Shown: positions 1 through 64,000 of the stretch, piece by piece
Layout: each line of letters opens with the position of its first letter
Position numbering within the stretch: position 1 is the first letter of the stretch
Source of the DNA: Waterburya sp.
GTDB lineage: Bacteria > Cyanobacteriota > Cyanobacteriia > Cyanobacteriales > Xenococcaceae
Direction of reading: 5' to 3'
Length of the DNA stretch: 64,000 bases
Assembly (NCBI GenBank): GCA_965217895.1
Contig: CBDCJV010000002.1
Coordinates: forward strand, 4,768,001-4,832,000
Notes under the pieces: generated by a model
The model's database searches: none
What the model was told of the DNA's origin: nothing
The model's input: only the letters and a program-made list of their open reading frames with translations
Position numbers and translations under genes: made by a program

Positions 1-1430
1 TAGTTAGGCAGATAGAACTCCATCCAGACATGGTTAAAGTCAGGCTGCAAAGGCATATTCAGCTTGAGAGGATCGCCAGGACATTTGTATCTACCAACGG
101 TACGACAGGCAATACCGTTAAGACGACACAAAGCTAGGAGTAAGCCTAGATATTCTCCACAAGAGCCAACACCGCGCTTAAGCACAATATCGGGAGTATC
201 AATATGAGGCTTGATGCCGTAGGCTAATTTATCATAGACATAATTGCGGATACTGTAAACTTGACGCAAAATATTCGTTTCTGAACCGATCGCGCTAAGG
301 GCAGCTTGGCGAATAATCTCTGTATCCATGGCTAAATTATCGTTATCTGTCAGATATTTTTGTTGATATTCCTCCTTGAGTGCGGGAACGTTTTCGCAAT
401 CATTAGGTTTGATTTGATATTTGATACTCCAGACTTCTAAAATTGCTTTCCAGCCAAAGATATAACGTTGCCCAGAATTAAAATTAGCAAACTTAAATAC
501 GGCAATTCGTTGCCCATCCTTAACTTCTTCGGTAAACGGTAAGCCGATCGCGCTGACTTCTCTGATTTTCTGTCTGTTTGTCTCGGCAGGTAAAGCCATA
601 CGCCACTCTAAGTCTTTAAACTCGATAGGATCGAGAGGAGAAACCTCCTCTGCATAAGACATCTCCACTAAATAGCCGTTAGAAAGAGCATATTTTTGCT
701 CGCGGTTATAATGAAAATAAAGCGGATGAATAAAAGTGTGATCGCGATACTGCAATTCGTAATTTGGTTCGGCGTTGGGGTTGTCGCGGATATAGACCTC
801 GCGATCGGCATAGGCTATATATAAAGTCTCTTTTTCTGTTTCTCGATCGAGATCGAACGCTAATCCCGTCGGCGAGGTGAAGGGAGTCAAAACACTAAAA
901 ATAGTTTCTCCTGTTGCCCGATCGAGACAGTAAACAGTTTGTTCTAAAGTATCACTCAGCCAGATCTCTTCATCTTTAATGGTAATGTTTTCTACACCAA
1001 TTCCAGGGGCATAAAAGTGGGTGATTTTAGTACGGCGATCGCGATCGTAAATTAAGATCTTGCCTTGTTTTTGACTGGTGAGATAAATTGTCGATTCCCA
1101 AACAGCAATTCCTTCAATGTCACAATCTAAGCGTAAAAATAATTGTGGTTCAAAATCTTGCGTGACCAACGAACAACAGTAAACGCATTCTCGATTGGTA
1201 AACCAAAGAACATTATCAGTAATGGCTAAACCTGTTGCGCCCAAAAAATCTGACCAGTAATGAGTATTTAAAACCCTAGTGTTGTTAGTCTCTGGCTCAA
1301 TCTCCAATAAATAACCACTTTGAGAATCGATCGCCCAAAGAAAGCCTTTATGAAACACAATACCGTAAATAGAACTAGCCGCGATCGGTCTGATGGTTTT
1401 ACTAGTCTCAGCAGCCTGCTTGGAGATCAT
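1..1430 (-). CDS. Transglutaminase-like domain protein (3' end runs off window)
   Basis: Hand translation of the minus strand from ATG at 1430 (MISKQAAETSKTIRPIAA...); GSCGEY catalytic Cys motif and NHVWMEFY motif near the window start; missing from the ORF track because it is truncated. Confidence 0.85.
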   Translation of the reverse strand, partial: MISKQAAETSKTIRPIAASSIYGIVFHKGFLWAIDSQSGYLLEIEPETNNTRVLNTHYWSDFLGATGLAITDNVLWFTNRECVYCCSLVTQDFEPQLFLRLDCDIEGIAVWESTIYLTSQKQGKILIYDRDRRTKITHFYAPGIGVENITIKDEEIWLSDTLEQTVYCLDRATGETIFSVLTPFTSPTGLAFDLDRETEKETLYIAYADREVYIRDNPNAEPNYELQYRDHTFIHPLYFHYNREQKYALSNGYLVEMSYAEEVSPLDPIEFKDLEWRMALPAETNRQKIREVSAIGLPFTEEVKDGQRIAVFKFANFNSGQRYIFGWKAILEVWSIKYQIKPNDCENVPALKEEYQQKYLTDNDNLAMDTEIIRQAALSAIGSETNILRQVYSIRNYVYDKLAYGIKPHIDTPDIVLKRGVGSCGEYLGLLLALCRLNGIACRTVGRYKCPGDPLKLNMPLQPDFNHVWMEFYLPN

Positions 1431-1520
1431 ATACTCAGTCAAAAGTTTTTATTTATTAGATTTTATAGTTGTTTGGTCGATCAAAGTGTCGATTTTGAAC
1501 AATAAATAATGAAGTTTGTC

Positions 1521-1563
1521 GTTAGTAATTGGTAGTTGGTAGTTGGTAGTTAGTCGTTTGTAG
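1521..1563. repeat. Heptamer tandem repeat (GGTAGTT-type, STRR-like)
   Basis: ggtagtt units; related runs at ~4764-4822, ~10108-10140, ~22300-22326, ~33378-33445. Confidence 0.7.
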
Positions 1564-1644
1564 CATAGAAACCCGCCCTAACTGTCCGATCGAAGCGTTA
1601 CTAGTTGTTATACAGTTATGAAATAAAACAATTAGCTTTTTTGT

Positions 1645-2469
1645 ATGAGTTCTTACGTGCCAACTAACCAGTCTATTTTAGATGCTCTACAACGTTTAAT
1701 TGAAGTAGTTGCTCAATTGCGATCGCCTGATGGGGGATGTCCTTGGGATTTGGCACAGACACCACAAACCCTAATTCCCTATGTGATTGAAGAGGCGTAT
1801 GAAGTGGTGGATGCAATTCAGGGCGAGGATAAAAAGGCGATCGCCGAAGAGTTGGGAGATTTATTGTTACAGGTGGTGTTACAAACTCAGATAGCTAGCG
1901 AACAGCAAGACTTTACCTTAGAAGAAGTCGCTACAGGCATCACCGAAAAGCTCATTCGTCGTCATCCTCATGTATTTGGTGATGTAGAAGTTAATAGCGC
2001 AGCCGAGGTTAATCGAAACTGGGAGCAAATTAAAGCTATTGAAAAAGGGGAAACTCCAGAACAAGCTAGGTTACTCAGCCGTAAGCTGGAGCGTTATGCC
2101 CGCAGTTTGCCCCCTTTAATGGCAGGGATGAAAATATCTAAAAAAGCTGCCTCAACAGGTTTTGAATGGTCAAATGTCCAGGGAGTTTGGGATAAGTTTG
2201 ATGAGGAGTTGGCAGAGTTCAAAGAAGCTTTGGCAAGCGATAATAAAGTTCACCAGCAAGAAGAATTAGGCGATTTACTATTTACCATCATTAATATTGC
2301 CCGCTGGTATGGTTTAAATCCTTTTGATGGCTTACAAGGAACAAATCGTCGCTTTATTCAACGTTTGACAATAATGGAAAAGTTCGCCACCCGTCCGCTT
2401 TCAGACTACGATATCAATGAGTTGGAATCCCTTTGGCAACAGGCTAAGGCACTGCTAAAAGACGAGTAA
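1645..2469 (+). CDS. mazG: Nucleoside triphosphate pyrophosphohydrolase MazG
   Basis: GCPWD, EEAYEV, EELGDLL motifs; tandem MazG domains. Confidence 0.95.
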   Translation: MSSYVPTNQSILDALQRLIEVVAQLRSPDGGCPWDLAQTPQTLIPYVIEEAYEVVDAIQGEDKKAIAEELGDLLLQVVLQTQIASEQQDFTLEEVATGITEKLIRRHPHVFGDVEVNSAAEVNRNWEQIKAIEKGETPEQARLLSRKLERYARSLPPLMAGMKISKKAASTGFEWSNVQGVWDKFDEELAEFKEALASDNKVHQQEELGDLLFTIINIARWYGLNPFDGLQGTNRRFIQRLTIMEKFATRPLSDYDINELESLWQQAKALLKDE

Positions 2470-2500
2470 TGAAGCTATCAAATAAATTTGATGTGAATAA

Positions 2501-3667
2501 ATGGCGACATACGATTGGATTGTAATTGGTGCAGGTATAACTGGTGCTTGTCTTGCTTATGAGCTTAGTCAACAGGGATTTACGGTACTTCTATTAGAAA
2601 AAGATCCCAAACCTGATAACGCTACTGTATATAGCTACGGCGGTTTACCTTACTGGTCAGGGGTAGATGATTTGACTCGTATTTTAGGCAAAGAAGGAAT
2701 CGAGCTACATCGCAACTTAAGCGAAGAATTGGGAGGAGAAACGGAGTTTGGAGAGCTAGATTTGGTATTAACCATAGATCGCCAAGACGATCCTGAAGTC
2801 ATTGCTCAAAATTACGATCGCTTTGCTATTACTCCAGAATTATTAAGCGTTCAAGATGCCTGTATCTTAGAACCCTTACTCAACCCAAATGCGATCGCCG
2901 GAGTATTAAAGTTACCTCATGGTCATATTCATCCCCAAAAGACTACCGATGCCTACCTGCAAGCATTCAAACGTAACGGGGGCAAAATAGTTTATCAGGA
3001 GGTAGTAGATTTACTGCGTCAAAAAGATAGTGTTACGGGAGTGCAAACCCAGAATAACCTTTATCGCGCTGCAAACACCATAGTCTGTGCAGGGGGACTA
3101 TCGCGATCGCTTTTACAACAGGCAAACATTACCGTAGGTAACTATTTCACCCATGCTCAACTAATTACTACCCCTCCCGTAGATTTAGAATTGGCAACGG
3201 TAGTTATGCCAGCCGTACAGCAAAGATTTAGCTTACAAGCCAAAGCCCAAGAATTTGAGCCAGAAACCGCCTGGAATCCCCCTTACGATCGGCTTGCTCG
3301 ACTAATCCTCGATCCTGGGGCAGTACAGTTTCAAGACGGTAGCTTGTGTATAGGACAAATTAGCGCGATCGCTCCTAACCCAACCAAGCTCAATCCCTTG
3401 GCAGCAGAAGCACAAATCCGCGAACAGGTGGGTAATGTTCTACCCCTATTGGAAGATATTCCAGGTACTTGTCACAGTTGTTTGGTGGCGTTTAATAATC
3501 AGGCGATCGCTTTAGTTGGTAATTTAGCTGATATTCAGGGAATTTATTTATTTTCAGGCTTTACCAGTACTTTAGTATTTGCCCCCGTACTGGCTAGACG
3601 TTTTGCTCATTGGGCTTCAGGCACAGAAGATAAAATTATTGAACAGTTACAGTGGGCTATTAAGTAA
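2501..3667 (+). CDS. FAD-dependent oxidoreductase (DAO/glycine oxidase family)
   Basis: N-terminal VIGAGITG dinucleotide-binding motif, 388 aa. Confidence 0.85.
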   Translation: MATYDWIVIGAGITGACLAYELSQQGFTVLLLEKDPKPDNATVYSYGGLPYWSGVDDLTRILGKEGIELHRNLSEELGGETEFGELDLVLTIDRQDDPEVIAQNYDRFAITPELLSVQDACILEPLLNPNAIAGVLKLPHGHIHPQKTTDAYLQAFKRNGGKIVYQEVVDLLRQKDSVTGVQTQNNLYRAANTIVCAGGLSRSLLQQANITVGNYFTHAQLITTPPVDLELATVVMPAVQQRFSLQAKAQEFEPETAWNPPYDRLARLILDPGAVQFQDGSLCIGQISAIAPNPTKLNPLAAEAQIREQVGNVLPLLEDIPGTCHSCLVAFNNQAIALVGNLADIQGIYLFSGFTSTLVFAPVLARRFAHWASGTEDKIIEQLQWAIK

Positions 3668-3818
3668 TTATGCTGTAAGGACGACAAAAAGTTAGAGTAG
3701 CGAAAAATAATCTTCCTCGAACCTTGAAATAGTTATAGTGATTTCCGAAAGTCGATTACTTTGTAATTGACGATAAAATATAAGTAGGAAGAAAAATTAA
3801 GATATTGTTACTAGATAT

Positions 3819-4382
3819 ATGGCTACTGTTGTTGCAGTTGAAAAAAAGAAATTAGAACAACCTCCCTTAGATATTCATTATTTGGGCGATCGCGTTTTGC
3901 GTCAGCCAGCTAAACGCATTGCTAAAGTAGATGATTCTATCCGTGAAATAATCAAACAGATGTTACAGACTATGTATAGTGCTGATGGCATTGGTTTAGC
4001 TGCCCCCCAGGTAGGGATTCATAAGCAACTTGTGGTTATTGATATTCATTTAGACAACCCCGACGTACCGCCTCTAGTTTTAATTAACCCGAAAATTATC
4101 AAATCCAGCAGCAACTTTTGTACAGGTGAAGAAGGCTGTTTGAGTATTCCTGGAGTATATTTGGACGTAATTCGCCCTGAGGTTATCGAGGTTTCTTATA
4201 AAAATGAACAGGGAAAACCCAGTACACTAAAAGCAACTGGTTTACTTTCCCGTGCCATCCAGCATGAAATGGATCACCTAAATGGTGTAATGTTTGTAGA
4301 TCGAGTAGATAATAATCTTGCTCTCAATGAAGAGTTGAATAAAAGAGGTTTTGCCGTCAGCGCGGTCAAACCAGTTAGATAA
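3819..4382 (+). CDS. def: Peptide deformylase
   Basis: GIGLAAPQ, EGCLS, HEMDH motifs. Confidence 0.97.
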   Translation: MATVVAVEKKKLEQPPLDIHYLGDRVLRQPAKRIAKVDDSIREIIKQMLQTMYSADGIGLAAPQVGIHKQLVVIDIHLDNPDVPPLVLINPKIIKSSSNFCTGEEGCLSIPGVYLDVIRPEVIEVSYKNEQGKPSTLKATGLLSRAIQHEMDHLNGVMFVDRVDNNLALNEELNKRGFAVSAVKPVR

Positions 4383-4423
4383 TGAATATATAAAAGCGGT
4401 TAACTATAAGAGGAGTAAGTAAA

Positions 4424-4633
4424 ATGATTTCAATGACACCGAAGAGTGGTGTATGTTTACTTTTGTGCTGCATTACGGCGATCGCAGCAGTAGGTTCAGT
4501 TTTTGAACTATCTTCTGGTAATCCCGAATTGGGCAGCATGGTTACAGGGTTAATCTTAGCTGCCAGTATTCCCCTCACGGGAATCTTGTTTTGGGTAGCG
4601 GTACAAGATACTAGAGCTAATCAAGGCGAATAG
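4424..4633 (+). CDS. Small two-helix membrane protein
   Basis: AGGAG Shine-Dalgarno, two hydrophobic segments, directly follows def. Confidence 0.75.
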   Translation: MISMTPKSGVCLLLCCITAIAAVGSVFELSSGNPELGSMVTGLILAASIPLTGILFWVAVQDTRANQGE

Positions 4634-4763
4634 TAATAAGTAAGTTTTACGCTTGCATATCTACTAATCCAATAATGAAATGACGTTGGTTGCTCAAAGT
4701 CCCAAAGAGATTGCCAGCGTGGAGTGAGCAATAATTAACTGTAGTTATTTCTGTCTAGGTACT

Positions 4764-4822
4764 TAGTAGTTTGTAGTAGGTAGTCAAAAAACTACTAACC
4801 ACAAACTACTCACTAATCACTT
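4764..4822. repeat. Inverted heptamer-repeat hairpin between convergent genes
   Basis: tagtagtttgtagtaggtagt followed by its approximate complement actactaaccacaaactact. Confidence 0.55.
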
Positions 4823-4868
4823 ATTAAAAGCTAAAACCGCAATTCCAGAATATTTACCGACAAGCAAG

Positions 4869-5411
4869 CTATTTCTTGGGAGATAACATCATCATCATGT
4901 TACGTCCTTCCCGCTTGGGGAACTGCTGAACTTCAGCATACTCTTCCAAATCTTTAGCCATTTTACGTAGCAGATCTTCAGCTAATCTAGAGTGTTGAAT
5001 TTCCCGACCACGGAAGCTGATAGTAGCTTTGACCTTATCGCCAGATTTTAAGAAGCGTTGAGCATTTTTGACGCGCACATTATAGTCATGCTCCTCAATT
5101 TTGTAGCGCATTTTCACTTCTTTAACGTCAGCATTATGCTGTTTTTTCTTCGCTTCTTTAAGTTTTTTGTCCTGCTCGTATTTGTATTTCCCATAGTCCA
5201 TAATCTTACAGACAGGAGGCTTGGCGGTTTCGCTGACTAAGACCAAATCTAGACCCTTTTCTTGGGCTCTGGTCAGAGCTTCTCTAGGAGTAATTATTCC
5301 TAATTGCTCACCTTCAGAGTCGATTACACGAATTTCGGGGAAGCGGATTCTTTCGTTAGTTTTGGTTAGATCGCGACTATTATTACTGCGTCTTCTATCT
5401 CTCACAGGCGT
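4869..5411 (-). CDS. infC: Translation initiation factor IF-3 (start probably ACG at 5411; GTG at 5405 is the alternative)
   Basis: [37 protein letters not shown] motifs. Confidence 0.95.
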
Positions 5412-5616
5412 ATTTTTTCTTTCCTTTTGTATTAGTAATATTTGTGAACTAAAAAATAAGATGATAAAAAGTTATATCTTCTTCTATTTTACTAACATTG
5501 CTATTAATAGAATATTAAGTTAATTTTATCTTCTTATTTAAATTATCTTCAATCTAACAATAGATATACCTTGGGTAACAATAGTATAGTATGTAAATAT
5601 TTATAAAGTAAGAAAT

Positions 5617-6513
5617 TTGATTATAAACCAATCTTGGCAAGAGCGTATTGGCAATCAAAGAGACTGGGTTTGGCGAGGATGGCAAACTCGCTATAGTTAT
5701 CTAAAAGCTCAAGATAACAATAATTGCCCTCCAGTAATCCTCGTTCATGGTTTTGGTGCCAGTATTGAACATTGGCGTAAGAATATACCAGAGATCGCCC
5801 AATACCATACAGTATATGCTATAGATTTACTGGGTTTTGGTGCATCAAGAAAAGCAGACACAAAATATAGTGCAGGTTTATGGACAGAGCAACTACATGA
5901 CTTTTGGCAAACCTTTATCGGCACTCCTGTAATTTTAGTCGGCAACTCGGTCGGTTCATTAGTTTGTTTAAACGCCACTGCTACTTATCCAGAAATGGTT
6001 AAGGGTTTGGTAATGCTTAGTTTGGTAGACGCATCTGCAAGAGAAGACACACTATCATCTTTCCGTTCTCTGGTGACAAAAATTGAAAGTGTGTTTGCAT
6101 TTCCCTGGTTGATCAAAAGTATTCTTAAAATAGTTAGAAGACCAAACTCGATCCGTCGTGGTGCAGAAATAGCTTATCCTAACAAGCAAGCAATAACAGA
6201 TGAGCTGGTAGAAATTCTTTCAAATCCTGCTTATGATGGAGGTTCAGAGCAAACTTTTCTTTGTTTATTCCGTAGCGTCAGAAAAGCTGGTTTTGCCAAG
6301 CCAGTTAGGGATTTATTGCCACAGATAACCGCTCCTATGCTCTTAATTTGGGGACTGCAAGATAAAGTTATACCTCCTAAGCAAGCTCGTGCGATCGCAT
6401 CACTCAATCCTGGTTTAAAGCTAATAGAATTACCAGATGCAGGGCATTGTCCCCATGATGAATATCCAGATAAATTTAATTCTCTGCTGCTAAAGTGGCT
6501 CGAATCTATATAA
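5617..6513 (+). CDS. Alpha/beta fold hydrolase
   Basis: HGFGAS oxyanion motif, GNSVG nucleophile, GHCPHDE. Confidence 0.9.
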   Translation: MIINQSWQERIGNQRDWVWRGWQTRYSYLKAQDNNNCPPVILVHGFGASIEHWRKNIPEIAQYHTVYAIDLLGFGASRKADTKYSAGLWTEQLHDFWQTFIGTPVILVGNSVGSLVCLNATATYPEMVKGLVMLSLVDASAREDTLSSFRSLVTKIESVFAFPWLIKSILKIVRRPNSIRRGAEIAYPNKQAITDELVEILSNPAYDGGSEQTFLCLFRSVRKAGFAKPVRDLLPQITAPMLLIWGLQDKVIPPKQARAIASLNPGLKLIELPDAGHCPHDEYPDKFNSLLLKWLESI

Positions 6514-6549
6514 TCAAGTTAGAAATTGTAAACATAACTTTAGTTAACT

Positions 6550-6765
6550 ATGGCAGGCATTAAAAAGGGAACGCTAGTTCATGTAGTCAAGGAAAAACTC
6601 GAAGGCAGCTTAGAAGGAAAAGCTAGTGATGTTCGCCTTCCTTCTTACTTGTTTGACAGTAAAGGGGAAGTTTTAGATCTTAATGATGAATATGCTTTAG
6701 TCCAGTTTTATGTTCCTACTCCTAATATTTGGTTGCGTTTAGATCAATTAGAAGAAGCAAAGTAA
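6550..6765 (+). CDS. ndhO: NDH-1 subunit O
   Basis: IKKG...ASD.RLPSYLF...[13 protein letters not shown] signature. Confidence 0.93.
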
Positions 6766-6840
6766 TTAGTTAAGTGACGTGCCAATTTAATATGCTTATA
6801 GTTAGGAAGGTGTTTTGACCCAAGCAAAGCTGCTACGACT

Positions 6841-9084
6841 TTACCAATTTGTATCAGTTACTAACGACTCGATCCCGTCATGAGGTGTCCAATGAACTAC
6901 TCCCTCTTGAAGGTTGTAAACCTGAATTTTATCCCTGTCTCGTCGAGTAATTTCTTGGGGTTTATTCGAGGCAATGATTGATTGAGGCTGTAATTTTAAC
7001 CAGGCTGCTTCAATCTTATTGCTTACAAGAATCGGCAGTTTTTGATTTGAACCTGCTTGAATATATTGCTGAAGCCGATCCGCATCAGGCTTTGTATTGT
7101 TTAATATTAGCCAGGTATTCATTGCTGTATCTAATTTTAAAATTGATAGCTGACGGTCAAACAATATTGTTAAAGATTTGGTGGCAATTACTTGCTTAAA
7201 TTGAACCTGAGACTTTTTACTAGATGGTGCAAGAGGTTCTGAGTTGGGATTAGCAACAAGATGCTCGATAGGCAGGCGATCGCTAATTGCTGACCAATTA
7301 GATTCAACCCCTGGGCTTGAAATGGCATAATTTATTTGGTTAACGCCTTGGTTTGTTAAAAATGGCAACAGGCTATATTTAATATCCTTTGGTTCACCAG
7401 TATTAATTAATACTACTTTGCCTTGATCTTGAATAACTATAATTGGTTCAGGCTGTGCAGGCAAGACGGTAATCTGAGTTAAATTGAAATGCTGATATGT
7501 TATGGGAACAATAATTGAAGTTAAAACGCCGAGCAAAACTAGCTTTAAATGTTTGCGCCACCAGTTGCTCACTAGAACCAAGAGAAATAACCCGTAGATA
7601 GTTAATAATACACCTAGAGAGATTTGTCCGATCGCCCAAGAGCTGACTGGTAAACTGCTAAAAAAGCTAATTATTGCCATTAGTAACAGAGTGGGATAAA
7701 GCAATACCCAGGCGATCGCGCTACCGACAATAGGCATAATCAAAGCCGCGATCGCACTTATCATTCCTCCCAGGCTAATTACGGTAATTAAAGGCGTGCA
7801 AATAATGTTGACGATGACGCTATAGGTAGCAACCGAATTGAATTTATAGCTTAATAATGGCAGTACCCAAACGGTCGCAGCTAAAGGCACGGCAACTAAA
7901 GTAGCGATCATTGGCGGTAGCCAATCTAATCTGGCTATTAAACCAGGCATGGTCACAATTAAGCCAAAAGTTGCCAAAAAACTAAGCTGAAAGCCGAGAT
8001 CGCTAATAAATAAGGGATTGAATAGCAAAATGATGGTTGCAGCTAATAAAAGCGAACCCAACGGTTTAACTTTAGTATCCATGACTAAAGCTATTAGTAC
8101 CGCCACCCCCATTAAACAGGCACGAAATACAGAAGCTTGGATTCCCGTTAAACCCAGATAAACTAATAGAGTACCGATGCCGATAACTAGTCGAGGTTTA
8201 GCAGCCAAACGATTAGTTATCTTTAAAATAATTCCTAAGAGCAGAGATACATGAAAGCCAGAGGCAGCAAGCACATGAGCCAATCCAGCCTCAATAAAGC
8301 GATCGCGAATATCAGTAGGTAAATCTACCGCTTTACGCCCTAGAATCATTGAACTTACTAGCTGACCCATCGGACTACCCAAACCCTTTAACTGACTTCT
8401 GACAATCCGCCTGCGTAGCTTCCACCAACCCCAGCTAGGTTCAGTTTGCTCACTAAAAACCGCTTCAGATCCCTGTATTCCTGCAAATACACCCTGACGG
8501 GCAAGATACTCTTGAAAATCAAAACCACTAGGAGTTTTGGCAGCTTGGGGTAAGTATAAAGATCCTTTGAGCTTTAAATTTTGCCCAGGATAAATCCCTG
8601 TTCCCTGCAATAAAGGTAAAGTTGCGTAAATCTTTCCCGATACTTGTTCTTTATCTCCAATTCTGGCAGCTTTCAGCAAAAACTTGAGACGTTGATTATC
8701 GTTTAATCTAGGTTCGGTTAAAACCTTTCCTGCTACGGTAACAAACTCACTATTAGAAGCAGTAACTTGATAGCTAATATCGTTGCTATGTGGCTGAGGG
8801 ATACGCATCTGAAAATAAGCGATCGCTAAGATGGCAACTAAGGCTGTACCCAACCATTGTTTGTAAGCTCTTGTGATTATTTTGAGAGCGTTTAATTTCG
8901 CTGGTGTACCTTTCCCAAACCCATTATCAACTAAAACAGCGATCGCACTTAAGCTAAGCGATCCTGCTATGAGCCAAATTAACTGTTGTCCAGTAAAACC
9001 AGAGCTAGAAAAAGCAAACAAATTGGTTGATAGTAGGCTGACAATATATGTCAAACAAAGAATTATCCAACTGTGGCGATTCAT
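6841..9084 (-). CDS. comEC: ComEC/Rec2 DNA uptake channel
   Basis: GLAHVLAASGFHV, GFQLSFLAT motifs; many TM helices. Confidence 0.93.
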   Translation of the reverse strand: MNRHSWIILCLTYIVSLLSTNLFAFSSSGFTGQQLIWLIAGSLSLSAIAVLVDNGFGKGTPAKLNALKIITRAYKQWLGTALVAILAIAYFQMRIPQPHSNDISYQVTASNSEFVTVAGKVLTEPRLNDNQRLKFLLKAARIGDKEQVSGKIYATLPLLQGTGIYPGQNLKLKGSLYLPQAAKTPSGFDFQEYLARQGVFAGIQGSEAVFSEQTEPSWGWWKLRRRIVRSQLKGLGSPMGQLVSSMILGRKAVDLPTDIRDRFIEAGLAHVLAASGFHVSLLLGIILKITNRLAAKPRLVIGIGTLLVYLGLTGIQASVFRACLMGVAVLIALVMDTKVKPLGSLLLAATIILLFNPLFISDLGFQLSFLATFGLIVTMPGLIARLDWLPPMIATLVAVPLAATVWVLPLLSYKFNSVATYSVIVNIICTPLITVISLGGMISAIAALIMPIVGSAIAWVLLYPTLLLMAIISFFSSLPVSSWAIGQISLGVLLTIYGLFLLVLVSNWWRKHLKLVLLGVLTSIIVPITYQHFNLTQITVLPAQPEPIIVIQDQGKVVLINTGEPKDIKYSLLPFLTNQGVNQINYAISSPGVESNWSAISDRLPIEHLVANPNSEPLAPSSKKSQVQFKQVIATKSLTILFDRQLSILKLDTAMNTWLILNNTKPDADRLQQYIQAGSNQKLPILVSNKIEAAWLKLQPQSIIASNKPQEITRRDRDKIQVYNLQEGVVHWTPHDGIESLVTDTNW

Positions 9085-9147
9085 AGAGCAGCAAAGTTAT
9101 GACAACGCTTCCCAGTAAAACACAGCCATAAAACTTACGCCTTAAAA

Positions 9148-9324
9148 TTAGAGATTGTTGGTAAAAAGAAAATTTAATTTTCCTGCTGTTGGGTAAGGTC
9201 GTATTAAGGGTAACGAGGTATTTGGAGTACTGGGGTAGCGAGGTGTCTACTCTATCCCTCTCCACCTCTCCATGTTCACCACTTCTCCATCCTTTTAACA
9301 TTTACACTCTACAAGCAGTTTCTT
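9148..9324. mobile_element. MITE-like element, copy 1 (same family as 59666-59815)
   Basis: Ends ttagagattgttggtaaa / tctacaagcagtttctt; internal gaggtatttggagta and ttcaccacttctccatcctt shared with copy 2. Confidence 0.65.
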
Positions 9325-9558
9325 GCTCTGTCACAGGCGAAAAAACTCAATTGAAAGTTTCGTAGTCTCAATGTTGGCTATTTTACAAAAATGCCTTGGA
9401 TGTATTTTGATAACTTCCTAAAAATCACTGGTCATAATGAATGTAAACCATTTAACCTAATTGAAACAACAGCTTGTAAATCAATTATAGACAGGATAGG
9501 GGTGAAATAATCGGACTACTCAATAGTTAGATACGCCCTAACTGTTGCAATAAGGCTA

Positions 9559-10104
9559 ATGCAAACTTTGATAAACGAGTCTACAACTATATTTTTTAAG
9601 GCAGGAAGTCAGCTACCACCAAAAAAAAATCACCTTTGGTTAATTGTTTATGGAGTGGTCAAAACTTATACCTATAGAGAAGATGGAACATTAGTCACTT
9701 TGGGCTTTTGGGGTAAAGATGATGTGATTGGTAATAATTTATCTAGCCTCGATCTTTATTGGCTCAAGTGTCTAAGTGATGTTGGCGCGATCGCAATTCC
9801 TCTGGAAAAAAAAGCTACTTTAACTACACAGCTTTTATATCATGGACAGCAAACTCAACAGTTAACCTATATCATCCGTAACAATCGAATTGCCAAACGT
9901 TTATGGCTGCTCTTGAAATGGTTGGGCAAGAAGTTTGGACGGGTAATTAAACAGGGAAACCTAATTGACTTTAATTTAACTCATCAAGAATTAGCTGAAG
10001 CTATTGGGACAACTAGAATTACAGTCACCAAGGTTTTAAATCAATTTGAACGAGAAGGTTTGATTCTGCGACCAAAAACTAAATGTATCATTCTTAAGGG
10101 ATAA
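9559..10104 (+). CDS. Crp/Fnr family transcriptional regulator
   Basis: LTHQELAEAIGTTRITVTKVL HTH; short beta-roll N-domain. Confidence 0.9.
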   Translation: MQTLINESTTIFFKAGSQLPPKKNHLWLIVYGVVKTYTYREDGTLVTLGFWGKDDVIGNNLSSLDLYWLKCLSDVGAIAIPLEKKATLTTQLLYHGQQTQQLTYIIRNNRIAKRLWLLLKWLGKKFGRVIKQGNLIDFNLTHQELAEAIGTTRITVTKVLNQFEREGLILRPKTKCIILKG

Positions 10105-10212
10105 AAGAGTTAGTAGTCTGTAGTTGGTAGTTAGTAGTTAATTTTCTGTAAGTTTTCTCTTCTTTGCTATCCATAGCAAGCGTTTAGGTATTTCATATCA
10201 GTAGCTCAAAAT

Positions 10213-10243
10213 AAAAAGCTGTCCTGTAAGCTTAGAGGACAGC
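10213..10243 (-). terminator. Intrinsic terminator of groESL
   Basis: gctgtcct/aggacagc stem followed by a T-run on the minus strand. Confidence 0.7.
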
Positions 10244-10319
10244 CTTCAATATAATTAAGGTAATTAAGATGTTAGACCATTAACTTCAAGCCAAAAGCCA
10301 AGAGCTAATAGCTAACAGC

Positions 10320-11945
10320 TTAATAATCAAAGTCACCAGCACCACCGCCAGCAGCACCTTTATTTTTTTCTGGCTTATCGACGACTATACATTCAGTAGT
10401 TAATACCATTCCTGCAATAGAAGCAGCGTTTTGCAGAGCAGAGCGAGTTACTTTAGCAGGGTCAACAATACCAGCTTCAAACATATTGACATATTCGTTT
10501 GTAGCAGCATTGAAACCAATATTCAAGTCTTTTTCTTTGACTCTCTCAGCAACTACCGCGCCATTTTGACCAGCGTTTTCGGCAATTCTTCTCAAGGGAG
10601 CAGTTAAAGCGCGAGCCACAATGGTTGCACCAGTTAAACCTTCATCTTTGAGATTAGCTTTTGCCCATTCTTCTAAGCCAGGAGCTAGGTGAGCTAAGGT
10701 AGTACCGCCACCAGGTACAATACCTTCTTCTACCGCAGCTTTGGTTGCGTTGATAGCATCTTCTAAACGCAATTTGCGGTCTTTCATTTCTGTTTCGGTA
10801 GCAGCACCAACTTTAATTACTGCAACACCACCAGAAAGTTTAGCTAGACGCTCCTGTAGCTTTTCTTGGTCGTAAGAGGAGTCACTAGCTTCTATTTGAC
10901 GGCGAATTTGCTCACAGCGACTTTTAACTGCTGCTTCGTTGCCTTCTGCCACAATAGTAGTACTATCTTTAGTAATGTTGATGCGACGGGCAGTACCTAA
11001 AGATTCAACTTTAGTAGTTTCTAGTTTTAGACCTGCATCTTCTGAGATTACTTGACCGCCAGTTAACACAGCGATGTCTTCTAACATCTGCTTACGGCGA
11101 TCGCCAAAACCAGGAGCTTTGATCGCAGCAACGTTTAATACACCCCGTAGACGGTTAACTACCAAAGTAGCCAATGCTTCTTTTTCGATATCTTCGGCGA
11201 TAATTACCAAGGGTTTGCCCTGACGAGCTACCTGTTCTAGCACAGGTACTAGATCCTGGACTAAGTTAATCTTGCGATCGGTAATCAGAATTAAAGGCTC
11301 TTCTAGAGCAGCTTCCATGCGCTCGGTATCAGTTACAAAGTAAGGAGAGATATAGCCTTTGTCAAAGCGCATCCCTTCAGTAATTTCTAATTCGGTAGTC
11401 ATGGACTTACCTTCTTCTAGAGAGATTACCCCTTCCTTGCCGACTTTATCCATTGCCATCGCGATCATGTTACCAACTTCTTCGTCGTTACCCGCAGAAA
11501 TTGTACCTACCTGAGCGATCGCTTTAGAATCGCCTACAGGTTGAGCTTGCTCTTTGATCTTACCGACTAAATATTCAATCGCCTTGTCGATACCACGCTT
11601 GATAGCAATGGGGTTTGCTCCTGCTGCAACGTTACGTAAACCTTCTTTGACAATGGCATGAGCCAAAACTGTTGCTGTAGTAGTTCCGTCACCTGCCACA
11701 TCATTAGTTTTGGATGCAGCTTGACGAATTAAGGATACGCCTGTATTCTCGATGTGATCTTCTAATTCGATTTCTTTGGCGATCGTTACCCCATCATTGA
11801 CAATTTGGGGTGCGCCAAATTTTTTCTCTAGGACGACGTTACGTCCTTTAGGGCCGAGGGTAACGGCTACCGCTTCAGCCAATAGGTCAATGCCCTTTTC
11901 TAGAGCGCGACGAGCTTCGTCGTTATAAATTATAGATTTAGCCAT
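10320..11945 (-). CDS. groEL: Chaperonin GroEL (operonic copy)
   Basis: [20 protein letters not shown]; downstream of groES. Confidence 0.98.
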
Positions 11946-12007
11946 AAAACTGGTTTGCCTTTAATGAATTGATGAACGAGGAATAAATTATTTAACTGGC
12001 TGATGGT

Positions 12008-12319
12008 CTAAGCAACTGCTGCTAAGATATCTTTTTCTGATAGCAACACATATTCTTCACCGCCTAGCTTGATGTCAGTACCAGCATATTTAGAGTAAAG
12101 AACTTTATCGCCAACTTTTACTTCTAAAGGTACGTGACCACCTTCGTCTTTTGGTTTGCCAGGACCGACGCCAACTACCTCGCCAACTTGAGGTTTTTCT
12201 TTGGCTGCATCGGGTAAAATAATACCGCCAGCAGTTTGTTCTTCGGCTGCACTGACTTTGATAAATACGCGATCGCCTAAGGGTTTTACAGTTGTAACGT
12301 TAATACTAATAGCTGCCAT
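12008..12319 (-). CDS. groES: Co-chaperonin GroES
   Basis: [24 protein letters not shown]. Confidence 0.98.
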
Positions 12320-12393
12320 GCAAAATTCTCCAGATAACTAAAATGCTTAGTTGTGAGTAATATTTTTTGGTTTAGAGATTGCTGTTTATTAAA

Positions 12394-12420
12394 TTAGCAC
12401 TCTCACCTTCCGACTGCTAA
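12394..12420 (-). promoter_or_regulatory. CIRCE element (HrcA operator)
   Basis: TTAGCACTC-N9-GACTGCTAA, one mismatch to consensus, upstream of groES. Confidence 0.9.
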
Positions 12421-12459
12421 TTTAGCGAATGTACGTTACCTCTGGCAACGGTTTGGTTA

Positions 12460-12475
12460 GTGTGGGTTACCGTAC
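12460..12475 (-). promoter_or_regulatory. K-box-like element of cyanobacterial groESL
   Basis: Minus strand GTACGG-TAAC-CCACAC versus K-box GTTCGG-NNAN-CCNNAC, upstream of CIRCE. Confidence 0.7.
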
Positions 12476-12525
12476 AAAATTCTGGAAATAGGAATTATTA
12501 AAACTATTAATAAGATTCATTACAC

Positions 12526-12561
12526 AAAAAATCGCCCTTAAAATAATTATCATAAGGGCGA
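12526..12561 (-). terminator. Intrinsic terminator downstream of apcF
   Basis: tcgccctta/taagggcga stem with a T-run on the minus strand. Confidence 0.6.
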
Positions 12562-12649
12562 CTAAATTTTTAATTGCTTTGCTCGCGATCGCTCTTTTAA
12601 GTAAGAGCGATCGCCAAAAAAAGCTAATTTTTAGCTAATAGCTAATAAA

Positions 12650-13159
12650 TTAAACAGAAACTTCGCTGAGTTGACTATTCATATATTCAAACGGCTCGTC
12701 AATAAAGCTAGTATTCTCAATTCCTGCTTCTGATGCCATTTCTTTGAGCATATCACTCATAATTTTGATTCCGACTACAGTAGGTCCAATAGGCACACCC
12801 AAAGAATTATAGGTTTCTCGTAAACCCTGCAATACTCTTTCGTCTAGGACATCCATACTGCCAGCTACTAAAGCATAGCTAGCATAGCGTAGATAATAGT
12901 CCATATCCCGCAAGCAAGCCGAATAGCGACGAGTCGTGTAGGCATTACCTCCTGGACTAAGCAATTCAGGAACTTCTTCAAACAGTTTAAGTCCTGCACC
13001 TCGTACAATTGTGGCAGCATTACCACTAATCATTGTCGCTACTGCTACCCTAGCTTTTCCAGAAGTAAAGTAGTCTTGCAGACTATCTATAGCATTACGG
13101 TCTAAATAACGACCTGAAATGTCGTAATTTTTTATTAGGTTGGTAACTGCGTCACGCAT
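12650..13159 (-). CDS. apcF: Allophycocyanin beta-18 subunit
   Basis: MRDAVTNLIKNYD...GGNAYTTRRYSACLRD; 169 aa. Confidence 0.95.
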   Translation of the reverse strand: MRDAVTNLIKNYDISGRYLDRNAIDSLQDYFTSGKARVAVATMISGNAATIVRGAGLKLFEEVPELLSPGGNAYTTRRYSACLRDMDYYLRYASYALVAGSMDVLDERVLQGLRETYNSLGVPIGPTVVGIKIMSDMLKEMASEAGIENTSFIDEPFEYMNSQLSEVSV

Positions 13160-13260
13160 TTTTCTTGATTTCTCCCAACAGCAATTTTTAAATTTTGGCT
13201 AGTAATATTAGCTTCTTTTATAAGCTATGTCATAAGCTACATTTACCAATAATCTCACAA

Positions 13261-13274
13261 GTAGCGACGACTAC
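13261..13274 (-). promoter_or_regulatory. NtcA box upstream of apcF
   Basis: GTA-gcgacgac-TAC; TAGCTT -10-like hexamer 21 nt downstream on the minus strand. Confidence 0.6.
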
Positions 13275-13366
13275 AGTTACTAGCTTCAAATTTTGACATC
13301 TTTCTAATTATATCCCTTATGAATTAATGAATAAGTTATCAAACTAAAAAAGCTGCTGTTCAAAGA

Positions 13367-13569
13367 GCGATTCAGCGCGGTCTTGCGAGAAAGGACTTGT
13401 CCGCATCTGAGTCCGTTGCGGTGAAGCAGTTGCGTTGGGCGGGTTTCCCGACTTGAGTAAACTGCTTCACCCGAAGGGAGATTCCCTCCCTTGAAGGAAC
13501 TGTCGAGGGCGGGGTTTCCCCCATGAGCGACTGAATCAACAAAGGCTTAAGCCGCATGTAGCGATTGCT
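13367..13569. repeat. Nested cluster of small structured dispersed repeats
   Basis: Two 21-nt elements (13388-13408, 13539-13559), a 46-nt family copy on the minus strand and a split gggggaaacccc element. Confidence 0.85.
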
Positions 13570-13622
13570 TATAAAGCCAAACATAAAATTTTTTAAAAAA
13601 ATAAAGACGTAACGTAAATTCT

Positions 13623-13665
13623 GTAGCCAATTTGACAATTTGTTAGATCTTTATCAGGATACGAT
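13623..13665 (+). promoter_or_regulatory. Imperfect NtcA box plus -10 element of glnN
   Basis: GTA-N8-GAC, then TACGAT 23 nt downstream. Confidence 0.5.
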
Positions 13666-13712
13666 CAAATAAATTAAAACACATACACATATCTTTAGAA
13701 AATAAAACTGTC

Positions 13713-15887
13713 ATGGGATACGAATCTCGCACTCAAGCAATCTACCAAATTACCGAACGCGAACCAATTCTTGCTGAACCCCCTAGCCGTTTAGAAGATA
13801 TTTGGGCAGCAGACGTTTTTAGCTTAAGTAAAATGAAACAGTGCTTACCTAAAAATGTCTTAAAATCTCTAAAAAAAACGATTCAAGCAGGGGAACAATT
13901 AGACGTTTCCATTTCTGACATGGTGGCATCGGCAATGAAAGACTGGGCTATTTCCAAAGGTGCTTCTTACTATGCCCACGTTTTTTATCCGATGACTAAT
14001 GCCACCGCCGAAAAGCATGATGGATTTATATCTGTTCAAAGTGATGGCAGCGCGATTTCCGAATTTGCAGGCAAGCTATTAGTACAAGGTGAACCCGATG
14101 GTTCGTCCTTTCCTAATGGTGGTATTCGCTCTACTTTTGAAGCCAGAGGCTATACAGCTTGGGACGTAACTAGTCCTGCTTATCTAATGGAAACAGATAA
14201 CGGTGTGACTCTTTGCATTCCCACTGTATTTATCTCTTGGACAGGAGAAGCCCTAGATAAGAAAACTCCTTTATTGCGTTCTATTGGCGCAATGAATAAA
14301 GCAGCAAACAAGGTACTTAAATTACTAGGTCACACAGATATTGCTCCTGTTAATTCTAGCTGTGGCGCAGAGCAAGAATATTTCTTAGTAGATGCTCATT
14401 TTGCCAATAGCCGTCCAGACTTACTATTAGCTGGAAGAACCTTATTTGGCAAGCCCCCTGCTAAGGGTCAGCAGTTTGACGATCATTATTTTGGCGCAAT
14501 TCCTGAGCGAGTTCAGGTATTTATGCAGGATGTAGAAAAGAAAATGTATCGCTTAGGTATTCCTGCTAAAACCAGACATAATGAAGTAGCTCCTGGACAG
14601 TTTGAAATCGCACCCTTTTTTGAAGCAGCTAACGTCGCTTCTGACCATCAACAGTTAACTATGACACTGTTGCGTCAGACTGCCAAAAAGCATGGTTTTG
14701 TCTGTTTGCTACATGAAAAACCCTTTGCAGGCATTAATGGTTCTGGTAAGCACGTCAACTGGTCTGTAGGCAACGAAACTCAGGGCAATCTACTAGATCC
14801 TGGTGACTCTCCCCATGAAAATGCTCAGTTTCTTGTTTTCTGCGCTGCGGTAATTCGCGGGGTACATAAATTTGGTCCTTTGATGCGGGCCGTAATTGCC
14901 AATGCCAGTAACGATCATCGTTTAGGCGCAAATGAAGCACCTCCCGCAATCATGTCGGTTTATCTGGGTTCTCAATTAGAGACTTTGTTTAACCAAATTG
15001 CCACAGGAGAAATAAGTGACAACTATAGCCACAAAGGAGAAATGCGAATTGGAGTAGATACTTTACCACCTCTGTCTAAAGATGCTGGCGATCGCAATAG
15101 AACTTCTCCCTTTGCCTTTACTGGCAACCGTTTTGAGTTTCGTGCAGTTGGCTCGGGTCAGTCTGTTTCAGGGCCATTAATTGCTCTTAATACTATGCTG
15201 GCAGATTCGCTTAACTTTATAGGGAATCTTCTAGAAAGTGAATTAGAAAAAGGAACAGATCAAAACGCTGCTATTTTGACTGTCCTCAAAGACATAATGC
15301 AAAAACACGGTGCAGTTATTTTTGGTGGCGACGGCTACTCTGCCGAGTGGCACAAAATGGCAGTAGAAGAGAGAGGTTTGCTTAATTTACCTACTACTGC
15401 TGATGCCCTCCCTTACTTGAAAGAAAAATATATTGAAGAGCTATTTGAAAGCACAGGAGTTTTATCCCCTGTAGAATTAGAAAGTCGCTACGAAGTATAT
15501 TCTGAGCAGTATGTTCTCTCTATCGAAGTTGAAGCCAAGCTAGTGATAGACATGGCAAAAACCAGTATTTATCCTGCTGCCATGAGACATTTAGCTGACA
15601 TTGCTGGTACTGTGGCGGGTTTAGAAGAGATGGGCATCAGTCTCGCTCCAGACAACATTAAAAAAGTCGCGGAGTTGACTAACTCTATGATGTCTAAAGT
15701 GGCTAAGTTAAGTTCGGCTTTAGAAAAAGAAGACTTTGGCAACACTGAAGAACACATGAAATATTGTGCTGAGACTATTCGTCCGATGATGGATAGCGTC
15801 AGAGAGGACGTTGATGCCTTGGAAAGCGAGGTTGCTGATGACTTATGGCCTCTACCTACTTACCAAGAAATGCTATTTATTAAGTAG
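13713..15887 (+). CDS. glnN: Glutamine synthetase type III
   Basis: 724 aa; [52 protein letters not shown]. Confidence 0.97.
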
Positions 15888-15916
15888 GCTTTTTGTACAA
15901 ACAATTGTTCATTACC

Positions 15917-16147
15917 TAGGGCGTGTCATCAATTGAGGGGAAGAATGCTTTTGCAGCGTATTTTAGCGAGATACAAGAAGAAAAATGTTCTGCATAGCAG
16001 GGCTACGGAGGTTATTTTTCGACGCAGTAGGTCGTTAAAAGGCGAGCGACCCCGCGTCGCCGACAGGCGCAAGACAAAGGCTTTAGCCGCATGTACGCGC
16101 GAGCTAGACCAAAAAAAGCTCTTTTTTTTAATTGATGACACGTCCTA
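15917..16147. mobile_element. MITE with 18-bp terminal inverted repeats carrying nested small repeats
   Basis: tagggcgtgtcatcaatt ... aattgatgacacgtccta (1 mismatch); no transposase. Confidence 0.8.
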
Positions 16148-16198
16148 AACTAAGAGGTAAAATATCAACCTTTGTAAATCTGGTCTAAGTTACTTGAC

Positions 16199-16225
16199 AA
16201 ACCGTTCTCTAGGGAACGGTTTTTT
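16199..16225 (+). terminator. Intrinsic terminator downstream of glnN and the MITE
   Basis: aaccgttc/gaacggtt stem plus T-run. Confidence 0.75.
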
Positions 16226-16403
16226 GTTTAATATATTCTTAAAGTCTGACTTTGACCAATGATTGCAGCAGCAAAGAGACCCACTAAAGAGGGAAACAGC
16301 AACAATAGAAAGAATTTGCTTAAAGTAAGTATTTTAATTCAGTTATAAAATTTAAGATTAAGCAAAAGCTTAAGATTATATATTCAACAAGAATAATAAA
16401 ACT

Positions 16404-16417
16404 GTATTAACGAATAC
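16404..16417 (+). promoter_or_regulatory. NtcA box upstream of amt1
   Basis: GTA-ttaacgaa-TAC, perfect consensus ~90 nt before the ATG. Confidence 0.8.
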
Positions 16418-16509
16418 GGCAATAGAGAGAAAAAAATCACAAACTAGACAAATTATAGTTTGCAAATTTAGACAAACTAAATATATTTTCTAAATTAATT
16501 GAAGTGTAG

Positions 16510-18009
16510 ATGAATTCTAAATTCTTAGAAACAAGTAGATCTCTTGGACATGAAAATGGCCAGAGTGTAGGAACACAGGTTAAAAACCTAGTTCCAAGAC
16601 CTTTGAGAACAATATTTAAATCTTTTTCCCCTGCGTGGTTTATCTGTATTCCCCTAGCAGCGATTATTGTTATCGTTTGGAATACGGCAGCAACGGCTCA
16701 GGGATTAGAACCCCCTACAAATCTGGCGCAATTAACAATTGTCGTAGACACTATCTTTATTCTAGCAAGTGCTATTCTAGTAATCTTTATGAATGCTGGA
16801 TTTGCTCTGTTAGAAACAGGATTCTGTCGCCAAAAGAATGCGGTTAATATCTTGGCAAAAAACTTAATCGTTTTTGCGATCGCCAGTTTAGCGTATTGGG
16901 CAGTAGGTTATGCTCTTATGTACGGTAATGGTAATCCTTTTATCGGTTTAAGTGGCTTCTTTTTTAATGGCGATTCTGTTCCTTATGGTAACGAGCCTTA
17001 TCCCGCGGCGGTTCCCGAAACAGTTTCTTTCTTGTTCCAGGTAGCTTTCGCAGCCACCGCAGCAACCATTGTTTCTGGTGCGGTAGCAGAGAGAATAAAG
17101 TTTGTTGCTTTTCTCATCTTTAGTACTTTATTAGTAGCTATTTCCTATGCTATTACTGGACACTGGGTTTGGGATGGTGGCTGGTTAAATAGTGGCGCAG
17201 ATGGCGCACTTGCATTTCATGACTTTGCAGGTTCAACCATGGTTCACTCCGTGGGTGGCTGGGCAGCTTTAGTCGGTGCAGCTATTTTAGGCCCTAGATT
17301 GGGTAAATACCAAAATGGTAGAATAGGGGCAATACCTGGACACAACATGGGTTTTGCAACTCTGGGTTGTTTAATTCTTTGGATTGGCTGGTTTGGTTTT
17401 AACCCTGGTTCAGAATTGGCAGCAGATGGTAATGTTGCCTATATTGCTGTGACTACAAACTTAGCAGCAGCAGCAGGTGGTGTAACGGCTACCGTTACTT
17501 CCTGGCTCAAAGATGGAAAACCAGATTTATCGATGATCATCAACGGTATTTTGGCTGGTTTGGTCAGTATTACTGCTGGTTGTGATGATGTCAGCCTTTT
17601 ATCGGCTGTAATCATTGGTGCAATCGCTGGTATTATCGTCGTTTTCTCTGTTGCTTTCTTTGACAGTATCAAGATTGATGATCCTGTAGGTGCAACTTCT
17701 GTTCACCTAGTCTGTGGTATCTGGGGAACTCTAGCAGTCGGTATTTTTGGTACAGCGAATATTGTCACGCAAATTATCGGTATTGCATCTATTGGTGCCT
17801 TTACTATAGTCTTTAGTGCTATTGTTTGGACTTTACTCAAGGTAACTATTGGTATTCGCGTTCACGAAGACGAAGAAAGACGTGGTTTGGATATCAGTGA
17901 ACACGGAATGGAAGCATATAGTGGCTTTGTCAAAGAAGCAGACGTTTTATCTGGTGGTGGTTCAGGAATGCCTGTAGATATCAACCCAGCTAAAAGCTCG
18001 GAATTTTAA
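16510..18009 (+). CDS. amt1: Ammonium transporter Amt1
   Basis: [40 protein letters not shown]. Confidence 0.95.
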
Positions 18010-18050
18010 GCTTTGTTGTTAAAAGCTTAAGGTAATTAAAATATAATTTT

Positions 18051-18095
18051 GCCATTGCGATCGCACTTATTGTGTTTTGCAATGGTATTTTTTTT
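18051..18095 (+). terminator. Intrinsic terminator after amt1
   Basis: ccattgc/gcaatgg stem plus long T-run. Confidence 0.65.
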
Positions 18096-18114
18096 CTGTA
18101 CGTTTTAGTATCTT

Positions 18115-18779
18115 ATGTTGAAATTTTATTACACAAAGTTTTCTTTATATTCTCGTTCAGTATGGATTACGTTGCTGGAGAAACAACTTCTCTTTGAGCC
18201 AATTGAATTATCATTGGATGGAGATCAATGGCAACCTGAGTTTTTGGCAATTAATCCTTTTGGTCGCGTTCCTACACTAGTAGATAATAACTTCTCAATC
18301 TTTGAATCTCTGGCTATTTTAGATTATCTTGAACTTCAGTATACAAGTCCTGCTTTTTTACCAACAGATATTCAGATACTAACTATTGTCCGAATGACAG
18401 AAATGCTCACCATACAAGAGCTAATACCTGCCATGCTGACTATCATTCGTGAACTGATAACGAAAGTGCAGTTAAGCAAGCTAATCAACAAATAATCGCC
18501 ATGCTTAGTTTTTTAGAAAAGCATTTGACTAATAATTTTTATATAGCTGGCGATCGCCTTACTTTTGCTGAAATTGTTGCAGGTTCGTTTATCTTATGGC
18601 TACCTTATTTAAATATTACTTTATCTAATTATCCCCAGGTAAAACTATAGTCAAACAAACTGATGCAACGCCCAGCTTGGCAAGCAACTCAACCAAATCC
18701 TGAAGTTATTCCAAATTGGTTAAAACGTATTCAAAAACTACCCAGAGTTAGAGAAAGACAGCGGAAGCAAAAAACATAA
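18115..18779 (+). pseudogene. Glutathione S-transferase pseudogene
   Basis: GST N-domain (NPFGRVPTL, FESLAI); frameshift near 18450; C-domain (AGDRLTFAEI...RPAW) in another frame with an internal TAG at 18648. Confidence 0.85.
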
Positions 18780-18956
18780 ATCAACTAGTAAATTCTCAGT
18801 CTTAACATTAATAACCTGGTTTAGAGTTACAGGAAATACAAATAAGAATGGTACAAATAAACATTCTCCAAGTCCCTAAGTCAATCATCCGTAGCAAACA
18901 TTTTTAAATTTCATATTACCTGTGTTCTTTGTCCAGTTGTAAACTAACAGCTTTTT

Positions 18957-20117
18957 TCAAAACATTGGTGGCACTGTTAGACCTTGGAGCGATCGCTCGT
19001 CCCTTAAATTTTTACCCTGAATCAAAACTCCAAATCCACCCAAACCTGTAGGCTCGATTAATTGATGTAGAGCATCACGGCGTTTAAATATTTGCGTAAC
19101 GTCATATTTACCGCTAGCCAGTTCATTTAGGCGATCGCCCAAACCTAAAGCCATCAGAAATAATCCCTGTTGCGTAAAGCCCAAAGTTTCTAAATTGCAT
19201 AACTCTCCCTGACGTTGTAGGGCGGTAAAATCTACATGAGCCGTAATGTCTTGATGACCTAAATTAGCGTAAGGATTGTTGTGACGACGATGTTGATAAT
19301 AACATTGAAGAGTTCCTTGGCTACGGGCAGGGCGATAATATTTATCTGCGGTATAGCCATAATCCATAGTCAAGACATAGCCTCTTTTTAGTTTAGCTGC
19401 TACCGTCTCTAGCCAGTCAAGAGCCTGGAGATTAACCTCTGTGCAATAATCTTGGGGATATTGTGATTCTAATAAATCAATATCTACTAAATCTAGATAT
19501 TCAGCTAATTTGGCTGTAGAGAGAGAATCAATAGTTTCGGTTAGTCGATTTTTCTCTAAGCTTAGATATATTTCTTGTAACCGATTTTGGTCTTTGGTTA
19601 TTCGATGTACGGGAAAAGCATCTACTAATTCATTGGCGAAAAAGCACCCCGTAATACTCTGGCTGCTGATATCTGACCAATTTTGCCAACTAAGTTGAGT
19701 AAAGCTATTTTCAGCCAACCGTTTTTGCTGTACTTTAGTTAAGGCAGTGGATTCTTCGACAATAATATATCTTAAAGTTTTAGTAAAATCTGCTTCACCT
19801 GCTTGCAGATAAAGCAGAATATCTTGAGCAAGTTCGCCATTACCTGCGCCCATTTCCACGAGATAAAAAGGATCGGGACAGCCTAAATTTGCCCACATCT
19901 GCTTAAGTTGAATTGCCAATAACTCGCCAAAATCTTTGCCTAGAGAAGAGGATGTAAAGAAATCTCCTTTGGCACCGATGGTTACTGTTTCCGAATTATA
20001 GTAACCATACTGCTGATGATATAAAGCCAATGCCATATATTCAGCAAAAGTGATTTGCTGTTTTGGGGAACTTTTAATTTTGGCAATAAGAATCTCGCGT
20101 AATTCTTGAGAGATCAT
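18957..20117 (-). CDS. SAM-dependent methyltransferase, MidA/NDUFAF7 family
   Basis: GDFFTS, EMGAGNG, NELVDAFP, DYGY, DITAHVDF. Confidence 0.92.
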   Translation of the reverse strand: MISQELREILIAKIKSSPKQQITFAEYMALALYHQQYGYYNSETVTIGAKGDFFTSSSLGKDFGELLAIQLKQMWANLGCPDPFYLVEMGAGNGELAQDILLYLQAGEADFTKTLRYIIVEESTALTKVQQKRLAENSFTQLSWQNWSDISSQSITGCFFANELVDAFPVHRITKDQNRLQEIYLSLEKNRLTETIDSLSTAKLAEYLDLVDIDLLESQYPQDYCTEVNLQALDWLETVAAKLKRGYVLTMDYGYTADKYYRPARSQGTLQCYYQHRRHNNPYANLGHQDITAHVDFTALQRQGELCNLETLGFTQQGLFLMALGLGDRLNELASGKYDVTQIFKRRDALHQLIEPTGLGGFGVLIQGKNLRDERSLQGLTVPPMF

Positions 20118-20305
20118 TAGCAATCGATAATTATTAATCAGACTATTATCAAGGTGTCACATCTGTACTCGGATCTGCCTTTGATTGATGTAAGCTGTGG
20201 AGGAATTTATATCATTATCTGACAAAATTGCCCTTTGAGTAACATATACTCGCATTTTGAATAAATAGGATATGGTGTAAATTAATTTTAAACAATCAAA
20301 AGTGA

Positions 20306-22087
20306 ATGAGTGGTTTAAAAAATAAGATTAAAGCAGCTACCCTAGTCGATATCCTCCGTAATCAGGCTGAAGAAAAGCCTCATCAAACTGTATATAATTA
20401 CCTAATTGATGGAGAAACAGAAGAAGCTAGCCTTACCTATGGTCAGTTGGAAAAGAAGGCAAAAGCGATCGCCGCCTATCTTCAATCTGTATGTTCTCCT
20501 CAAGATCGGGTTTTGTTGTTATACCCCTCTAGCTTAGACTATATTACTGCTTTTTTTGGTTGTCTTTATGCCGGGGTAATTGCTATTCCCGCTTATCCTC
20601 CCAGACCTAACCGCTCTTTAAACCGCATCCATAATATTTTGCAAAATGCCCAGACTAATCTGGCTTTGACCAATACTGAAACACTATACGGTCTTCAGCG
20701 TCAATTAGAAAATACCACAGAGCTACAAAGCTTACGCTGGATTACGACAGATACAATCAACGATGATTTGGGGCAAGATTGGCACGAACCAAATATTTCC
20801 GAAGATAGTCTCGCTTTTTTACAATATACCTCTGGTTCGACGGCAGAACCAAAAGGGGTCAAAATTGCTTACAGGAACTTGCTGCACAACATGGAGGCTA
20901 TCCATCGCTGCTTTAGGCACTCTCCCGAAAGTAACGGGGTAATTTGGCTGCCTCCGTACCATGATATGGGTCTAATTGGCGGTATTCTCCAGCCTCTTTA
21001 TGGCGATTTTCCCGTGACCTTGATGTCGCCCTTGATGTTTTTGCAAAATCCTCTACGTTGGCTTAAGGCAATATCTCGCTATAAGGCTACTACCAGTGGC
21101 GGCCCCAATTTTGCTTACGATCTTTGTGTACGTAAATTCAAACCAGAACAGCTAACGGACTTAGATCTTAGTAGTTGGCAGGTAGCATTTAATGGTGCAG
21201 AGCCAATTAATCATGAAACTCTAAATAAATTTGCCACTACCTTTGCGCCCTATGGTTTTAAGTATTCTGCTTTTTATCCTTGCTATGGCATGGCAGAAGC
21301 CACTTTAATTATCTCAGGTGGTTCAAAAAACTCAGCAGTAGTAACCAAAACCGTGCAAGGAAAAGCTTTAGAACAAAATCAAATTGTGCTTGCCGATCTT
21401 AACGAGCCTCATCCCCATACTTTAGTAAGCTGTGGGATGGGTCTAAACGATCAAAAAATTGCGATCGCCAATCCTGAAACTATGGTTAGCTGCAAACCAG
21501 GAGAAGTAGGCGAAATTTGGGTATCTGGCTCTAGTATTGCCCAAGGCTATTGGCGACAACCCCAAATAACGAAAGAAACTTTTGGAGCTTACCTTCAAGA
21601 CACTAAAGAAGGGCCTTTTTTGCGTACAGGTGATTTAGGCTTTGTCGATCGAGGGGAGTTATTTTTTACTGGTCGTCTCAAAGATATGATTGTGATCAAA
21701 GGTCGCAATCATTATCCCCAAGACATAGAAAAAACCGTTGAAGATACTAACTCTTGGATCAGACCAAGCTGCGTTGCTAGTTTTTCCGTCAATATTCAAG
21801 GAGAAGAGAAACTTATTGTTCTAGCTGAGGTTGAGCGTCGTTACTGGAGTAGCAATCGCTCTGTTAAAACTGCTTCTAATGGTAATTCTTCGGCTAACGA
21901 AATGATTAATGTTAAGGATTTAACTCAAATCATTCGACGAGAGATTTCTAAAAACCACGACTTACAGGTATATACTACCCTGTTGCTCAAGCCTGGTAGT
22001 TTACCCAAAACCTCTAGCGGTAAAATTCAACGTCATGCCTGTCGTACCGAATTTCTGGCTAATACTATAGAAGGTTTGCCCATTTAG
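20306..22087 (+). CDS. Fatty acyl-AMP ligase (standalone)
   Basis: QYTSGST.EPKGV, WLPPYHDMGL, YGMAEATL, GRNHYPQDIE, PKTSSGKIQR. Confidence 0.9.
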   Translation: MSGLKNKIKAATLVDILRNQAEEKPHQTVYNYLIDGETEEASLTYGQLEKKAKAIAAYLQSVCSPQDRVLLLYPSSLDYITAFFGCLYAGVIAIPAYPPRPNRSLNRIHNILQNAQTNLALTNTETLYGLQRQLENTTELQSLRWITTDTINDDLGQDWHEPNISEDSLAFLQYTSGSTAEPKGVKIAYRNLLHNMEAIHRCFRHSPESNGVIWLPPYHDMGLIGGILQPLYGDFPVTLMSPLMFLQNPLRWLKAISRYKATTSGGPNFAYDLCVRKFKPEQLTDLDLSSWQVAFNGAEPINHETLNKFATTFAPYGFKYSAFYPCYGMAEATLIISGGSKNSAVVTKTVQGKALEQNQIVLADLNEPHPHTLVSCGMGLNDQKIAIANPETMVSCKPGEVGEIWVSGSSIAQGYWRQPQITKETFGAYLQDTKEGPFLRTGDLGFVDRGELFFTGRLKDMIVIKGRNHYPQDIEKTVEDTNSWIRPSCVASFSVNIQGEEKLIVLAEVERRYWSSNRSVKTASNGNSSANEMINVKDLTQIIRREISKNHDLQVYTTLLLKPGSLPKTSSGKIQRHACRTEFLANTIEGLPI

Positions 22088-22127
22088 ACTTTGCCATCTA
22101 TTTGGAAGTTGGGTAATAGACAGTTAG

Positions 22128-22276
22128 GCGAGCGACCCCCTAAAGGGTTCAACAGTTTGCTCAACGGGGGGAACCCCCGCAACGCAACTGTCTCACCGCG
22201 TCGCCGTCAGGCGCAAGCGTCCGACACGAGGGCATCCCTAAACGGGAAGCCACGCGGACTTGGGAATGCGCGAGGA
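22128..22276 (+). repeat. 39-nt scaffold repeat expanded by two nested insertions
   Basis: gagcgacccc...cgcgtcgccgtcaggcgcaag...ggaatgcgc split by inserts, within CAGTTAGRG 9-mers. Confidence 0.85.
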
Positions 22277-22323
22277 AGGCAGTTAGGGCAGTTTTCTTTG
22301 ACTACAAACTACAAACTACAAAC

Positions 22324-24060
22324 TCAATAATGTGTTCCTGATTTACGGTGATGAATTGCTGTTACTCCTTCAGACTGGAATACTTTTCCTTGTTCGGCAA
22401 CAGCATAAATTAACCAATGATCTCCACATTCCATACGATTAGCAACCTGGCACTCTACATAAGCTAGAGCATCGCTTAAAATAGGACAGCCATTGGTGGC
22501 TTCTTCTGTGGCTACTCCTTCAAAGCGATCTTCCCCTGGAGCAAAAGGTTTAAGAAAGTGTTTCATTAAGCTAATGTGTTTTCCTTCAGGTAAAACATTT
22601 AAGACAAAGCTATTGCCCGTATAAAGTAGAGACTCGATCGCTCTTTCTTTGGCTACGGCAACGGTCAAACCAGGAGGATTAAAGGTGGCTTGAGATACCC
22701 AAGAAGCTAACATTGCTCCCGATACTTCGGCTTTTTTGGTAGTGACAATACACATTGAGCCTACCAAGCGACCTACTGCTTGTGCTGTACGATCAACATC
22801 GGCGGTAATTCCCTGAGCTTTTCTAACTTTTTGGCGATCTCGCTTGGCTTTTTTTAGAGCTTGAGCAAAATCTGTTCCTGCTTCTTCACAGGTTTTTAAA
22901 ACGGCATCAGTAGGGGTAAATTTAACTCGAATAGGTTCAAACCCAAACTTATAGCCAGCGTTGCGAAATTTTGTTTCTAATAAATCTACAGCTTCCCCAC
23001 TCCAGCCAAAAGAACCAAATGCTCCTGCTAGCTGAGTTTTGGCAGCATTTGCTAAGACAATACCCAATGCCGACTGTATCTGTGTAGGAGCGTGTCCTCC
23101 CAAAGTAGGTGAACCCATAACAAAGCCCGCCGATTTATCTACCGCCGATTTAATTTCCTCTGCTTTGGCAGATTCGGCATTGATCGATTCTACCGCCACT
23201 CCCGCTTTAGTAATGCCTCTGGCGATCGCACCAGCAATAGTAGCAGTGTTACCATAAGCAGAAGCATAAATTAAAGCCACCTTTAGTTCCAGTTTGTTTT
23301 GCTGTTGCGCCCAGGTACGATAATCTTCTGTCAATTCAATTAGACTATATCTAACTAATGAACCGTGGGCGGTAGCATAGATACGAGCAGGTTTATCAGC
23401 AATTTTATCTAAGCTAGCCATAACTTGACGAGCATGGGGAGCCATTAAACAATCAAAGTAATAACGGCGATCTTCTAAATCTACCGCCCAACCCTCATCA
23501 AAAACGCGATCGCCACACACATGACAACCAAACAGCTTATCAGTATAAAGAACCTCCGTTAAGCGATCGTAAGTACAAAGATGGTCGGGATAACGAGGGT
23601 TTGGGGTCGGGATAAATTCTAAAATATGTCCTTGACCAAGATCTAAAGTCTCCTCTCCTTTGATGACTTTTAACTTTAATTCTTGTTCTGCCCAAATTTT
23701 ACGCAGTGATATTGCCCCAGGATTAGAGCAGACAATCGTAATTTGGGGGGCAATTTCTAACAGAGCCTTGAGGGTGCTAGCGCGATTTGGATTGATATGC
23801 CCTAAGATGACATAATCAATTGTTTTCGGGTCAATTCTTGCCTGTAGAGCATCAATAAAAATAGTGGTGAAAGATTCCCCTGGCGGATCGAATAAAGCCG
23901 TTTTATCTCCTTCAACCAGATAAGAATTAGCAGTAGTTCCTTTTTGCAGAGCGTATTCAATTTCAAACTTTAGACGTTCCCAAGTACGTGATCGCAATAC
24001 ACGGGTATCCGCAGCAATGGGAAATACCTGAACATCCTTGGCTTTATTTACAGAGGACAT
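22324..24060 (-). CDS. flv1: Flavodiiron protein, Flv1-type
   Basis: MBL-like + flavodoxin + flavin reductase domains; RSRTWERLKFEIEY; non-canonical HINPNR iron-site motif. Confidence 0.8.
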   Translation of the reverse strand: MSSVNKAKDVQVFPIAADTRVLRSRTWERLKFEIEYALQKGTTANSYLVEGDKTALFDPPGESFTTIFIDALQARIDPKTIDYVILGHINPNRASTLKALLEIAPQITIVCSNPGAISLRKIWAEQELKLKVIKGEETLDLGQGHILEFIPTPNPRYPDHLCTYDRLTEVLYTDKLFGCHVCGDRVFDEGWAVDLEDRRYYFDCLMAPHARQVMASLDKIADKPARIYATAHGSLVRYSLIELTEDYRTWAQQQNKLELKVALIYASAYGNTATIAGAIARGITKAGVAVESINAESAKAEEIKSAVDKSAGFVMGSPTLGGHAPTQIQSALGIVLANAAKTQLAGAFGSFGWSGEAVDLLETKFRNAGYKFGFEPIRVKFTPTDAVLKTCEEAGTDFAQALKKAKRDRQKVRKAQGITADVDRTAQAVGRLVGSMCIVTTKKAEVSGAMLASWVSQATFNPPGLTVAVAKERAIESLLYTGNSFVLNVLPEGKHISLMKHFLKPFAPGEDRFEGVATEEATNGCPILSDALAYVECQVANRMECGDHWLIYAVAEQGKVFQSEGVTAIHHRKSGTHY

Positions 24061-24115
24061 AGCTTATTTATGATGTTTTTATTCTTAACTTTAGTCTACC
24101 AAGATATGTCTTTAA

Positions 24116-25243
24116 CTATTCTGACCACAGACGGCGACGCTCTTTACCTTTCAACTGTTGATGAGTATCGCGCAATAAAGTAGGAATATTTAATTGTTCT
24201 GGACAACGAGGCAAACAATCACCACAGTCAGTACATTTATCACCCTTTTTCCCTGGAAACCAATGTCCCGCATTTTCTAGCATTCGGTAACGGTATTGCC
24301 CATAGTCTTGCATATCGTAAGCAGTGGTTAGATTACGCAGTCTAAGGATTTCAGGAATGTTAATTGTTTCAGGACAGGGTAGACATTGATAACACTGACG
24401 ACAAAGATCTGTAGCTAATGTAGTTTCTAACTCTTGTTCTAGCTTGCTAAATACTGCTGTTTCATCCTTCGTCAAAGGATGATCGGCATCAGCCACTTGC
24501 AGAGGGGTAGCTAGTTCTTCTGGAGTGGCAGCACCAACACTCAGGGTTGTAATACGGCGATCGCTTAATAAGAAACGATAGTTTAATTCTAAAGGAGTAA
24601 AAGGAGAACATAATTCTTCTAGCTTTTGGGGAGGGGTATATAACTTGCCTCCTTTATCAGCAGGAGAAATAATAAATATGCCCATGTCCTTGGCTGCTGC
24701 TAAAGCGATCGCTTTGGCATTCCTTTGATAAAAATAATAGTAGTGCAGGTTAACAAACTCAAATAAATTTGTCTCAATTGCTGCGAGGATCAAGTCTAGA
24801 CTGCCATGAGTCGAAAAGCCTAAATGTCTAATTTTTCCCTGTTTAATTGCCGTCTGTATCGCTGCTAGACAACCATCAGGATTTGTTGCCCATTCTAGGT
24901 GTTCCCAGGTGTTAATGCCGTGAATTGCCAGACAGTCTATATAATCAACTTGCAGCCTAGCCAATGACTCATCGATCTCCAGCTTAATTTTTTCTTTGTC
25001 CGTAGTAGGAGATAACTTGGTGGTGAGATAAATTTGCTCGCGAGGAATAGCTAAGTCTTGTAATGCCTGACTCAGGTACACCTCGCTCTGACCGTATCCC
25101 CTGGCAGTTTCTAGATGATTTATCCCCAGAGCAACCGCACGAGCGATAGTTTGACGGCTGGTTTGGGGAGAAGCCAAACGCATTGTCCCCAAGGAAAATA
25201 CCGATAAATTGAGATTAGTTTTACCAAACCGTCGCTGTCGCAT
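24116..25243 (-). CDS. Aldo/keto reductase with C-terminal 4Fe-4S motifs
   Basis: SLGTMR, ETARGYG; CRQCYQCLPCP and CTDCGDCLPRCP. Confidence 0.9.
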   Translation of the reverse strand: MRQRRFGKTNLNLSVFSLGTMRLASPQTSRQTIARAVALGINHLETARGYGQSEVYLSQALQDLAIPREQIYLTTKLSPTTDKEKIKLEIDESLARLQVDYIDCLAIHGINTWEHLEWATNPDGCLAAIQTAIKQGKIRHLGFSTHGSLDLILAAIETNLFEFVNLHYYYFYQRNAKAIALAAAKDMGIFIISPADKGGKLYTPPQKLEELCSPFTPLELNYRFLLSDRRITTLSVGAATPEELATPLQVADADHPLTKDETAVFSKLEQELETTLATDLCRQCYQCLPCPETINIPEILRLRNLTTAYDMQDYGQYRYRMLENAGHWFPGKKGDKCTDCGDCLPRCPEQLNIPTLLRDTHQQLKGKERRRLWSE

Positions 25244-25308
25244 TTATTAGTTTGTTAGTCAATTGAATATTTAATTTAGTATTTCATAACTAAAACAATT
25301 GAGTAGTT

Positions 25309-25809
25309 TTAATGTTTTTCTTTATAGCCACCCTTTTTGATAAGTTGCTCTGGACTCAGGCTAGAAATAAATTGTCTAAAGGCTTGTCTTTCTGCATCAT
25401 CAGCATCAGTATCCACGGGAATAGAAGCATCGGCAATGACTTCTTCTAACACCCAAATAGGGCTATCGGTACGTAAAGCGATCGCCACAGCATCACTAGG
25501 ACGACAATCAATTTCTTTTTTGATTCCGTTAAACTTGATGCAAAGCACTGCATAAAAAATGTCGTCGGTAAGAGAATGGATAATTACCTTCTCTAACTTG
25601 ACGTTACAGTCATTCAAGATGTTGGCAAATAAATCATGAGTCAGAGGACGAGATGGGCGATGTCCTTCTAAAGCTTCAATAATCGCCTCAGCTTGGGCTT
25701 GTCCAATAAAAATTGGTAACGCTCTACGCTCTGAACTGTCCTTGAGTAGAATCATAGGACTGCGACTAGCAGCATTTATAACAATGCCTGCAACTTTCAT
25801 TTCAATCAT
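25309..25809 (-). CDS. Bifunctional nuclease family protein (DUF151)
   Basis: LPIFIG, RPLTHDL, DCRPSDAVAIA. Confidence 0.92.
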   Translation of the reverse strand: MIEMKVAGIVINAASRSPMILLKDSSERRALPIFIGQAQAEAIIEALEGHRPSRPLTHDLFANILNDCNVKLEKVIIHSLTDDIFYAVLCIKFNGIKKEIDCRPSDAVAIALRTDSPIWVLEEVIADASIPVDTDADDAERQAFRQFISSLSPEQLIKKGGYKEKH

Positions 25810-26067
25810 GGTTTTGTCCTCTGAGGTAGTAGATTGGCAGGAGTTAATAGCTAAAAGAAATAGATAAGAAATTTAAATGTATCTACTCTTAATACTTTAG
25901 ATATGTTTTAAGACTCTTTCAACCCTATTCAGGTAAAAAACTAGAACAGAAAGTCTTAAATGTTAATGTTTAATCACAGTATGCCTTAGTTTTTTTCTGT
26001 TGCCTCTAGTATTCAAGAAAAAATAATAGTTAAGTTGTTTAAAGTTACAGATTTACACATAATTATA

Positions 26068-26757
26068 ATGTTTACAGGTTTAATACAGTCATTAGGCTCA
26101 ATTGAGAGCCACAGCCAAGATTCCTTTGAGGTTTCAATTGTCGGCAACGGTTACAAGGCAATTATTTCAGATTTGGCAATTGGCGATAGCGTCGCTGTCG
26201 ATGGAGTATGTCTAACGGTAGAAACAATTTTAGATCGGGGCTTTATTGCTACAGCTTCCCCTGAAACTTTAGAGAGAACAACTTTAGGCGATCGCGATCG
26301 CGCTGCCAAATACGTTAACCTAGAAACTTCTCTTCGTATGGGCAGCAAAATTGGCGGACACTTCGTTACAGGACATATCGACGGTATCGGCTGTTTAATA
26401 GAATCAGTTGCTACTGCAACCTCCTGGGAGATTTGCTTTGGTATGCCCACAGGCATGAGTGAACAATGGCAAGAAAGAATAGGACGCTATTTAGTTTCTA
26501 AAGGCAGTATTGCCGTTAACGGCATTAGTCTGACTATAGCTGAGTGCGCCCCTGATGGTAGTTGGTTTAGCGCAGCCGTAATTCCCCATACTTATGCCCA
26601 GACAAATTTGAACAGTTTGCGATCGGGCAATTTAGTCAACCTCGAAAGCGATATCTTGGGTAAATATGTTGATCGATTAATTTCCCATCGTTTGCCAAGT
26701 CATCATCAGCAAGAAGAAATTAATTTGTCTTTCCTAGCTGAACATGGTTATGGATAA
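26068..26757 (+). CDS. ribE: Riboflavin synthase
   Basis: MFTGL start, GDSVAVDGVCLT, GGHFVTGHID. Confidence 0.95.
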   Translation: MFTGLIQSLGSIESHSQDSFEVSIVGNGYKAIISDLAIGDSVAVDGVCLTVETILDRGFIATASPETLERTTLGDRDRAAKYVNLETSLRMGSKIGGHFVTGHIDGIGCLIESVATATSWEICFGMPTGMSEQWQERIGRYLVSKGSIAVNGISLTIAECAPDGSWFSAAVIPHTYAQTNLNSLRSGNLVNLESDILGKYVDRLISHRLPSHHQQEEINLSFLAEHGYG

Positions 26758-26767
26758 TCCGAAAATA

Positions 26768-26965
26768 GTAGCAATACGCTTAGTGTGAATTAGCTTCGTT
26801 TAAATTCGTTGGTTTTCAGCTTTTAGCTCTTAGCTCTTAGCTCTTAGCCACTATGAAAAAGGATAAAGTTTGACTTACTTAGCTACGTAAATACCAAATT
26901 TTAATAAACAGAACGTTCAGTAGAGCCATTTTAAGGTTTTTTAATTCACACTAGACGTAGCAATA
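26768..26965. mobile_element. MITE-like element with internal heptamer run
   Basis: Inverted tagtgtgaatta/taattcacacta ends; GTAGCAATA direct repeat on both flanks; (ttagctc)n inside. Confidence 0.55.
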
Positions 26966-27003
26966 GTCTTAAATAACGTTGTTCAGTTGGAGGAGGTTTG
27001 TCC

Positions 27004-27798
27004 TTAACCCAAGTCTGACTTAGTTGCCAACTTTAACATTCCTTGAGTAATGCCAGGAAACAAACGATTTAAAAATGCAGGCACTTTTGCAGAACCCACT
27101 ATTACCTCGGCTTGAGGGTGCTTAACTACATCCAAAATAACTTTAGCCACATCTTCAGGTTGACTCGATAAAGGGCTAGACATCATTTGCTTCATTTGTT
27201 GCGGATCGCTATCTTTAAATACCGCCCTTTCTAAAAAGTCCGTGTTGGTAACGCTGGGATGTACCCCCGAAACATGAATACCTTGAGGCTCTAATTCTAA
27301 ACGTAAAGTTTCTGTCAAGCCGACAATAGCGTGTTTGCTGGTGCAATATGCCGTCATTTTCGGTAAAGGTACTTTGCCCCCAAACGAACCGACATTAATA
27401 ATATTGCCCTGCTTTCTAGCTAAAAAATGAGGTAGCAGGGCATTGATTGTATAAATATAGCCCCAAAGATTGACGTTGATAATTCTTTCCCAATCTTCGA
27501 TGGTAGTTTTTGCCATTGGTGCGCTCATGCAGACACCTGCGTTATTAACTAAAACATCAATTTGCGAAAAACGTTCTAAACCCAAATTAATTAGAGCTTC
27601 TACAGCACTGCGATCGCTTGTGTCGGTAGTAATTGCCAATGCTTGCCTGTCTAAACTTCTAATCTCTTCGGCAACAGATTCTAATCTATCTTTGGTGCGA
27701 GCAGTAATAATTAAATCGTAACCATTTTTGGCAAATAATAAGGCAGTAGCTTTACCAATGCCTTGAGATGCACCTGTAATAAAAGCAGTAGGAGACAT
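27004..27798 (-). CDS. Short-chain dehydrogenase/reductase
   Basis: TGASQGIG, NNAG, YCTSK. Confidence 0.92.
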   Translation of the reverse strand: MSPTAFITGASQGIGKATALLFAKNGYDLIITARTKDRLESVAEEIRSLDRQALAITTDTSDRSAVEALINLGLERFSQIDVLVNNAGVCMSAPMAKTTIEDWERIINVNLWGYIYTINALLPHFLARKQGNIINVGSFGGKVPLPKMTAYCTSKHAIVGLTETLRLELEPQGIHVSGVHPSVTNTDFLERAVFKDSDPQQMKQMMSSPLSSQPEDVAKVILDVVKHPQAEVIVGSAKVPAFLNRLFPGITQGMLKLATKSDLG

Positions 27799-28198
27799 AG
27801 TGTTTAGACAGAAAGTAATCAACGGTATTTTAAGATCTTACAAATTAGTACTTAGCCGAGACATCAATAGAAAGATATAAAAACCCTTGGAATCTCTTTG
27901 ACCTCAACATAGCCAGGAAATTGCCCAAATAACTCGTAAATCTATCTAGAGTAGTAGCTAAAAGTCATTCAGATTAGCGAGATTGCGTAACTTTTACAAA
28001 TTGAATCAGGCTACCATAAAGTTAGGAGTTGTTTATTAACCATTTGAATATCAAATTGAGCAAGCTAAGTAGATAGCATAATTGGCACTAGAAATTAAAT
28101 ATTAATAACCTGCAAATCTACGATTCTTAACGGTCGTGGAACTGTTACTTGTTCGTAAATATTACTGTCGGACAAAGTTTGGATATTGAGAAATATAA

Positions 28199-29620
28199 AT
28201 GAAAATAGCTATAAATAAATCAAAAAAGCGTCATAACATCTTCATCCCAGTTTTGGTAGCATTAGGCTTGGTTTTAATTGGTTTCACTACCTATCGCCTT
28301 GTCAAAAGTTCCAAATCAGAAGTAGATATTAACGCTTTAACCGTTCCTGTAAATAAAGAAAATTTAAATGTAGAAATTGCAGCTAGTGGCAGAGTCGAGC
28401 CGATCAAAAGCGTCAACGTAAGTCCCAAAGAACCTGCGCGGCTAATCAAATTATTGGTAGAGCAAGGCGATCGCGTCAAGGCAGGACAAACCCTAGCCAT
28501 CATGGAAAACGCCGAACTAGGAGTGGGAATCGATCAAGCAAGAGCCGATTTCAAACAAGCCCGCGCTAGCCTCACCGAAGGAGAAGCAAAAGTAAATGCC
28601 GAAATTGCTCAAGCAGAAGCTAGGCTCAAACAGGCTCAAGCCAAATTAAATCAAGCTCAAAATAGAATTCCTGCCGATATAGGGCAAACTCAGTCACAAA
28701 TTGCTGCTGCCGAATCTCGTTTACGACTTGGACAAGAGCGACTTCAGCGCAATAAATATCTTTTGCGACAGGGAGCTATTACTCAAGATGCCTTTGATGA
28801 AATTACCAATAATTATCAAAACGCCCAATCTGAGATTAAAGAGTTGCGCGAACGACTAGAACAGTTTAAGAGTACAGGAGGCTCTGAAGTTGAACAACTC
28901 AAAGCAGAAATAAATGAAGCTAGAATCTCTCTCCAACAAAAACAGGCAACTGCACCCGATGAGATAGCTGGATTAGAAGCATCCGCAGAAAAAGCAGAAG
29001 CATCCCTCAAGCAGTCAGAAATTAAATATGGCGACAGTATAGTCAAAGCTCCTTTTACAGGTGTTGTCACTCAAAGATATGCCGTGGAGGGTTCTTTTGT
29101 TGCCCCAAGTACTTCTGGCTCTAGTACTGAGTCAGCTTCTGCCACCTCAATCTTGGCATTAGCTCAAGGATTAGAGGTAATTGCCAAAGTTCCAGAGTTA
29201 GATGTAGGTCAGCTACAGCCAGGACAAAAAGTTAAGATTGTCGCCGATGCTTACCCAGAGCAAGTATTCACGGGTGAAATCAAACGCATTGCCCCTGAAG
29301 CAATAATTGAAGAAGAGGTTACTTCTTTTGAAGTACGGGTCAAGCTGCTTACAGGTGAGAATGTACTGCGCTCTAAAATGAATGTTGATGTCACTTTTAT
29401 TGGCAAGGAACTAAATAATAGCTTGGTAGTTCCCACAGTGGCGATATTTACCCAAAATGGAAAACAGGGAGTAATGATACCTGATGCGGAAAACAAGCCT
29501 AAATTTCAGCCTGTCAAAGTGGGGCTGTATTTAGGAGATAAAACGCAAATTATTGATGGAGTTAAGGCTAATCAAAAAGTATTTATTGACCTACCCAATC
29601 AGAAAAAGAAAGAAAAATAA
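28199..29620 (+). CDS. Efflux RND/ABC periplasmic adaptor (HlyD family)
   Basis: N-terminal TM, lipoyl halves (VEQGDRVKAGQ / APFTGVV), long coiled coil. Confidence 0.9.
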   Translation: MKIAINKSKKRHNIFIPVLVALGLVLIGFTTYRLVKSSKSEVDINALTVPVNKENLNVEIAASGRVEPIKSVNVSPKEPARLIKLLVEQGDRVKAGQTLAIMENAELGVGIDQARADFKQARASLTEGEAKVNAEIAQAEARLKQAQAKLNQAQNRIPADIGQTQSQIAAAESRLRLGQERLQRNKYLLRQGAITQDAFDEITNNYQNAQSEIKELRERLEQFKSTGGSEVEQLKAEINEARISLQQKQATAPDEIAGLEASAEKAEASLKQSEIKYGDSIVKAPFTGVVTQRYAVEGSFVAPSTSGSSTESASATSILALAQGLEVIAKVPELDVGQLQPGQKVKIVADAYPEQVFTGEIKRIAPEAIIEEEVTSFEVRVKLLTGENVLRSKMNVDVTFIGKELNNSLVVPTVAIFTQNGKQGVMIPDAENKPKFQPVKVGLYLGDKTQIIDGVKANQKVFIDLPNQKKKEK

Positions 29621-29671
29621 CTAGACCTCTTGCACGAATCAGAAATATCGATTGAGAATGAGGTCAGAGGT
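29621..29671 (+). repeat. Dispersed repeat / MITE end, copy at 44066-44106
   Basis: 38 of 41 nt identical to 44066-44106; begins ctagacctcttgca. Confidence 0.7.
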
Positions 29672-29691
29672 TTATTATTACTCAACACTTT

Positions 29692-30783
29692 TTAGCCACC
29701 TACGCGGAATTCAATTACATCTCCTTCTTGAACGATATAATCTTTACCTTCTAAGCGCAGTAAGCCTTTTTCTTTGGCACCATTTTTAGAACCCGTGGCG
29801 ATTAAGTCTTCGTAACTAATTGTTTCTGCTTTTATAAATTTCTTTTCAAAGTCAGTATGAATTACCGCTGCTGCTTGAGGTGCTTTTGTGCCTGCAATAA
29901 TTGTCCAGGCGCGGGATTCTTGCTCTCCTGTAGTCAGGTAGGTACGCAAACCTAAAAGATCGTAGGTAGCTTTAATCAGAGATTTTAACCCTCCTTCTTC
30001 TACCCCTAAGGCTTCAAGAAAATCTTTAGTTTCGGCTGCTGATAGTTCAACCAACTCCGACTCAACCTGAGCAGAAACTATAACTACCTTCGCCTCCTCA
30101 TCTTTAGCAAACTCTCTTACTTCTTCTACCCAAGGGTTGCCTGTCGCCAAATCATCCTCAGCAACATTGGTAGCATAAATAATCGGTTTATTTGTCAGTA
30201 AGCCCAATGGTTTAATCATTAGCAAGTTATCTTCAGACAAGTCCATACTGCGAACAGATTTACCATCATTTAAGACTGTACTAATCTTCTCTAGTAGCTC
30301 AACCTCGGCTTGAGCATTTTTATCATTCTTTGCCTGTTTACGTAGTCTGGTGATGCGCTTTTCTATCTGAGCCAAATCTGCTAAAACTAGCTCTAAATTA
30401 ATTACTTCAATATCTCGTACAGGATCGACAGAGCCATCAACATGAATAATATCGTCATCATCAAAGCAACGAACCATGTGAACAATGGCATCAACCTCAC
30501 GAATATTAGCCAGAAATTGATTACCCAACCCTTCTCCTTTGCTTGCACCCTTAACTAAACCCGCAATATCGACAAACTCGATTCTCGTTGGCACTATTTT
30601 TTGTGAGCTATTCAATTTAGCCAGTACCTCTAGACGTGCATCAGGTACGGATACAACGCCGACATTGGGTTCAATGGTACAAAAAGGGAAATTGGCGGCT
30701 TCAGCCTTAGCATTGGCAACTAAGGCGTTAAACATAGTAGATTTACCCACGTTTGGTAATCCCACGATTCCTGCTCTTAACAT
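29692..30783 (-). CDS. ychF: Ribosome-binding ATPase YchF
   Basis: [27 protein letters not shown]. Confidence 0.97.
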
Positions 30784-30807
30784 GACGACTTATTTAGACT
30801 TATTGCT

Positions 30808-31531
30808 TCAGTCTGCTAATTTTACTGCATTAGAACTAGATAACTCAAACATATAGCCTCTACCCCACACAGTTTTGATAAAATCACCGTTAAGATCGCC
30901 AATTTTTTTACGAATTCGACCGACATGAATATCGACTTTGCGATCGTCTCCATCGTAGTCATCTTTATTCCAAATTGCCGAAATTAATTTGGCTCGCTCC
31001 CATACTCGATTAGGATTATTTGCCAAGAAATACAGTAAATCAAATTCCAAGGCAGTTAGAGGAATTATGCGCCCGTTTAAAATAACCTCGCGCCGATAAA
31101 AATCAATTTTTAAGTTGTCTAAAACTATCGAATTATTCAGAGTGGACTGTAAATCATTTGCAACTCTTCTTCTAAATAAAGCATCAATTCTAGCTTTGAG
31201 AATTTGCAGATCAAAAGGTTTACTAATGTAGTCATCTGCTCCTCTAGAAAATGCCTCTAAAATATAATTATTATCTGTCATGGAACTGAGCATGATAATC
31301 ATGACGTTAGTTTTACGCATTTCTTCGCAGAGAGTTAATCCTGTATCATCAGGTAGATTGACATCTAGAATTACTAGGTTCGGCTCAAACTCTTGGAACT
31401 TTTCTCTGGCTGTTTTGCAGTTAGAAGCAATTTCGGTAAGATAATTATTGTAGCCAAGAAATCTGTTCAGCAAATGCTGTAGGGCTGCATCATCATCTAC
31501 AATCAGAATTTTTTTTTTGGCTTTTCGACAA
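30808..31531 (-). CDS. OmpR-family response regulator; 5' end frameshifted in an A10 tract
   Basis: KILIVDDD...ILDVNLPD...KPF receiver plus wHTH; no in-frame start upstream of the first beta strand. Confidence 0.8.
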
Positions 31532-31869
31532 TATTGTAATAGTTATTCAATAAATACACTGGTTATATATCCTTTTGGTTATTAATTTTACTTCTCCAAA
31601 GAATATCAGAGTAAATACGCAATAGGCGACAGTAGAAGACGTTTTTTTACTCAATCTTTATGTATTAAGTAGTTTGTATAAAGTTATAGTTAAACAATTT
31701 ATATTACTCTGTAAAAACAGCAAGTTTAGCTTAATTAATCGAAAAACTAGAAAGCTTGCTTTTAAAATAATTAGTCAAATAACTTTAGCGGTTCTCATTT
31801 TAATAAGGTACGTTAATAAGGTACGGTTTTAATGCTCTAGGTTTGTTAATTAATGATAAATAGTTAATA

Positions 31870-33309
31870 ATGAAGACTCCTTTATTAAATGCTTTAAGAA
31901 AGTCTGCTCGCAAATCTCATGCAGCTTTTTATGCCCCTGGACATAAACAGGGTAAAGGAGTTAGTGATGATATTAAAGACTTAATAGGAAGTGCAGTATT
32001 TGCAGCAGATTTACCAGAGTTACCAGAATTAGATAACTTATTTGCTCCAGAAGGCGCAATTAAAGAGGCACAAAAATTAGCAGCAAAGACTTTTGGCGCA
32101 GAGAAAACTTGGTTTCTAGTTAATGGCTCTACCTGTGGCATTATGGCAAGTATTTTAGCTACCTGCGGTGCTGGAGATAAGATTATCTTACCGAGAAATA
32201 TCCATCAATCAGCGATCGCAGGTTTGGTTCTCTCAGGAGCAATACCGATATTTATTAATCCCGAATATGATGCCAGGGCTGGATTAGCCTTTAACGTGGC
32301 TTCAGAAGCGGTACAGCAGGCTTTAAAGACCCATCCTGATACCAAAGCCGTAATGATGCTCCATCCCACTTACCAAGGAGTTTGTACTGATTTAAAAGCG
32401 ATCGCCGAAATTACCCATCAATATAATATTCCTCTACTCGTAGATGAGGCTCATGGCGCACACTTTGCCTTTGATGATGATTTACCTCCTTCTGCCATGA
32501 GTATTGGTGCAGACTTAAGCGTGCAGTCTACTCATAAAGTCTTGAGTGCCATGACTCAGGCATCGATGCTGCATATCCAGGGTAAGAGAATTTGCGATCG
32601 CCAAATCAGTAAAGCCTTGCAGTTAGTTCAATCTACCAGTCCTAGCTATCTGCTGCTTGCCTCTTTAGACGCAGCCAGACAACAAATGGCAACCAAAGGC
32701 AAAGAGTTAATGAGTCGCACCATTGCTTTAGCGTGCGAAGCCAGAAATCAACTAGCCAAGATTCCGAACTTGTCGGTATTCAAACCAAACATAAGTCCTG
32801 GCTGTCAACACTTTGACTGTACCAGACTAACCCTTAACGTCTCTCAACTGGGCATCACTGGCTTTGAAGCTGACGAAATACTTCACCAACAATTAGGAGT
32901 AACCTGCGAACTTCCACTGCTGCATCACCTGACTTTTATTATCTCCCTGGGCAACACACCAGAAGATATCCAAAAACTGATCCAAGGCTGTACAACTCTG
33001 GCAAAAATAACTATTAGCTCTCAACCATTAGCTATTAGCCCTCAGCCATTAACTATTAACCCTCAACCATCAGCTATTAGCCCCCGCGATGCCTATTTCC
33101 TTCCTACCAATACTATTCCTTTTTGGCAGGCAAGCGATCGCCTTAGTGGTGAATTAATTTGTCCCTATCCTCCAGGAATTCCTGTGTTGATGCCTGGAGA
33201 AAAAATTACCCCTCAAACAATTGACTACTTACAACAGGTGCTAGCTGCGGGAGGAACTGTTACAGGGTGTAACGATCCTACGCTTAAAACAATACAAGTA
33301 CTTAAATAG
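31870..33309 (+). CDS. Orn/Lys/Arg decarboxylase (PLP-dependent)
   Basis: PGHKQG, LVNGST, DEAHG, QSTHK, PYPPGIP. Confidence 0.92.
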   Translation: MKTPLLNALRKSARKSHAAFYAPGHKQGKGVSDDIKDLIGSAVFAADLPELPELDNLFAPEGAIKEAQKLAAKTFGAEKTWFLVNGSTCGIMASILATCGAGDKIILPRNIHQSAIAGLVLSGAIPIFINPEYDARAGLAFNVASEAVQQALKTHPDTKAVMMLHPTYQGVCTDLKAIAEITHQYNIPLLVDEAHGAHFAFDDDLPPSAMSIGADLSVQSTHKVLSAMTQASMLHIQGKRICDRQISKALQLVQSTSPSYLLLASLDAARQQMATKGKELMSRTIALACEARNQLAKIPNLSVFKPNISPGCQHFDCTRLTLNVSQLGITGFEADEILHQQLGVTCELPLLHHLTFIISLGNTPEDIQKLIQGCTTLAKITISSQPLAISPQPLTINPQPSAISPRDAYFLPTNTIPFWQASDRLSGELICPYPPGIPVLMPGEKITPQTIDYLQQVLAAGGTVTGCNDPTLKTIQVLK

Positions 33310-33499
33310 AACTTAAGTTAAGTAGGTAAACTGATGACTAATACTAAGTCCGATTGGGAAAAGTATCTTAAATACTAAGTTCGTAGTTTGTAGTTAGTCG
33401 TTTGTAGTCAGGAAAAAACTACTTACTACCCACTACTTGCTATCCAACAGTTAAATAATCTCCGTGAACAGAATTTAGTATAAAAACTAAAAACTAATT

Positions 33500-34090
33500 A
33501 TGCTTTGGCCTTACAAAACTCCTGGTATTCCCGATAAACTGTTCGAGCGTTTGCCTGGAATTCCTCTGAGTAAAAGAGAAGTTCGTGTTTTAATTATTTC
33601 CTCGCTGCGAATGAAGCCAGATTCAGTCCTGTGGGATATTGGTGCTGGGACAGGCACAATACCTGTAGAGATTGGTTTGCTTTGCCCTCAAGGACAAATT
33701 ATTGCCATCGAAAGAGATGATGAGGTGGCAAAACTGATTAAGCGCAATTGCGATCGCTTTGAAGTTCATAATGTCAATGTAGTCCAGGGAAGTGCGCCCG
33801 AATGTCTAGAAAATATACAGCCAAAACCAGATCTGGTTTGTATTGAAGGAGGTAAACCCATTAAAGACATACTCAAGCAAACTTGGAAATACCTTCAGCC
33901 AGAGGGACGTATTGTTGCTACCGTTAGTAATTTAGAAAATCTATATATTATTTCTGAAGGTTTAGCAGAACTTCAGGCTCGCAATATTGAGGTTGTCCAG
34001 TCGGCAGTAAATCGCTTAGAAACAAGAGGAATTCACCAGACTTTTGCAGCGGTTAATCCGATGTTTATTCTCAGTGGCGAAAAACTATAG
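33500..34090 (+). CDS. cbiT: Precorrin-6B C15-methyltransferase (decarboxylating)
   Basis: PGIPD, KREVR, WDIGAGTG. Confidence 0.9.
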   Translation: MLWPYKTPGIPDKLFERLPGIPLSKREVRVLIISSLRMKPDSVLWDIGAGTGTIPVEIGLLCPQGQIIAIERDDEVAKLIKRNCDRFEVHNVNVVQGSAPECLENIQPKPDLVCIEGGKPIKDILKQTWKYLQPEGRIVATVSNLENLYIISEGLAELQARNIEVVQSAVNRLETRGIHQTFAAVNPMFILSGEKL

Positions 34091-34333
34091 CATTAAGGGT
34101 TTACTGTTGTCGTGGGTTTAAAGTCTCTTTTAAAATGAAATAACCCTAAGTTGCGATCGCATTCATAAATATTAATACTCTGTTTGTCAACGAAAATTTA
34201 TATCTCACGGTTCGCTTAAATAAAATATTTTGCAAGAAGTAAAACAACTCAATACTCATTTAGCAATCCGATGTGAAAATAGAAAAATATGATTTGGCTT
34301 ATCTTAAAAAATACATCCTTAAGAGTTTGTATT

Positions 34334-35410
34334 GGCTTTGTTGCATGAATAAATAAATAGACAAATCAAACCCGATTGACCAAGCTGGAATTTATGGAGT
34401 AGCAACATAACTCTCAGGTTTACAAATTTGAATCATTCGATTGAGAGCAGCGCATTGTAAAAGCAACTCCCTCGCCTGGTTATCAAATTGGCGAGAGGAC
34501 AACTTACCTCCGAAGATACATTTGAGACGAAACATCGTGGTTTCAGCCAAAGAGCGACGATGATAATCACTCTCTTGTTTCCATTTTTTACGTCCCATAG
34601 TAGCGAATCGCTCTTAAGTTCTCATCTCGTAGCAAGGGTGGAGCTTTACAATTACCATGTTGTTGAATCTTGGCATTTTTACGAGGTGGAATTGCTGCTC
34701 TTGCTTGCCTTTGAGTAATTTGCTCGTAGCAATTGTTAGTGTCGTAAGCTCCATCCCCAGACACTTGTAAAATTTCATCTTCTACACCATCAAGAATGTC
34801 TTTGAAAACTTGAGAGTCATGATAATCATTAGTTGTTACTACTGCACTGATGATCTCGCCTGTCGTTTCATCTATACCTAAATGTAATTTTCGCCATGTT
34901 CTTCTTTTAGAAACACCATGCTGTCTGGTTTTCCACTCTCCCTCGCCGTAAACTTTTACCCCCGTTGAATCTACTACTATGTGACGTGCCGACTCACTTT
35001 TCTTGACTGGTAATTCAATTTCAAGACTGCTCAAACGTCTTGATACTGTACTATGGTCGGGAACAGGCAAATCTAAATTCATTAGTTTGAGTAGAGATTC
35101 GACGAACCCGATTTGGTTGTCTTCCTGCCAAGGAAAAAACGCTTTTGATGGTACTCATGGTCGCAATCGCCGTATCACTATAAGTAGCTGATGCTCCTCT
35201 TCTTCCTGTCTTTTCATTTACAAGCCACTCTTCCACTACATCTGTCGAAAACCAAAGCGTAATACTTCCTCTGAGCTTTAGTCCTGCGTTATACTTTGAC
35301 CAGTTGCGGATGCGGTATTTATTTTTCATTGGGTAGGTTTTGGTTGTGGTTAACTTCAATCTACCATTTTGACGTTTTTATCCTTCGCAAGTTTTTTATG
35401 CAACAACGCC
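34334..35410 (-). mobile_element. IS5 family (IS903-group-like) insertion sequence
   Basis: IRs GGCTTTGTTGCAT / GGCGTTGTTGCAT; 9-bp direct repeat GTTTGTATT at 34325-34333 and 35411-35419. Confidence 0.93.
34392..35329 (-). pseudogene. IS5-family DDE transposase with two frameshifts
   Basis: RNWSKYN..RGSIT / DSTGVK..GEGEW..WRKLH, DGAYD / YHRRSLAET lie in three frames. Confidence 0.9.
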
Positions 35411-35426
35411 GTTTGTATTTATAACT

Positions 35427-36329
35427 TCATTTGACTCCGCTTGTTAAGCCAAAACCACTTAACACGATCTCAGTTGCTTTTACAAGAACGTCATCGCGCC
35501 ATTTCGCATCTGGTTCTTCCTGCGTGTAATAGATAGCAAGAATGATTGGCTTATGTTCCGACGGCCACAACACAGCTATGTCGTTTGCAGTGCCATAGTC
35601 ACCCGATCCCGTTTTGTCACCAATTTGCCAATTGGCAGGTATGGCAGCACGAATGCGTTTGGCTCCCGTAGTGTTACCCCGTAGCCACTTATTTAATTGC
35701 TGCTGTTGAGATATAGACAATGTATCTCCCAGGGTTAGCACTTGCAAACTGTGTGCCATAGTGGCTGGGGTAGAGGTATCACGAGGATCGCCAGGAACTG
35801 CCGAGTTCAGCTCTGTTTCCCGTCGGTCGAGACGAAATTCACTATCGCCGATTGAACGCGCATAGGCCGTTACCTCAGACGTACCCCCAAGAACTTTGAT
35901 TAGCAGGTTGCCTGCCGTATTGTCACTGTACTGAAGCGCAGCAGCACATAGTTCAGAGACGGTCATACCTTCGCTGATGTGTTTCTCGGTAATGGGCGAG
36001 TAGCTGACGAGATCGCCTGGTTTGTAATAAATTCGCTGTTGTAATAAACCGTCGATTTGAGTGCTTCGCGCCAAAATTGCAGATGCTGCAATTACCTTGA
36101 AGGTACTACACAGAGGAAAACGCTCTTTTGCGCGATGAGCGATCTGAGTATCATTTTCCGTGTTGAGAGCATACACGCCGAGGCGACCACCCGAAGCTTT
36201 TTCGAGCTTCGCGAGATTAGCTTGTGGGGTAACAACTTGTTCGCTTTTTGTAGCCTTCGCAGTGACTATAAGTGCAAGAGGAATAGTTGTCGCAGTCAGC
36301 AAAAATGTTCGGCGATTCATTATATTCAT
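35427..36329 (-). CDS. bla: Class A serine beta-lactamase with Tat-like signal
   Basis: STFK (SxxK), SDN, ETELN omega loop, KTG; RRTFL signal. Confidence 0.95.
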   Translation of the reverse strand: MNIMNRRTFLLTATTIPLALIVTAKATKSEQVVTPQANLAKLEKASGGRLGVYALNTENDTQIAHRAKERFPLCSTFKVIAASAILARSTQIDGLLQQRIYYKPGDLVSYSPITEKHISEGMTVSELCAAALQYSDNTAGNLLIKVLGGTSEVTAYARSIGDSEFRLDRRETELNSAVPGDPRDTSTPATMAHSLQVLTLGDTLSISQQQQLNKWLRGNTTGAKRIRAAIPANWQIGDKTGSGDYGTANDIAVLWPSEHKPIILAIYYTQEEPDAKWRDDVLVKATEIVLSGFGLTSGVK

Positions 36330-36465
36330 CAGGATAAAGTCTATTTTTCTATATAATTCTCCAGCACAAAGTGTTTAGATGGCATAACCCACATAAGATA
36401 ATGGATTTCTATCAATTATCTTATTATTGAAAATCGAGAATCTAAGCAGATTAAGTCAATTTTGA

Positions 36466-36984
36466 TTATCCGTTCGCATTCTTTGATGCTTTCCAAGCAT
36501 CTTTAGTCCTGCCGAGGTTAACCTTAAACTCGTCAAACCCCATTAGAGTACCCGCACGATCTTCATCCCAACAGGCTGAAAAAAGACCGTAGCTTAAGCC
36601 TAAAACTCCTAAACCCAAAAAGCCAAAGGATACAGCGATAGCCAGATAAGGAGGTAATTCGACGATTTCTTTGACCTTAAGCCAGTAAAAAATAAACAGG
36701 GAGGACATACCCAACACAGAGGGAATACCGCAAAATACCGCCATGCGTTTCCCCATACGTTTGCTGACTAGATCGGGAATTGCTGAAAGATTAGAGTTCG
36801 GGCGAGAATTTCTAGAAGTCGATTTGGCTTTTTTGACCTGTACCTTTGCTGATTTGGGAGATGGGGGTGTAGAAGCTTTCTGCGGCTTGTTTACTGAGCT
36901 ATTTTCCTTAGATGCAGCAGGCTTATTTTTACTGTTTTTACGGGGTTCAAATGGTAGACGACCCCGCTTAGAATCTGATGGCAT
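36466..36984 (-). CDS. pam68: PAM68 family PSII assembly factor
   Basis: IP..VSKRM..RM, GLSYG.FSA.WDE; follows rpsO. Confidence 0.9.
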   Translation of the reverse strand: MPSDSKRGRLPFEPRKNSKNKPAASKENSSVNKPQKASTPPSPKSAKVQVKKAKSTSRNSRPNSNLSAIPDLVSKRMGKRMAVFCGIPSVLGMSSLFIFYWLKVKEIVELPPYLAIAVSFGFLGLGVLGLSYGLFSACWDEDRAGTLMGFDEFKVNLGRTKDAWKASKNANG

Positions 36985-36996
36985 GAGTTTTAATGA

Positions 36997-37266
36997 TTAA
37001 CGACGAATGCCGAGACGAGCAATCAGTTTTTGGTAGCGTTCAAAATCTTCTTTTTGGATGTATGCCAGAAGACCTTTACGGCGACCAATCATTTTGAGCA
37101 GACCACGACGGGAAGAATGATCTTTTTTATTGGCTCTTAAATGAGAAGTTAGTTGATTAATTCTTTCAGTTAGAACGGCAATTTGTAAATCGGCAGATCC
37201 AGTGTCGGTTTCATGGATTTGATATTCTGCCATTAATTCCTGTTTACGCTGTTGAGTCAAAGTCAT
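36997..37266 (-). CDS. rpsO: 30S ribosomal protein S15
   Basis: [20 protein letters not shown]. Confidence 0.98.
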
Positions 37267-37449
37267 GTTGGTTTAGTCTGGTATTCTCTCGTTATATTTA
37301 AACTGCAAACTATTATATTACCATCGATTTTTTAGATCTTTCATTCCGATCGCAACTGACGTTTCTGGATACAATTACCAGTCAAGATTTTGATCTGTCA
37401 TAATGGGCTGGCCTTCTATTATATTGTAAGCACTTATTTATATTTAAAA

Positions 37450-39708
37450 GTGAAATCATCTCCCGATCCTAATTCTTTACCTACTGGCTCTGATTCAGTA
37501 GTTCAAGCTACTGGCTTGGGTACATTTGGCGGTGTGTTTACTCCTTCGATTTTGACCATCTTGGGAGTGATTATGTACCTGCGTTTTGGCTGGGTAGTTG
37601 GCAATGCAGGATTGATAGGCACTCTGGCTATTGTGACTATTGCTACTTCAATTACCTTTTTGACGGCACTGTCAGTATGTGCGATCGCCACTGATAAGGT
37701 TGTGCGGGTGGGTGGTGCATATTATATGATCAGTCGCTCCTTGGGTATTGAAACTGGGGGAGCAGTAGGTATTTCACTTTATTTTGCTCAGGCGATTTCT
37801 GTAGCACTTTACACCATTGGTTTTGCTGAAAGCGTGGTTAATGCCAAGATTAATATTTTTGGTCGAGCTATTAATCTGCAAAATTATGACTTAAATCAAA
37901 CTTATGTTGCTCTAATTATCACGGTTTTAGTCGGTATTTTGGCAATTACTTCTGCTAGCTTGGCGATCAAAGCTCAGTATTTTATTATGGCAGCGATCGC
38001 CATATCTCTTTTGATGTTTGTCTTGGGTAGTCCTTTGCCCAACGTTGAACCACAGATGCTCTCTGCACCACCAAAAACCGCACTCCCTTTTTGGTCGGTG
38101 TTTGCAGTATTTTTCCCGGCGGTAACGGGCATTATGGCGGGGGTAAATATGTCAGGAGATTTAAAAGACCCGATTAAATCTTTGCCGACAGGAACACTCG
38201 CAGCAGTAGGAACAGGGTATGTGATTTACATGATCTTGCCAATTTTTATGGCAATGCGAGCAGATTCAGCCAGCTTAATTAATCCAGATGTCTTTGTGAT
38301 GCAGGAAACTGCTCTAAAAGGCTTTGGTTTTACCATGCTGTTAGGAGTTTGGGGCGCAACTTTAAGTAGTGCGATCGGCAGTATTCTGGGCGCACCTCGT
38401 GTATTGCAGGCATTAGCTAGAGATGGAGTCTTGCCCCCATTTCTCAGCTTTTTGGGCAAGGGACACGGTAGAGAAGATGAACCCCGTAACGGGACTTGGG
38501 TTAGTTTAGCAATCGCGATCGCTGCGGTTTGCGTGGGCGATCTGGATTTAATTGCTCCTGTGCTGTCGATGTTCTTTTTGACTACCTACCTGGTGTTAAA
38601 CGTTTCGGCGGCCATTGAAGGTTTTTTACAGAGTCCTTCTTATCGTCCTAGCTTTCGGGTGCATTGGTCTTTATCTCTTTTGGGAGCATTGGGCTGTCTG
38701 GGGGTAATGTTTTTGATCAATGCTATTGCTACGGTTGGTGCTGCAATAATTGTTTTAGGTATTTACATCTGGTTACAGCGTCGAGAATTGCAAACGACCT
38801 GGGGTGATGTACGTCGGGGAATGTGGATGGCATTAATTAGTCAAGGAATCTTCCAGGTAGAACAAGAAGACCCCAAAAACTGGCGACCTCATATCTTGGT
38901 TTTATCGGGCGCACCTCAAAAACGCTGGTCGTTGATTGAATTAGCCGATGGCTTTAGCCATAATCGCAGTCTGATGACGGTTTCCAGCGTTCTTCCCAGT
39001 GGTTCGCGGGATCTCAAGCAGCAGCTTAAGTTAGAAAAAACCATCCGCGACTATATTCAAAAAAGAGGAGTCAAAGCCTTAGTTAGGGTGGTGACTGCTG
39101 ACGATCCTTTTGATGGTGCAGTGCGTTTGGTAGAAACCTATGGTTTAGGCCCTCTTGTGCCTAATACTGTAGTTATGGGAGATAGCGAACAACCAGAAAG
39201 AAGAGAAGGTTTTTGTAATGCGATCGCCGAAATTCATGCTAGTCGTCGCAATGTAGTTATCTTTCATGAGAATCAACAGCAAGGATTTGGTTTTCGCCGT
39301 AGTATTGATGTTTGGTGGGGTGGGATGCAGTCTAACGGTAGTTTAATGTTATTGCTGGCATATTTACTGCGTACTGATATTAATTGGCGCAATGCAAGAA
39401 TCTATCTTAAGCTAGTTGTAGCCGATCAGTCTGCTGCTGCTGCTGCCAAAGATAATCTTAATACCTTTAGTCAAAGCCTACGTATTGATGTAATTCCCCA
39501 GGTTATAGTGGCGGAAGGTCGTTCTTTTGATGAAATTCTTAATTCATCTTCACGCAATGCTGATTTAATCTTTTTAGGTATGGCTCAACCATCGGCAAAA
39601 TTTATTGGGTATTACGAACAGCTACAAAATAGAGTGGCAGATTTACCTTCTGCCATTTTTGTGTTAGCTGCTCCTGATTTTGCTTTTGGAGAAGTCTTGA
39701 CAGAGTAA
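37450..39708 (+). CDS. Cation-chloride cotransporter (SLC12/CCC-like) permease
   Basis: GTFGGVFTPSILTILGVIMYLR, GGAYYMISRSLG, FFPAVTGIMAG, KNWRP, IDVWW C-terminal domain. Confidence 0.88.
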   Translation: MKSSPDPNSLPTGSDSVVQATGLGTFGGVFTPSILTILGVIMYLRFGWVVGNAGLIGTLAIVTIATSITFLTALSVCAIATDKVVRVGGAYYMISRSLGIETGGAVGISLYFAQAISVALYTIGFAESVVNAKINIFGRAINLQNYDLNQTYVALIITVLVGILAITSASLAIKAQYFIMAAIAISLLMFVLGSPLPNVEPQMLSAPPKTALPFWSVFAVFFPAVTGIMAGVNMSGDLKDPIKSLPTGTLAAVGTGYVIYMILPIFMAMRADSASLINPDVFVMQETALKGFGFTMLLGVWGATLSSAIGSILGAPRVLQALARDGVLPPFLSFLGKGHGREDEPRNGTWVSLAIAIAAVCVGDLDLIAPVLSMFFLTTYLVLNVSAAIEGFLQSPSYRPSFRVHWSLSLLGALGCLGVMFLINAIATVGAAIIVLGIYIWLQRRELQTTWGDVRRGMWMALISQGIFQVEQEDPKNWRPHILVLSGAPQKRWSLIELADGFSHNRSLMTVSSVLPSGSRDLKQQLKLEKTIRDYIQKRGVKALVRVVTADDPFDGAVRLVETYGLGPLVPNTVVMGDSEQPERREGFCNAIAEIHASRRNVVIFHENQQQGFGFRRSIDVWWGGMQSNGSLMLLLAYLLRTDINWRNARIYLKLVVADQSAAAAAKDNLNTFSQSLRIDVIPQVIVAEGRSFDEILNSSSRNADLIFLGMAQPSAKFIGYYEQLQNRVADLPSAIFVLAAPDFAFGEVLTE

Positions 39709-39720
39709 GTAAGAAGTAAG

Positions 39721-39748
39721 TTAGGGGCGAACGGCTGTTCGCCCGTAC
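39721..39748 (+). repeat. REP-like palindrome
   Basis: taggggcgaacggctgttcgcccgtac hairpin. Confidence 0.6.
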
Positions 39749-39753
39749 TAAAA

Positions 39754-40122
39754 GTGAAAAATTATAAGTTAGGTCAATGGCAATGCGTTGCAGGCTGTGG
39801 TGCTTGTTGTAATTTGACTCCAGAAGATAGACCAGATCTAGATAAATACTTATCTAGTGCAGAGCTAGAGCTATATATGAGTATGGTAGGAAAAGACGGC
39901 TGGTGTATTAATTATGACCGTGATAATCGCCAATGCCAGATATATGAAGAGCGTCCTCGCTTTTGTCGAGTTAAGCCTAAGAACTTTCAGGATATGTATG
40001 GGATAGAGGCAGAGGAATTTAATCAATTTGCGATCGCCTGTTGTCAGCAACAAATTGCTGGTGTGTATGGCGAAAATAGCCAAGAACATGAACGCTATAA
40101 TCAGGCTATATTTTTTAACTAA
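39754..40122 (+). CDS. YkgJ family cysteine cluster protein
   Basis: CVAGCGACC, C.IYEERPRFCR. Confidence 0.9.
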   Translation: MKNYKLGQWQCVAGCGACCNLTPEDRPDLDKYLSSAELELYMSMVGKDGWCINYDRDNRQCQIYEERPRFCRVKPKNFQDMYGIEAEEFNQFAIACCQQQIAGVYGENSQEHERYNQAIFFN

Positions 40123-40274
40123 CTCCTAAGTAGGTAATGAGAAGGCTAATATTTTATTCATGCAAAAGGTCTATATAAATACAATAGTCATTTTCTAACC
40201 CACACATACTTTTGCCTTCTGCCTTCATACTTCGTTGACTAACTGATGTTACGCATTTATCGATCTGTGAAGAC

Positions 40275-40415
40275 TGGGTAGTGGGGTGTTTGGGGTAATG
40301 AGGTATTTGTGGTGGTGAGGTGTTTGAGGTAATTACTCCTCTATCTCCATCACTCCACCACTCCAAAGATCGACCCTATCTTCTGTACTCCTTACTCACT
40401 ACTCCATGACCCCAT
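40275..40415. repeat. Inverted arrays of 8-9-mer GAGGTATTT-like repeats
   Basis: G-rich units followed by complementary C-rich units between convergent genes. Confidence 0.6.
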
Positions 40416-40433
40416 GCTGCATAATATCAGTGA

Positions 40434-41021
40434 CTAATTTACTTTGATATATTCTATTGCTTTGAGCAAGGCATCAAGTATTACTTCAAAACTGTCATCA
40501 GTAGATCGAGGCAAAGTTAGTAATCCAGACTGTTCTAAAGTAATAAAGCCAAAAATTGTCGAATTTACCATTCGCATGATGTCAATCAATTTGGCTTTAC
40601 TTAAGCCTTGAGAATCTAAAAGAGTTTTGAATAAACCCTGAGATTGTTGAATTACCAAAGCTGATTCAGGCTCGTCTGGCTGCAACTGAAACTGCATCAT
40701 TACTTGAAATAGCCCTGGATGCGATCGCGCAAAATCTCGGCTAGCTAATCCCCCAGCCTTCAAACAAGCACGAGGTTCTTTTATATTTGCAGTTTTCTGA
40801 CTTAATTGGGCGAAATAAAGTTTATAAATCGCTAATGCTACTGCTTTTTTTAATTCTGCATTTCCTTGAAGATGTTTATAAATAGCAGGGGGTTTAATAC
40901 CCAATGCCCTAGCTACACGATTGACACCTAAAGCTGATGCTCCTTCTTGTTCGATACAGGCGATCGCTGCTTCAATTATATCTTGTCTAGTTAGAGAATT
41001 TTCTTTGGTTGGACGACCCAT
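40434..41021 (-). CDS. TetR/AcrR family regulator
   Basis: MGRP start; VARALGIKPPAIYKH HTH. Confidence 0.9.
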   Translation of the reverse strand: MGRPTKENSLTRQDIIEAAIACIEQEGASALGVNRVARALGIKPPAIYKHLQGNAELKKAVALAIYKLYFAQLSQKTANIKEPRACLKAGGLASRDFARSHPGLFQVMMQFQLQPDEPESALVIQQSQGLFKTLLDSQGLSKAKLIDIMRMVNSTIFGFITLEQSGLLTLPRSTDDSFEVILDALLKAIEYIKVN

Positions 41022-41096
41022 TTTTTTTATTTTCTTCTCGCTTTGTACTTCTAGATCTTGATAATTCAGGATTAATCGCTCGATCGCTTGGTTCAC

Positions 41097-41395
41097 AAGT
41101 AGCAGATAGCAAGTAGCGCAGCCTGGAGGCTGCCGACGTTGCTCCGCAACGGCGAGACGCGAAGCGCGTCTGCAAGTTCAACCTCTGCCTGAAGTCAGAC
41201 AAAGGGCTTGCCCGCATGTATTCAATTCTTGAATTATTCTTTTATCTTTTCCTCATGAATAAGGAGGCTTTAGACCAACTTCGGAGTTTTCTTAATTGCT
41301 ATCTGCGCGAACTGGAGTTCGCCGACTGCACTTTGTGCAGGCGAGCCGCTCCACGCGGCTTCTACTTGCTACTTTAACTCCGAAGGAGTTGGTAA
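41097..41395. repeat. Cluster: two 56-nt triple-hairpin elements and a 21-nt element in heptamer runs
   Basis: 41118-41173, 41199-41219, 41307-41362. Confidence 0.85.
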
Positions 41396-41561
41396 AAAAA
41401 TATGGCGTTGCTGACTACAGTTATCTGAGAAGTTTAATCAAAACAATCTTCTAATTCATTATGATTGTTATAGCTGTAATTAAATTGATAATTCTAGAAG
41501 AGCGATCGCTTTAATATTAAGCGAAATTTAAGAATTGTAAAGAAGTAACTAAAGTCCATCC

Positions 41562-43382
41562 ATGAGAATTTTACTCGTAGACGACGATGAACAGTTAATG
41601 GAGGTCTTGGCTAACAAATTAGTCGAACAGCGTTATGCTGTCGATATTGCCAGCAATGGTGAAATGGGCTGGGAGTTTCTGCTGCTGTTTGACTTCGATC
41701 TAGTGGTTCTCGACTGGATGTTGCCCGATATTGATGGAGTAGAGCTTTGCCAGCAGATTAGAGCCAAAGGCTATAAAATGCCGATTTTGCTCTTGACTGC
41801 TCGCGATCGCCATAACGATAAAGTAATGGGGTTGGATTCGGGTGCGGATGATTATGTAGTCAAACCCTTCAATTTTGACGAACTTACCGCGAGAATCCGT
41901 GCTTTGTTAAGGCGGGAAATTAGCGTATCTTCACCAGTATTAGAATGGGAAAATTTGACTTTAAATCCCAAAACTCATCAAGTACATTGTCGAGAACAAT
42001 TATTACCTCTGACACCCAAAGAATATGGCATGATCGAACTGTTTATGCGCCATCCTCAACAGGTATTTAGTCCAGGAGCAATTATCAATAACATCTGGGC
42101 GGGTGAAGATCCTCCAGGGGAGGAGGCGGTCAGAACCCATATAAAAGGCCTGCGTCACAAGCTCAAGTCTGCTGGTTTAGATAAAGATACGATCAAGACT
42201 GTGTATGGTGTTGGTTATCGTCTCAAGTCTGAAGAAGATCGACAAAGCAATCTGGTTCAAACTGCTAGCGATAAACAAAAGAGATTAGCAGCAATTACTC
42301 AAACTTGGTTAAAGTTCAAAGATGCAGCATTTGGGCGGTTAGCTGACTTAGAAAACTTTGCTAAAGCATTAGTAGAAGAGCAGGTAAACCCAGAAATACA
42401 CGCTCAAGCCAAAAGTTCTGCTCATAAGCTTGGGGGTTCGTTGGGCTGTTTTGGTTTTCCTGAAGGCTCAAAAATTGCCAAGCAGCTTGAGCAATTGTTA
42501 GATAATGCTTCTATTGAAGCTGCCGATACAAAACAATTTACAGAACTAGTTTCTGCGCTTTATACCGAATTACAACATCAGCCTTTTGAAAAGACAGTTA
42601 GAGATGCTTTGAGTAAAAATATTTCATTACTGATAATCGATCGCGACCTCGATGCTGAGTATAGCCAGAAACTATTTGCCGAAGCTCAACAAAAAGGAAT
42701 GAAAGTCTTTATAGCATCTAATCTGGAGCAAGCAGGAGCAATAACAGAACGAGAATCTATCGATGTGGTGCTGCATAAAATAACATTTCCCGATGGCGAA
42801 GATCTGACATTTCTCGAACAGCTACATCAGCATTTATCCGAGTTGCCTATTGTGGCGATCGCCGAATCGCCACAACTACTAGATCGCTTAGACATTGTTC
42901 GCAAAGGCGTTAACTTAACGTTGCAGTATCCAGTAAAGCCAAATACTGCTATTGATTGTGTTACAGAATTACTTCAAAGTTCGGGGTCTGCTGCCAAAAT
43001 CTTGATTCTCGATGACGATCCACAGGTATTACTCTCATTGAAAATATCCCTTCAGCCTTGGGGTTTTGAACTAACTACTCTTAACGATCCACAGCATTTT
43101 TGGGATGTCTTAGAAGATGTCGAACCAGATCTACTAGTACTAGATATAGAAATGCCAGAAATTAATGGTATTGAACTATGTCAAGTTATTAGAAGCGATC
43201 GCCGTTATCAGCAGTTACCAATTTTATTTTTAAGCGTACATCAAGACGAAAAAACTCAATATCAGGCTTTTGCTACTGGTGCAGATGACTATTTATGTAA
43301 ACCTGTAACTGGATCGATATTAGCTAACCGTATTCTCAATCGATTACGACGCAGTAAACCTCTGACCTCTGACCACATTTAA
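41562..43382 (+). CDS. RcaC-like multidomain response regulator (REC-wHTH-Hpt-pseudoREC-REC)
   Basis: LDWMLP receiver, OmpR wHTH, AHKLGGSLG Hpt, terminal LDIEMP receiver. Confidence 0.88.
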   Translation: MRILLVDDDEQLMEVLANKLVEQRYAVDIASNGEMGWEFLLLFDFDLVVLDWMLPDIDGVELCQQIRAKGYKMPILLLTARDRHNDKVMGLDSGADDYVVKPFNFDELTARIRALLRREISVSSPVLEWENLTLNPKTHQVHCREQLLPLTPKEYGMIELFMRHPQQVFSPGAIINNIWAGEDPPGEEAVRTHIKGLRHKLKSAGLDKDTIKTVYGVGYRLKSEEDRQSNLVQTASDKQKRLAAITQTWLKFKDAAFGRLADLENFAKALVEEQVNPEIHAQAKSSAHKLGGSLGCFGFPEGSKIAKQLEQLLDNASIEAADTKQFTELVSALYTELQHQPFEKTVRDALSKNISLLIIDRDLDAEYSQKLFAEAQQKGMKVFIASNLEQAGAITERESIDVVLHKITFPDGEDLTFLEQLHQHLSELPIVAIAESPQLLDRLDIVRKGVNLTLQYPVKPNTAIDCVTELLQSSGSAAKILILDDDPQVLLSLKISLQPWGFELTTLNDPQHFWDVLEDVEPDLLVLDIEMPEINGIELCQVIRSDRRYQQLPILFLSVHQDEKTQYQAFATGADDYLCKPVTGSILANRILNRLRRSKPLTSDHI

Positions 43383-43780
43383 ACCATGTCCTGTGGACAG
43401 TAGCCCAATCTATCTACAATCTGGTCGCGAAAAATTTCAATTTCTTCGGTTTTTGGCTTTCCATAATCAACAACTACTACCTGATAGAGATTCATAACCT
43501 CAGTAGGAGATTCTCCTTGTGCTAAACTTGCCAAAGCATTAATTACCTTGGATGAAGGTTGGATAATCATACCCATTTCATCAAGAAAAGACTGAAGATT
43601 TTTTGCCGATTGATAAGGTATTGAATTTTTTAGGTAGATTTGAATTAGCCAGCGATCGACTAAATTGATAACTGCCACTGAATCTAGATATGTTTGATAT
43701 TTATTGCGCAAACGCTGAATAACTCTAAGAGTAAAGCTAGCATTGCTAAAGGAGTAGATATATTCTTTATTTTTTTTCAT
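43379..43780 (-). CDS. Conserved cyanobacterial hypothetical protein
   Basis: NASFTLRV...LGYCP motifs recalled from a cyanobacterial family of unknown function. Confidence 0.7.
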   Translation of the reverse strand: MKKNKEYIYSFSNASFTLRVIQRLRNKYQTYLDSVAVINLVDRWLIQIYLKNSIPYQSAKNLQSFLDEMGMIIQPSSKVINALASLAQGESPTEVMNLYQVVVVDYGKPKTEEIEIFRDQIVDRLGYCPQDMV

Positions 43781-43789
43781 AGCTCTCAA

Positions 43790-43996
43790 TTAAGATACTT
43801 CTAACCAATCAAAAACTTGGTCTAGCTGTTTTGTATCGAGTAACCCATATTGCCAAAGAATAATGGGCAAAATATTGGGTTCTGCAACTTGATTTCTCTG
43901 TGCCAACGAAATTGCCTCAGCGGAAATCTTCAATTCCGATCGCAGAAAGTTTATTAGTAGCTCTAGCATTTTGGATACTCTCGATTTATATGGCAT
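43790..43996 (-). CDS. DUF2949 family protein
   Basis: LPIILWQYGLL...QLDQVFDWLE. Confidence 0.85.
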   Translation of the reverse strand: MPYKSRVSKMLELLINFLRSELKISAEAISLAQRNQVAEPNILPIILWQYGLLDTKQLDQVFDWLEVS

Positions 43997-44065
43997 TGGC
44001 AAGCTGTATTAGTTGAATAAATTTAGAAAAAGAATTTGAGGATCTTGTGAAGAACAATAAACGTA

Positions 44066-44106
44066 TTGCACGAATTAGAAATATCGGTTGAGAATGAGGT
44101 TAGAGG
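44066..44106 (+). repeat. Dispersed repeat, copy of 29630-29670
   Basis: 38/41 identity. Confidence 0.7.
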
Positions 44107-44208
44107 TCAAAAGTCAGGAATTACTTCCACTTAGTTAAATAAATATAAGTTACATGGTGAAAACCGATCGCCTGAATGGATTAGGATTAAAGATTAAACT
44201 AGAAGTTG

Positions 44209-47200
44209 ATGCAAACTGTGTTTTTTCGCTTCATTATCCTGGCAAAAATTTTAAGACTCAGCCAATTATTAATAGTGTGTATCGATAAGTACATTGAACC
44301 TAATCCCGTAACCGTCGCGCCAAACACTTTATTAAAAGCCGCGATCGCTTTGTTTGCTCAACCAGAAATTGACTATATTTTGGTTGAGCAAACAAAATTG
44401 GTTGGAATTTTAACCAAGGGTGATGTATTAAGAGCAATATCAACAGAAATTGAGATAAAGACTACTACTGTGGCTAAGGTAATGACTCAGCCTGTAATTG
44501 CGATCGCAACCTCGCAATGCCAGAATATTCAATCAGTTTGGTCATTACTGCAACAACATTCGATTAAACATCTACCAATTTTGAACAATGAAGGAGAATT
44601 GATTGGAGTTATCGATTATCAGAAGTTAATTCAGTCTTTTCGGCAAACAGAAAAATTGCCAGCCGATACCAGCAATATTAGTCCTCAACTATCTAACCGC
44701 GGAAGGCGGCCAACCGCAAGCCCCGCATCGGAGCGCGTTCCCTTGCGCCTGACGGCGACGCGGGGTCGCTCCTCCTTTGCAAGGCGGGGAACGCTTGACA
44801 AGCTTTCTTATGTAACTGTGGAGGTGGTTGATGAACGGCAAGCTGCACGGCGCGAGGACAAACAAGCAGAAATTCTCCAGCAAGAACGAGATTTTTCTAA
44901 AGCTGTTATTAATACTGTCGGTGCTTTAGTAGCCATATTAGATCGGCAAGGAGTAATAGTTGGTTTTAATCGTACCTGCGAGCAGGTTACTGGATACAGC
45001 TTTGCAGAAGTTAAAGGTAGACCAGTCTGGGATTTTTTGATTCCCCTTGAGGAAAAGACGACGATAAGAGCCGTATTTGAGCGATTGTTGACGGGGCAAG
45101 TTCCCAATCAATATGAAAACTGCTGGATTGCCAAAGATGGCAGTAAAAATCTTATTGCCTGGTCGAATACTGCTTTGTTTGATGCTCAGGGTAATATAGA
45201 ATTTATTGTTGCTACGGGCATTGATGTCACCGAACAGCGAAGAATTTGGAATAAGTTAGAGCTTCAATATCGACAAACCAAACTCCTCACAGAAATTACT
45301 CGCAAAATTCGGATGACCATTGAGCTAGATAAAGTCCTGCAAACTGCCGTGACTGAAGTGCAGAATCTTCTAGCTTGCGATCGCGTTTTGATTATGGAAC
45401 TAAAATCAAACAATACAGCTATACCAATTAGTGAGTCGATCCTGCCCAATCTATCTTCTATGTTGGGTTATGAGCTTGCCGATCCTTTACTGATGGGTGA
45501 ATACATAGTGAGATACCGTCAGGGAAAGGTATTGCAGATTGATAATTTGGATGATGCGCCTATTTCTTTAGATATTAAACAGCTATTAAAACAGTTTCAA
45601 ATACAGGCTAAACTAGTCGTTCCCATTCTTTCTCATGGCGAACTTAAAGGTCTTTTGATTGCCCATCAATGTCATCATCCTCGACAGTGGCAAGACAATG
45701 AAATTCTAATGCTCAATCAGCTAGCCGATCAAATTGGCGTGGCTTTAACTCAGGCTCAATTATTTAATTATTCTGAGGAGCTAGTATTAGAAAGGACTAG
45801 AGAGTTAATCTGTACCAACGAATTATTACAGGCTGAAATTAACGAACGCAAGCAAAGTGAACAAGATTTAAGAGAAAATCAGCAAAAGCTAGCTGGTATT
45901 TTGGATAATGCAGATGAGGCAATTATTTCAATTAATGAAAGACAGCAGATTCAACTATTTAATCAGGGTGCAGAGAAAATTTTTGGCTATCAGGCTGCTG
46001 AAATTATGGGGCGATCTTTAGACTTTCTTCTACCTGAAGTATTTCGCCACGTCCATAGCCAGCAGATCAAACAATTTGCTAAATCTAGCGAACAGTCCCG
46101 TAATATGACAGAGCGGAGCAGTAGTGTATATGGTCGTCGTAAAAATGGGTCAGAATTTCCCGCCGAGGCATCTGTAGCAAAACTTAAAACCAAATCAGGA
46201 ATGCTTTTTACGGTGATACTCAAAGATGTTACCGAAAGTCAACAAGCTAGAGCCAAGCTACAGTCATCGAAAGCTCTCCTTGCCAAAGCCGAACAAATTG
46301 CCAAGATTGGTAGTTGGGAATATGACCATAAAACGAACAAACGAAGCTGGTCAGAAGAATTATTTAATATTTTAGGCTTTGATAAAGACTGTCCTATACC
46401 GTCTTGTCAAGAAATTTTAGCTCGCGTTCATCCAAAGGATCTTTTACTAGTTAAAAATACCCTTCGTGCCGGACATGGACAGGGAAAATCTTGGGAAATT
46501 ACTTATCGACTACTAACCCCCGACGGTAAGGTCAAGTATTTAGAAAGTAGAGGCGAACCAACAGTAGATTCTGAGGGTAAGGTTATTAAAGTATCGGAGA
46601 CAATTATGGATGTTAGCGATCGCATCCAGGCACAAAAATCGCTGCAACGCAGTGAACAACAGTTGAGATTAATTACCGATGCTTTACCTATATTAATCGC
46701 CTACATTGATAATCAACAACGTTACCGCTACAACAATCGTACCTACGAAACCTGGTATGGAAAATCCCGTTCTACTTTACAGGGACGAGCGATCAAAGAA
46801 ATAGTCGGAGAAGACAACTATCAAAAAATGCTGCCCTACGTTGAGATGGCACTGGCAGGAAAAACAGCTACTTTCGAGAACCAACGTATTTCCGAAAAAG
46901 GCAACTCTTACTGGATGAGTGCTACCTATATTCCCGATTTTGACTCAAATGGTGAGGTAAAAGGATTTTTCTCAATGGTGGAAGATATTACCGACCGTAA
47001 GGCAGTAGAACAGATGAAAAGCGAATTTATCTCCATTGCCAGTCACGAAATGCGAACTCCCTTAACTTCGATTCATGGTGTAGTAAAATTACTCTGCGCT
47101 GGTCGCTTGGGAGAACTGTCTGAATCAGGAGCCAAAATGGCAGATATGGCTCTGAGAAATAGCGATCGCTTAAAACGCTTAGTTAACGATATTCTTGACT

Positions 47201-47688
47201 TGGAACGAATGGAGTCGGGCAGAGATAGTATTGAAAAACAAAGGTGTAATAGTGCTGAATTGATCCAGCAGGCAATAGATACCACTCGCTCGATGGCAGT
47301 CGAACAGGGAGTTAGTCTCGAAAGCGATTCTCAATCTGAGGAATTTTTAGGCGATCGCGATCGCTTAGTACAGACCTTAACTAATCTTATTGGCAATGCC
47401 ATTAAGTTCTCAACTGCCGATAGTAAAGTTTCGATCTCTTCTCGATTGGAAAATAACAACGTTCTCTTTGCTGTTAAAGATCGAGGCAGAGGCATTCCCA
47501 CAGACAAGCTAGAAACTATCTTTGAACGCTTTCAACAGGTAGACGCTTCCGATGCTCGAAAAAAAGGAGGCACGGGTTTGGGTTTGGCTATTTGTCGTCA
47601 TATTGTCGAGCAGCATCGGGGAAAAATTTGGGTAGAAAGCGTTTATGGTCAGGGCAGCACCTTTTTCTTTTCTTTACCAAAACAATAA
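44209..47688 (+). CDS. Sensor histidine kinase: CBS-PAS-GAF-PAS(x3)-HisKA-HATPase
   Basis: CBS pair, CBCR-like GAF (DRVLI...LLIAHQC), SHEMRTPL H-box, N/G1/F/G2 boxes; start uncertain. Confidence 0.9.
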   Translation: MQTVFFRFIILAKILRLSQLLIVCIDKYIEPNPVTVAPNTLLKAAIALFAQPEIDYILVEQTKLVGILTKGDVLRAISTEIEIKTTTVAKVMTQPVIAIATSQCQNIQSVWSLLQQHSIKHLPILNNEGELIGVIDYQKLIQSFRQTEKLPADTSNISPQLSNRGRRPTASPASERVPLRLTATRGRSSFARRGTLDKLSYVTVEVVDERQAARREDKQAEILQQERDFSKAVINTVGALVAILDRQGVIVGFNRTCEQVTGYSFAEVKGRPVWDFLIPLEEKTTIRAVFERLLTGQVPNQYENCWIAKDGSKNLIAWSNTALFDAQGNIEFIVATGIDVTEQRRIWNKLELQYRQTKLLTEITRKIRMTIELDKVLQTAVTEVQNLLACDRVLIMELKSNNTAIPISESILPNLSSMLGYELADPLLMGEYIVRYRQGKVLQIDNLDDAPISLDIKQLLKQFQIQAKLVVPILSHGELKGLLIAHQCHHPRQWQDNEILMLNQLADQIGVALTQAQLFNYSEELVLERTRELICTNELLQAEINERKQSEQDLRENQQKLAGILDNADEAIISINERQQIQLFNQGAEKIFGYQAAEIMGRSLDFLLPEVFRHVHSQQIKQFAKSSEQSRNMTERSSSVYGRRKNGSEFPAEASVAKLKTKSGMLFTVILKDVTESQQARAKLQSSKALLAKAEQIAKIGSWEYDHKTNKRSWSEELFNILGFDKDCPIPSCQEILARVHPKDLLLVKNTLRAGHGQGKSWEITYRLLTPDGKVKYLESRGEPTVDSEGKVIKVSETIMDVSDRIQAQKSLQRSEQQLRLITDALPILIAYIDNQQRYRYNNRTYETWYGKSRSTLQGRAIKEIVGEDNYQKMLPYVEMALAGKTATFENQRISEKGNSYWMSATYIPDFDSNGEVKGFFSMVEDITDRKAVEQMKSEFISIASHEMRTPLTSIHGVVKLLCAGRLGELSESGAKMADMALRNSDRLKRLVNDILDLERMESGRDSIEKQRCNSAELIQQAIDTTRSMAVEQGVSLESDSQSEEFLGDRDRLVQTLTNLIGNAIKFSTADSKVSISSRLENNNVLFAVKDRGRGIPTDKLETIFERFQQVDASDARKKGGTGLGLAICRHIVEQHRGKIWVESVYGQGSTFFFSLPKQ
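44698..44794 (-). repeat. Nested structured repeat inserted in-frame in the kinase gene
   Basis: 44733-44771 is the reverse complement of the 39-nt scaffold at 47796-47834 (1 mismatch). Confidence 0.88.
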
Positions 47689-47795
47689 AGTCGCTCAAAT
47701 CAAACTTTTGACTTGTAACCTCTAACTTGTGACCTGCGAAATAAATAACTTAATAACTTATCTATCAACAGTTAGAGCAGTTAGAGCAGTTAGAC

Positions 47796-47834
47796 GAGCG
47801 ACCCCGCGTCGCCGACAGGCGCAAGGGAACGCGC
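47796..47834 (+). repeat. Uninterrupted 39-nt scaffold repeat in a CAGTTAGAG tandem run
   Basis: gagcgaccccgcgtcgccgacaggcgcaagggaacgcgc. Confidence 0.88.
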
Positions 47835-48042
47835 GAGGAAGCAGTTGAAAACCCCAATTTACCGTTAGCTATCTTAATCTCAAACAAGGGTCAAACACCT
47901 ATTATTTCGTTAACAATAAAATTTTGTCCGAACCATTGATCTATACGAACAGGATTTAGTCTAATATAGGGTTTGGAAAAAATCTCACAAAATACACATA
48001 TTTAACAGATAGGATTTCTACGACTTCTTGAGTTTTAATGAC

Positions 48043-48417
48043 ATGAGCGCAAAACGTATTTTGTTTATTGATGATGAGGATGATATTAAAACCCTAGCTA
48101 GTTTTTGTCTAGAGTCTGAAGCGGGTTGGGAAATGATGAGTGCTTCGAGTGGAACAGAAGGTCTGAAAATTGCTGAAACAGAACAGCCAGATGCCATTCT
48201 GCTAGATGCCATGATGCCAGAAATAGATGGAATACAAACGCTAGAGAAGTTACTCCATAATCCTAAAACCAAGCACATCCCAACAATATTTATTACCGCT
48301 AAAGCTCAAGCAAGCGATCGCCGTCGTTTCTATAGTGCAGGAGCGAAAGGAGTAATCAATAAACCCTTTGATTCTCTAACTCTAGCTAGCCAGATCTCTG
48401 GATTTCTTGGCTGGTAG
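48043..48417 (+). CDS. Single-domain (RcaF/CheY-like) response regulator
   Basis: ILFIDDE, LLDAMMP, TAKA, KPF. Confidence 0.92.
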   Translation: MSAKRILFIDDEDDIKTLASFCLESEAGWEMMSASSGTEGLKIAETEQPDAILLDAMMPEIDGIQTLEKLLHNPKTKHIPTIFITAKAQASDRRRFYSAGAKGVINKPFDSLTLASQISGFLGW

Positions 48418-48450
48418 CTAACCGATATCGCAGTACGTTGATTGGTTAGC

Positions 48451-48867
48451 GGTGCGACCCCCTAAAGGGTTCAGCAGTTTGACGGGCGACATAAACGCCT
48501 TTTCGGGCGGTCAACATTCTGGGGAAACCCCACGAGGGCGATTATTCAAGGCGAACTAAATTCGCCGAATCTCGCCCTCAGAATTACGCCCTCAGAAACC
48601 ACAGGCGACGCGCCCTCCTTATGCCAGGAAACCCTTTCGACACTTTGCTCAACGGGTCATAGACCCGCAACGCAAGTGTCTCACCACCGCAACTGCTTCA
48701 CCGCGTCGGCGGTAAGAGGGCAGACCCTGCGCCGCCGTCAGGCGCGTCTTGAAAAAGTTGTTCATGGGGGAAACCCCCAAGACCACACTTTTTCGCAAAG
48801 GAACGCTGCCCTAGCAAGGGAATGCTGACTTAGCAAGAGTAAGGACTTGTCCGCAACTACGCGCACC
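48451..48867 (+). repeat. Large multiply nested structured-repeat array
   Basis: Scaffold pieces gcgacccc / cgcgtcg / gccgtcaggcgc / caaaggaacgc separated by hairpin inserts; closed by ggtgcg/cgcacc. Confidence 0.85.
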
Positions 48868-48929
48868 AAGACAGGACAGAAAAATGAACTGCTCGTAAGT
48901 AACAAGTAACTTGATGACTGCTCACCGCC

Positions 48930-51263
48930 CTAAAGGGTTTTCAACACTTTCGTATTTTGGATCAGCCAGTTTTCTCCTTTAAGTATTAGCTCATAACGCA
49001 CCAGCAAGTTATCGTCATAGGATTGAGCGTTATCTAATTTTCCAGCTTGATAATGTTTAGCAATCTCTTTAACCTCTGCATCTACCGTTGCTTTTTTGGG
49101 ATTGTTAGGATCGATTTTTGCCGAACGCACGGTAACATTGTGTTCATATTCTCGATAAGAATTGCTCTTTTGGTAGTCTAAGGCGAGCTTTTGCCAAGTA
49201 GCTAGTAAAGGCTCTGCCAAAATATTATTTAGCTGGTCAATTTTATGCTCTTTGCCAAAGGCTGCTGACTTACTGGTTAGCCAAGTTTGGATCACCTGCT
49301 GGGATTGCTCGGTAAAGGTTATTTTAGGTTTGGCTGAAACTTTAGGCTTAACGTTAGGTAACTCAACCATAGGCTGAGAAATAGCGATCGCCAAAGATGA
49401 CTGATTGGCATTTTTGGCAGGATTTAAGAACAGCTTCATAGCCACAAATGCTAACGTTCCCGTTCCCAAAATAAGACCTAAGATAAACAACCAGCCCTTC
49501 CTAACGGTAGCTGAGCTTAACTTTTTCTTACGAGCAATTCGCTTTTGCCTGGCTTTGCCCTGAGCCTTTTGGATTACCTCTGGAGGAACAGCCCTTTGTT
49601 GAGATAGGGGTAAAGAAGGTGATTTTGCTTTTGCTGGGGCAGAATAATTAACCTGAGTAGAATTTTGGGGAACTGTTTGGCGAAACCTAGGTTTACTACT
49701 AATCTTAGAAGCAGCATGATTGTTTGGCAAAGCTGTGGTGGTTTGGGCTTTACCTACTGTTACGCTAACTAGTTCTCTTTCAGGCTGAGAAACCTGATTA
49801 GATGCAGCGGTTGTTGTTTTTTCAGACGCAAATAGATTACGCCAGCGAGAAAAAAAACCTGTTTCACTATTGAGCGACTTATTCTGTTGATTACTAGCAG
49901 TATCTTGCTGATGATAATCAACAGAAGCATCAGACACCTTCGGTATCAATGGTGGAAAAGCAAGTTCTTCGAGATATGCCTGAACTTCACGATCTGCAAA
50001 ATATTCTCTGATAGTCAAGCTTATGTTCGCTAAGTCAGAAAATTGAGCTACGACATCTTCCTGCAACCACTGTTCGCTATAAAAACAAATTCCTGGCAAC
50101 AGATCTTTAGTATCTAAAGAGTGTCGCTGAATTTGTTCTAGCTTTGTTTTGTCTGAACTATTTTGAAGCTTATGAATCGCTTTTTCCGTATGCCCCAGCA
50201 GCAAAGCAGATACAGCTTGCTCCCAAGCCACATCCTGCTTTTCGCCGAGATAATCGAGCTTTCTTTGGGCGCGTAAGACTAATTCGGGCTGTTTAAAGCA
50301 AAATCCTCTGGCTAAAAGAGCATAAACGGCTAAATAATTAGCGATCGCCGAATCACTTTGGGCTTCATGATCGAATAGCTGCTGTTGTTCAGTGGAGGTT
50401 AAGTAGGTTCTTAACTGCTGCACAAAGCACAAAAACTGATCGAAGTTCAAACCAGAACGATCTTGTCCTTTGCCCTCGATTCCCTGGCGTTGTAGCAGCA
50501 TTTCTCTGAGCAATTCAAATCCTTTTGCTCTTTTGGGTGAATTTGCTTGATTTTGCGAAATTAATTCGAGAACCCTATAGGGGCGAAGCTTATATAAATC
50601 TAGCTCTAATTCTGCTTTAATCTGAGGAAATAAGTTTTCGCGATTGAGTAAATCTATTCCCATTTGACTAGAAACGGCAGCATTTTCATATTCTCGCCGA
50701 TGCCACTGTTCTCGCCCCAATTCTAAGTAAGCTAGAGTCAAAGAAAGAATAATATTCTCTTGAGCCTCTGTTCTTACTTTTACTTCTCCTTGAGATGATA
50801 GTTTGTCAAACTCTTGGCTATTGAAATAATCTACCCCTAGCTGTAAAGCTAATTCGTATTCTCCTAATTCGTGCAAAATTAGCAGTGCGCCAATCAGTTG
50901 TGAAGGAGCGACTTCGATGGTAGGATTTGCCACAGGAACATCTGACCAAAGATCTTCTTGAGTCAAAGATTCTGTAGCTAATTCTGTTGACTCCTCTTCT
51001 TCTGATACTATTGCCTCAGGAACGGAAAACTCAACTGGCTGCATATTGACCAAGAATTGAGCATCATAATTAGCCCTTTGCTTAGGATCGGCTAAAACCT
51101 GATAGGCGTGCTTAATTAATTCTTGACGAGCCTGAATTGCCAGCTCGTTATATTCTCGGCGAGGCTGCTGCCTCATGCGATCGCTATATGCTTGCTCAAG
51201 CTGGCTTGAAGTTGCTTTAACAGGAACGCTTAGGATTTGATAATAGTCTAAGGGTATACGCAC
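48930..51263 (-). CDS. ftn2: Cell division protein Ftn2/ZipN (ARC6 homolog)
   Basis: MRIPLDYYQIL J-like domain; C-terminal TM and IMS/DUF4101 domain. Confidence 0.92.
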   Translation of the reverse strand: MRIPLDYYQILSVPVKATSSQLEQAYSDRMRQQPRREYNELAIQARQELIKHAYQVLADPKQRANYDAQFLVNMQPVEFSVPEAIVSEEEESTELATESLTQEDLWSDVPVANPTIEVAPSQLIGALLILHELGEYELALQLGVDYFNSQEFDKLSSQGEVKVRTEAQENIILSLTLAYLELGREQWHRREYENAAVSSQMGIDLLNRENLFPQIKAELELDLYKLRPYRVLELISQNQANSPKRAKGFELLREMLLQRQGIEGKGQDRSGLNFDQFLCFVQQLRTYLTSTEQQQLFDHEAQSDSAIANYLAVYALLARGFCFKQPELVLRAQRKLDYLGEKQDVAWEQAVSALLLGHTEKAIHKLQNSSDKTKLEQIQRHSLDTKDLLPGICFYSEQWLQEDVVAQFSDLANISLTIREYFADREVQAYLEELAFPPLIPKVSDASVDYHQQDTASNQQNKSLNSETGFFSRWRNLFASEKTTTAASNQVSQPERELVSVTVGKAQTTTALPNNHAASKISSKPRFRQTVPQNSTQVNYSAPAKAKSPSLPLSQQRAVPPEVIQKAQGKARQKRIARKKKLSSATVRKGWLFILGLILGTGTLAFVAMKLFLNPAKNANQSSLAIAISQPMVELPNVKPKVSAKPKITFTEQSQQVIQTWLTSKSAAFGKEHKIDQLNNILAEPLLATWQKLALDYQKSNSYREYEHNVTVRSAKIDPNNPKKATVDAEVKEIAKHYQAGKLDNAQSYDDNLLVRYELILKGENWLIQNTKVLKTL

Positions 51264-51497
51264 GATAATAATTCCTCTGAACGGCTTTAACGTCCTGGTA
51301 AGTGACTTGATAAGTGAAAAAATATAGATTAACTATGGCTGACGATCAAAATCTTGAATAATGGCAACAGTCTAACTAACCTCAAGACTGATACTTTACT
51401 TTTTGCCATGAATTCTAACGTAGTTTTGATAAACTGCATAAAAAATTTAGAATTTAGTTAAATAAAATACAAACAATTGTAAATTTTGTTAGCAACT

Positions 51498-52823
51498 ATG
51501 AATCCAGCACAGCCGAAGATTATTGTTCTCGATGACGATCCTACTGGTTCACAGACAGTACATAGCTGTCTGTTACTCATGGATTGGGATGTAGCTACCC
51601 TAAAACTTGGTTTGCAGGATGATGTACCAATTGTATTTATTTTAAGCAATACTAGGGCGATGAGTCCGCAAGATGCAGCAGCAACCACACAACAAATTTG
51701 TCAAAATCTCAAAATTGCGATCGCTCAAGCAGAAATTAAAGACTTTTTAGTAGTTAGCCGTAGTGATTCTACCCTTCGAGGACATTACCCCGTCGAGACT
51801 GACATTATTGCTCAAGAATTAGGAGGGTTTGATGCTCATTTTCTAACTCCCGCTTTTTTTGAAGGAGGCAGAATCACCACAGACAGCACTCACTATCTTT
51901 TAATCGATGGGGTAAAAACTCCTGTGGCAAAGACAGAATTTGCCCGTGATTCGGTGTTTGGCTATAGTCACAGCTATCTACCCGACTATGTTGCACAAAA
52001 AACTGCGGGCAAAATTCCTGCTACAGAAGTAGTTAAATTTTCTTTAGAAGACATTCGCAGTGGTCAAATTGAGCGACGCTTATTAAAACTTAATAATAAT
52101 CAATGTGTTGTTGTTGATGGTGAAACTCAAGCAGATTTCGATCTAGTTGCCAAAGCAATTTTACAAGCCACCGCTAAGGGAAAACGCTTTTTATTTCGCT
52201 CTGCTGCCAGTCTATTGACCTCTCTAGCTCAGTTAGGAGAACAGCCAACCGCTGCTGAAAACATGGGCGATTATAAGCCTACAGATAAACCTGGAGTAGT
52301 TTTGGTTGGTTCTCATGTGCAGAAAACCACTCAACAGCTAAATCAGCTATTGAAAGAAGATGATGTAGTCGGCATTGAAGTTGATGTAGTCCGTTTACGC
52401 GATCGCCCTCAAGAAAAAAACATCATTTTGCAACAGACCTTAGATGAAGTCAAACAAGCATTTACTCAGGGTAAAACCCCCGTAGTTTATACCAGCCGTC
52501 AAGAGTTAAGTTTTGCAAATACTCAACAGCGTCTTCACTTTGGCACCGAAGTTTCGGCACTGCTGATGGAGATTGTCCAGGGTCTGCCCCAGGAAATTAG
52601 TTTTTTGATTAGTAAAGGCGGAATTACTTCCAACGATGTTCTTAGCGTCGGTCTAAATTTAACCGCTGCCAGACTTCTAGGACAAATCTTACCAGGGTGT
52701 TCCGTAATTAAGACTGAGGCAGAGCATCCCCAGTTTCCCAATTTACCAGTAGTTTTATTCCCTGGAAACGTTGGCAATCAAGATAGTTTGACTGCTGCTT
52801 GGCATCGCTTAAGAATTTTCTAA
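51498..52823 (+). CDS. Four-carbon acid sugar kinase family (DUF1537)
   Basis: LDDDPTGSQT, SRSDSTLRGH, SKGGITS, FPGNVG. Confidence 0.92.
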   Translation: MNPAQPKIIVLDDDPTGSQTVHSCLLLMDWDVATLKLGLQDDVPIVFILSNTRAMSPQDAAATTQQICQNLKIAIAQAEIKDFLVVSRSDSTLRGHYPVETDIIAQELGGFDAHFLTPAFFEGGRITTDSTHYLLIDGVKTPVAKTEFARDSVFGYSHSYLPDYVAQKTAGKIPATEVVKFSLEDIRSGQIERRLLKLNNNQCVVVDGETQADFDLVAKAILQATAKGKRFLFRSAASLLTSLAQLGEQPTAAENMGDYKPTDKPGVVLVGSHVQKTTQQLNQLLKEDDVVGIEVDVVRLRDRPQEKNIILQQTLDEVKQAFTQGKTPVVYTSRQELSFANTQQRLHFGTEVSALLMEIVQGLPQEISFLISKGGITSNDVLSVGLNLTAARLLGQILPGCSVIKTEAEHPQFPNLPVVLFPGNVGNQDSLTAAWHRLRIF

Positions 52824-52917
52824 TTTTCGATTAAGAGAAACTTACGTTAGTATGTGAAGCGTGAAAACTACCTAAAAAGTAGATATACGTAGATATACGG
52901 ATGATCAGGATGGTTGC

Positions 52918-53757
52918 ATGACTGTTGAGCCTACTATCTCCCTAGACAAAGTTGACGATCAGCTTGATTTGTCTCCCTTAGTTAATCGCTATTCCCAGAT
53001 CTGCCTGAAAAATGACGGCGAGCAATTTTTGCTGGTGCTGCCAACTCAGGCAGAAATTAATTCTGATTTACCTTGGTCAGAAACTTGGCAAGAATTAAAA
53101 CATCTGTTACAAACCAAAGAGCAGTCTTGGCAAGTAGGGACGAAAGTATGTTTGGTTGCTAAAGATCGATTACTCGATTCTCGGCAGCTACAAACTATTG
53201 CCGAAACTTTAGATGAGGTTCAGCTATCTCTGGCAACCATTAGCACTAGTCGTCGGCAAACGGCGGTAGCAGCAGCTACTAGTGGCTATTCTGTTGAGCA
53301 GAAAACTATTGCTGAATCTTTAGGAGATAATCTGACTAACCTGACTCAGGAATCTTCTCTAGCTTTGGCAGAGCCATTATACTTACAAAATACGGTACGC
53401 TCTGGAGTGGAAATACGCCACCCAGGAACAATCGTGATTTGTGGGGATCTAAATCCAGGCGGAAAAGCGATCGCCGCAGGGGATATTTTAGTCTGGGGAC
53501 GCTTAAGGGGTATTGCCCATGCGGGAGCGCAAGGAAACCATCATTGTCGCATTGCTGCACTACAGATGGAATTTACGCAACTGCGTATTGCCAATGCCGT
53601 GGCAAGAGCGCCCAAAATAAGACCAAAAAATTTATCGCCAGAGTTGGCTTTTATGACTACAGAGGGAATTCGTTTGGCTCAAAACTCAGAGTTTGCCAAA
53701 AATTATCTTTTCTCTCTGTCACAAAAGGCATGGGTTGATAAACATCAAGCAAAATAA
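52918..53757 (+). CDS. minC: Septum site-determining protein MinC
   Basis: TVRSG, GDLNPG, WGRLRGIAHAG. Confidence 0.95.
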   Translation: MTVEPTISLDKVDDQLDLSPLVNRYSQICLKNDGEQFLLVLPTQAEINSDLPWSETWQELKHLLQTKEQSWQVGTKVCLVAKDRLLDSRQLQTIAETLDEVQLSLATISTSRRQTAVAAATSGYSVEQKTIAESLGDNLTNLTQESSLALAEPLYLQNTVRSGVEIRHPGTIVICGDLNPGGKAIAAGDILVWGRLRGIAHAGAQGNHHCRIAALQMEFTQLRIANAVARAPKIRPKNLSPELAFMTTEGIRLAQNSEFAKNYLFSLSQKAWVDKHQAK

Positions 53758-53787
53758 TTACAGCTACACAAATCGTAAGTAAGCAAT

Positions 53788-54585
53788 ATGAGTCGAATAA
53801 TTGTTGTTACTTCTGGCAAAGGAGGAGTGGGTAAAACCACTACCACATCAAATTTGGGAGCCGCAATAGCCAAACAAAATCGTTCTGTAGCTCTCATTGA
53901 TGCTGACTTTGGATTAAGAAACTTAGACCTACTATTAGGATTAGAAGAACGAGTAGTTTATACGGCGATCGATGTACTGGCTGGCGAATGTCGTCTGGCA
54001 CAGGCATTAGTCAAAGATAAACGTCTCAAAGGTTTGGTGCTGCTTCCTGCTGCGCAAAATCGCAACAAGGAATCGGTAAAACCAGAACAAATGCAAAAAA
54101 TAGCTACGGCTTTAGCCAAAGGCTATGATTATATCTTGATTGATTGCCCGGCGGGGATTGAATTGGGTTTTCGGAATGCTATTTCCGCCGCCCAAGAAGC
54201 CTTAATTGTCACAACTCCCGAAGTTGCTGCGGTACGAGATGCCGATCGCGTGATTGGACTCTTAGAGGCAGAAGGAGTCAATAAAATTAACCTAATCGTC
54301 AATCGGGTTAAGCCTCACATGGTTGAGGAAAACAAAATGATGAGCGTTGAAGACGTTTTGGAATTGTTGGGAGTACCATTGATTGGTGTTGTTCCTGATG
54401 ATGAAAAAGTGATTGAAGCAACCAATAGAGGCGAACCTCTAGTATTAGCAGACTATGAATCTGTCCCAGGGACAGCATATACTAATATCGCTCGACGTTT
54501 AGAAGGAGAAAAAGTACCATTTCTTGATTTGATGGCAAATCAAGGCAATCTCTTGTCTCGTCTACGTCGGATGTTTGGTGGCTAA
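53788..54585 (+). CDS. minD: Septum site-determining ATPase MinD
   Basis: SGKGGVGKTT, DFGLRNLD. Confidence 0.98.
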   Translation: MSRIIVVTSGKGGVGKTTTTSNLGAAIAKQNRSVALIDADFGLRNLDLLLGLEERVVYTAIDVLAGECRLAQALVKDKRLKGLVLLPAAQNRNKESVKPEQMQKIATALAKGYDYILIDCPAGIELGFRNAISAAQEALIVTTPEVAAVRDADRVIGLLEAEGVNKINLIVNRVKPHMVEENKMMSVEDVLELLGVPLIGVVPDDEKVIEATNRGEPLVLADYESVPGTAYTNIARRLEGEKVPFLDLMANQGNLLSRLRRMFGG

Positions 54586-54658
54586 TCAGCACAATAAAAT
54601 TTACAGACAACACCATTAATTATTGTGTTCGTTTTTGACCATGCAACCAATCTTAAAC

Positions 54659-55042
54659 ATGATTCACGGATTTGTGGAAATGCTTTTTCCCTGGAATAGT
54701 AACGCTAATAGTCGATCTCACGCTAAGAGCCGTTTAAAGCTCATTATTGCCCATGACCGCGCCAGCATCAATCCAGATATGTTGCAGTCAATGCGGGAAG
54801 AAATTCTAGACGTAGTTGCTCGCTATGTTGAAGTAGATCGCGAGGAAATGGAATTTTCTCTTTCCAACGATCAGCGTATGACTTCTTTGACCGCTAATTT
54901 ACCTATTCGCCAAGTTAAAAGAATGGGTGAGCTTAGAGAACAGATAAACAAAATAAACAAAAATAGTTCCCTTGATGTGCAAAAACTAGAAGTAGTGGAA
55001 GTCAATCAAGGCAATGAAAGCACTGATGCTAAACCGCAGTGA
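54659..55042 (+). CDS. minE: Topological specificity factor MinE
   Basis: [23 protein letters not shown]; start uncertain. Confidence 0.93.
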
Positions 55043-55357
55043 AATAAATTCGGGTTGACCAGAAGCAACTAAGATACGATCAATATTTATTTATCGATCG
55101 TTACTTAGAACTATTGCTAATGGTCAATTTGAAGAAAGATCGTGAACAACAAAGTTATTAAGTAAGCGATGGCAATTCGGCTCGATACTATAAATATTGT
55201 GTCCAATCTGCTTAAAGTAGCATTTTCTACCATTGCTCCTTGTCATATTCGCTATTTTCTAGCTGTCTATGTAGATTTGTTGTTCATATTTTTTTGGCTG
55301 CTAATTATAATATTTGCATAATACTTTTAACTAAAATCCTCTAATAAGATTAGAAAA

Positions 55358-55933
55358 ATGACTCACACCATTAATATTAAAGCCTTTACTGATTCGATCA
55401 GCGATCGCGCCTTAGAGCAGCTATGTAGCGAAAATCCCGATCTTAGATTTGAAACCGATGCCAACGGCAAACTAATTATCATGTCGCCAACAGGAAGCGA
55501 AAGCGGAAAATTCAATATTAGTTTGGCTTTTCAAGTCGAACTGTGGAATCGACAATACAAGCTAGGAGTAGTATTTGATTCCTCTACTGGGTTTAAGTTA
55601 TCAAATGGTGCTACGCGATCGCCTGATGTTAGTTGGATTACAATTGAACGCTGGAATAGCTTGAGCGACAAGCAAAAAAGAGGTTTTGCGCCCATCGATC
55701 CTGATTTTGCGATTGAATTGATGTCTCCCACGGACAACCTAATTGAAACTCAGCAGAAGCTGATGGAATATCTTAGTTGTGGGGTCAAGCTAGGTTGGTT
55801 AATTAATCCCGATCAAAAAGAAGTAGAAATTTATCGTTCTGGTAAAGATCGAGAGCTACTCAGCAATCCTAATAGTTTATCTGGTGAAGATATATTACCA
55901 GGATTAAATGTAGATTTGTCCGATATTTTTTAG
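55358..55933 (+). CDS. Uma2 family endonuclease
   Basis: FDSSTGF, RSPDVSW, PDFAIELMSP, LGWLINP. Confidence 0.92.
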   Translation: MTHTINIKAFTDSISDRALEQLCSENPDLRFETDANGKLIIMSPTGSESGKFNISLAFQVELWNRQYKLGVVFDSSTGFKLSNGATRSPDVSWITIERWNSLSDKQKRGFAPIDPDFAIELMSPTDNLIETQQKLMEYLSCGVKLGWLINPDQKEVEIYRSGKDRELLSNPNSLSGEDILPGLNVDLSDIF

Positions 55934-55989
55934 ACAAGTACACTTTCAATGTTTAATGATCAATGTTTAACGTTAAATGATAAAAACGA

Positions 55990-56595
55990 ATGATTTTGCT
56001 GCGATTATTAAAATTCCTACTTTCTAACCATAAAAATCGGTTTCAATTGAGGCAATTTATTACAAGAATTGCAATGTGCCTATTAATAACTATTTTTTCT
56101 TTTTCTTGGATATCTCCGACTTTAGCCAGCATAAATGACGATCGCTATGAAGGCAATATTTTTGTTCTGTATGGTGGCAACGGTTCTTTAGTTCCGCCTC
56201 GTATGGATTTACCCACCTCTTTAGCACGAGAAAAGCCAGCGATTTTAGTATTCTACGTCGATGATAGTAGTGACTGTAAGCAGTTTTCTGGTTTAGTAAC
56301 TCGCCTCCAAGAGTTTTATGGACGAGCAGCAAGTATTATTCCCGTGACCGTTGATTCCTTTATCGATCAGCAGCAATATACCCCTAAAGATCCAGCTTAT
56401 TACTACAATGGCATAGTGCCTGAAACCGTCATCTTAAATCAGCAGGGTAAAGTGGTTTATGACGGTAAAGGACAAGTCCCCTATGAAGAGATAGACGATG
56501 CTTTAAGAGAAGTTTTTGATTTATTACCCCGCTCAGAATCTGAAGTTCTAAAACGCCGCTCCTTTAATGAATTTAATTCAGGAATGACTCAGTAA
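55990..56595 (+). CDS. Thioredoxin-like thylakoid PSI accumulation factor family protein
   Basis: DDRYEGNIFVLYGGNGSLVPP, DDSSDCK, RRSFNEFN. Confidence 0.75.
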   Translation: MILLRLLKFLLSNHKNRFQLRQFITRIAMCLLITIFSFSWISPTLASINDDRYEGNIFVLYGGNGSLVPPRMDLPTSLAREKPAILVFYVDDSSDCKQFSGLVTRLQEFYGRAASIIPVTVDSFIDQQQYTPKDPAYYYNGIVPETVILNQQGKVVYDGKGQVPYEEIDDALREVFDLLPRSESEVLKRRSFNEFNSGMTQ

Positions 56596-56732
56596 TTACC
56601 GATCAATGCTTGTTCAGGTTAAGAAAATTAAACGGTTAGGAAAGTATAGAGATGAAGAAAATTTTATCTCAAATTACAAATCTTAATAACTAATAAGCGA
56701 TCGCAGTTTATTTTAATCTATCAACTTTAGAG

Positions 56733-58409
56733 TTAGCGCGAGTGGGTAATACGCCAGCTTAAGAAAATTACGGGGATTATACCGACCAAAATGATCGCTA
56801 AAGCTGGTGCAGCAGCTTCAGCCAGTCTTTCATCTGAGGCATATTGATAGACTCTAATGCCCAATGTATCGAAGTTAAACGGACGAATTACTAAAGTTGC
56901 AGGCAGTTCTTTCATCACGTCAACAAAAACCAACATCGTCGCGGTCAATAGTCCTCCAGACATTAAAGGAGCATGAATTTTCCAAAGAGTACTTGTTGAG
57001 CCATATCCCAAACTGCGAGAAGCATCATCTAAGCTAGGAGAAATTTTGTTGAGGCTAGATTCTACTGAACCAAAACTTACTGCCAAAAAGCGGACTAAAT
57101 AGGCAAAAACCAAAGAAGCAATTGTGCCAGAAAGCAGTAAACCAGTAGAAACATTAAATGTGGCACGCATCCAGCTATCAATGATATTGTCCAAGCCTGC
57201 CACAGGAATTAAAACCCCGACGGCAATAACTGAGCCAGGAATAGCATAACCCATAGCTGCAATTCGTACTGCTGTTTTCATTGACCAGTTGGGTTTTAGC
57301 CTTTTGCCATAAGCCATAAATAAAGAGACAATCATAGCTGCGATCGCCGTTATCATCGCTAAAGTAAAGCTATGCCGTGCTAAATCCCAAAAACCATCTT
57401 CAAACGCTGATTCTAAATTATTTAAAGTTAGCTGTAATAAATAAACAGCAGGAATTATAAAGCCCAAAGTTACTGGCAATAAACAGGTGGTTATTGCCAA
57501 GATGCTCCGCCTAAAGCCCAGTTGATAGGGAGTTATGCGTTTTAGCGAGTTAGAACTTTCATAATATTGCGCTGCGCTACGCGATCGCCTTTCTAAGACA
57601 ATTAAGACTAAGACAAAGATCATCAAAAAAGCTGCCAACTGGGCAGCAGCAGCTCTATTTCCCATGCCTAACCAAGTGCGATAAATTCCTGTAGTGAAGG
57701 TATTGACCCCAAAATACTCTACCGTCCCCAAATCATTGAGAGTTTCCATCAAAGCTAAAGCTAAACCCGCCATAATTGCAGGTCTGGCTAGAGGTAAAGC
57801 CACAGAAAAAAAACTTTGCCAGGGATTAGAACCTAAAGAGCGACTAGCTTCAATGGTACATACTGACTGTTCGAGGAATGCGACTCGTGCCAAAAGATAA
57901 ACATAGGGATATAGCACCAATAACAGCATGACTGCTGCCCCCCACAGAGAACGAATTTCAGGAAACCAATAGTCTTGAACACTTGTCCAGCCAAATAAAC
58001 TGCGTAGCCCCGACTGTACTGGACCAAAGTAATCCAGCATACTAGTGTAGGCATAAGCCAAAAGATAAGCAGGAGCAGCCAAAGGTAGCAATAGCAGCCA
58101 TTCAAACCAAGTACTGCCCCAAAAACGACACATTGTTACTAACCAAGCAGTACCAACGCCGATTAGACAAACACCAATGCCAACTACGAGCATCAGCAAT
58201 AAAGAGTTAACTATGTAGTCTTTCAGAACAGTATTAGCTAGATGTTGCCAAATTGACCCAGATTTGCTAAAAATACTGCTAAAAATAAAAAATATTGGCG
58301 TGGCGATGACCAAAGCGATCGCCATTACCAAAATTGTCCAACCACTAACAGCAAAACGCCTAATTGTTTTACTGAGTGGAGAGGTGATTACATTAAATTT
58401 CCCGTTCAC
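56733..58409 (-). CDS. futB: Fe(III) ABC transporter permease
   Basis: Two EAA-type loops (EASRSLG, DASRSLG); MKELPATL. Confidence 0.88.
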   Translation of the reverse strand: MNGKFNVITSPLSKTIRRFAVSGWTILVMAIALVIATPIFFIFSSIFSKSGSIWQHLANTVLKDYIVNSLLLMLVVGIGVCLIGVGTAWLVTMCRFWGSTWFEWLLLLPLAAPAYLLAYAYTSMLDYFGPVQSGLRSLFGWTSVQDYWFPEIRSLWGAAVMLLLVLYPYVYLLARVAFLEQSVCTIEASRSLGSNPWQSFFSVALPLARPAIMAGLALALMETLNDLGTVEYFGVNTFTTGIYRTWLGMGNRAAAAQLAAFLMIFVLVLIVLERRSRSAAQYYESSNSLKRITPYQLGFRRSILAITTCLLPVTLGFIIPAVYLLQLTLNNLESAFEDGFWDLARHSFTLAMITAIAAMIVSLFMAYGKRLKPNWSMKTAVRIAAMGYAIPGSVIAVGVLIPVAGLDNIIDSWMRATFNVSTGLLLSGTIASLVFAYLVRFLAVSFGSVESSLNKISPSLDDASRSLGYGSTSTLWKIHAPLMSGGLLTATMLVFVDVMKELPATLVIRPFNFDTLGIRVYQYASDERLAEAAAPALAIILVGIIPVIFLSWRITHSR

Positions 58410-58562
58410 TGTTAGTTATTAGTTATTAATTATCTTTAACCTGTAGCGATCAAATTATAGATATAGATATAGATTAGGATATTTCTAAATTTCTTTGCGT
58501 CTCTGCGCCTCTGCGCGAGATAATTGTTTATGACTGCTAAAACTTTTTAACCGCCAGCTAAT

Positions 58563-59648
58563 ATGCCCAATATAAACGTAAATTTGCCTCAAGACTCTTA
58601 CGAAATAGCGATCGCTCCTAACAGTTTAGGACAATTGGGCAGCAAAATGAAGCAATTAAAGATCGGCAAAAAAGTTTTAGTGGTTTCTAATCCAGAAATA
58701 TTTAATTACTACGGAGATACCTGTCTTAAATCCCTAAAGAGTGCTGGTTTTGAAACCTGTACTCATTTAATACCCCCAGGGGAAGAACACAAACATCTTC
58801 AGTCCATACAGCAAGTATACGATACTGCCCTGGCTAACCAGATAGAACGCTCTTCTACCTTTGTTGCTTTAGGAGGAGGCGTTGTGGGAGATATGACAGG
58901 GTTTGCTGCTGCAACTTGGTTACGGGGAGTAAATTTTGTCCAAGTCCCCACTTCTTTATTGGCAATTGTCGATGCTTCAGTTGGTGGTAAAACAGGAGTT
59001 AATCATCCCCAGGGCAAAAATCTGATCGGTGCTTTTTATCAGCCAAAATTAGTAGCGATCGATCCGAATCTTTTAAAAACTCTTCCACCCAGAGAATTTC
59101 GGGCGGGAATAGCCGAGGTAATCAAATACGGCGTTATTTGGGACAAGGATCTATTTACCAAATTGGAACACGCCGAATGTTTAGACAGCCTAGAATATAT
59201 AAGCGACGAACTACTCGAAACTATGATTACTCGCTCCTGTCAGGCAAAGGCAGATGTGGTTAGCCAAGATGAAAAAGAAGCAGGTTTGAGAGCAATTCTT
59301 AATTATGGACATACCATTGGTCATGGGGTAGAAAGCTTAACTAACTACAAACAGTTTGTTCATGGGGAGGCTGTAGCTGTTGGCATGGTTGCAGCAGGAA
59401 AAATTGCCCTAGAGATGGGTATGTGGACAAAAGAAGAAGCCCAACGCCAAGATAATCTAATTGCGAAAGCTGGTTTACCCACTGACATTCCTCTAGAGTT
59501 GACCACAGAAGCTATTTTAGAAACTATCAAAAGCGACAAAAAAGTAAAAGCAGGAAAAGTACGCTTTATCTTACCTACAGCCATTGGTAAAGCAACTATA
59601 AGCGATCGCGTAACTCCAGAAATAATCAAAAAAGCTCTCAGCTTTTAG
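58563..59648 (+). CDS. aroB: 3-dehydroquinate synthase
   Basis: [25 protein letters not shown]. Confidence 0.97.
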
Positions 59649-59665
59649 CTACGTCTAAAGTAATC

Positions 59666-59815
59666 TTAGAGACTGTTTGTAAAAAGAAAAGAAAATTATC
59701 CTGCTATTAGGTAGTGAGGTATTTGGAGTATTTGGGGTATTTGGAGTAGTGAAGTTTCTACTCCATCTTCACCACTTCTCCATCCTTAATATTTACTTTA
59801 CAAACATTTTCTTAA
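59666..59815. mobile_element. MITE-like element, copy 2
   Basis: Ends ttagagactgtttgtaaa / tttacaaacattttcttaa; colinear with 9148-9324. Confidence 0.65.
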
Positions 59816-59892
59816 AAGTAAAGTTCTATTAGTAGCTAGATTTGCATCAAAGGCTAACTAAAATTAAAATTGTTTATAATATTTTAGTATTC

Positions 59893-59911
59893 AGTACAAT
59901 AAAAAGTACAA
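59893..59911 (+). promoter_or_regulatory. Probable YefM-YoeB operator
   Basis: AGTACAA repeated with a 12-nt period just upstream of the antitoxin. Confidence 0.55.
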
Positions 59912-59927
59912 CTATTAAAATTAAATC

Positions 59928-60191
59928 ATGGACGTTCTCAGTGCCAGTCAAGCAAGAGCTAATCTATTCAAATTACTAGAGCAAGTAAATCAAGATAGCA
60001 AACCACGAATTATCACTTCCCGTAAAGGAGATGGAGTTTTAATTTCTAAAGATGATTGGGAAAGTTTGCAAGAAACACTCTATCTACAGTCAGTACCAGA
60101 ATTAGTAGAATCAATCAAAGAAGCTGAAGCAGATGATGAATGGGTGTCAGAAAGAGAGTTTATGGACAAACTAAATGGTTTGGACGATTAA
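59928..60191 (+). CDS. yefM: Phd/YefM family antitoxin
   Basis: SQARANLF, LQETLYL. Confidence 0.9.
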   Translation: MDVLSASQARANLFKLLEQVNQDSKPRIITSRKGDGVLISKDDWESLQETLYLQSVPELVESIKEAEADDEWVSEREFMDKLNGLDD

Positions 60192-60435
60192 GTTTCCTCG
60201 CAATACTCTCAAAGATACTAAAAAGCTTCGCTCTGCTAACTTAATTTTAAAAGTTAATCAACTAGTTGAGATTCTCAAACTAAATCCCTATCAACCCCCT
60301 TATGAGAAACTTTCAGGTAATCTCCAAGGCTATTATTCCCGACGCATTAATATTCAACATCGTTTAGTCTATTCTATAGATGAAGTAAACAAGGTTATCA
60401 AAGTGGTTTCTGTGTGGTCGCATTATGGAGAGTAA
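60175..60435 (+). CDS. yoeB: Txe/YoeB family toxin
   Basis: EKLSGNLQGYYSRRINIQHRLVY...HY; overlaps the antitoxin. Confidence 0.92.
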   Translation: MVWTIKFPRNTLKDTKKLRSANLILKVNQLVEILKLNPYQPPYEKLSGNLQGYYSRRINIQHRLVYSIDEVNKVIKVVSVWSHYGE

Positions 60436-60548
60436 TTCAATCGGGTAGATTTATTTCTTTGAAGATTTAGAAAAATGCGATCGCTTGAGATTTACTTTCT
60501 GCTTTTTCGATAAAATAATTCAGACATCAAGGATGAATTAGAGGCGAT

Positions 60549-61940
60549 ATGGTTAATAGACGAATTGCAGACATTCTTAAAAATGGTAAGCCAGATGAAT
60601 CTGTAACCATTCAAGGCTGGGTACGTACTAAAAGAGAATTAAAAGGGTTTTCTTTTGTAGAAGTTAATGATGGTTCATCTTTGGCAGGTTTACAGGCAGT
60701 TTTAGATCGGGACTTAGCAGATTATGAAAGTATCTTAAAACAGCTTGCTACTGGTGCATCGGTAGAAATTAAAGGCAGTTTGGTAGAGTCTCCAGGCAAA
60801 GGACAACAAATAGAGATGAAAGCCGACTCCGTAACCGTATATGGTACTGCCGATCCTCAAACTTATCCTTTACAAAAAAAACGCCACTCTTTTGAATTTT
60901 TACGCACAATTAGTCATTTGCGATCGCGCACTAATACTTTAGGTGCAGTTTTTCGAGTACGCAATGCCTGCGCCACGGCAATTCATCAGTTTTTTCAAGA
61001 GAAAGGCTTTTTGTGGATACATAGCCCCATTATTACCGCTAGTGACTGCGAGGGTGCAGGAGAATTATTTACCGTCACGAATTTAGATCTAAATAATCTA
61101 CCCAAAAACGACCAAGGCGAAGTAGACTATAGCCAAGACTTTTTTGGCAAACCTGCTTATTTAACAGTTAGCGGACAGCTACAGGCGGAAGCGATGGCAA
61201 TGGCGTTTCAGAATGTCTATACTTTTGGTCCTACTTTCCGCGCCGAAAATTCTAATACTTCCCGCCATTTATCGGAGTTTTGGATGGTTGAACCTGAAAT
61301 GGCTTTTTGCGATCTAGAAGGAGATCAAAACTTAGCCGAAGAATTTCTCAAGTATATTTTTAAGTATGTATTGAAGCATTGCCCTGACGATATAGAGTTT
61401 TTCAATAAGTGGGTTGATAAATCCATTTTGGCTAATGCAAACAATATTATTAGCAATGAGTTTGAGCGAGTAACTTATACCGAAGCTGTGACTCTTCTAG
61501 AAAAAGCGAAAAAGAAATTTGAGTTTCGGGTAGAGTGGGGAATAGATTTACAGTCAGAACACGAACGCTATTTAGCCGAAGATCTGTTCAAAAAACCCGT
61601 AATTGTTACCAATTATCCCAAAGATATTAAAGCCTTTTATATGCGTTTAGATGAGGAAGAAAAAACCGTCTCGGCAATGGATGTATTAGCCCCAGGAATC
61701 GGCGAAATCATTGGTGGTTCACAACGAGAAGAAAGGCTAGATGTTTTAGAAAGACGCATCCAAGAAATGAACATTGAGGCAGACGATATTTGGTGGTATT
61801 TAGACTTGCGCCGTTATGGCACTGTACCCCATGCTGGATTTGGTTTAGGTTTTGAAAGACTGGTGCAGTTCATGACAGGAATGACCAATATTCGAGACGT
61901 TATTCCTTTCCCTAGAACTCCTTTAAGCGCAGACTTTTAA
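60549..61940 (+). CDS. asnS: Asparagine--tRNA ligase
   Basis: [26 protein letters not shown]. Confidence 0.97.
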
Positions 61941-61952
61941 TTCAGAAAAAGA

Positions 61953-61997
61953 CAGCAATAGGCTTAGTTGAGATTTTTCTAATTAAGCCTATTGCTG
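61953..61997. terminator. Bidirectional terminator-like hairpin
   Basis: cagcaataggctta/taagcctattgctg stem between convergent genes. Confidence 0.7.
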
Positions 61998-62016
61998 ATA
62001 GAAAAAAATAGTTAAT

Positions 62017-62235
62017 TTAGCCAGTAAAACCTTTAAAAACATAGCCAAAAAACATACCAGTTAGTAATGCCCAGACTTGCCCTGAGTCAATGAAGTCAAA
62101 CCAAGCATCTTGAATCTGACCTAAGATATCTGGATCTTCAATGTGTTGGGCTAAAAGACTCGATACGGGTAATAAATAGTTATGATGAATCTCAATAATT
62201 GTTGGCACGAGTTGCTCGTTAAATAAAATTTCCAT
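62017..62235 (-). CDS. Small hypothetical membrane protein
   Basis: DFIDSGQVWALLTG motif, C-terminal TM. Confidence 0.7.
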   Translation of the reverse strand: MEILFNEQLVPTIIEIHHNYLLPVSSLLAQHIEDPDILGQIQDAWFDFIDSGQVWALLTGMFFGYVFKGFTG

Positions 62236-62496
62236 TGGATTAACAACTTATATATCGGATAAAACTGAATCCAATTTAGTCTCAGATAATTCAAACCGCC
62301 ACTAAAAAGAATTATTAAAGCTAGATTATTAAATGTTGGGATAGCCACAACTGGGACAGGATAAAGTTAACTCTGACATCATTTAACTTTCTACATAAAT
62401 TACACTTCTATTTTCCTTTATGGCACTACCAATAAAGGATGTCTTGTCACAATTAGACTGAACCTGTAACTAGAATAAAAGTCTGTTCCGTTTTCG

Positions 62497-62757
62497 CTAT
62501 GGAAAAATACCTAGCAATTTGACTGCTCCACCAAGAACCAGTAGAATCATGCCGATAAAAACGCCCCGATTGGCAAATTCTATATTGCCAACTCGCTTAT
62601 CCATTTGCTCAAATTTACTATCTAAGGTTTCTATTTTACCTTCTAGTTTGACTTGACCTAGCTTAAGCTCGTTTATCCCCTCGCTTAGATTATCTAACTT
62701 ATTGTTTATTTGATTCAATACTATTGCTAAATCTGTTTCGACTATTGGATTTGCCAT
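62497..62757 (-). CDS. Short coiled-coil protein with C-terminal TM helix
   Basis: Heptad pattern, hydrophobic tail, GGAG Shine-Dalgarno. Confidence 0.75.
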   Translation of the reverse strand: MANPIVETDLAIVLNQINNKLDNLSEGINELKLGQVKLEGKIETLDSKFEQMDKRVGNIEFANRGVFIGMILLVLGGAVKLLGIFP

Positions 62758-62897
62758 ATAATATCAATTGTCTCCTAACTGTCTAAATCAATAGGGGACA
62801 CCCTATCTTTTATGATACTACTAAAAAGCGATCGCTGTCACAAATTCACGACTATCAAAGAGTTAAAATAGGGATATAAATTGAAGTTTTGAAAATC

Positions 62898-63523
62898 ATG
62901 AAAATCGAAGTTTTAAGTGGCAGTATTACTAAAGGGAAATGGAGTTATATTAAAGCAAACAAAACTCTTTTTAGAGGCAAACTAAATTCTATCAAACTAT
63001 TAAATTAAAAGGTAATATTAAATCTGTTACTGTGTTGGACAAAGACAACATTAAATCTTTTATTGGTAAAGCTGGATGGGGTTTTGTTGGTACTTATGCA
63101 GGATATATAATCAATCCCGTAGGAGCGATCGCTGGTCTTAGGGCTGGCTTACTGTCAGGTGGTAATAAATCACAATTGACTATTGCTGTTGAACTGTCCG
63201 ATGATAGTAAGTTTTTGGCTGTTGTAGATACTAAGTTGTATCGAGAATTAGAAGGCTTAACCTGCGCCGAAAAGCAATCATCTTTGGTTGAACAAAATAA
63301 CTTATTTAGCTCATTTAATTCTCAAGAATATCAGGCTCAGGTCGTCGCCAGAAATAAGGCACAGATAGAATGGTTTAATGCGCGATTACCTTTGGAGCAA
63401 AAAATTATCATCGGTGGAGTTGTTGCATTCATTTTGATGACTTTTGGTTGGCTGATTCAAGAGAACCAAAAGATCCAGCAGGAAAGATATTCTATTAATG
63501 TATCTGAACAAATACAGGTTTAA
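62898..63523 (+). pseudogene. Frameshifted hypothetical membrane protein
   Basis: ATG 62898 frame (MKIEVLSGS...) stops at ~63008; the reading continues in the frame of ORF 63032-63523. Confidence 0.55.
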
Positions 63524-63626
63524 AGGCGCGATCGCGCCCCAACTCTAAATTAATTTGTTTATTTGCCTTGCCGATCGCGATCGCAGTCTATTTACAAACT
63601 AGACAAATTCAATAACAATGCTTGAA

Positions 63627-64000
63627 TTATTCAATCGCTTGAATTTGCATCACAATCGAGGTCATGTCGTCTCCACCTTTGCTATTTACGCCACTAAATC
63701 GCTTAACCTGGTCAAAAATGTGATCTAAGATTTCATCTGGGTTTTCTAGGTGCTGACAAGCCCATTTAAAGCAAAGACAGAGGTTTTCTTCATCAAAGCG
63801 ATCTCCATCTTCGTTAGCAGCATCAGTAAAGCCATCTGTGTAATAAATAATTGTATCCCCAGGAGCAAGCTGCACCGTTGCATCTTCATACTCTGACTCC
63901 ATATCTAGACCGATCAGCATTCCCCAACTGTCTAATTTTTCTATGGTATTTGTTGCCTTGCGCCACATCAAAGGAGGATTATGAGCCGCATTAGTAAAGG
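63627..64000 (-). CDS. PP2C/SpoIIE serine phosphatase (5' end outside window)
   Basis: NAAHNPP, YTDGFTDA, DDMT. Confidence 0.9.
   Translation of the reverse strand, partial: FTNAAHNPPLMWRKATNTIEKLDSWGMLIGLDMESEYEDATVQLAPGDTIIYYTDGFTDAANEDGDRFDEENLCLCFKWACQHLENPDEILDHIFDQVKRFSGVNSKGGDDMTSIVMQIQAIE

Follow-up and report, generated by a model that had tools for sequence, protein, structure and literature searches.

Nested, fold-conserved hairpin elements of 21 to 58 nucleotides in a Waterburya genome that differ between related strains

The closest known system to the repeats described here is that of the SDR elements of the Nostocaceae, a kinship that we judge from shared features rather than from SDR consensus sequences. 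These elements, by Elhai's account of 2008, are said to be very small, mobile repeats, reportedly 21–27 nt in length and with compensatory structure and nesting. The modules of our window (64,000 nt of a Waterburya sp. genome; contig CBDCJV010000002.1, positions 4,768,001 to 4,832,000) are likewise small, dispersed repeats of fixed length whose fold is kept by compensatory change, and a 21-mer among them fits the SDR length range, as do 21–24-nt inserts at HIP1 sites of the same genome. Most units here are 45–58 nt long and do not fit it; in addition, payload and end types are combinatorial, the 21-mer was found in this genus only and the host lies outside the Nostocaceae, beyond which, according to PMC5861425, no SDR-like repeat had been found as of that paper. 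For SDR5, PMC4390886 places the insertion point between bases 3 and 4 of HIP1; the 21–24-nt inserts enter at that same point (GCG^ATCGC), but they are separate families elsewhere in the genome, and the window's modules do not share this behaviour. We found no description of the 45–58-nt families in a literature search outside which most subscription papers lay, and no mover for SDR-type repeats in the literature searched. Nothing on SDR sequences turned up in PMC6513891, PMC2884548, PMC4476775, PMC5987646 or PMC3184786.

Other small elements resemble the modules in part. REP/REPIN–RAYT systems, as described in PMC3116915, PMC3479197 and PMC3733652, also involve small non-autonomous bulged hairpins whose single-strand fold is the proposed recognised unit, but the modules lack a GTAG or CGTC tag at the 5′ foot and the doublet arrangement, and their copy number has no link to RAYT; the RAYT loci examined are flanked by other repeats, the intact RAYT of this genome (G000) by its own GTAG REPs, and the genome's true GTAG REPs are themselves targets of the modules. 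Gene-less derivatives of IS200/IS605 (PATEs) share with the modules the lack of a duplication, insertion 3′ of a 4–5-nt target (48- and 54-mers) and right ends, such as TCAC, that the element itself encodes. However, a module is one composite hairpin of ~50 nt rather than two end hairpins, no parent insertion sequence with matching ends occurs among the four tnpB elements examined, no IS200/IS605 TnpA was found in G000 or in a second genome, G017, and some module families delete target bases (the 21-mer removes 3 nt). Cyanobacterial MITEs (Nezha, MaeMITE and the Anabaena sp. 90 MITEs of 77–541 bp, as given in PMC3184786 and PMC3542288) are similarly non-autonomous, structured, strain-polymorphic and sometimes inside ORFs, but they carry terminal inverted repeats and flanking direct repeats, whereas the modules have unlike ends and no duplication, are shorter and mostly keep the reading frame.

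The seven GC-rich islands singled out in a preliminary description of the window consist of elements that carry no genes, measure 21, 45, 46–51, 54 and 57–58 nt and lie nested in one another (Table 1). Within the boundaries drawn there, GC content is 51–77% in every island against 40% for the window, and parts of each island recur genome-wide (296 merged BLAST loci, with short partial matches counted). Among the module lengths proposed at that stage, 21 nt held (net gain 18 nt); the 39-nt module is a 43-nt core in units of 45–51 nt, the 46-nt module measures 45 nt and the 56-nt module 57–58 nt, and these sizes support the view of a richer modular set than the 21–27-nt SDRs. Nesting in one another, in tandem repeats and in an ORF also held, whereas the supposed MITE host is a heptamer-array composite at 41097, the ends of which show neither terminal inverted repeat nor target duplication. 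The lengths of the AGCG...AAGAC unit (51 nt) and the CGAGC...GCGAG unit (about 46–48 nt) rest on single cases each, because matches to empty sites were inconsistent and short-flanked (5 of 19 and 3 of 16 contexts). The ORF-inserted host represents a further 54-nt family, beyond the modules listed earlier. A mobilising enzyme had been expected to lie elsewhere, and indeed Pfam scans revealed no enzyme gene in the islands or the 13 flanking ORFs scanned. Rfam returned no matches across the window and, in module-rich loci, only a real intron. Island 4 has divergent tetR-family and response-regulator genes as neighbours, one on each side. In G017, the island 1 locus is 176 nt shorter and retains only a short remnant, and the island 7 position holds unrelated intergenic DNA.

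Table 1 Elements of the seven islands in window coordinates. Labels for element frames and nesting levels are our own naming; D1 and D2 are inner hairpins.
Feature	Position	Strand	Description
Island 1	13366-13559	+	Five elements, four nesting levels
Island 1, outer element			AGCG...CAAGA-framed D1; contains GCGA...GAGGG-framed D1 element (about 13384-13509)
Island 1, 21-mer	13388-13408		Inside GCGA...GAGGG D1 element
Island 1, 58-mer	13421-13478		Inside GCGA...GAGGG D1 element
Island 1, second 21-mer	13539-13559		At 3′ end of outer element
Island 2	16040-16103	+	D2 host, CGAGC...GCGAG arms with tandem G.A mismatch
Island 2, 21-mer	16074-16094		Replaces GGA of D2 host
Island 3	22126-22277	+	D2 host with two inserted elements
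Island 3, 58-nt D1 element	22138-22196		One C in common with target
Island 3, 45-nt element	22217-22261		Inside D2 host
Island 4	41097-41395	+	~300-nt composite: AAGTAGC heptamer runs and nested hairpins
Island 4, 21-mer	41199-41219
CBS-PAS-GAF histidine kinase gene	44206-47688		Pfam domains
Island 5	44698-44799	+	102-nt in-frame insert (34 codons) in histidine kinase gene
Island 5, outer 54-nt element			Landed after TAAC, ends TTGAC
Island 5, nested 48-nt D2 element	44727-44774	-	Within 54-nt element
Island 6	47769-47840	+	CAGTTAGAG tandem array 47769-47794
Island 6, simple D2 element	47795-47837 (core)		Inserted in CAGTTAGAG tandem array
Island 7	48448-48872	+	AGCG...CAAGAC-framed D2 element hosting other units
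Island 7, 58-mer frame	48460-48701		Further nested units inside, D1 core 48649-48671
Island 7, second D2	about 48714-48745
Island 7, reversed D1 element	48746-48796
Island 7, 21-mer	48838-48858

The elements are conserved in fold, modular and nested, and differ between strains. In each, an inner hairpin, or payload (D1, D2 or other), is enclosed by a terminal stem, with a small number of invariant bases at the ends; payloads combine with several interchangeable end types, as seen in 48/54-nt hybrids, and fixed unpaired bases are retained across families. Compensatory change in the stems, already claimed from the window's own copies, was confirmed in all three families tested by descriptors and pair counts (92–97% paired; 0 of 500 shuffles), with structures drawn from the same sequences as counted and shuffles that ignore kinship; the 45-nt family of 22217-22261, with 2 distinct sequences recovered, was left out. 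Pairing and double-sided changes reached 96.9% and 18 (5.3 when shuffled) for the 21-mer, 93.2% and 37 (13.6) for the 43-nt host core, and 91.6% and 30 (9.5) for the 57–58-mer. A 21-mer descriptor, NNN-AA-GG-n6-CC-GCA-NNN with all pairs Watson–Crick, recovered 67 copies on C2, compared with 0 in each of three shuffles and 0 of 134 matches of six permuted-loop controls. The folds tolerate G.T wobble and tandem G.A pairs; in D2, 13 of 24 sequences have T.G at one of the pairs. The minus strand gives the better fold of the 58-mer at 22138-22196 (z -3.9 as DNA, -4.2 as RNA). The covarying outer stem of the 21-mer is the predicted minimum-energy fold as RNA but not as DNA (predicted probability 0.57 versus 0.27).

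Empty and filled sites, which the preliminary description had suggested seeking in sister strains, were recovered. In a relative at 92% identity, 47 clean indels bear modules, 16 of them inside long ORFs, where 15 inserts keep the reading frame; of 24 21-mer sites that could be aligned, the two strains share just 2. Two other strains lack the 102-nt histidine kinase insert: it is missing in G017, and run X8 shows an exact 102-nt skip. The frame through the insert is open. Landing follows rules specific to each family: the 21-mer swaps for exactly 3 target nucleotides in 25 of 27 contexts; the 48- and 54-mers land after TGAC, TTAC, TAAC or TGAT and supply their own right end, with a gap of 0 in all six 48-mer contexts that have an empty site; and the 57–58-mer lands at a shared C in 15 of 17 contexts. 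No target duplication was found at the empty/filled junctions examined, and in three clean strain pairs the target is TGAT or TTAC and the element's right end TGAC. Targets include the centres of REP palindromes, other elements and tandem arrays of 7–9 nt. The majority of copies lie in intergenic DNA, often where genes converge. Between co-oriented genes there is no transcription-strand bias (19:20 for the 21-mer, 15:17 for the 57-mer), which fits a DNA target.

We tentatively favour the view that these elements of 21–58 nt travel as single-stranded DNA in its folded form, with an HUH-type strand-transfer enzyme, Y1/RAYT-like and possibly of an unrecognised kind, acting in trans. One strand of a module would fold upon DNA unwinding; the enzyme would recognise the bulged stem, cut at the element ends and join the element to a target strand that a hairpin, REP palindrome or slipped tandem array leaves exposed, after which replication would fix the inserted copy. 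Lengths in multiples of three may be favoured because such copies would survive inside genes. IS200/IS605 elements, according to PMC3479197, likewise insert 3′ of a tetranucleotide and supply an end of their own. A TCAC end occurs on the 57–58-mer and one 54-mer, and the ends of three tnpB elements from cyanobacteria read TTCA, TCAA or TCAC. We also count for this reading the lack of target duplication and of transcription-strand bias, the choice of REP centres, other elements and tandem arrays as targets, the presence of an intact RAYT in G000 and of another in G017, and that one strand is preferred, as seen in the D2 T.G pair and the better reversed fold of the 58-mer. Finally, the 21-mer, with its AA/GCA internal loop, 4-bp stem and TT loop, resembles the E. 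coli REP, whose A12–A13/G26–C27 bulge with a TT loop is required by TnpA-REP.

The preliminary description had proposed an HUH/RAYT-like or RT-like mover, which stays a candidate, and a check of module against gene numbers; across the genus, copy number follows neither Y1, RAYT nor RT counts. There was no positive relation to PF01797 (Y1; rho -0.21 and -0.41, 19 genomes) or NF047646 (rho -0.09 and -0.27, 39 genomes), and presence of the G000-type RAYT made no difference (p 0.5-0.6). PF01797 has no match in G017, nor in G006 (99% complete), which carries 46 D2 copies and a single weak fragment of a RAYT. We observed no GTAG guide 5′ of the 21-mer and no hairpin in common between three IS605-type ends and the modules, and HUH enzymes are not known to remove exactly 3 (or 2) bases of a target. 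Besides the missing copy-number link and the better outer stem as RNA, points against single-strand DNA transfer by an HUH-type enzyme are the lack of a clear replichore bias (two-breakpoint p 0.05-1.0, in a genome with little GC skew) and of circle traces: neither permuted copies nor head-to-tail dimers turned up, and the true ends did not stand out when modules were folded as circles. A search for autonomous long versions gave 11 orphan 48-mer 5′ ends with no matching 3′ end within 6 kb.

A wider reading, which we regard as possible though doubtful, is that of a general system in cyanobacteria whose one enzyme, distinct from the known Y1s, RAYTs and RTs, would read a folded single strand of 20–60 nt and write it into DNA, leaving no scar or replacing an exact, small number of bases; swappable ends would set the target, the inner hairpin would be the enzyme's handle, and in-frame peptide inserts would be a further product. 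If so, it would be a minimal, reprogrammable insertion machine. A single trans-acting enzyme, if responsible, would define mobile DNA at the 20–60-nt scale, would account for one origin of the in-frame inserts in cyanobacterial proteins and might find use as a tool for insertion without duplication. The system offers several families, exact empty/filled junctions, landing rules per family including the 21-for-3 exchange, a genus panel whose genomes have 0–160 copies each, and a payload whose conservation reaches from this genus into Nostoc-type genera.

An RNA route, in which the RNA transcript of a module would fold and a group II intron or related RT would copy it into DNA, with short template jumps dropping 2–3 target bases, seems unlikely. 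It would accommodate the tolerated G.T and G.A pairs and the RNA fold of the 21-mer outer stem, and G000 has eight RT matches, three of them identical group II intron copies. Nevertheless, RT counts do not track module copies (rho 0.22, p 0.18; rho 0.09): G183, with 160 21-mers, lacks any RT at E ≤ 1e-15, and G178 has 20 RTs and one 21-mer. The absence of orientation relative to transcription and of an Rfam family match in the window also speaks against it.

We assign a similarly low probability to host repair or recombination without a dedicated transposase, in which a conserved host enzyme, or polymerase template switching at stalled forks or slipped repeats, would copy the hairpin from another place in the genome, the fold fixing the switch points. 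Modules are present in 38–39 of 39 genus genomes whatever mobile enzymes these contain, two families rise and fall together (rho 0.65), payloads and ends recombine as in the 48/54-nt hybrids, targets are slippage-prone arrays and hairpins, and template switching would naturally lose target bases. Set against this are the exact boundaries, with 3 nt replaced or one C shared almost throughout; moreover, target rules differ by end type and unpaired bases are fixed across families, which together point to a specific reader.

Less probable still is movement in trans, RNA-guided, by a divergent IS110-family recombinase (NF051857), like REP-targeting IS110 members; IS1594 of Anabaena inserts into REP-like sequences (PMC3184786), and insertion of this type leaves no duplication. 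An intact copy occurs in 9 of 39 genomes, which have more 21-mers (median 71 versus 10.5, p 0.004) and D2 copies (45 versus 6, p 0.007), but this link is post hoc, from the fifth enzyme family tried and among kin that are not independent, and is only a lead; it disappears when any match is counted (p 0.13, 0.20). The gene is absent from G183 (160 21-mers), G192 and G006 and present in G008 and G185 despite few copies, its upstream non-coding DNA on reading is unlike module ends, and conservative recombination leaves the lost target bases unexplained. That the modules are non-mobile regulatory hairpins (terminators or mRNA stabilisers), selected and spread by ordinary duplication, is very improbable: their mostly intergenic positions, many between convergent genes, would suit it, but the clean empty/filled sites, with 16 of 47 indels in long ORFs and 2 of 24 21-mer sites common to strains, already contradict it, as do deep nesting and the lack of strand preference.

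Other candidates were also considered. IS91 (PF04986) had matches in 0 of 5 genomes, which carries no information as its control likewise gave none, and the ten tyrosine recombinases of G000 show no module link beyond one 21-mer inside an XerC-like gene. An IS605-end origin of the 48/54-nt hairpin was set aside, as one exact pattern gave no match in viral contigs and three tnpB ends are unlike the modules, as was derivation from a group II intron or other Rfam RNA, given no Rfam match in the window. Resemblances of the 57-mer's ends to the core sites of integrons, and of the 21-mer to domain V of group II introns, were treated as chance, as were two 21-mer matches in viral contigs, which are the same coding-like sequence with unpaired arms. 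Outside the genus the 21-mer was not found above background, which makes its identity in sequence with a Nostoc SDR unlikely. The D1 inner hairpin is common in Nostoc-type genomes and may overlap with something already described there.

All seven GC-rich islands of gene-less hairpin elements listed in the preliminary description are present, and their parts recur across the whole genome (G000). A descriptor of the 21-mer found 67 fully paired copies on the window's contig, C2, as against none in three shuffles and no fully paired copy among the 134 matches that six permuted-loop controls gave. The outer arms read ACA/TGT, AGA/TCT, ACG/CGT or AGT/ACT, with the inner hairpins changing in step. 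For D2, 88 simple copies of the host (65 in G000 and 23 in the retrieved part of the related genome G017) show 29 arm combinations, 11 of them distinct, fully Watson–Crick pairs; the second commonest contains a tandem G·A mismatch. Pair counts put the share of paired cells at 96.9% in the 21-mer (16 sequences), 93.2% in D2 (24 distinct sequences) and 91.6% in the 57–58-mer (15 distinct sequences). All three values exceed every one of 500 shuffles and lie far above those of slid registers; because the structures derive from these very sequences and kinship plays no part in the shuffles, the figures describe a pattern rather than probabilities. Stem bases compensate while the fold stays, as first described. 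Of the lengths proposed, 21 nt held, with a net gain of 18 nt, whereas the '39' is a 43-nt core in 45–51-nt units, the '46' is 45 nt and the '56' is 57–58 nt.

The modules, conserved in fold, are polymorphic between strains, with exact boundaries, no duplication, end-specific targets and the reading frame kept. For G017, 2.79 Mb of about 5.0 Mb was retrieved, of which 2.09 Mb aligned to G000 at 91.6% identity and yielded 273 clean indels of at least 14 nt, 265 of them shorter than 400 nt. The empty and filled sites sought in related strains were found: 47 of these 265 carry a module, in both directions. Further families appeared among the indels, namely a 48-mer, two 54-mers, a 51-mer and 21–24-nt inserts in HIP1. 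Under a loose definition of 21-mer sites, 24 have an orthologue in G017 that aligns, and only 2 of them are shared; 133 more sites gave no alignment.

Landing rules were read by taking element flanks and seeking the same flanks without the element. The 21-mer takes the place of exactly 3 nt (AGA, GGA, GCA, GTA, ATA, AGG, GGG or AAA) in 25 of 27 informative contexts (of 83), the 57–58-mer shares one C with its target in 15 of 17 (of 33), and the 48-mer neither gains nor loses target sequence in 6 of 6 (of 15). Among the D2 end types, clean insertion marks one (6 contexts), and a second brings a net gain of 44 nt at the cost of at least 2 nt (3 contexts). TGAC, TTAC, TAAC or TGAT precedes the 48- and 54-mers; their right-hand TGAC is the element's own, because it is still TGAC where the target differs. 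Targets include REP palindrome centres, other modules and 7–9-nt tandem arrays. Of the module indels, 30 of 47 have a length divisible by three, versus 88 of 218 others (Fisher p = 0.004), an excess mostly from long ORFs (15/16, with 15/31 outside ORFs), the ORFs being stop-to-stop proxies of which some may be spurious.

One inner hairpin occurs with different ends: G000 and G017 hold at least five end types of D1 and five of D2, as well as 48/54-nt hybrids. The exact 24-nt D1 core occurs at 118 or more loci, 80 of which were examined; among the matches listed, hosts are Nostoc, Calothrix, Tolypothrix, Rivularia, Scytonema, Pleurocapsa, Waterburya, Gloeocapsopsis and others, with the same and additional end types, often in heptamer arrays, at net lengths of about 45–52 nt. 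Three of five plasmid D1 examples lie within annotated genes. D2 is present in all 39 genus genomes (1–97 copies) and, elsewhere in the order, in 9 of 68 genomes; the 21-mer is present in 38 of 39 (0–160 copies), and outside the genus at background level only.

The SDR study of Nostocaceae elements reportedly covered their length range, nesting and structure. Compared by descriptions only, the module system works like these elements, as cited in PMC4390886, PMC5861425, PMC3116915 and PMC3733652; D1 may already be among the elements described in that study. The contig carrying the window is cyanobacterial (5.2 Mb, GC 39%, 5,798 HIP1 sites), and because two module families and the genome's TnpB have their closest plasmid matches in Chondrocystis and Stanieria, the genome probably lies outside Nostocaceae. 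PMC5861425 states that no SDR-like repeats had been found outside that family; the HIP1 inserts and larger relatives here therefore widen the SDR-like range. On the features tested the modules are neither REP/REPIN elements nor MITEs, and an IS200/IS605 derivation fits them only halfway. Rfam gave no match in the window, and the literature searched held no account of the 45–58-nt families. The modules are real, mobile and structurally constrained, and the system is a larger, modular variant of a kind already known.

As proposed earlier, no mobilising enzyme was found beside the islands: the 13 ORFs scanned around them are housekeeping or signalling genes or lack a Pfam match, with no transposase, recombinase or reverse transcriptase (RT). 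We infer that a trans-acting enzyme would recognise and transfer the module as a single strand, and tentatively lean towards an HUH-type DNA route. The 21-mer loop resembles the bulge needed by E. coli TnpA-REP, as described in PMC3479197, but is 2×3 rather than 2×2 and lacks GTAG, and folding predictions favour RNA over DNA for the outer stem of the 21-mer. No IS200/IS605 TnpA was found in G000. Wobble pairs in D2 and the better fold of the 58-mer when reversed indicate a strand preference. The modules show no transcribed-strand bias and no clear replichore bias (lowest p = 0.052, uncorrected). Transfer through RNA and RT seems unlikely. In the correlation proposed earlier, copy number across the genus tracks none of the Y1, RAYT or RT gene counts, which weakens, without excluding, any enzyme candidate, because today's gene counts may differ from those at the time of spread. 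Copy numbers of the 21-mer and D2 rise together (rho = 0.65 in the genus), partly through nesting. Movement by host repair is likewise doubtful, and the exact 21-for-3 exchange needs an extra step under all four routes, which under one-ended strand transfer could be subsequent flap removal. Movement by IS110 is the least probable of the four. Modules are more numerous in genomes with an intact IS110-type gene (NF051857; p = 0.004 and 0.007), but four other families had been tried before this one, related genomes do not count as independent, and clear counterexamples exist.

Features and loci, with coordinates where available
Feature	Location	Observation
Insert, 102 nt	Window, histidine kinase gene	Absent from G017; skipped exactly in a contig from another strain's reads (run X8)
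Island 1	G017	Remnant only
Island 3	G017	At contig break
Islands 6 and 7	G017	Intergenic DNA replaced
Kinase/response-regulator gap (island 6 place)	L008 (relative G005)	CRISPR-like array, repeats about 37 nt plus spacers
Frameshifted RAYT gene	L168:1462-1993 (G000)	GTAG-tagged REPs on flanks
Intact RAYT gene and its broken copy	G000 C2 3519192-3521286	Intact gene with own GTAG REPs
Other mobile-enzyme genes	G000	One tnpB, 8 RT matches, divergent IS110 copies
D1 element, 51 nt	L169:2625-2676	In left end of the only tnpB element of G000
Heptamer composite	Window 41097-41395	Several broken copies of a transposase-like element (1.5 kb), e.g. G000 C2 191864-193355, contain it too
Three near-identical group II introns (L171-L173)	G000 C2 35413-37664, 274002-276250, 2699776-2702027	Each within a small hairpin element that also has a 21-mer 14 nt past the intron 3' end
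21-mer	L307, G000 C2 593926-593946	In frame in 5' part of XerC-like gene split by a stop codon
Module-free heptamer tandem arrays	Window 1513-1563, 10108-10140, 22301-22324, 26818-26848, 33011-33083, 33378-33446	Intergenic, usual cyanobacterial kind
Conserved small ORF and CTGATGAG...C(G/A)AAAC motif	L308; L309; G000 C2 near 840900; L068 near 16700	Upstream of each divergent IS110-type gene (NF051857)

At a Trichormus tnpB locus, too, a D1 element lies upstream. The 5' flanks of heptamer composite copies mostly end in TTCAC, and their 1.5-kb host element is presumably ISAs1-like. The motif upstream of the NF051857 genes, unmatched by Rfam at E ≤ 0.05 in L308 and L309, has what we take to be a resemblance to a hammerhead core.

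Follow-up and report, generated by a model that had tools for sequence, protein, structure and literature searches.

An SDR-like 21-nt hairpin element limited to one cyanobacterial genus probably replaces three bases at its target

The window analysed here, a stretch of 64,000 nt from a Waterburya sp. genome, holds between 12650 and 18009 the glutamine synthetase gene glnN and, downstream of it beyond a MITE-like element, an ammonium transporter gene; a divergent phycobiliprotein gene, apcF, lies upstream of glnN (Table 1). A pile of repeats fills a single HIP1 site between apcF and glnN, and in three relatives (L105-L107) the place of this pile is taken by plain GCGATCGC, i.e. HIP1. Two copies of the 21-nt element described here lie in the pile; the other three copies in the window are intergenic too, nested in larger repeats. 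Throughout, G000 is the genome that carries the window (5.29 Mb, 39% GC, 5,880 HIP1 octamers), other G numbers are congener genomes and L numbers are the loci compared.

Table 1. Copies of the element, the repeats that host them and the flanking genes, in window coordinates.
Feature	Position	Strand	Description
Element copy 1	13388..13408	+	outer AGA/TCT, inner GGAC-TT-GTCC; empty form AGA
Element copy 2	13539..13559	+	ACA/TGT, GGCT-TA-AGCC; empty form AGA
Element copy 3	16074..16094	+	ACA/TGT, GGCT-TT-AGCC; common host site GCAAG[GGA]ACGCGC
Element copy 4	41199..41219	+	ACA/TGT, GGGC-TT-GCCC; AGG in paralogous empty site
Element copy 5	48838..48858	+	AGT/ACT, GGAC-TT-GTCC; in GCAAG^ACGCGC
Host of copies 1 and 2	13367..13568	+	nested short palindromic repeats on a 51-nt HIP1-associated unit, net about 194 nt
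Host of copy 3	15916..16148		MITE-like, 19-nt imperfect terminal inverted repeats
Host of copy 4	41097..41374 (ends approximate)		repeat composite bounded by inverted heptamer runs
Host of copy 5	48449..48889 (ends approximate)		long palindromic-repeat composite upstream of an ARC6/Ftn2-like gene (Pfam)
Flanking gene	12650..13159	-	phycobiliprotein (Pfam); apcF is an interpretive label
Flanking gene glnN	13713..15887	+	glutamine synthetase type III (Pfam)

A sequence-only reading of the window had picked out five 21-mers built to one plan. All five lie where it placed them, on the + strand, and they are the sole matches to its descriptor on either strand of the window. Run against the whole genome, as that reading had proposed, the descriptor finds 74 matches, compared with 11, 4, 4, 5 and 10 in five block shuffles, and 67 of the 74 are members of one family. 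Its formula is A-NN-AA-GG-apex-CC-GCA-N'N'-T, 21-24 nt long, with about 100 copies in G000: a broad pattern yields 102 matches (82 of 21 nt, 8 of 22, 10 of 23 and 2 of 24), a total that may include a few chance matches, and 99 chromosomal sites are recovered with at most two mismatches. Because members of 22, 23 and 24 nt exist (20 of the 102), preservation of the reading frame is not a defining constraint of the element. Rfam has no match within the window.

Both stems pair and do so by compensatory change, as claimed: 99% of cells pair in 17 distinct variants, which are hand-picked and related, a selection that favours pairing. Twelve bases are invariant in these variants (A1, A4, A5, G6, G7, T10, C14, C15, G16, C17, A18 and T21), and two-sided changes are seen at four pairs (2-20, 3-19, 8-13 and 9-12); the inner stem therefore has 4 bp and a 2-nt loop. 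The AA/GCA internal loop of the sequence-only reading stands, and its four-base terminal loop does not: the variable apex is the 4-bp stem with its 2-nt loop, and the loop-closing Y-R pair, which had been placed in the loop, covaries. The same 17 chosen variants reach a covariation score of 0.61; shuffles reach 0.16, and slid partners no more than 0.06. Among 77 strict-pattern matches in G000, pairs 8-13 and 9-12 are each intact in 76, and the outer stem in 66. Across the family the fixed parts are the outer stem, AA-GG and CC-GCA, with the apex free to vary; the 22-24-nt siblings retain A-NN-AA-GG and CC-GCA-N'N'-T and have a changed apex. Outer- and inner-stem variants combine almost freely. 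The evidence for structure is covariation and not stability, since the folding energy of the element is no better than that of shuffles (z -0.7 to +0.9). With RNA parameters both stems fold, on the + strand only; with DNA parameters the inner stem alone does. In the match lists of all genomes, the commonest decay of the element seems to be GCATGT to GCATAT or GTATGT (positions 17 and 20), a pattern that would fit cytosine methylation of an RCATGY site.

Comparison of filled with empty sites argues strongly that the element is mobile and that it replaces exactly three target bases, for a net gain of 18 nt and without duplication; we regard this as very probable. Paralogous empty analogues within G000 show a 3-nt gap at 19 of 19 sites. 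When 105 filled sites of other genomes were examined for an analogue in G000, the gap was 3 nt in 21 of 22, and a looser search, covering 154, found the rule to hold in 36 of 46 contexts. The strictest search (290 filled sites, 30+30-nt flanks) recovered 34 with an empty homologue. The gap most often seen at a site was 3 nt for 28 of these, 10 nt (three bases and one more heptamer unit) for 4 and 4 nt for 2, and it was 0 for none. A 23-nt sibling obeys the same rule. Clean filled/empty pairs between genomes are provided by a hicB-like ORF that has gained six codons in G049 through the element, by an intergenic site in G055 (L187) and by L013 and L077, both of them unique sites; a further pair is an IS605-type element whose right-end hairpin is empty in G043 (L250) and filled in G039 (L252). 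The frame-keeping 21-nt insertion of the sequence-only reading thus survives in part: the net gain of 18 nt still preserves the frame and copies in frame do exist, and what happens is not an insertion of 21 nt but a replacement. Both ends are exact, with no 5'-truncated cores found outside near-full copies.

The triplets replaced are purine-rich and mostly R-G-R, with a central G in 29 of 36. Over 153 distinct contexts across genomes, the base after the triplet is A in 72% and G in 22%, T at -1 is rare (3%) and A at +3 is rare; eight loci are left out of the context and triplet tallies, six from non-cyanobacterial records and L053 and L099 as doubtful. This tabulation of flanks, which had been suggested at the outset, gives a weak target of not-T, then R-G-R, then R, and the element always has one orientation to it. 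Flank information reaches at most 0.31 bit on the left, and on the right there is only the A/G preference at +1. Eighteen of the contexts hold more than one variant, some differing by decay alone; L167 has different variants at one orthologous site, and copies 3 and 5 are, as had been noticed, different variants filling one target, GCAAG^ACGCGC. The element lands in other repeats, IS ends, genes (in frame) and its own copies, where it nests up to three levels deep at AGA or AGG followed by A.

Several other accounts of the junctions were tried and rejected. The outer stem is not derived from the target, because copies that start with ACA replace several unlike triplets (GGA, AGA, AGG, ATA and others). 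If 18 nt were inserted in a different register, only AGA copies at AGA targets would be explained, and GGA and AGG targets would not. A blunt swap of a hairpin triloop would need -1/+1 pairing, and T at -1 stands at 3% against 72% A at +1. Targeting of hairpins was dropped as well: 29 of 55 contexts lie in repeats against a 26% background, which becomes 44% once GC-matched, and the folding energy of the targets in these 55 contexts equals that of the GC-matched background. As to a possible self-guided choice of target, base 2 of the element is associated with flank positions +1, -2, +2 and +5 (best p 8e-5) among contexts that are related, and no pairing rule is seen.

The composite between apcF and glnN can be taken apart with the help of relatives. 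At the site of copy 1, L220 is empty and L227 has a 24-nt sibling in the same place; L236 has the 51-nt host unit without copy 2, and the unit occurs alone elsewhere. In the G030 ortholog of 13367-13568 (L104) the left edge is joined to the 3' tail of copy 2, and the pile has collapsed by deletion between two short AGC matches, which shows one way for such repeat piles to be lost. Parts of this host match Nostoc and related plasmids, but the 21-mer itself does not. Whole composites also differ between sequencing runs: contigs of two other runs skip 15915-16171, and in all 4 of 14 runs show whole-composite skips, with no removal of a single copy among the joints listed. No RNA data set is among the sequencing runs listed as holders of the sequence.

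Thirteen of the 99 sites in G000 lie inside called ORFs, some of them spurious products of a simple ORF caller. Ribonucleotide reductase, a P-type ATPase, Hen1, CobN and a glyoxalase-GST protein are among the open frames that contain the element and are supported by Pfam. The gene for the ribonucleotide reductase alpha subunit (G000:C2:3089441-3091933, L375; L381-L385) carries in-frame repeat composites at one site, of different lengths in G000, G056 and G030, with shorter forms in relatives and no insert in G049, G055 and G037. In this way real genes (hicB-like, ribonucleotide reductase, CobN and an intron reverse transcriptase) gain stretches of peptide in frame from the element and its hosts. 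In IS605-type elements (L248-L252, L325) the apex of the right-end hairpin is variable, and the element is inserted in G039 and G022. In G049, pairs of copies separated by 1182 bp gave the impression of a transposon with the element at its ends; they proved to be two copies of a roughly 620-bp repeat in one transposase-like gene. This repeat, heptamer-rich and element-bearing, occurs twice in that gene (L134/L135, G049:C1:104300-106200), and the doubly inserted unit recurs about seven times in G049.

The element is limited to one genus and nearly absent from the other cyanobacteria searched. The strict pattern occurs in 35 of 38 congeners (Waterburya/Pleurocapsa-type) with 0-148 copies per genome, and, with 1-3 copies, in 5 of the 22 genomes examined from the rest of the family. 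Sixty copies or more are present in G000, G030, G035, G037, G049 and G054-G056, and 0-1 in G023, G027, G029, G032, G043 and G044. In 401 genomes of the phylum, single matches occur in five that do not belong to the genus, about the level of the reversed control. With a looser pattern in 301 genomes of the order, five congeners including G000 give 94-205 matches, and genomes outside the genus at most 19, with controls reaching 21. A scan of all genomes found at least 92 loci, and the 80 listed carry the names of Waterburya, Pleurocapsa, Pleurocapsales, loosely named cyanobacterial bins and six non-cyanobacterial singletons, with no Nostocales among these 80. Two matches on viral contigs come from one coding stretch with an unpaired outer stem and were taken as chance.

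A gene that might mobilise the element was sought by neighbourhood and by co-occurrence. No gene family recurs beside it among 915 nearby ORFs. Across the 29 genomes that are at least 90% complete (ten below 90% were excluded), copy number is tracked neither by Y1 matches (rho -0.32, p 0.09) nor by reverse transcriptase matches (rho 0.26, p 0.17), nor by two types of RAYT. G056 and G030, with 78 and 67 copies, have no PF01797 match at E<=0.001, and G023, with 0 copies, has 18; G037 has 148 copies and 2 weak reverse transcriptase matches, and G023 has 22 of the latter. Eighteen RAYT loci contain 0 copies of the element and other GTAG REPs instead. In G000 itself one RAYT type is frameshifted and one is of another type, both flanked by unrelated GTAG REPs: at L253 (G000:C2:2354797-2355300) an E. 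coli-type RAYT gene has a frameshift after codon 108 and long-loop GTAG REPs on either side, and at L254 the second type has a REP inside its coding sequence. A stand-alone reverse transcriptase of 528 aa near G000:C2 1233146 (L263), unlike the intron proteins, is possibly of the defence type.

A group II intron is present in three near-complete copies of one family (L258-L260, at G000:C2:35431-37645, 274042-276231 and 2699816-2702008), each sitting in a roughly 50-nt hairpin repeat and each with the same element variant 14 nt into its 3' exon; in G049 and G030 both intron and element are missing from the orthologous host hairpins. Since the G000 loci carry both and the orthologs neither, the element moved with a unit mobilised by reverse transcriptase at least once. 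The arrangement suggests that 3'-exon sequence was transferred together with the intron, at one site and not as a general mechanism. Orientation shows no bias with respect to transcription in G000 (tandem intergenic 22 vs 24, ORFs 7 vs 6). A replication-strand bias in the pooled sites of four genomes (p 0.01; the first 100 of 119 sites for G049) is gone at single-copy contexts in G000 (p 0.62), and the clustering by strand along chromosomes stems from multi-copy hosts.

As a candidate mechanism we propose, tentatively, that this gene-less hairpin of 21-24 bases could be moved as a folded single DNA strand by an HUH (Y1-type) enzyme encoded in trans. The enzyme would bind the AA/GCA internal loop of the folded strand and cut the hairpin out at the base of the outer stem; one strand of the target would be nicked twice, three bases apart, the hairpin joined in place of the triplet, and the copy fixed by replication. 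By geometry the terminal base pair would span about three single-stranded nucleotides, and this would explain the constant loss of three bases. To our knowledge, characterised Y1 enzymes (IS608, TnpA-REP) need a guide tetranucleotide and delete no target bases. An enzyme that recognises single-stranded DNA is favoured by the strict polarity, the exactness of both ends, the invariant mismatch loop and the orientation indifferent to transcription; the HUH class in particular is favoured because it binds imperfect single-stranded hairpins strand-specifically and because the E. coli TnpA-REP, according to the accessible text of PMC8266576, requires an AA-GC bulge. The C-TT-G apex also resembles that of the Pseudomonas REP given in PMC3116915. 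Against the HUH enzyme count the outcome of the gene search, these properties of the known Y1 enzymes together with the absence of a conserved tag flanking the element, and the loss of any replication-strand signal once multi-copy hosts are set aside; moreover, that RNA parameters fold both stems on the + strand and DNA parameters the inner stem only leans toward RNA and against single-stranded DNA.

That leaning bears on an unlikely alternative, in which the hairpin is first copied into RNA and then enters the target by reverse transcription. A nuclease would cut both target strands at nicks three bases apart, the second lying upstream, and target-primed reverse transcription would lose the triplet, much as 2 bp are lost by some R2 retrotransposons. 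As RNA, the + strand forms both stems where the - strand does not, CUUG is a known stable RNA loop, and the three introns of G000 carry the element in their 3' exons. Yet the intron case is one site with one variant and fits hitch-hiking, both junctions are exact, a sense bias to transcription is absent, and the reverse transcriptase counts given above, those of G037 and G023 among them, fail to follow the copies. A different recombinase, whether a tyrosine-type enzyme acting on folded strands as at integron attC or an IS110-like one, might swap the hairpin for the triplet. An outer stem, an unpaired spacer, an inner stem and a variable apex do recall a folded recombination site in miniature, the element is joined exactly at both ends, and none of the four enzyme classes tested fits; but copies starting with ACA replace GGA, AGG and ATA, so that element end and target have no common core, and two binding sites for a recombinase need far more than 21 nt. 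We consider this improbable.

Equally improbable, in our estimate, is that no dedicated enzyme takes part and that the hairpin is filled into nicks or gaps by host repair or by template switching, with covariation arising from fold-back copying between the arms. The failure to find a partner gene would agree with this, and the near-free combination of outer and inner stem variants could be a product of fold-back correction or conversion; a constant three-base loss with fixed polarity at non-homologous sites is, however, not expected from repair, and fold-back correction should erase the AA/GCA mismatch, which is invariant. Passive amplification of a few old insertions by larger host repeats has very little chance of being right. 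It has in its favour that 63 of 108 sites in G000 lie in multi-copy contexts and that most orthologous differences involve a whole composite and not the 21-mer alone. As the whole story it is largely refuted by the 45 sites in single-copy contexts, by the 153 contexts across genomes and by stand-alone gains in unique DNA, seen where genomes 89-93% alike over the aligned stretches are compared; it explains part of the copy number, and the element does spread further as a passenger of larger repeats and IS ends.

Returning to a trans-acting enzyme, there is some chance, though we think it doubtful, that the element represents a distinct minimal "swap-in" class, in which a novel enzyme would read a folded 21-nt strand by its AA/GCA loop, accept any apex and exchange the strand for three bases at almost any R-G-R followed by R. 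If true, its chemistry would be unlike cut-and-paste, peel-and-paste or retrohoming, and it would potentially amount to a programmable writer of small inserts. The element is likely among the smallest jumping DNA elements. The constraints on it are sharp: both ends are exact, 12 bases do not vary while the apex may, three bases are lost, the target is weak but defined, and the range is a single genus with 0-148 copies per genome. Comparative genomics should therefore be able to find the mobiliser, and a 21-mer oligo would allow it to be tested. The accessible parts of three papers that cite the SDR work (PMC4390886, PMC5861425, PMC3116915) leave open by what means repeats of some 20 nt move. 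Neither a description of the element nor a match to its core 15-mers was found in the literature searched, which leaves most subscription papers outside its scope, and the available portions of PMC6006769, PMC3733652, PMC2703918, PMC2884548 and PMC8580901 do not describe it.

The element is a very small, structure-conserved repeat of mobile type and of the SDR kind; the sequence-only reading had proposed comparing it with the Nostoc SDR4, SDR5 and SDR6 folds. The SDR1-8 families of Nostoc punctiforme and relatives, from Elhai et al. 2008, are reportedly 21-27 nt long, dispersed and present in many copies; their structure is said to be kept by compensatory change, and they reportedly occur in heptamer repeats and minitransposons and nested in themselves, with the mobiliser unknown. 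The element resembles them in length (21-24 nt), in dispersal (102 broad-pattern matches in G000), in its compensatory stems and in its embedding in heptamer repeats, minitransposons and itself. According to the accessible text of PMC5861425 there are no SDR-like repeats outside Nostocaceae, whereas the element belongs to a Waterburya/Pleurocapsa-type genus. For SDR5, the part of PMC4390886 available to us places the insertion directly after the third base of HIP1, whereas the element targets R-G-R followed by R. In 100 kb of N. punctiforme plasmid DNA there are 0 matches to the descriptor, and the 21-nt HIP1 inserts of this plasmid, which we infer to be SDR5, lack the AA/GCA loop and have a fold unlike that of the element. 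G000 has a separate family of 15-21-nt inserts that interrupt HIP1 after its third base (a 15-nt form accounts for 8 copies; L227) and that are SDR5-like, outside Nostocaceae. Identity with a published SDR family, against which the earlier claim had been staked, thus does not hold for SDR5: target and fold differ, the plasmid inserts lack the loop and G000 has its own HIP1-insert family. Identity with SDR4 or SDR6 is unlikely, judged from host range. The three-base rule may already be known from the 2008 study of Elhai et al.

Among better characterised systems, non-autonomous elements of the IS200/IS605 type have two hairpin ends and enter on the 3' side of a set motif of 4-5 nt, with every base of the target retained, whereas the element is one hairpin with no separate left and right ends, has no 5' motif of 4-5 nt and costs the target three bases. 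The two are alike in lacking terminal inverted repeats in the DDE sense and target duplication, in their fixed orientation and in hairpin recognition, as far as the available text of PMC6006769 describes the family. From a DDE-type MITE, with terminal inverted repeats of at least 10 bp and a target duplication, the element differs in having ends complementary over 3 bp and in losing bases. The group 2 REPs of the E. coli TnpA-REP (RAYT) system, as portrayed in the accessible part of PMC8266576, have an imperfect, strand-specific hairpin with AA opposite GC under a short G-C-rich upper stem, and the element too is an imperfect, strand-specific hairpin with a short G-C-rich upper stem; its 2x3 AA/GCA loop is similar but not identical to the AA-GC bulge. 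It is 21 nt long against 29-37, single and not in doublets, and it replaces three target bases; both the 5' GTAG tag and an adjacent RAYT gene are absent. SDRs are an already known kind of repeat, and within that kind the element is a genus-limited, SDR-like micro-element with a sharp 21-for-3 replacement rule.

Follow-up and report, generated by a model that had tools for sequence, protein, structure and literature searches.

The window analysed here is a 64,000-nt stretch of the Waterburya sp. chromosome. At positions 41092-41391, on the minus strand, it carries a 300-nt gene-less mini-element of IS200/IS605-like organization, which we call the host since it houses two copies of a three-hairpin cassette. 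The host adjoins a TetR gene (40434-41096) and a response regulator gene (41562-43382), two divergent regulators. Beside its left end lies a TTAC target (41392-41395, read as GTAA on the plus strand), which is found at 28/28 host copies. The left end itself (41372-41390, minus strand) consists of a hairpin (41376-41390) and a guide-like AAAG motif (41372-41375) at element positions 17-20. Two heptamer runs form the arms of a long terminal stem: a left run of CAAGTAG type (41096-41176, plus strand), split by cassette copy 1, and a right run of CTACTTG type (41296-41374, plus strand), split by cassette copy 2. The initial annotation had noted the opposite orientation of these runs. It is a property of the host, whose paired arms the runs are: when the shortest host copy is folded, one heptamer run pairs with the other, which explains why they are opposed. 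A distinct 20-nt mini-insert (41200-41219, plus strand) replaces the GG of other host copies, and this 20-nt segment is multi-copy in the relatives G020, G021, and G023. The TetR protein probably starts at an ATG near 41021 and not at the GTG at 41096, which lies inside the host. No empty allele was found for the site that the host occupies in the window; in G023 the DNA upstream of the TetR orthologue is different, with neither host nor cassette. The two genes have different neighbours in sequencing run X3 and in G023, placing the host at a break in gene order.

In the genome as a whole, 28 host copies of 167-363 nt occupy 18 distinct sites. The position of copy 1 is filled in 15 of the 28 and otherwise empty, while at the position of copy 2 cassettes of several types occur, in either orientation, together with 4 decayed remnants and 6 empty alleles. 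Contigs from sequencing runs contain other host copies, one of them with an empty second site. Joined host flanks match intact DNA without a gap at 2/18 sites, and at these two readable sites the host inserted without duplicating or deleting target DNA; the other 16 have no clean empty allele. The two empty alleles lie at C2:169395-169494 (99% identity over 100 nt, in a transposase gene of the present genome, G000, that we take to be IS982-like) and at C2:4610539-4610597. All copies retain the left-end hairpin. Positions 17-20 read AAAG in 9/28 copies and TAAG or GAAG in the rest, with AAG at 17-19 in 28/28. IS608 is described as inserting 3' of TTAC with no gain or loss of DNA, using an AAAG guide (PMC3201880). 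The host resembles it in the TTAC target, the lack of gain or loss, the end hairpin, and a motif close to AAAG some 17-20 nt in from the left end, but it ends on the right in TGAA rather than TCAA and is gene-less in a genome with no intact TnpA. A guide at the right end was looked for and not identified. Judged by these sequence features, the host seems to work like a non-autonomous IS200/IS605 element. G197 and G023 carry many cassettes and have no match to the host pattern. With regard to an origin of the host from an IscB guide RNA, no RRXRR gene was matched in the genome, but the control was matched nowhere either.

Other small inserts were observed in and around the host. The TGAAG at 41190-41194 is an unoccupied target of another multi-hairpin cassette family, the second in this host, which in the host copies at G000:C2:337313 and C2:1876465 appears as 59 nt replacing these 5 or 58 replacing 4. 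Two more families lie further right in the host copies at C2:723085 (about 60 nt) and C2:4636344 (net 48 nt). A lone GGCGTTGCTGA end of a terminal-inverted-repeat MITE is found at 41404-41414, separated from the host by 12 nt; full-length MITEs that share this end, and which we presume to resemble Nezha, carry cassettes at C2:1840126, 2753396, 2972989, 411236, and 4610143.

Cassette copy 1 spans 41118-41171 (arm 1, 41118-41133; arm 2, 41134-41154; arm 3, 41155-41171) and copy 2 spans 41307-41360 (arm 1, 41307-41322; arm 2, 41323-41343; arm 3, 41344-41360), both on the plus strand. Inspection of the sequence confirmed the coordinates, stems, and linkers given for both three-hairpin units in the initial annotation. 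Its length of 56 nt was corrected to 54 nt: the A that follows GGCG pairs with the T that follows the third stem, which makes the third arm 6 bp long. The sequences CGAC and GGCG are likewise present as described, but they are not linkers: they pair with each other (CG.CG, one A.G mismatch, C.G) as part of the middle stem. The arms thus comprise 6 bp, 8 bp plus the mismatch, and 6 bp, and they abut without an unpaired base. With the flanking target C and G paired, the three arms would become part of a four-way junction. The two copies are identical at 32/54 bases, and when copy 1 was used as a BLASTN query (word 11, word 7, or blastn-short) there was no match to copy 2, as had been predicted. 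DNA folding gives three arms on either strand of either copy, with z scores of -2.6 to -4.4 against shuffles.

The same design was found in 91 distinct cassettes, of which 35 measure 53 nt, 52 measure 54 nt, and four measure 55 nt. The closing pair is G-C for arm 1 in 90 and A-T for arm 3 in 90, counts that are partly due to the rule by which cassettes were selected. Folded as DNA, 81/91 and 87/91 keep all three arms on the respective strands. Inner stems of 3, 4, and 6 bp occur in the middle arm in relatives (14 contexts), showing that the geometry is not absolutely fixed.

How widespread is the cassette? The strict descriptor put forward in the initial annotation matched the 5.29-Mb genome 30 times; 29 of these matches are clear family members and one is an AT-rich chance match. 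A looser descriptor yielded 53 cassette loci; two control chromosomes made by local shuffling gave 0 matches each. The proposal of a repeated element with conserved structure and variable sequence is therefore upheld by many further copies in this genome and in its relatives. One host mini-element family contains 31 of the 53 loci. The remaining 22 were assigned by eye: some lie in MITEs of three terminal-inverted-repeat families or in a second MITE of TTAC type, others in a hairpin repeat or in heptamer runs that belong to no larger element. None of the 53 lies in a long open frame.

The genus was surveyed with a sequence pattern that has no built-in pairing; the reversed-pattern control gave 0 matches. 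The first pattern matched 10/39 genus genomes (among them G000 with 40 matches, G019 with 37, G197 with 26, G023 with 5, G020 with 4, and G011 with 3), and paired stems in nearly all of the matches listed indicate true copies in 10 of the 39. A second pattern matched 14/39, a few of them by chance. An order-wide search matched 13/401 genomes; among the matches listed outside the genus, only those in G210 have paired stems, and the others are chance-like. Among the matches listed from a scan of all genomes, four of the 85 examined (including two viral) fold into three arms, and all four are cyanobacterial records, including Pleurocapsa sp. In metagenomes the first pattern matched 0 loci and the second 8, of which 5 fold with three arms. 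A covariance-model search that scored 35 candidates in each of 150 phylum genomes returned nothing, which we do not take as absence. Going by these sequence matches, the cassette family appears to be genus-centred, with one genome and a few metagenome contigs outside the genus. No printed description of the cassette was found in the literature searched, which leaves out most subscription papers; the family is real and, within that literature, apparently undescribed.

Could the cassette serve the cell? A cis-regulatory or small RNA structure under selection, such as a terminator or stability element in the gap between the TetR and response regulator genes, would fit the stable RNA fold that the cassette also adopts and its position between two divergent regulators. 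An Rfam scan, which the initial annotation had suggested, gave no family match: six weak matches all fell under their gathering thresholds, and there were 0 at E<=1 over 13 loci. Moreover, the cassette is patchy within one genus, its pairing is strand-symmetric, it sits inside mobile elements and not at fixed genes, and the DNA upstream of the TetR orthologue in G023 contains neither host nor cassette. We consider a function of this kind scarcely credible.

The cassette had been described in the initial annotation as inserted after GC, a reading that the empty alleles contradict: at 15/18 readable non-repeat sites it replaces 5 target bases without duplication, the net gain being the cassette length minus 5. 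The empty-site search that the initial annotation had put forward thus revealed a five-base replacement, and not plain insertion, at most readable sites. Readable here denotes non-repeat sites with an empty allele, and for many further site clusters there was none; the empty alleles are mostly paralogues or from other species, rather than from a sister strain at the identical locus. In view of the 5-nt loss at non-repeat sites, the alternative of a 2-nt GC duplication was abandoned. When the target is the hairpin repeat family, the gap is 5 in 37/38 paired matches, and at locus L075 it is 5 in 14/17. Replacement of 5 nt was also read at L077/L177, L130, L145/L148, L154, L186 (where the left anchor is weak), and a site in an IS605-like MITE. 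The same rule holds for four cassettes that landed inside another cassette (L082, L189, L157, and L179), the lost bases being deduced from the symmetry of the outer cassette; for L179 this symmetry of the stems indicated 5, although BLAST anchoring had given 6. The exceptions are L079 (4 nt), L178 (6 nt), and a 49-nt short-arm variant in L013 (an inferred 4 nt).

Coding sequences offer another view of this rule. Because 53 minus 5 is 48, the 53-nt form adds 16 residues and leaves the frame unbroken. In the RRXRR protein of G210, a 53-nt cassette adds exactly 16 residues relative to 16 homologues, and in the TnpB of G197 a 53-nt cassette adds 16 relative to the TnpB of the present genome. The TnpB of G013 also has 16 added residues, by weaker inference.

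Heptamer runs are one target class beside hairpin repeats, other cassettes, and TnpB and RRXRR genes. In such runs the gaps to empty alleles are mostly -9, -2, 5, 12, 19, and 26, i.e., 5 modulo 7, and the other values come from decayed cassettes or from anchoring. A noisy recount with short anchors gave a mode of 5 in 11/19 rows and 6 in one, with the rest unclear or empty. Among 41 site clusters, C precedes the cassette at -1 in 32 and G follows it at +1 in 32; pairing beyond these bases is weak (13-17/41 site clusters). The cassette thus prefers C-N5-G targets. Each repeat of a TAGCAAG run contains one GC-N5-GC, which accounts for the preference for heptamer runs, and a 5-base replacement in a 7-nt run mimics a 2-nt GC duplication. 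A period of seven, GC plus five, is thus a simple reason for the gathering of such elements in heptamer repeats.

Three other accounts of targeting or insertion were rejected. A hairpin loop as the general target is at odds with the weak outer pairing and with nested insertions, which strike stems and junctions of the outer cassette. Self-targeting by arm sequence conflicts with the finding, made by eye, that one site may hold different arm sets while a given set of arms recurs at several sites. If a 48-nt circle had integrated by conservative recombination, one would expect the five target bases, or a 5-nt repeat, at the junction, and neither was seen.

These footprints bear on whether the cassette moves by itself. 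It might instead be non-mobile, having arisen once or a few times and been carried by mini-transposons and gene conversion, with its stems a neutral product of template switching. The concentration of 31/53 loci in one host family and of most others in other repeats is what such passive spread would give, as are the mosaic arms and the absence of all 53 loci from long open frames. Against this, the 41 site clusters have unrelated flanks and include single-copy TnpB and RRXRR sites as well as other cassettes, and nearly all readable sites share the 5-nt loss. Gene conversion needs flank homology, which the sites do not share, so passive spread is largely refuted and we regard it as unlikely. 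The cassette is very probably an independently mobile element with a 5-nt replacement footprint.

Does it move as DNA or through an RNA copy? Stem sequences vary widely among the 91 distinct cassettes, with 17 types for arm 1, 21 for arm 2, and 20 for arm 3, while 1785/1820 stem pairs are Watson-Crick. The high Watson-Crick share is partly due to the search filters; the balance of 3 G-T to 4 A-C pairs is independent of them. There is no G-U excess and no strand-specific wobble. In 13 aligned copies, 97% of cells pair and 10/22 pairs change on both sides, a number reached in 0/500 shuffles and not in slid controls, which also lie below; the rows are related by descent, and the shuffle result is therefore not a probability. 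In 8 stem types the loop is found in either orientation, and 25/91 distinct cassettes have the entire middle arm inverted (CGCC...GTCG). Arms 1 and 3 have three inner stems in common, and four-gamete conflicts for all three arm pairs (25, 23, and 16) reveal mosaic arm combinations. Remnants of 16-17 nt derive from deletions between like loops. Watson-Crick stems without a G-U excess, loop flips, and arm recombination together favour an element acting at the DNA level. Template switching is described as perfecting palindromes and inverting loops in one step (bioRxiv 10.1101/2023.04.19.537475), and by analogy perfect stems can arise in this way without selection on shape.

A reverse transcriptase, for example that of a group II intron, could alternatively prime cDNA at a target nick, a second cut 5 nt upstream deleting the bases between. 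R2 target-primed reverse transcription is reported to cut the second strand 2 nt upstream (PMC11204384), and an RNA-copy route has been suggested for the double-hairpin elements of Allomyces on the ground that these show no target duplications (PMC2800124). Reverse transcriptase matches occur in 37/39 genus genomes, and cassette-rich genomes are rich in them (G000 8, G019 16, G020 13, G023 26, and G197 14). G186, though, has 22 such matches and neither cassette pattern, and these counts are confounded by assembly quality. The lack of a G-U excess and the presence of loops and of the whole middle arm in both orientations also speak against an RNA intermediate, as does the lack of truncated-end or tailed copies among the 100 contexts listed, in a search that required both ends. 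We consider the RNA-copy route possible but doubtful.

A four-armed derivative was noted in connection with G000:C2:3392155 and L082. It is explained as one cassette nested in another, with a subsequent deletion between the identical first arms of the two, and the undeleted form is found in G020.

The closest known elements, judged from descriptions in citing papers, are the small dispersed repeats SDR1-8 of Nostoc punctiforme and its relatives. In 2008 Elhai et al. reportedly found that SDR structure is kept by compensatory changes and that SDRs lie in heptamer runs, minitransposons, and copies of themselves. The upper bound of SDR length is about 27 nt. Like SDRs so described, the cassette is dispersed and multi-copy, shows compensatory changes, and sits in heptamer runs, minitransposons, and its own copies. 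Both are tiny gene-less dispersed cyanobacterial repeats judged to be mobile (PMC4390886, PMC5861425, PMC13756078, PMC2884548, PMC3116915). SDRs are given as about 20 nt (PMC2884548), and SDR5 as 21 nt (PMC13756078), whereas the cassette measures 53-55 nt. According to PMC5861425 SDRs have been reported only in Nostocaceae; the cassette belongs to a Pleurocapsa-like genus outside that family. SDR5 is said to insert between the third and fourth base of HIP1 (PMC4390886), and by eye no split HIP1 was seen among the flanks of the 41 cassette site clusters. The cassette thus works like the Nostoc SDRs but departs from them in length, lineage, and the SDR5 target. The tables or supplements of the SDR paper may hold families related to it.

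Other families of small repeats are more distant. The Allomyces mitochondrial double-hairpin elements and the repetitive hairpin-forming elements of sponge mitochondria are described as short, multi-hairpin, and patchy among relatives, and for the former no target duplication is reported (PMC2800124). In contrast to the cassette, both reside in organelle genomes, and the name of the former implies two hairpins rather than three abutting arms; a fixed target loss is not stated in the part of PMC2800124 that describes them. The portion of PMC4478555 on mitochondrial hairpin elements holds nothing decisive for the comparison. REPs are stem-loops of 20-40 bp with a GTAG or CGTC tag at one end and are present in cyanobacteria (PMC3733652, PMC3116915). 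Like REPs and REPINs, the cassette is small, palindromic, non-autonomous DNA in dozens of copies, but with three arms and no constant tag it was rejected as a REP; only the C at -1 and the G at +1 are common to its flanks, and none of the 53 loci lies near the one RAYT-like match (G000:C2:2354836). MITEs of the terminal-inverted-repeat type have terminal inverted repeats of 15-30 bp (PMC3733652). This identity was also rejected, as the cassette ends are separate hairpins and the target loses 5 nt without duplication, and so was that of an IS200/IS605 mini-element, as there is no fixed tetranucleotide and 5 nt are lost.

What enzyme might move the cassette? The genome contains no intact Y1 transposase (TnpA), the RAYT-like match at G000:C2:2354836 being broken, and no long or gene-bearing form of the cassette was found in this genome. 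Across the 39 genus genomes, counts of Y1, reverse transcriptase, and IS110 matches do not follow cassette counts, although all such counts are confounded by assembly quality and kinship. IS110-like matches occur in 26/39 genus genomes, with none in G197. The mobilising enzyme may have been lost after a burst of cassette spread. Two divergent IS110/DEDD-like ORFs of 442 and 410 aa with weak Pfam scores were observed at G000:C2:3923021 and C2:2845720; similar weak matches also occur in cassette-free genomes.

The Y1 counts weigh on one further possibility, that the cassette is a minimal palindrome-associated passenger of IS200/IS605 single-strand transposition. Its carriers of IS200/IS605 type include the host in the window, the second TTAC-type MITE, three TnpB genes, and the RRXRR gene, and TnpA is known to read DNA hairpins (PMC3201880). 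Yet cassette insertion removes 5 nt and shows no constant tetranucleotide, whereas IS608 is described with a fixed target and neither gain nor loss (PMC3201880). G020 has no Y1 match and G000 a broken one, and the Y1-rich genomes G194 (41 matches), G185 (27), and G186 (18) have no match to the cassette pattern. Transport by TnpA is accordingly very unlikely.

We favour a model, to which we assign a probability of roughly 55%, in which the cassette moves as folded single-stranded DNA by means of an enzyme that reads its shape and makes two target cuts 5 nt apart. Such an enzyme would recognise the three-arm shape and the branch-point bases of the folded single-stranded cassette; the 5-nt piece released by the two target cuts would be lost. 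Template switching during replication would keep the stems perfect and flip the loops, copies would exchange arms via recombination or gene conversion, and mini-transposons such as the host would then carry cassettes along passively. More tentatively, we propose a "cut out and replace" integration in which the enzyme might read a four-way single-stranded DNA junction by its shape and its four branch-point pairs (C-G, G-C, C-G, and A-T), ignore the arm sequences, and put the three-arm unit in place of five nucleotides of a target whose sequence is only loosely defined. Other tiny inserts of these genomes, each with its own fixed loss, would then be substrates of the same or sister enzymes. If true, this would be an undescribed integration reaction.

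Why should an element of this size attract attention? It is a handle on the spread of gene-less repeats of 20-60 bases in cyanobacterial genomes, with a defined substrate (three arms and a fixed branch point) and a defined footprint (five bases lost and none duplicated). That footprint does not match the IS families considered here, which either duplicate target bases or insert precisely. In addition, a single genus offers genomes with dozens of cassettes and genomes with none.

Several minor features were recorded in the window and in related sequences. At about 44696-44790, inside ORF 44206-47688, a PAS/GAF histidine kinase gene contains an in-frame composite of hairpin repeats. One component, at 44733-44774 on the minus strand, is a cassette-free copy of the hairpin repeat that is targeted elsewhere by the cassette and has dozens of copies in the genome. 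Other in-frame peptide inserts occur in the RRXRR homologues P0008, P0027, P0028, P0036, and P0080 (alignment A5), including an 18-residue insert in three proteins and a long one in P0080; P0008 has an N-terminal RRRTPVR stretch resembling the cassette's translation. The segment 34588-36329 contains a split transposase (34588-35359) beside an ORF (35427-36329) that, by its motifs, we take to be class A beta-lactamase-like. Downstream of the TetR gene, at 40277-40414, short G-rich and C-rich repeat runs mirror each other and form a long imperfect inverted repeat.
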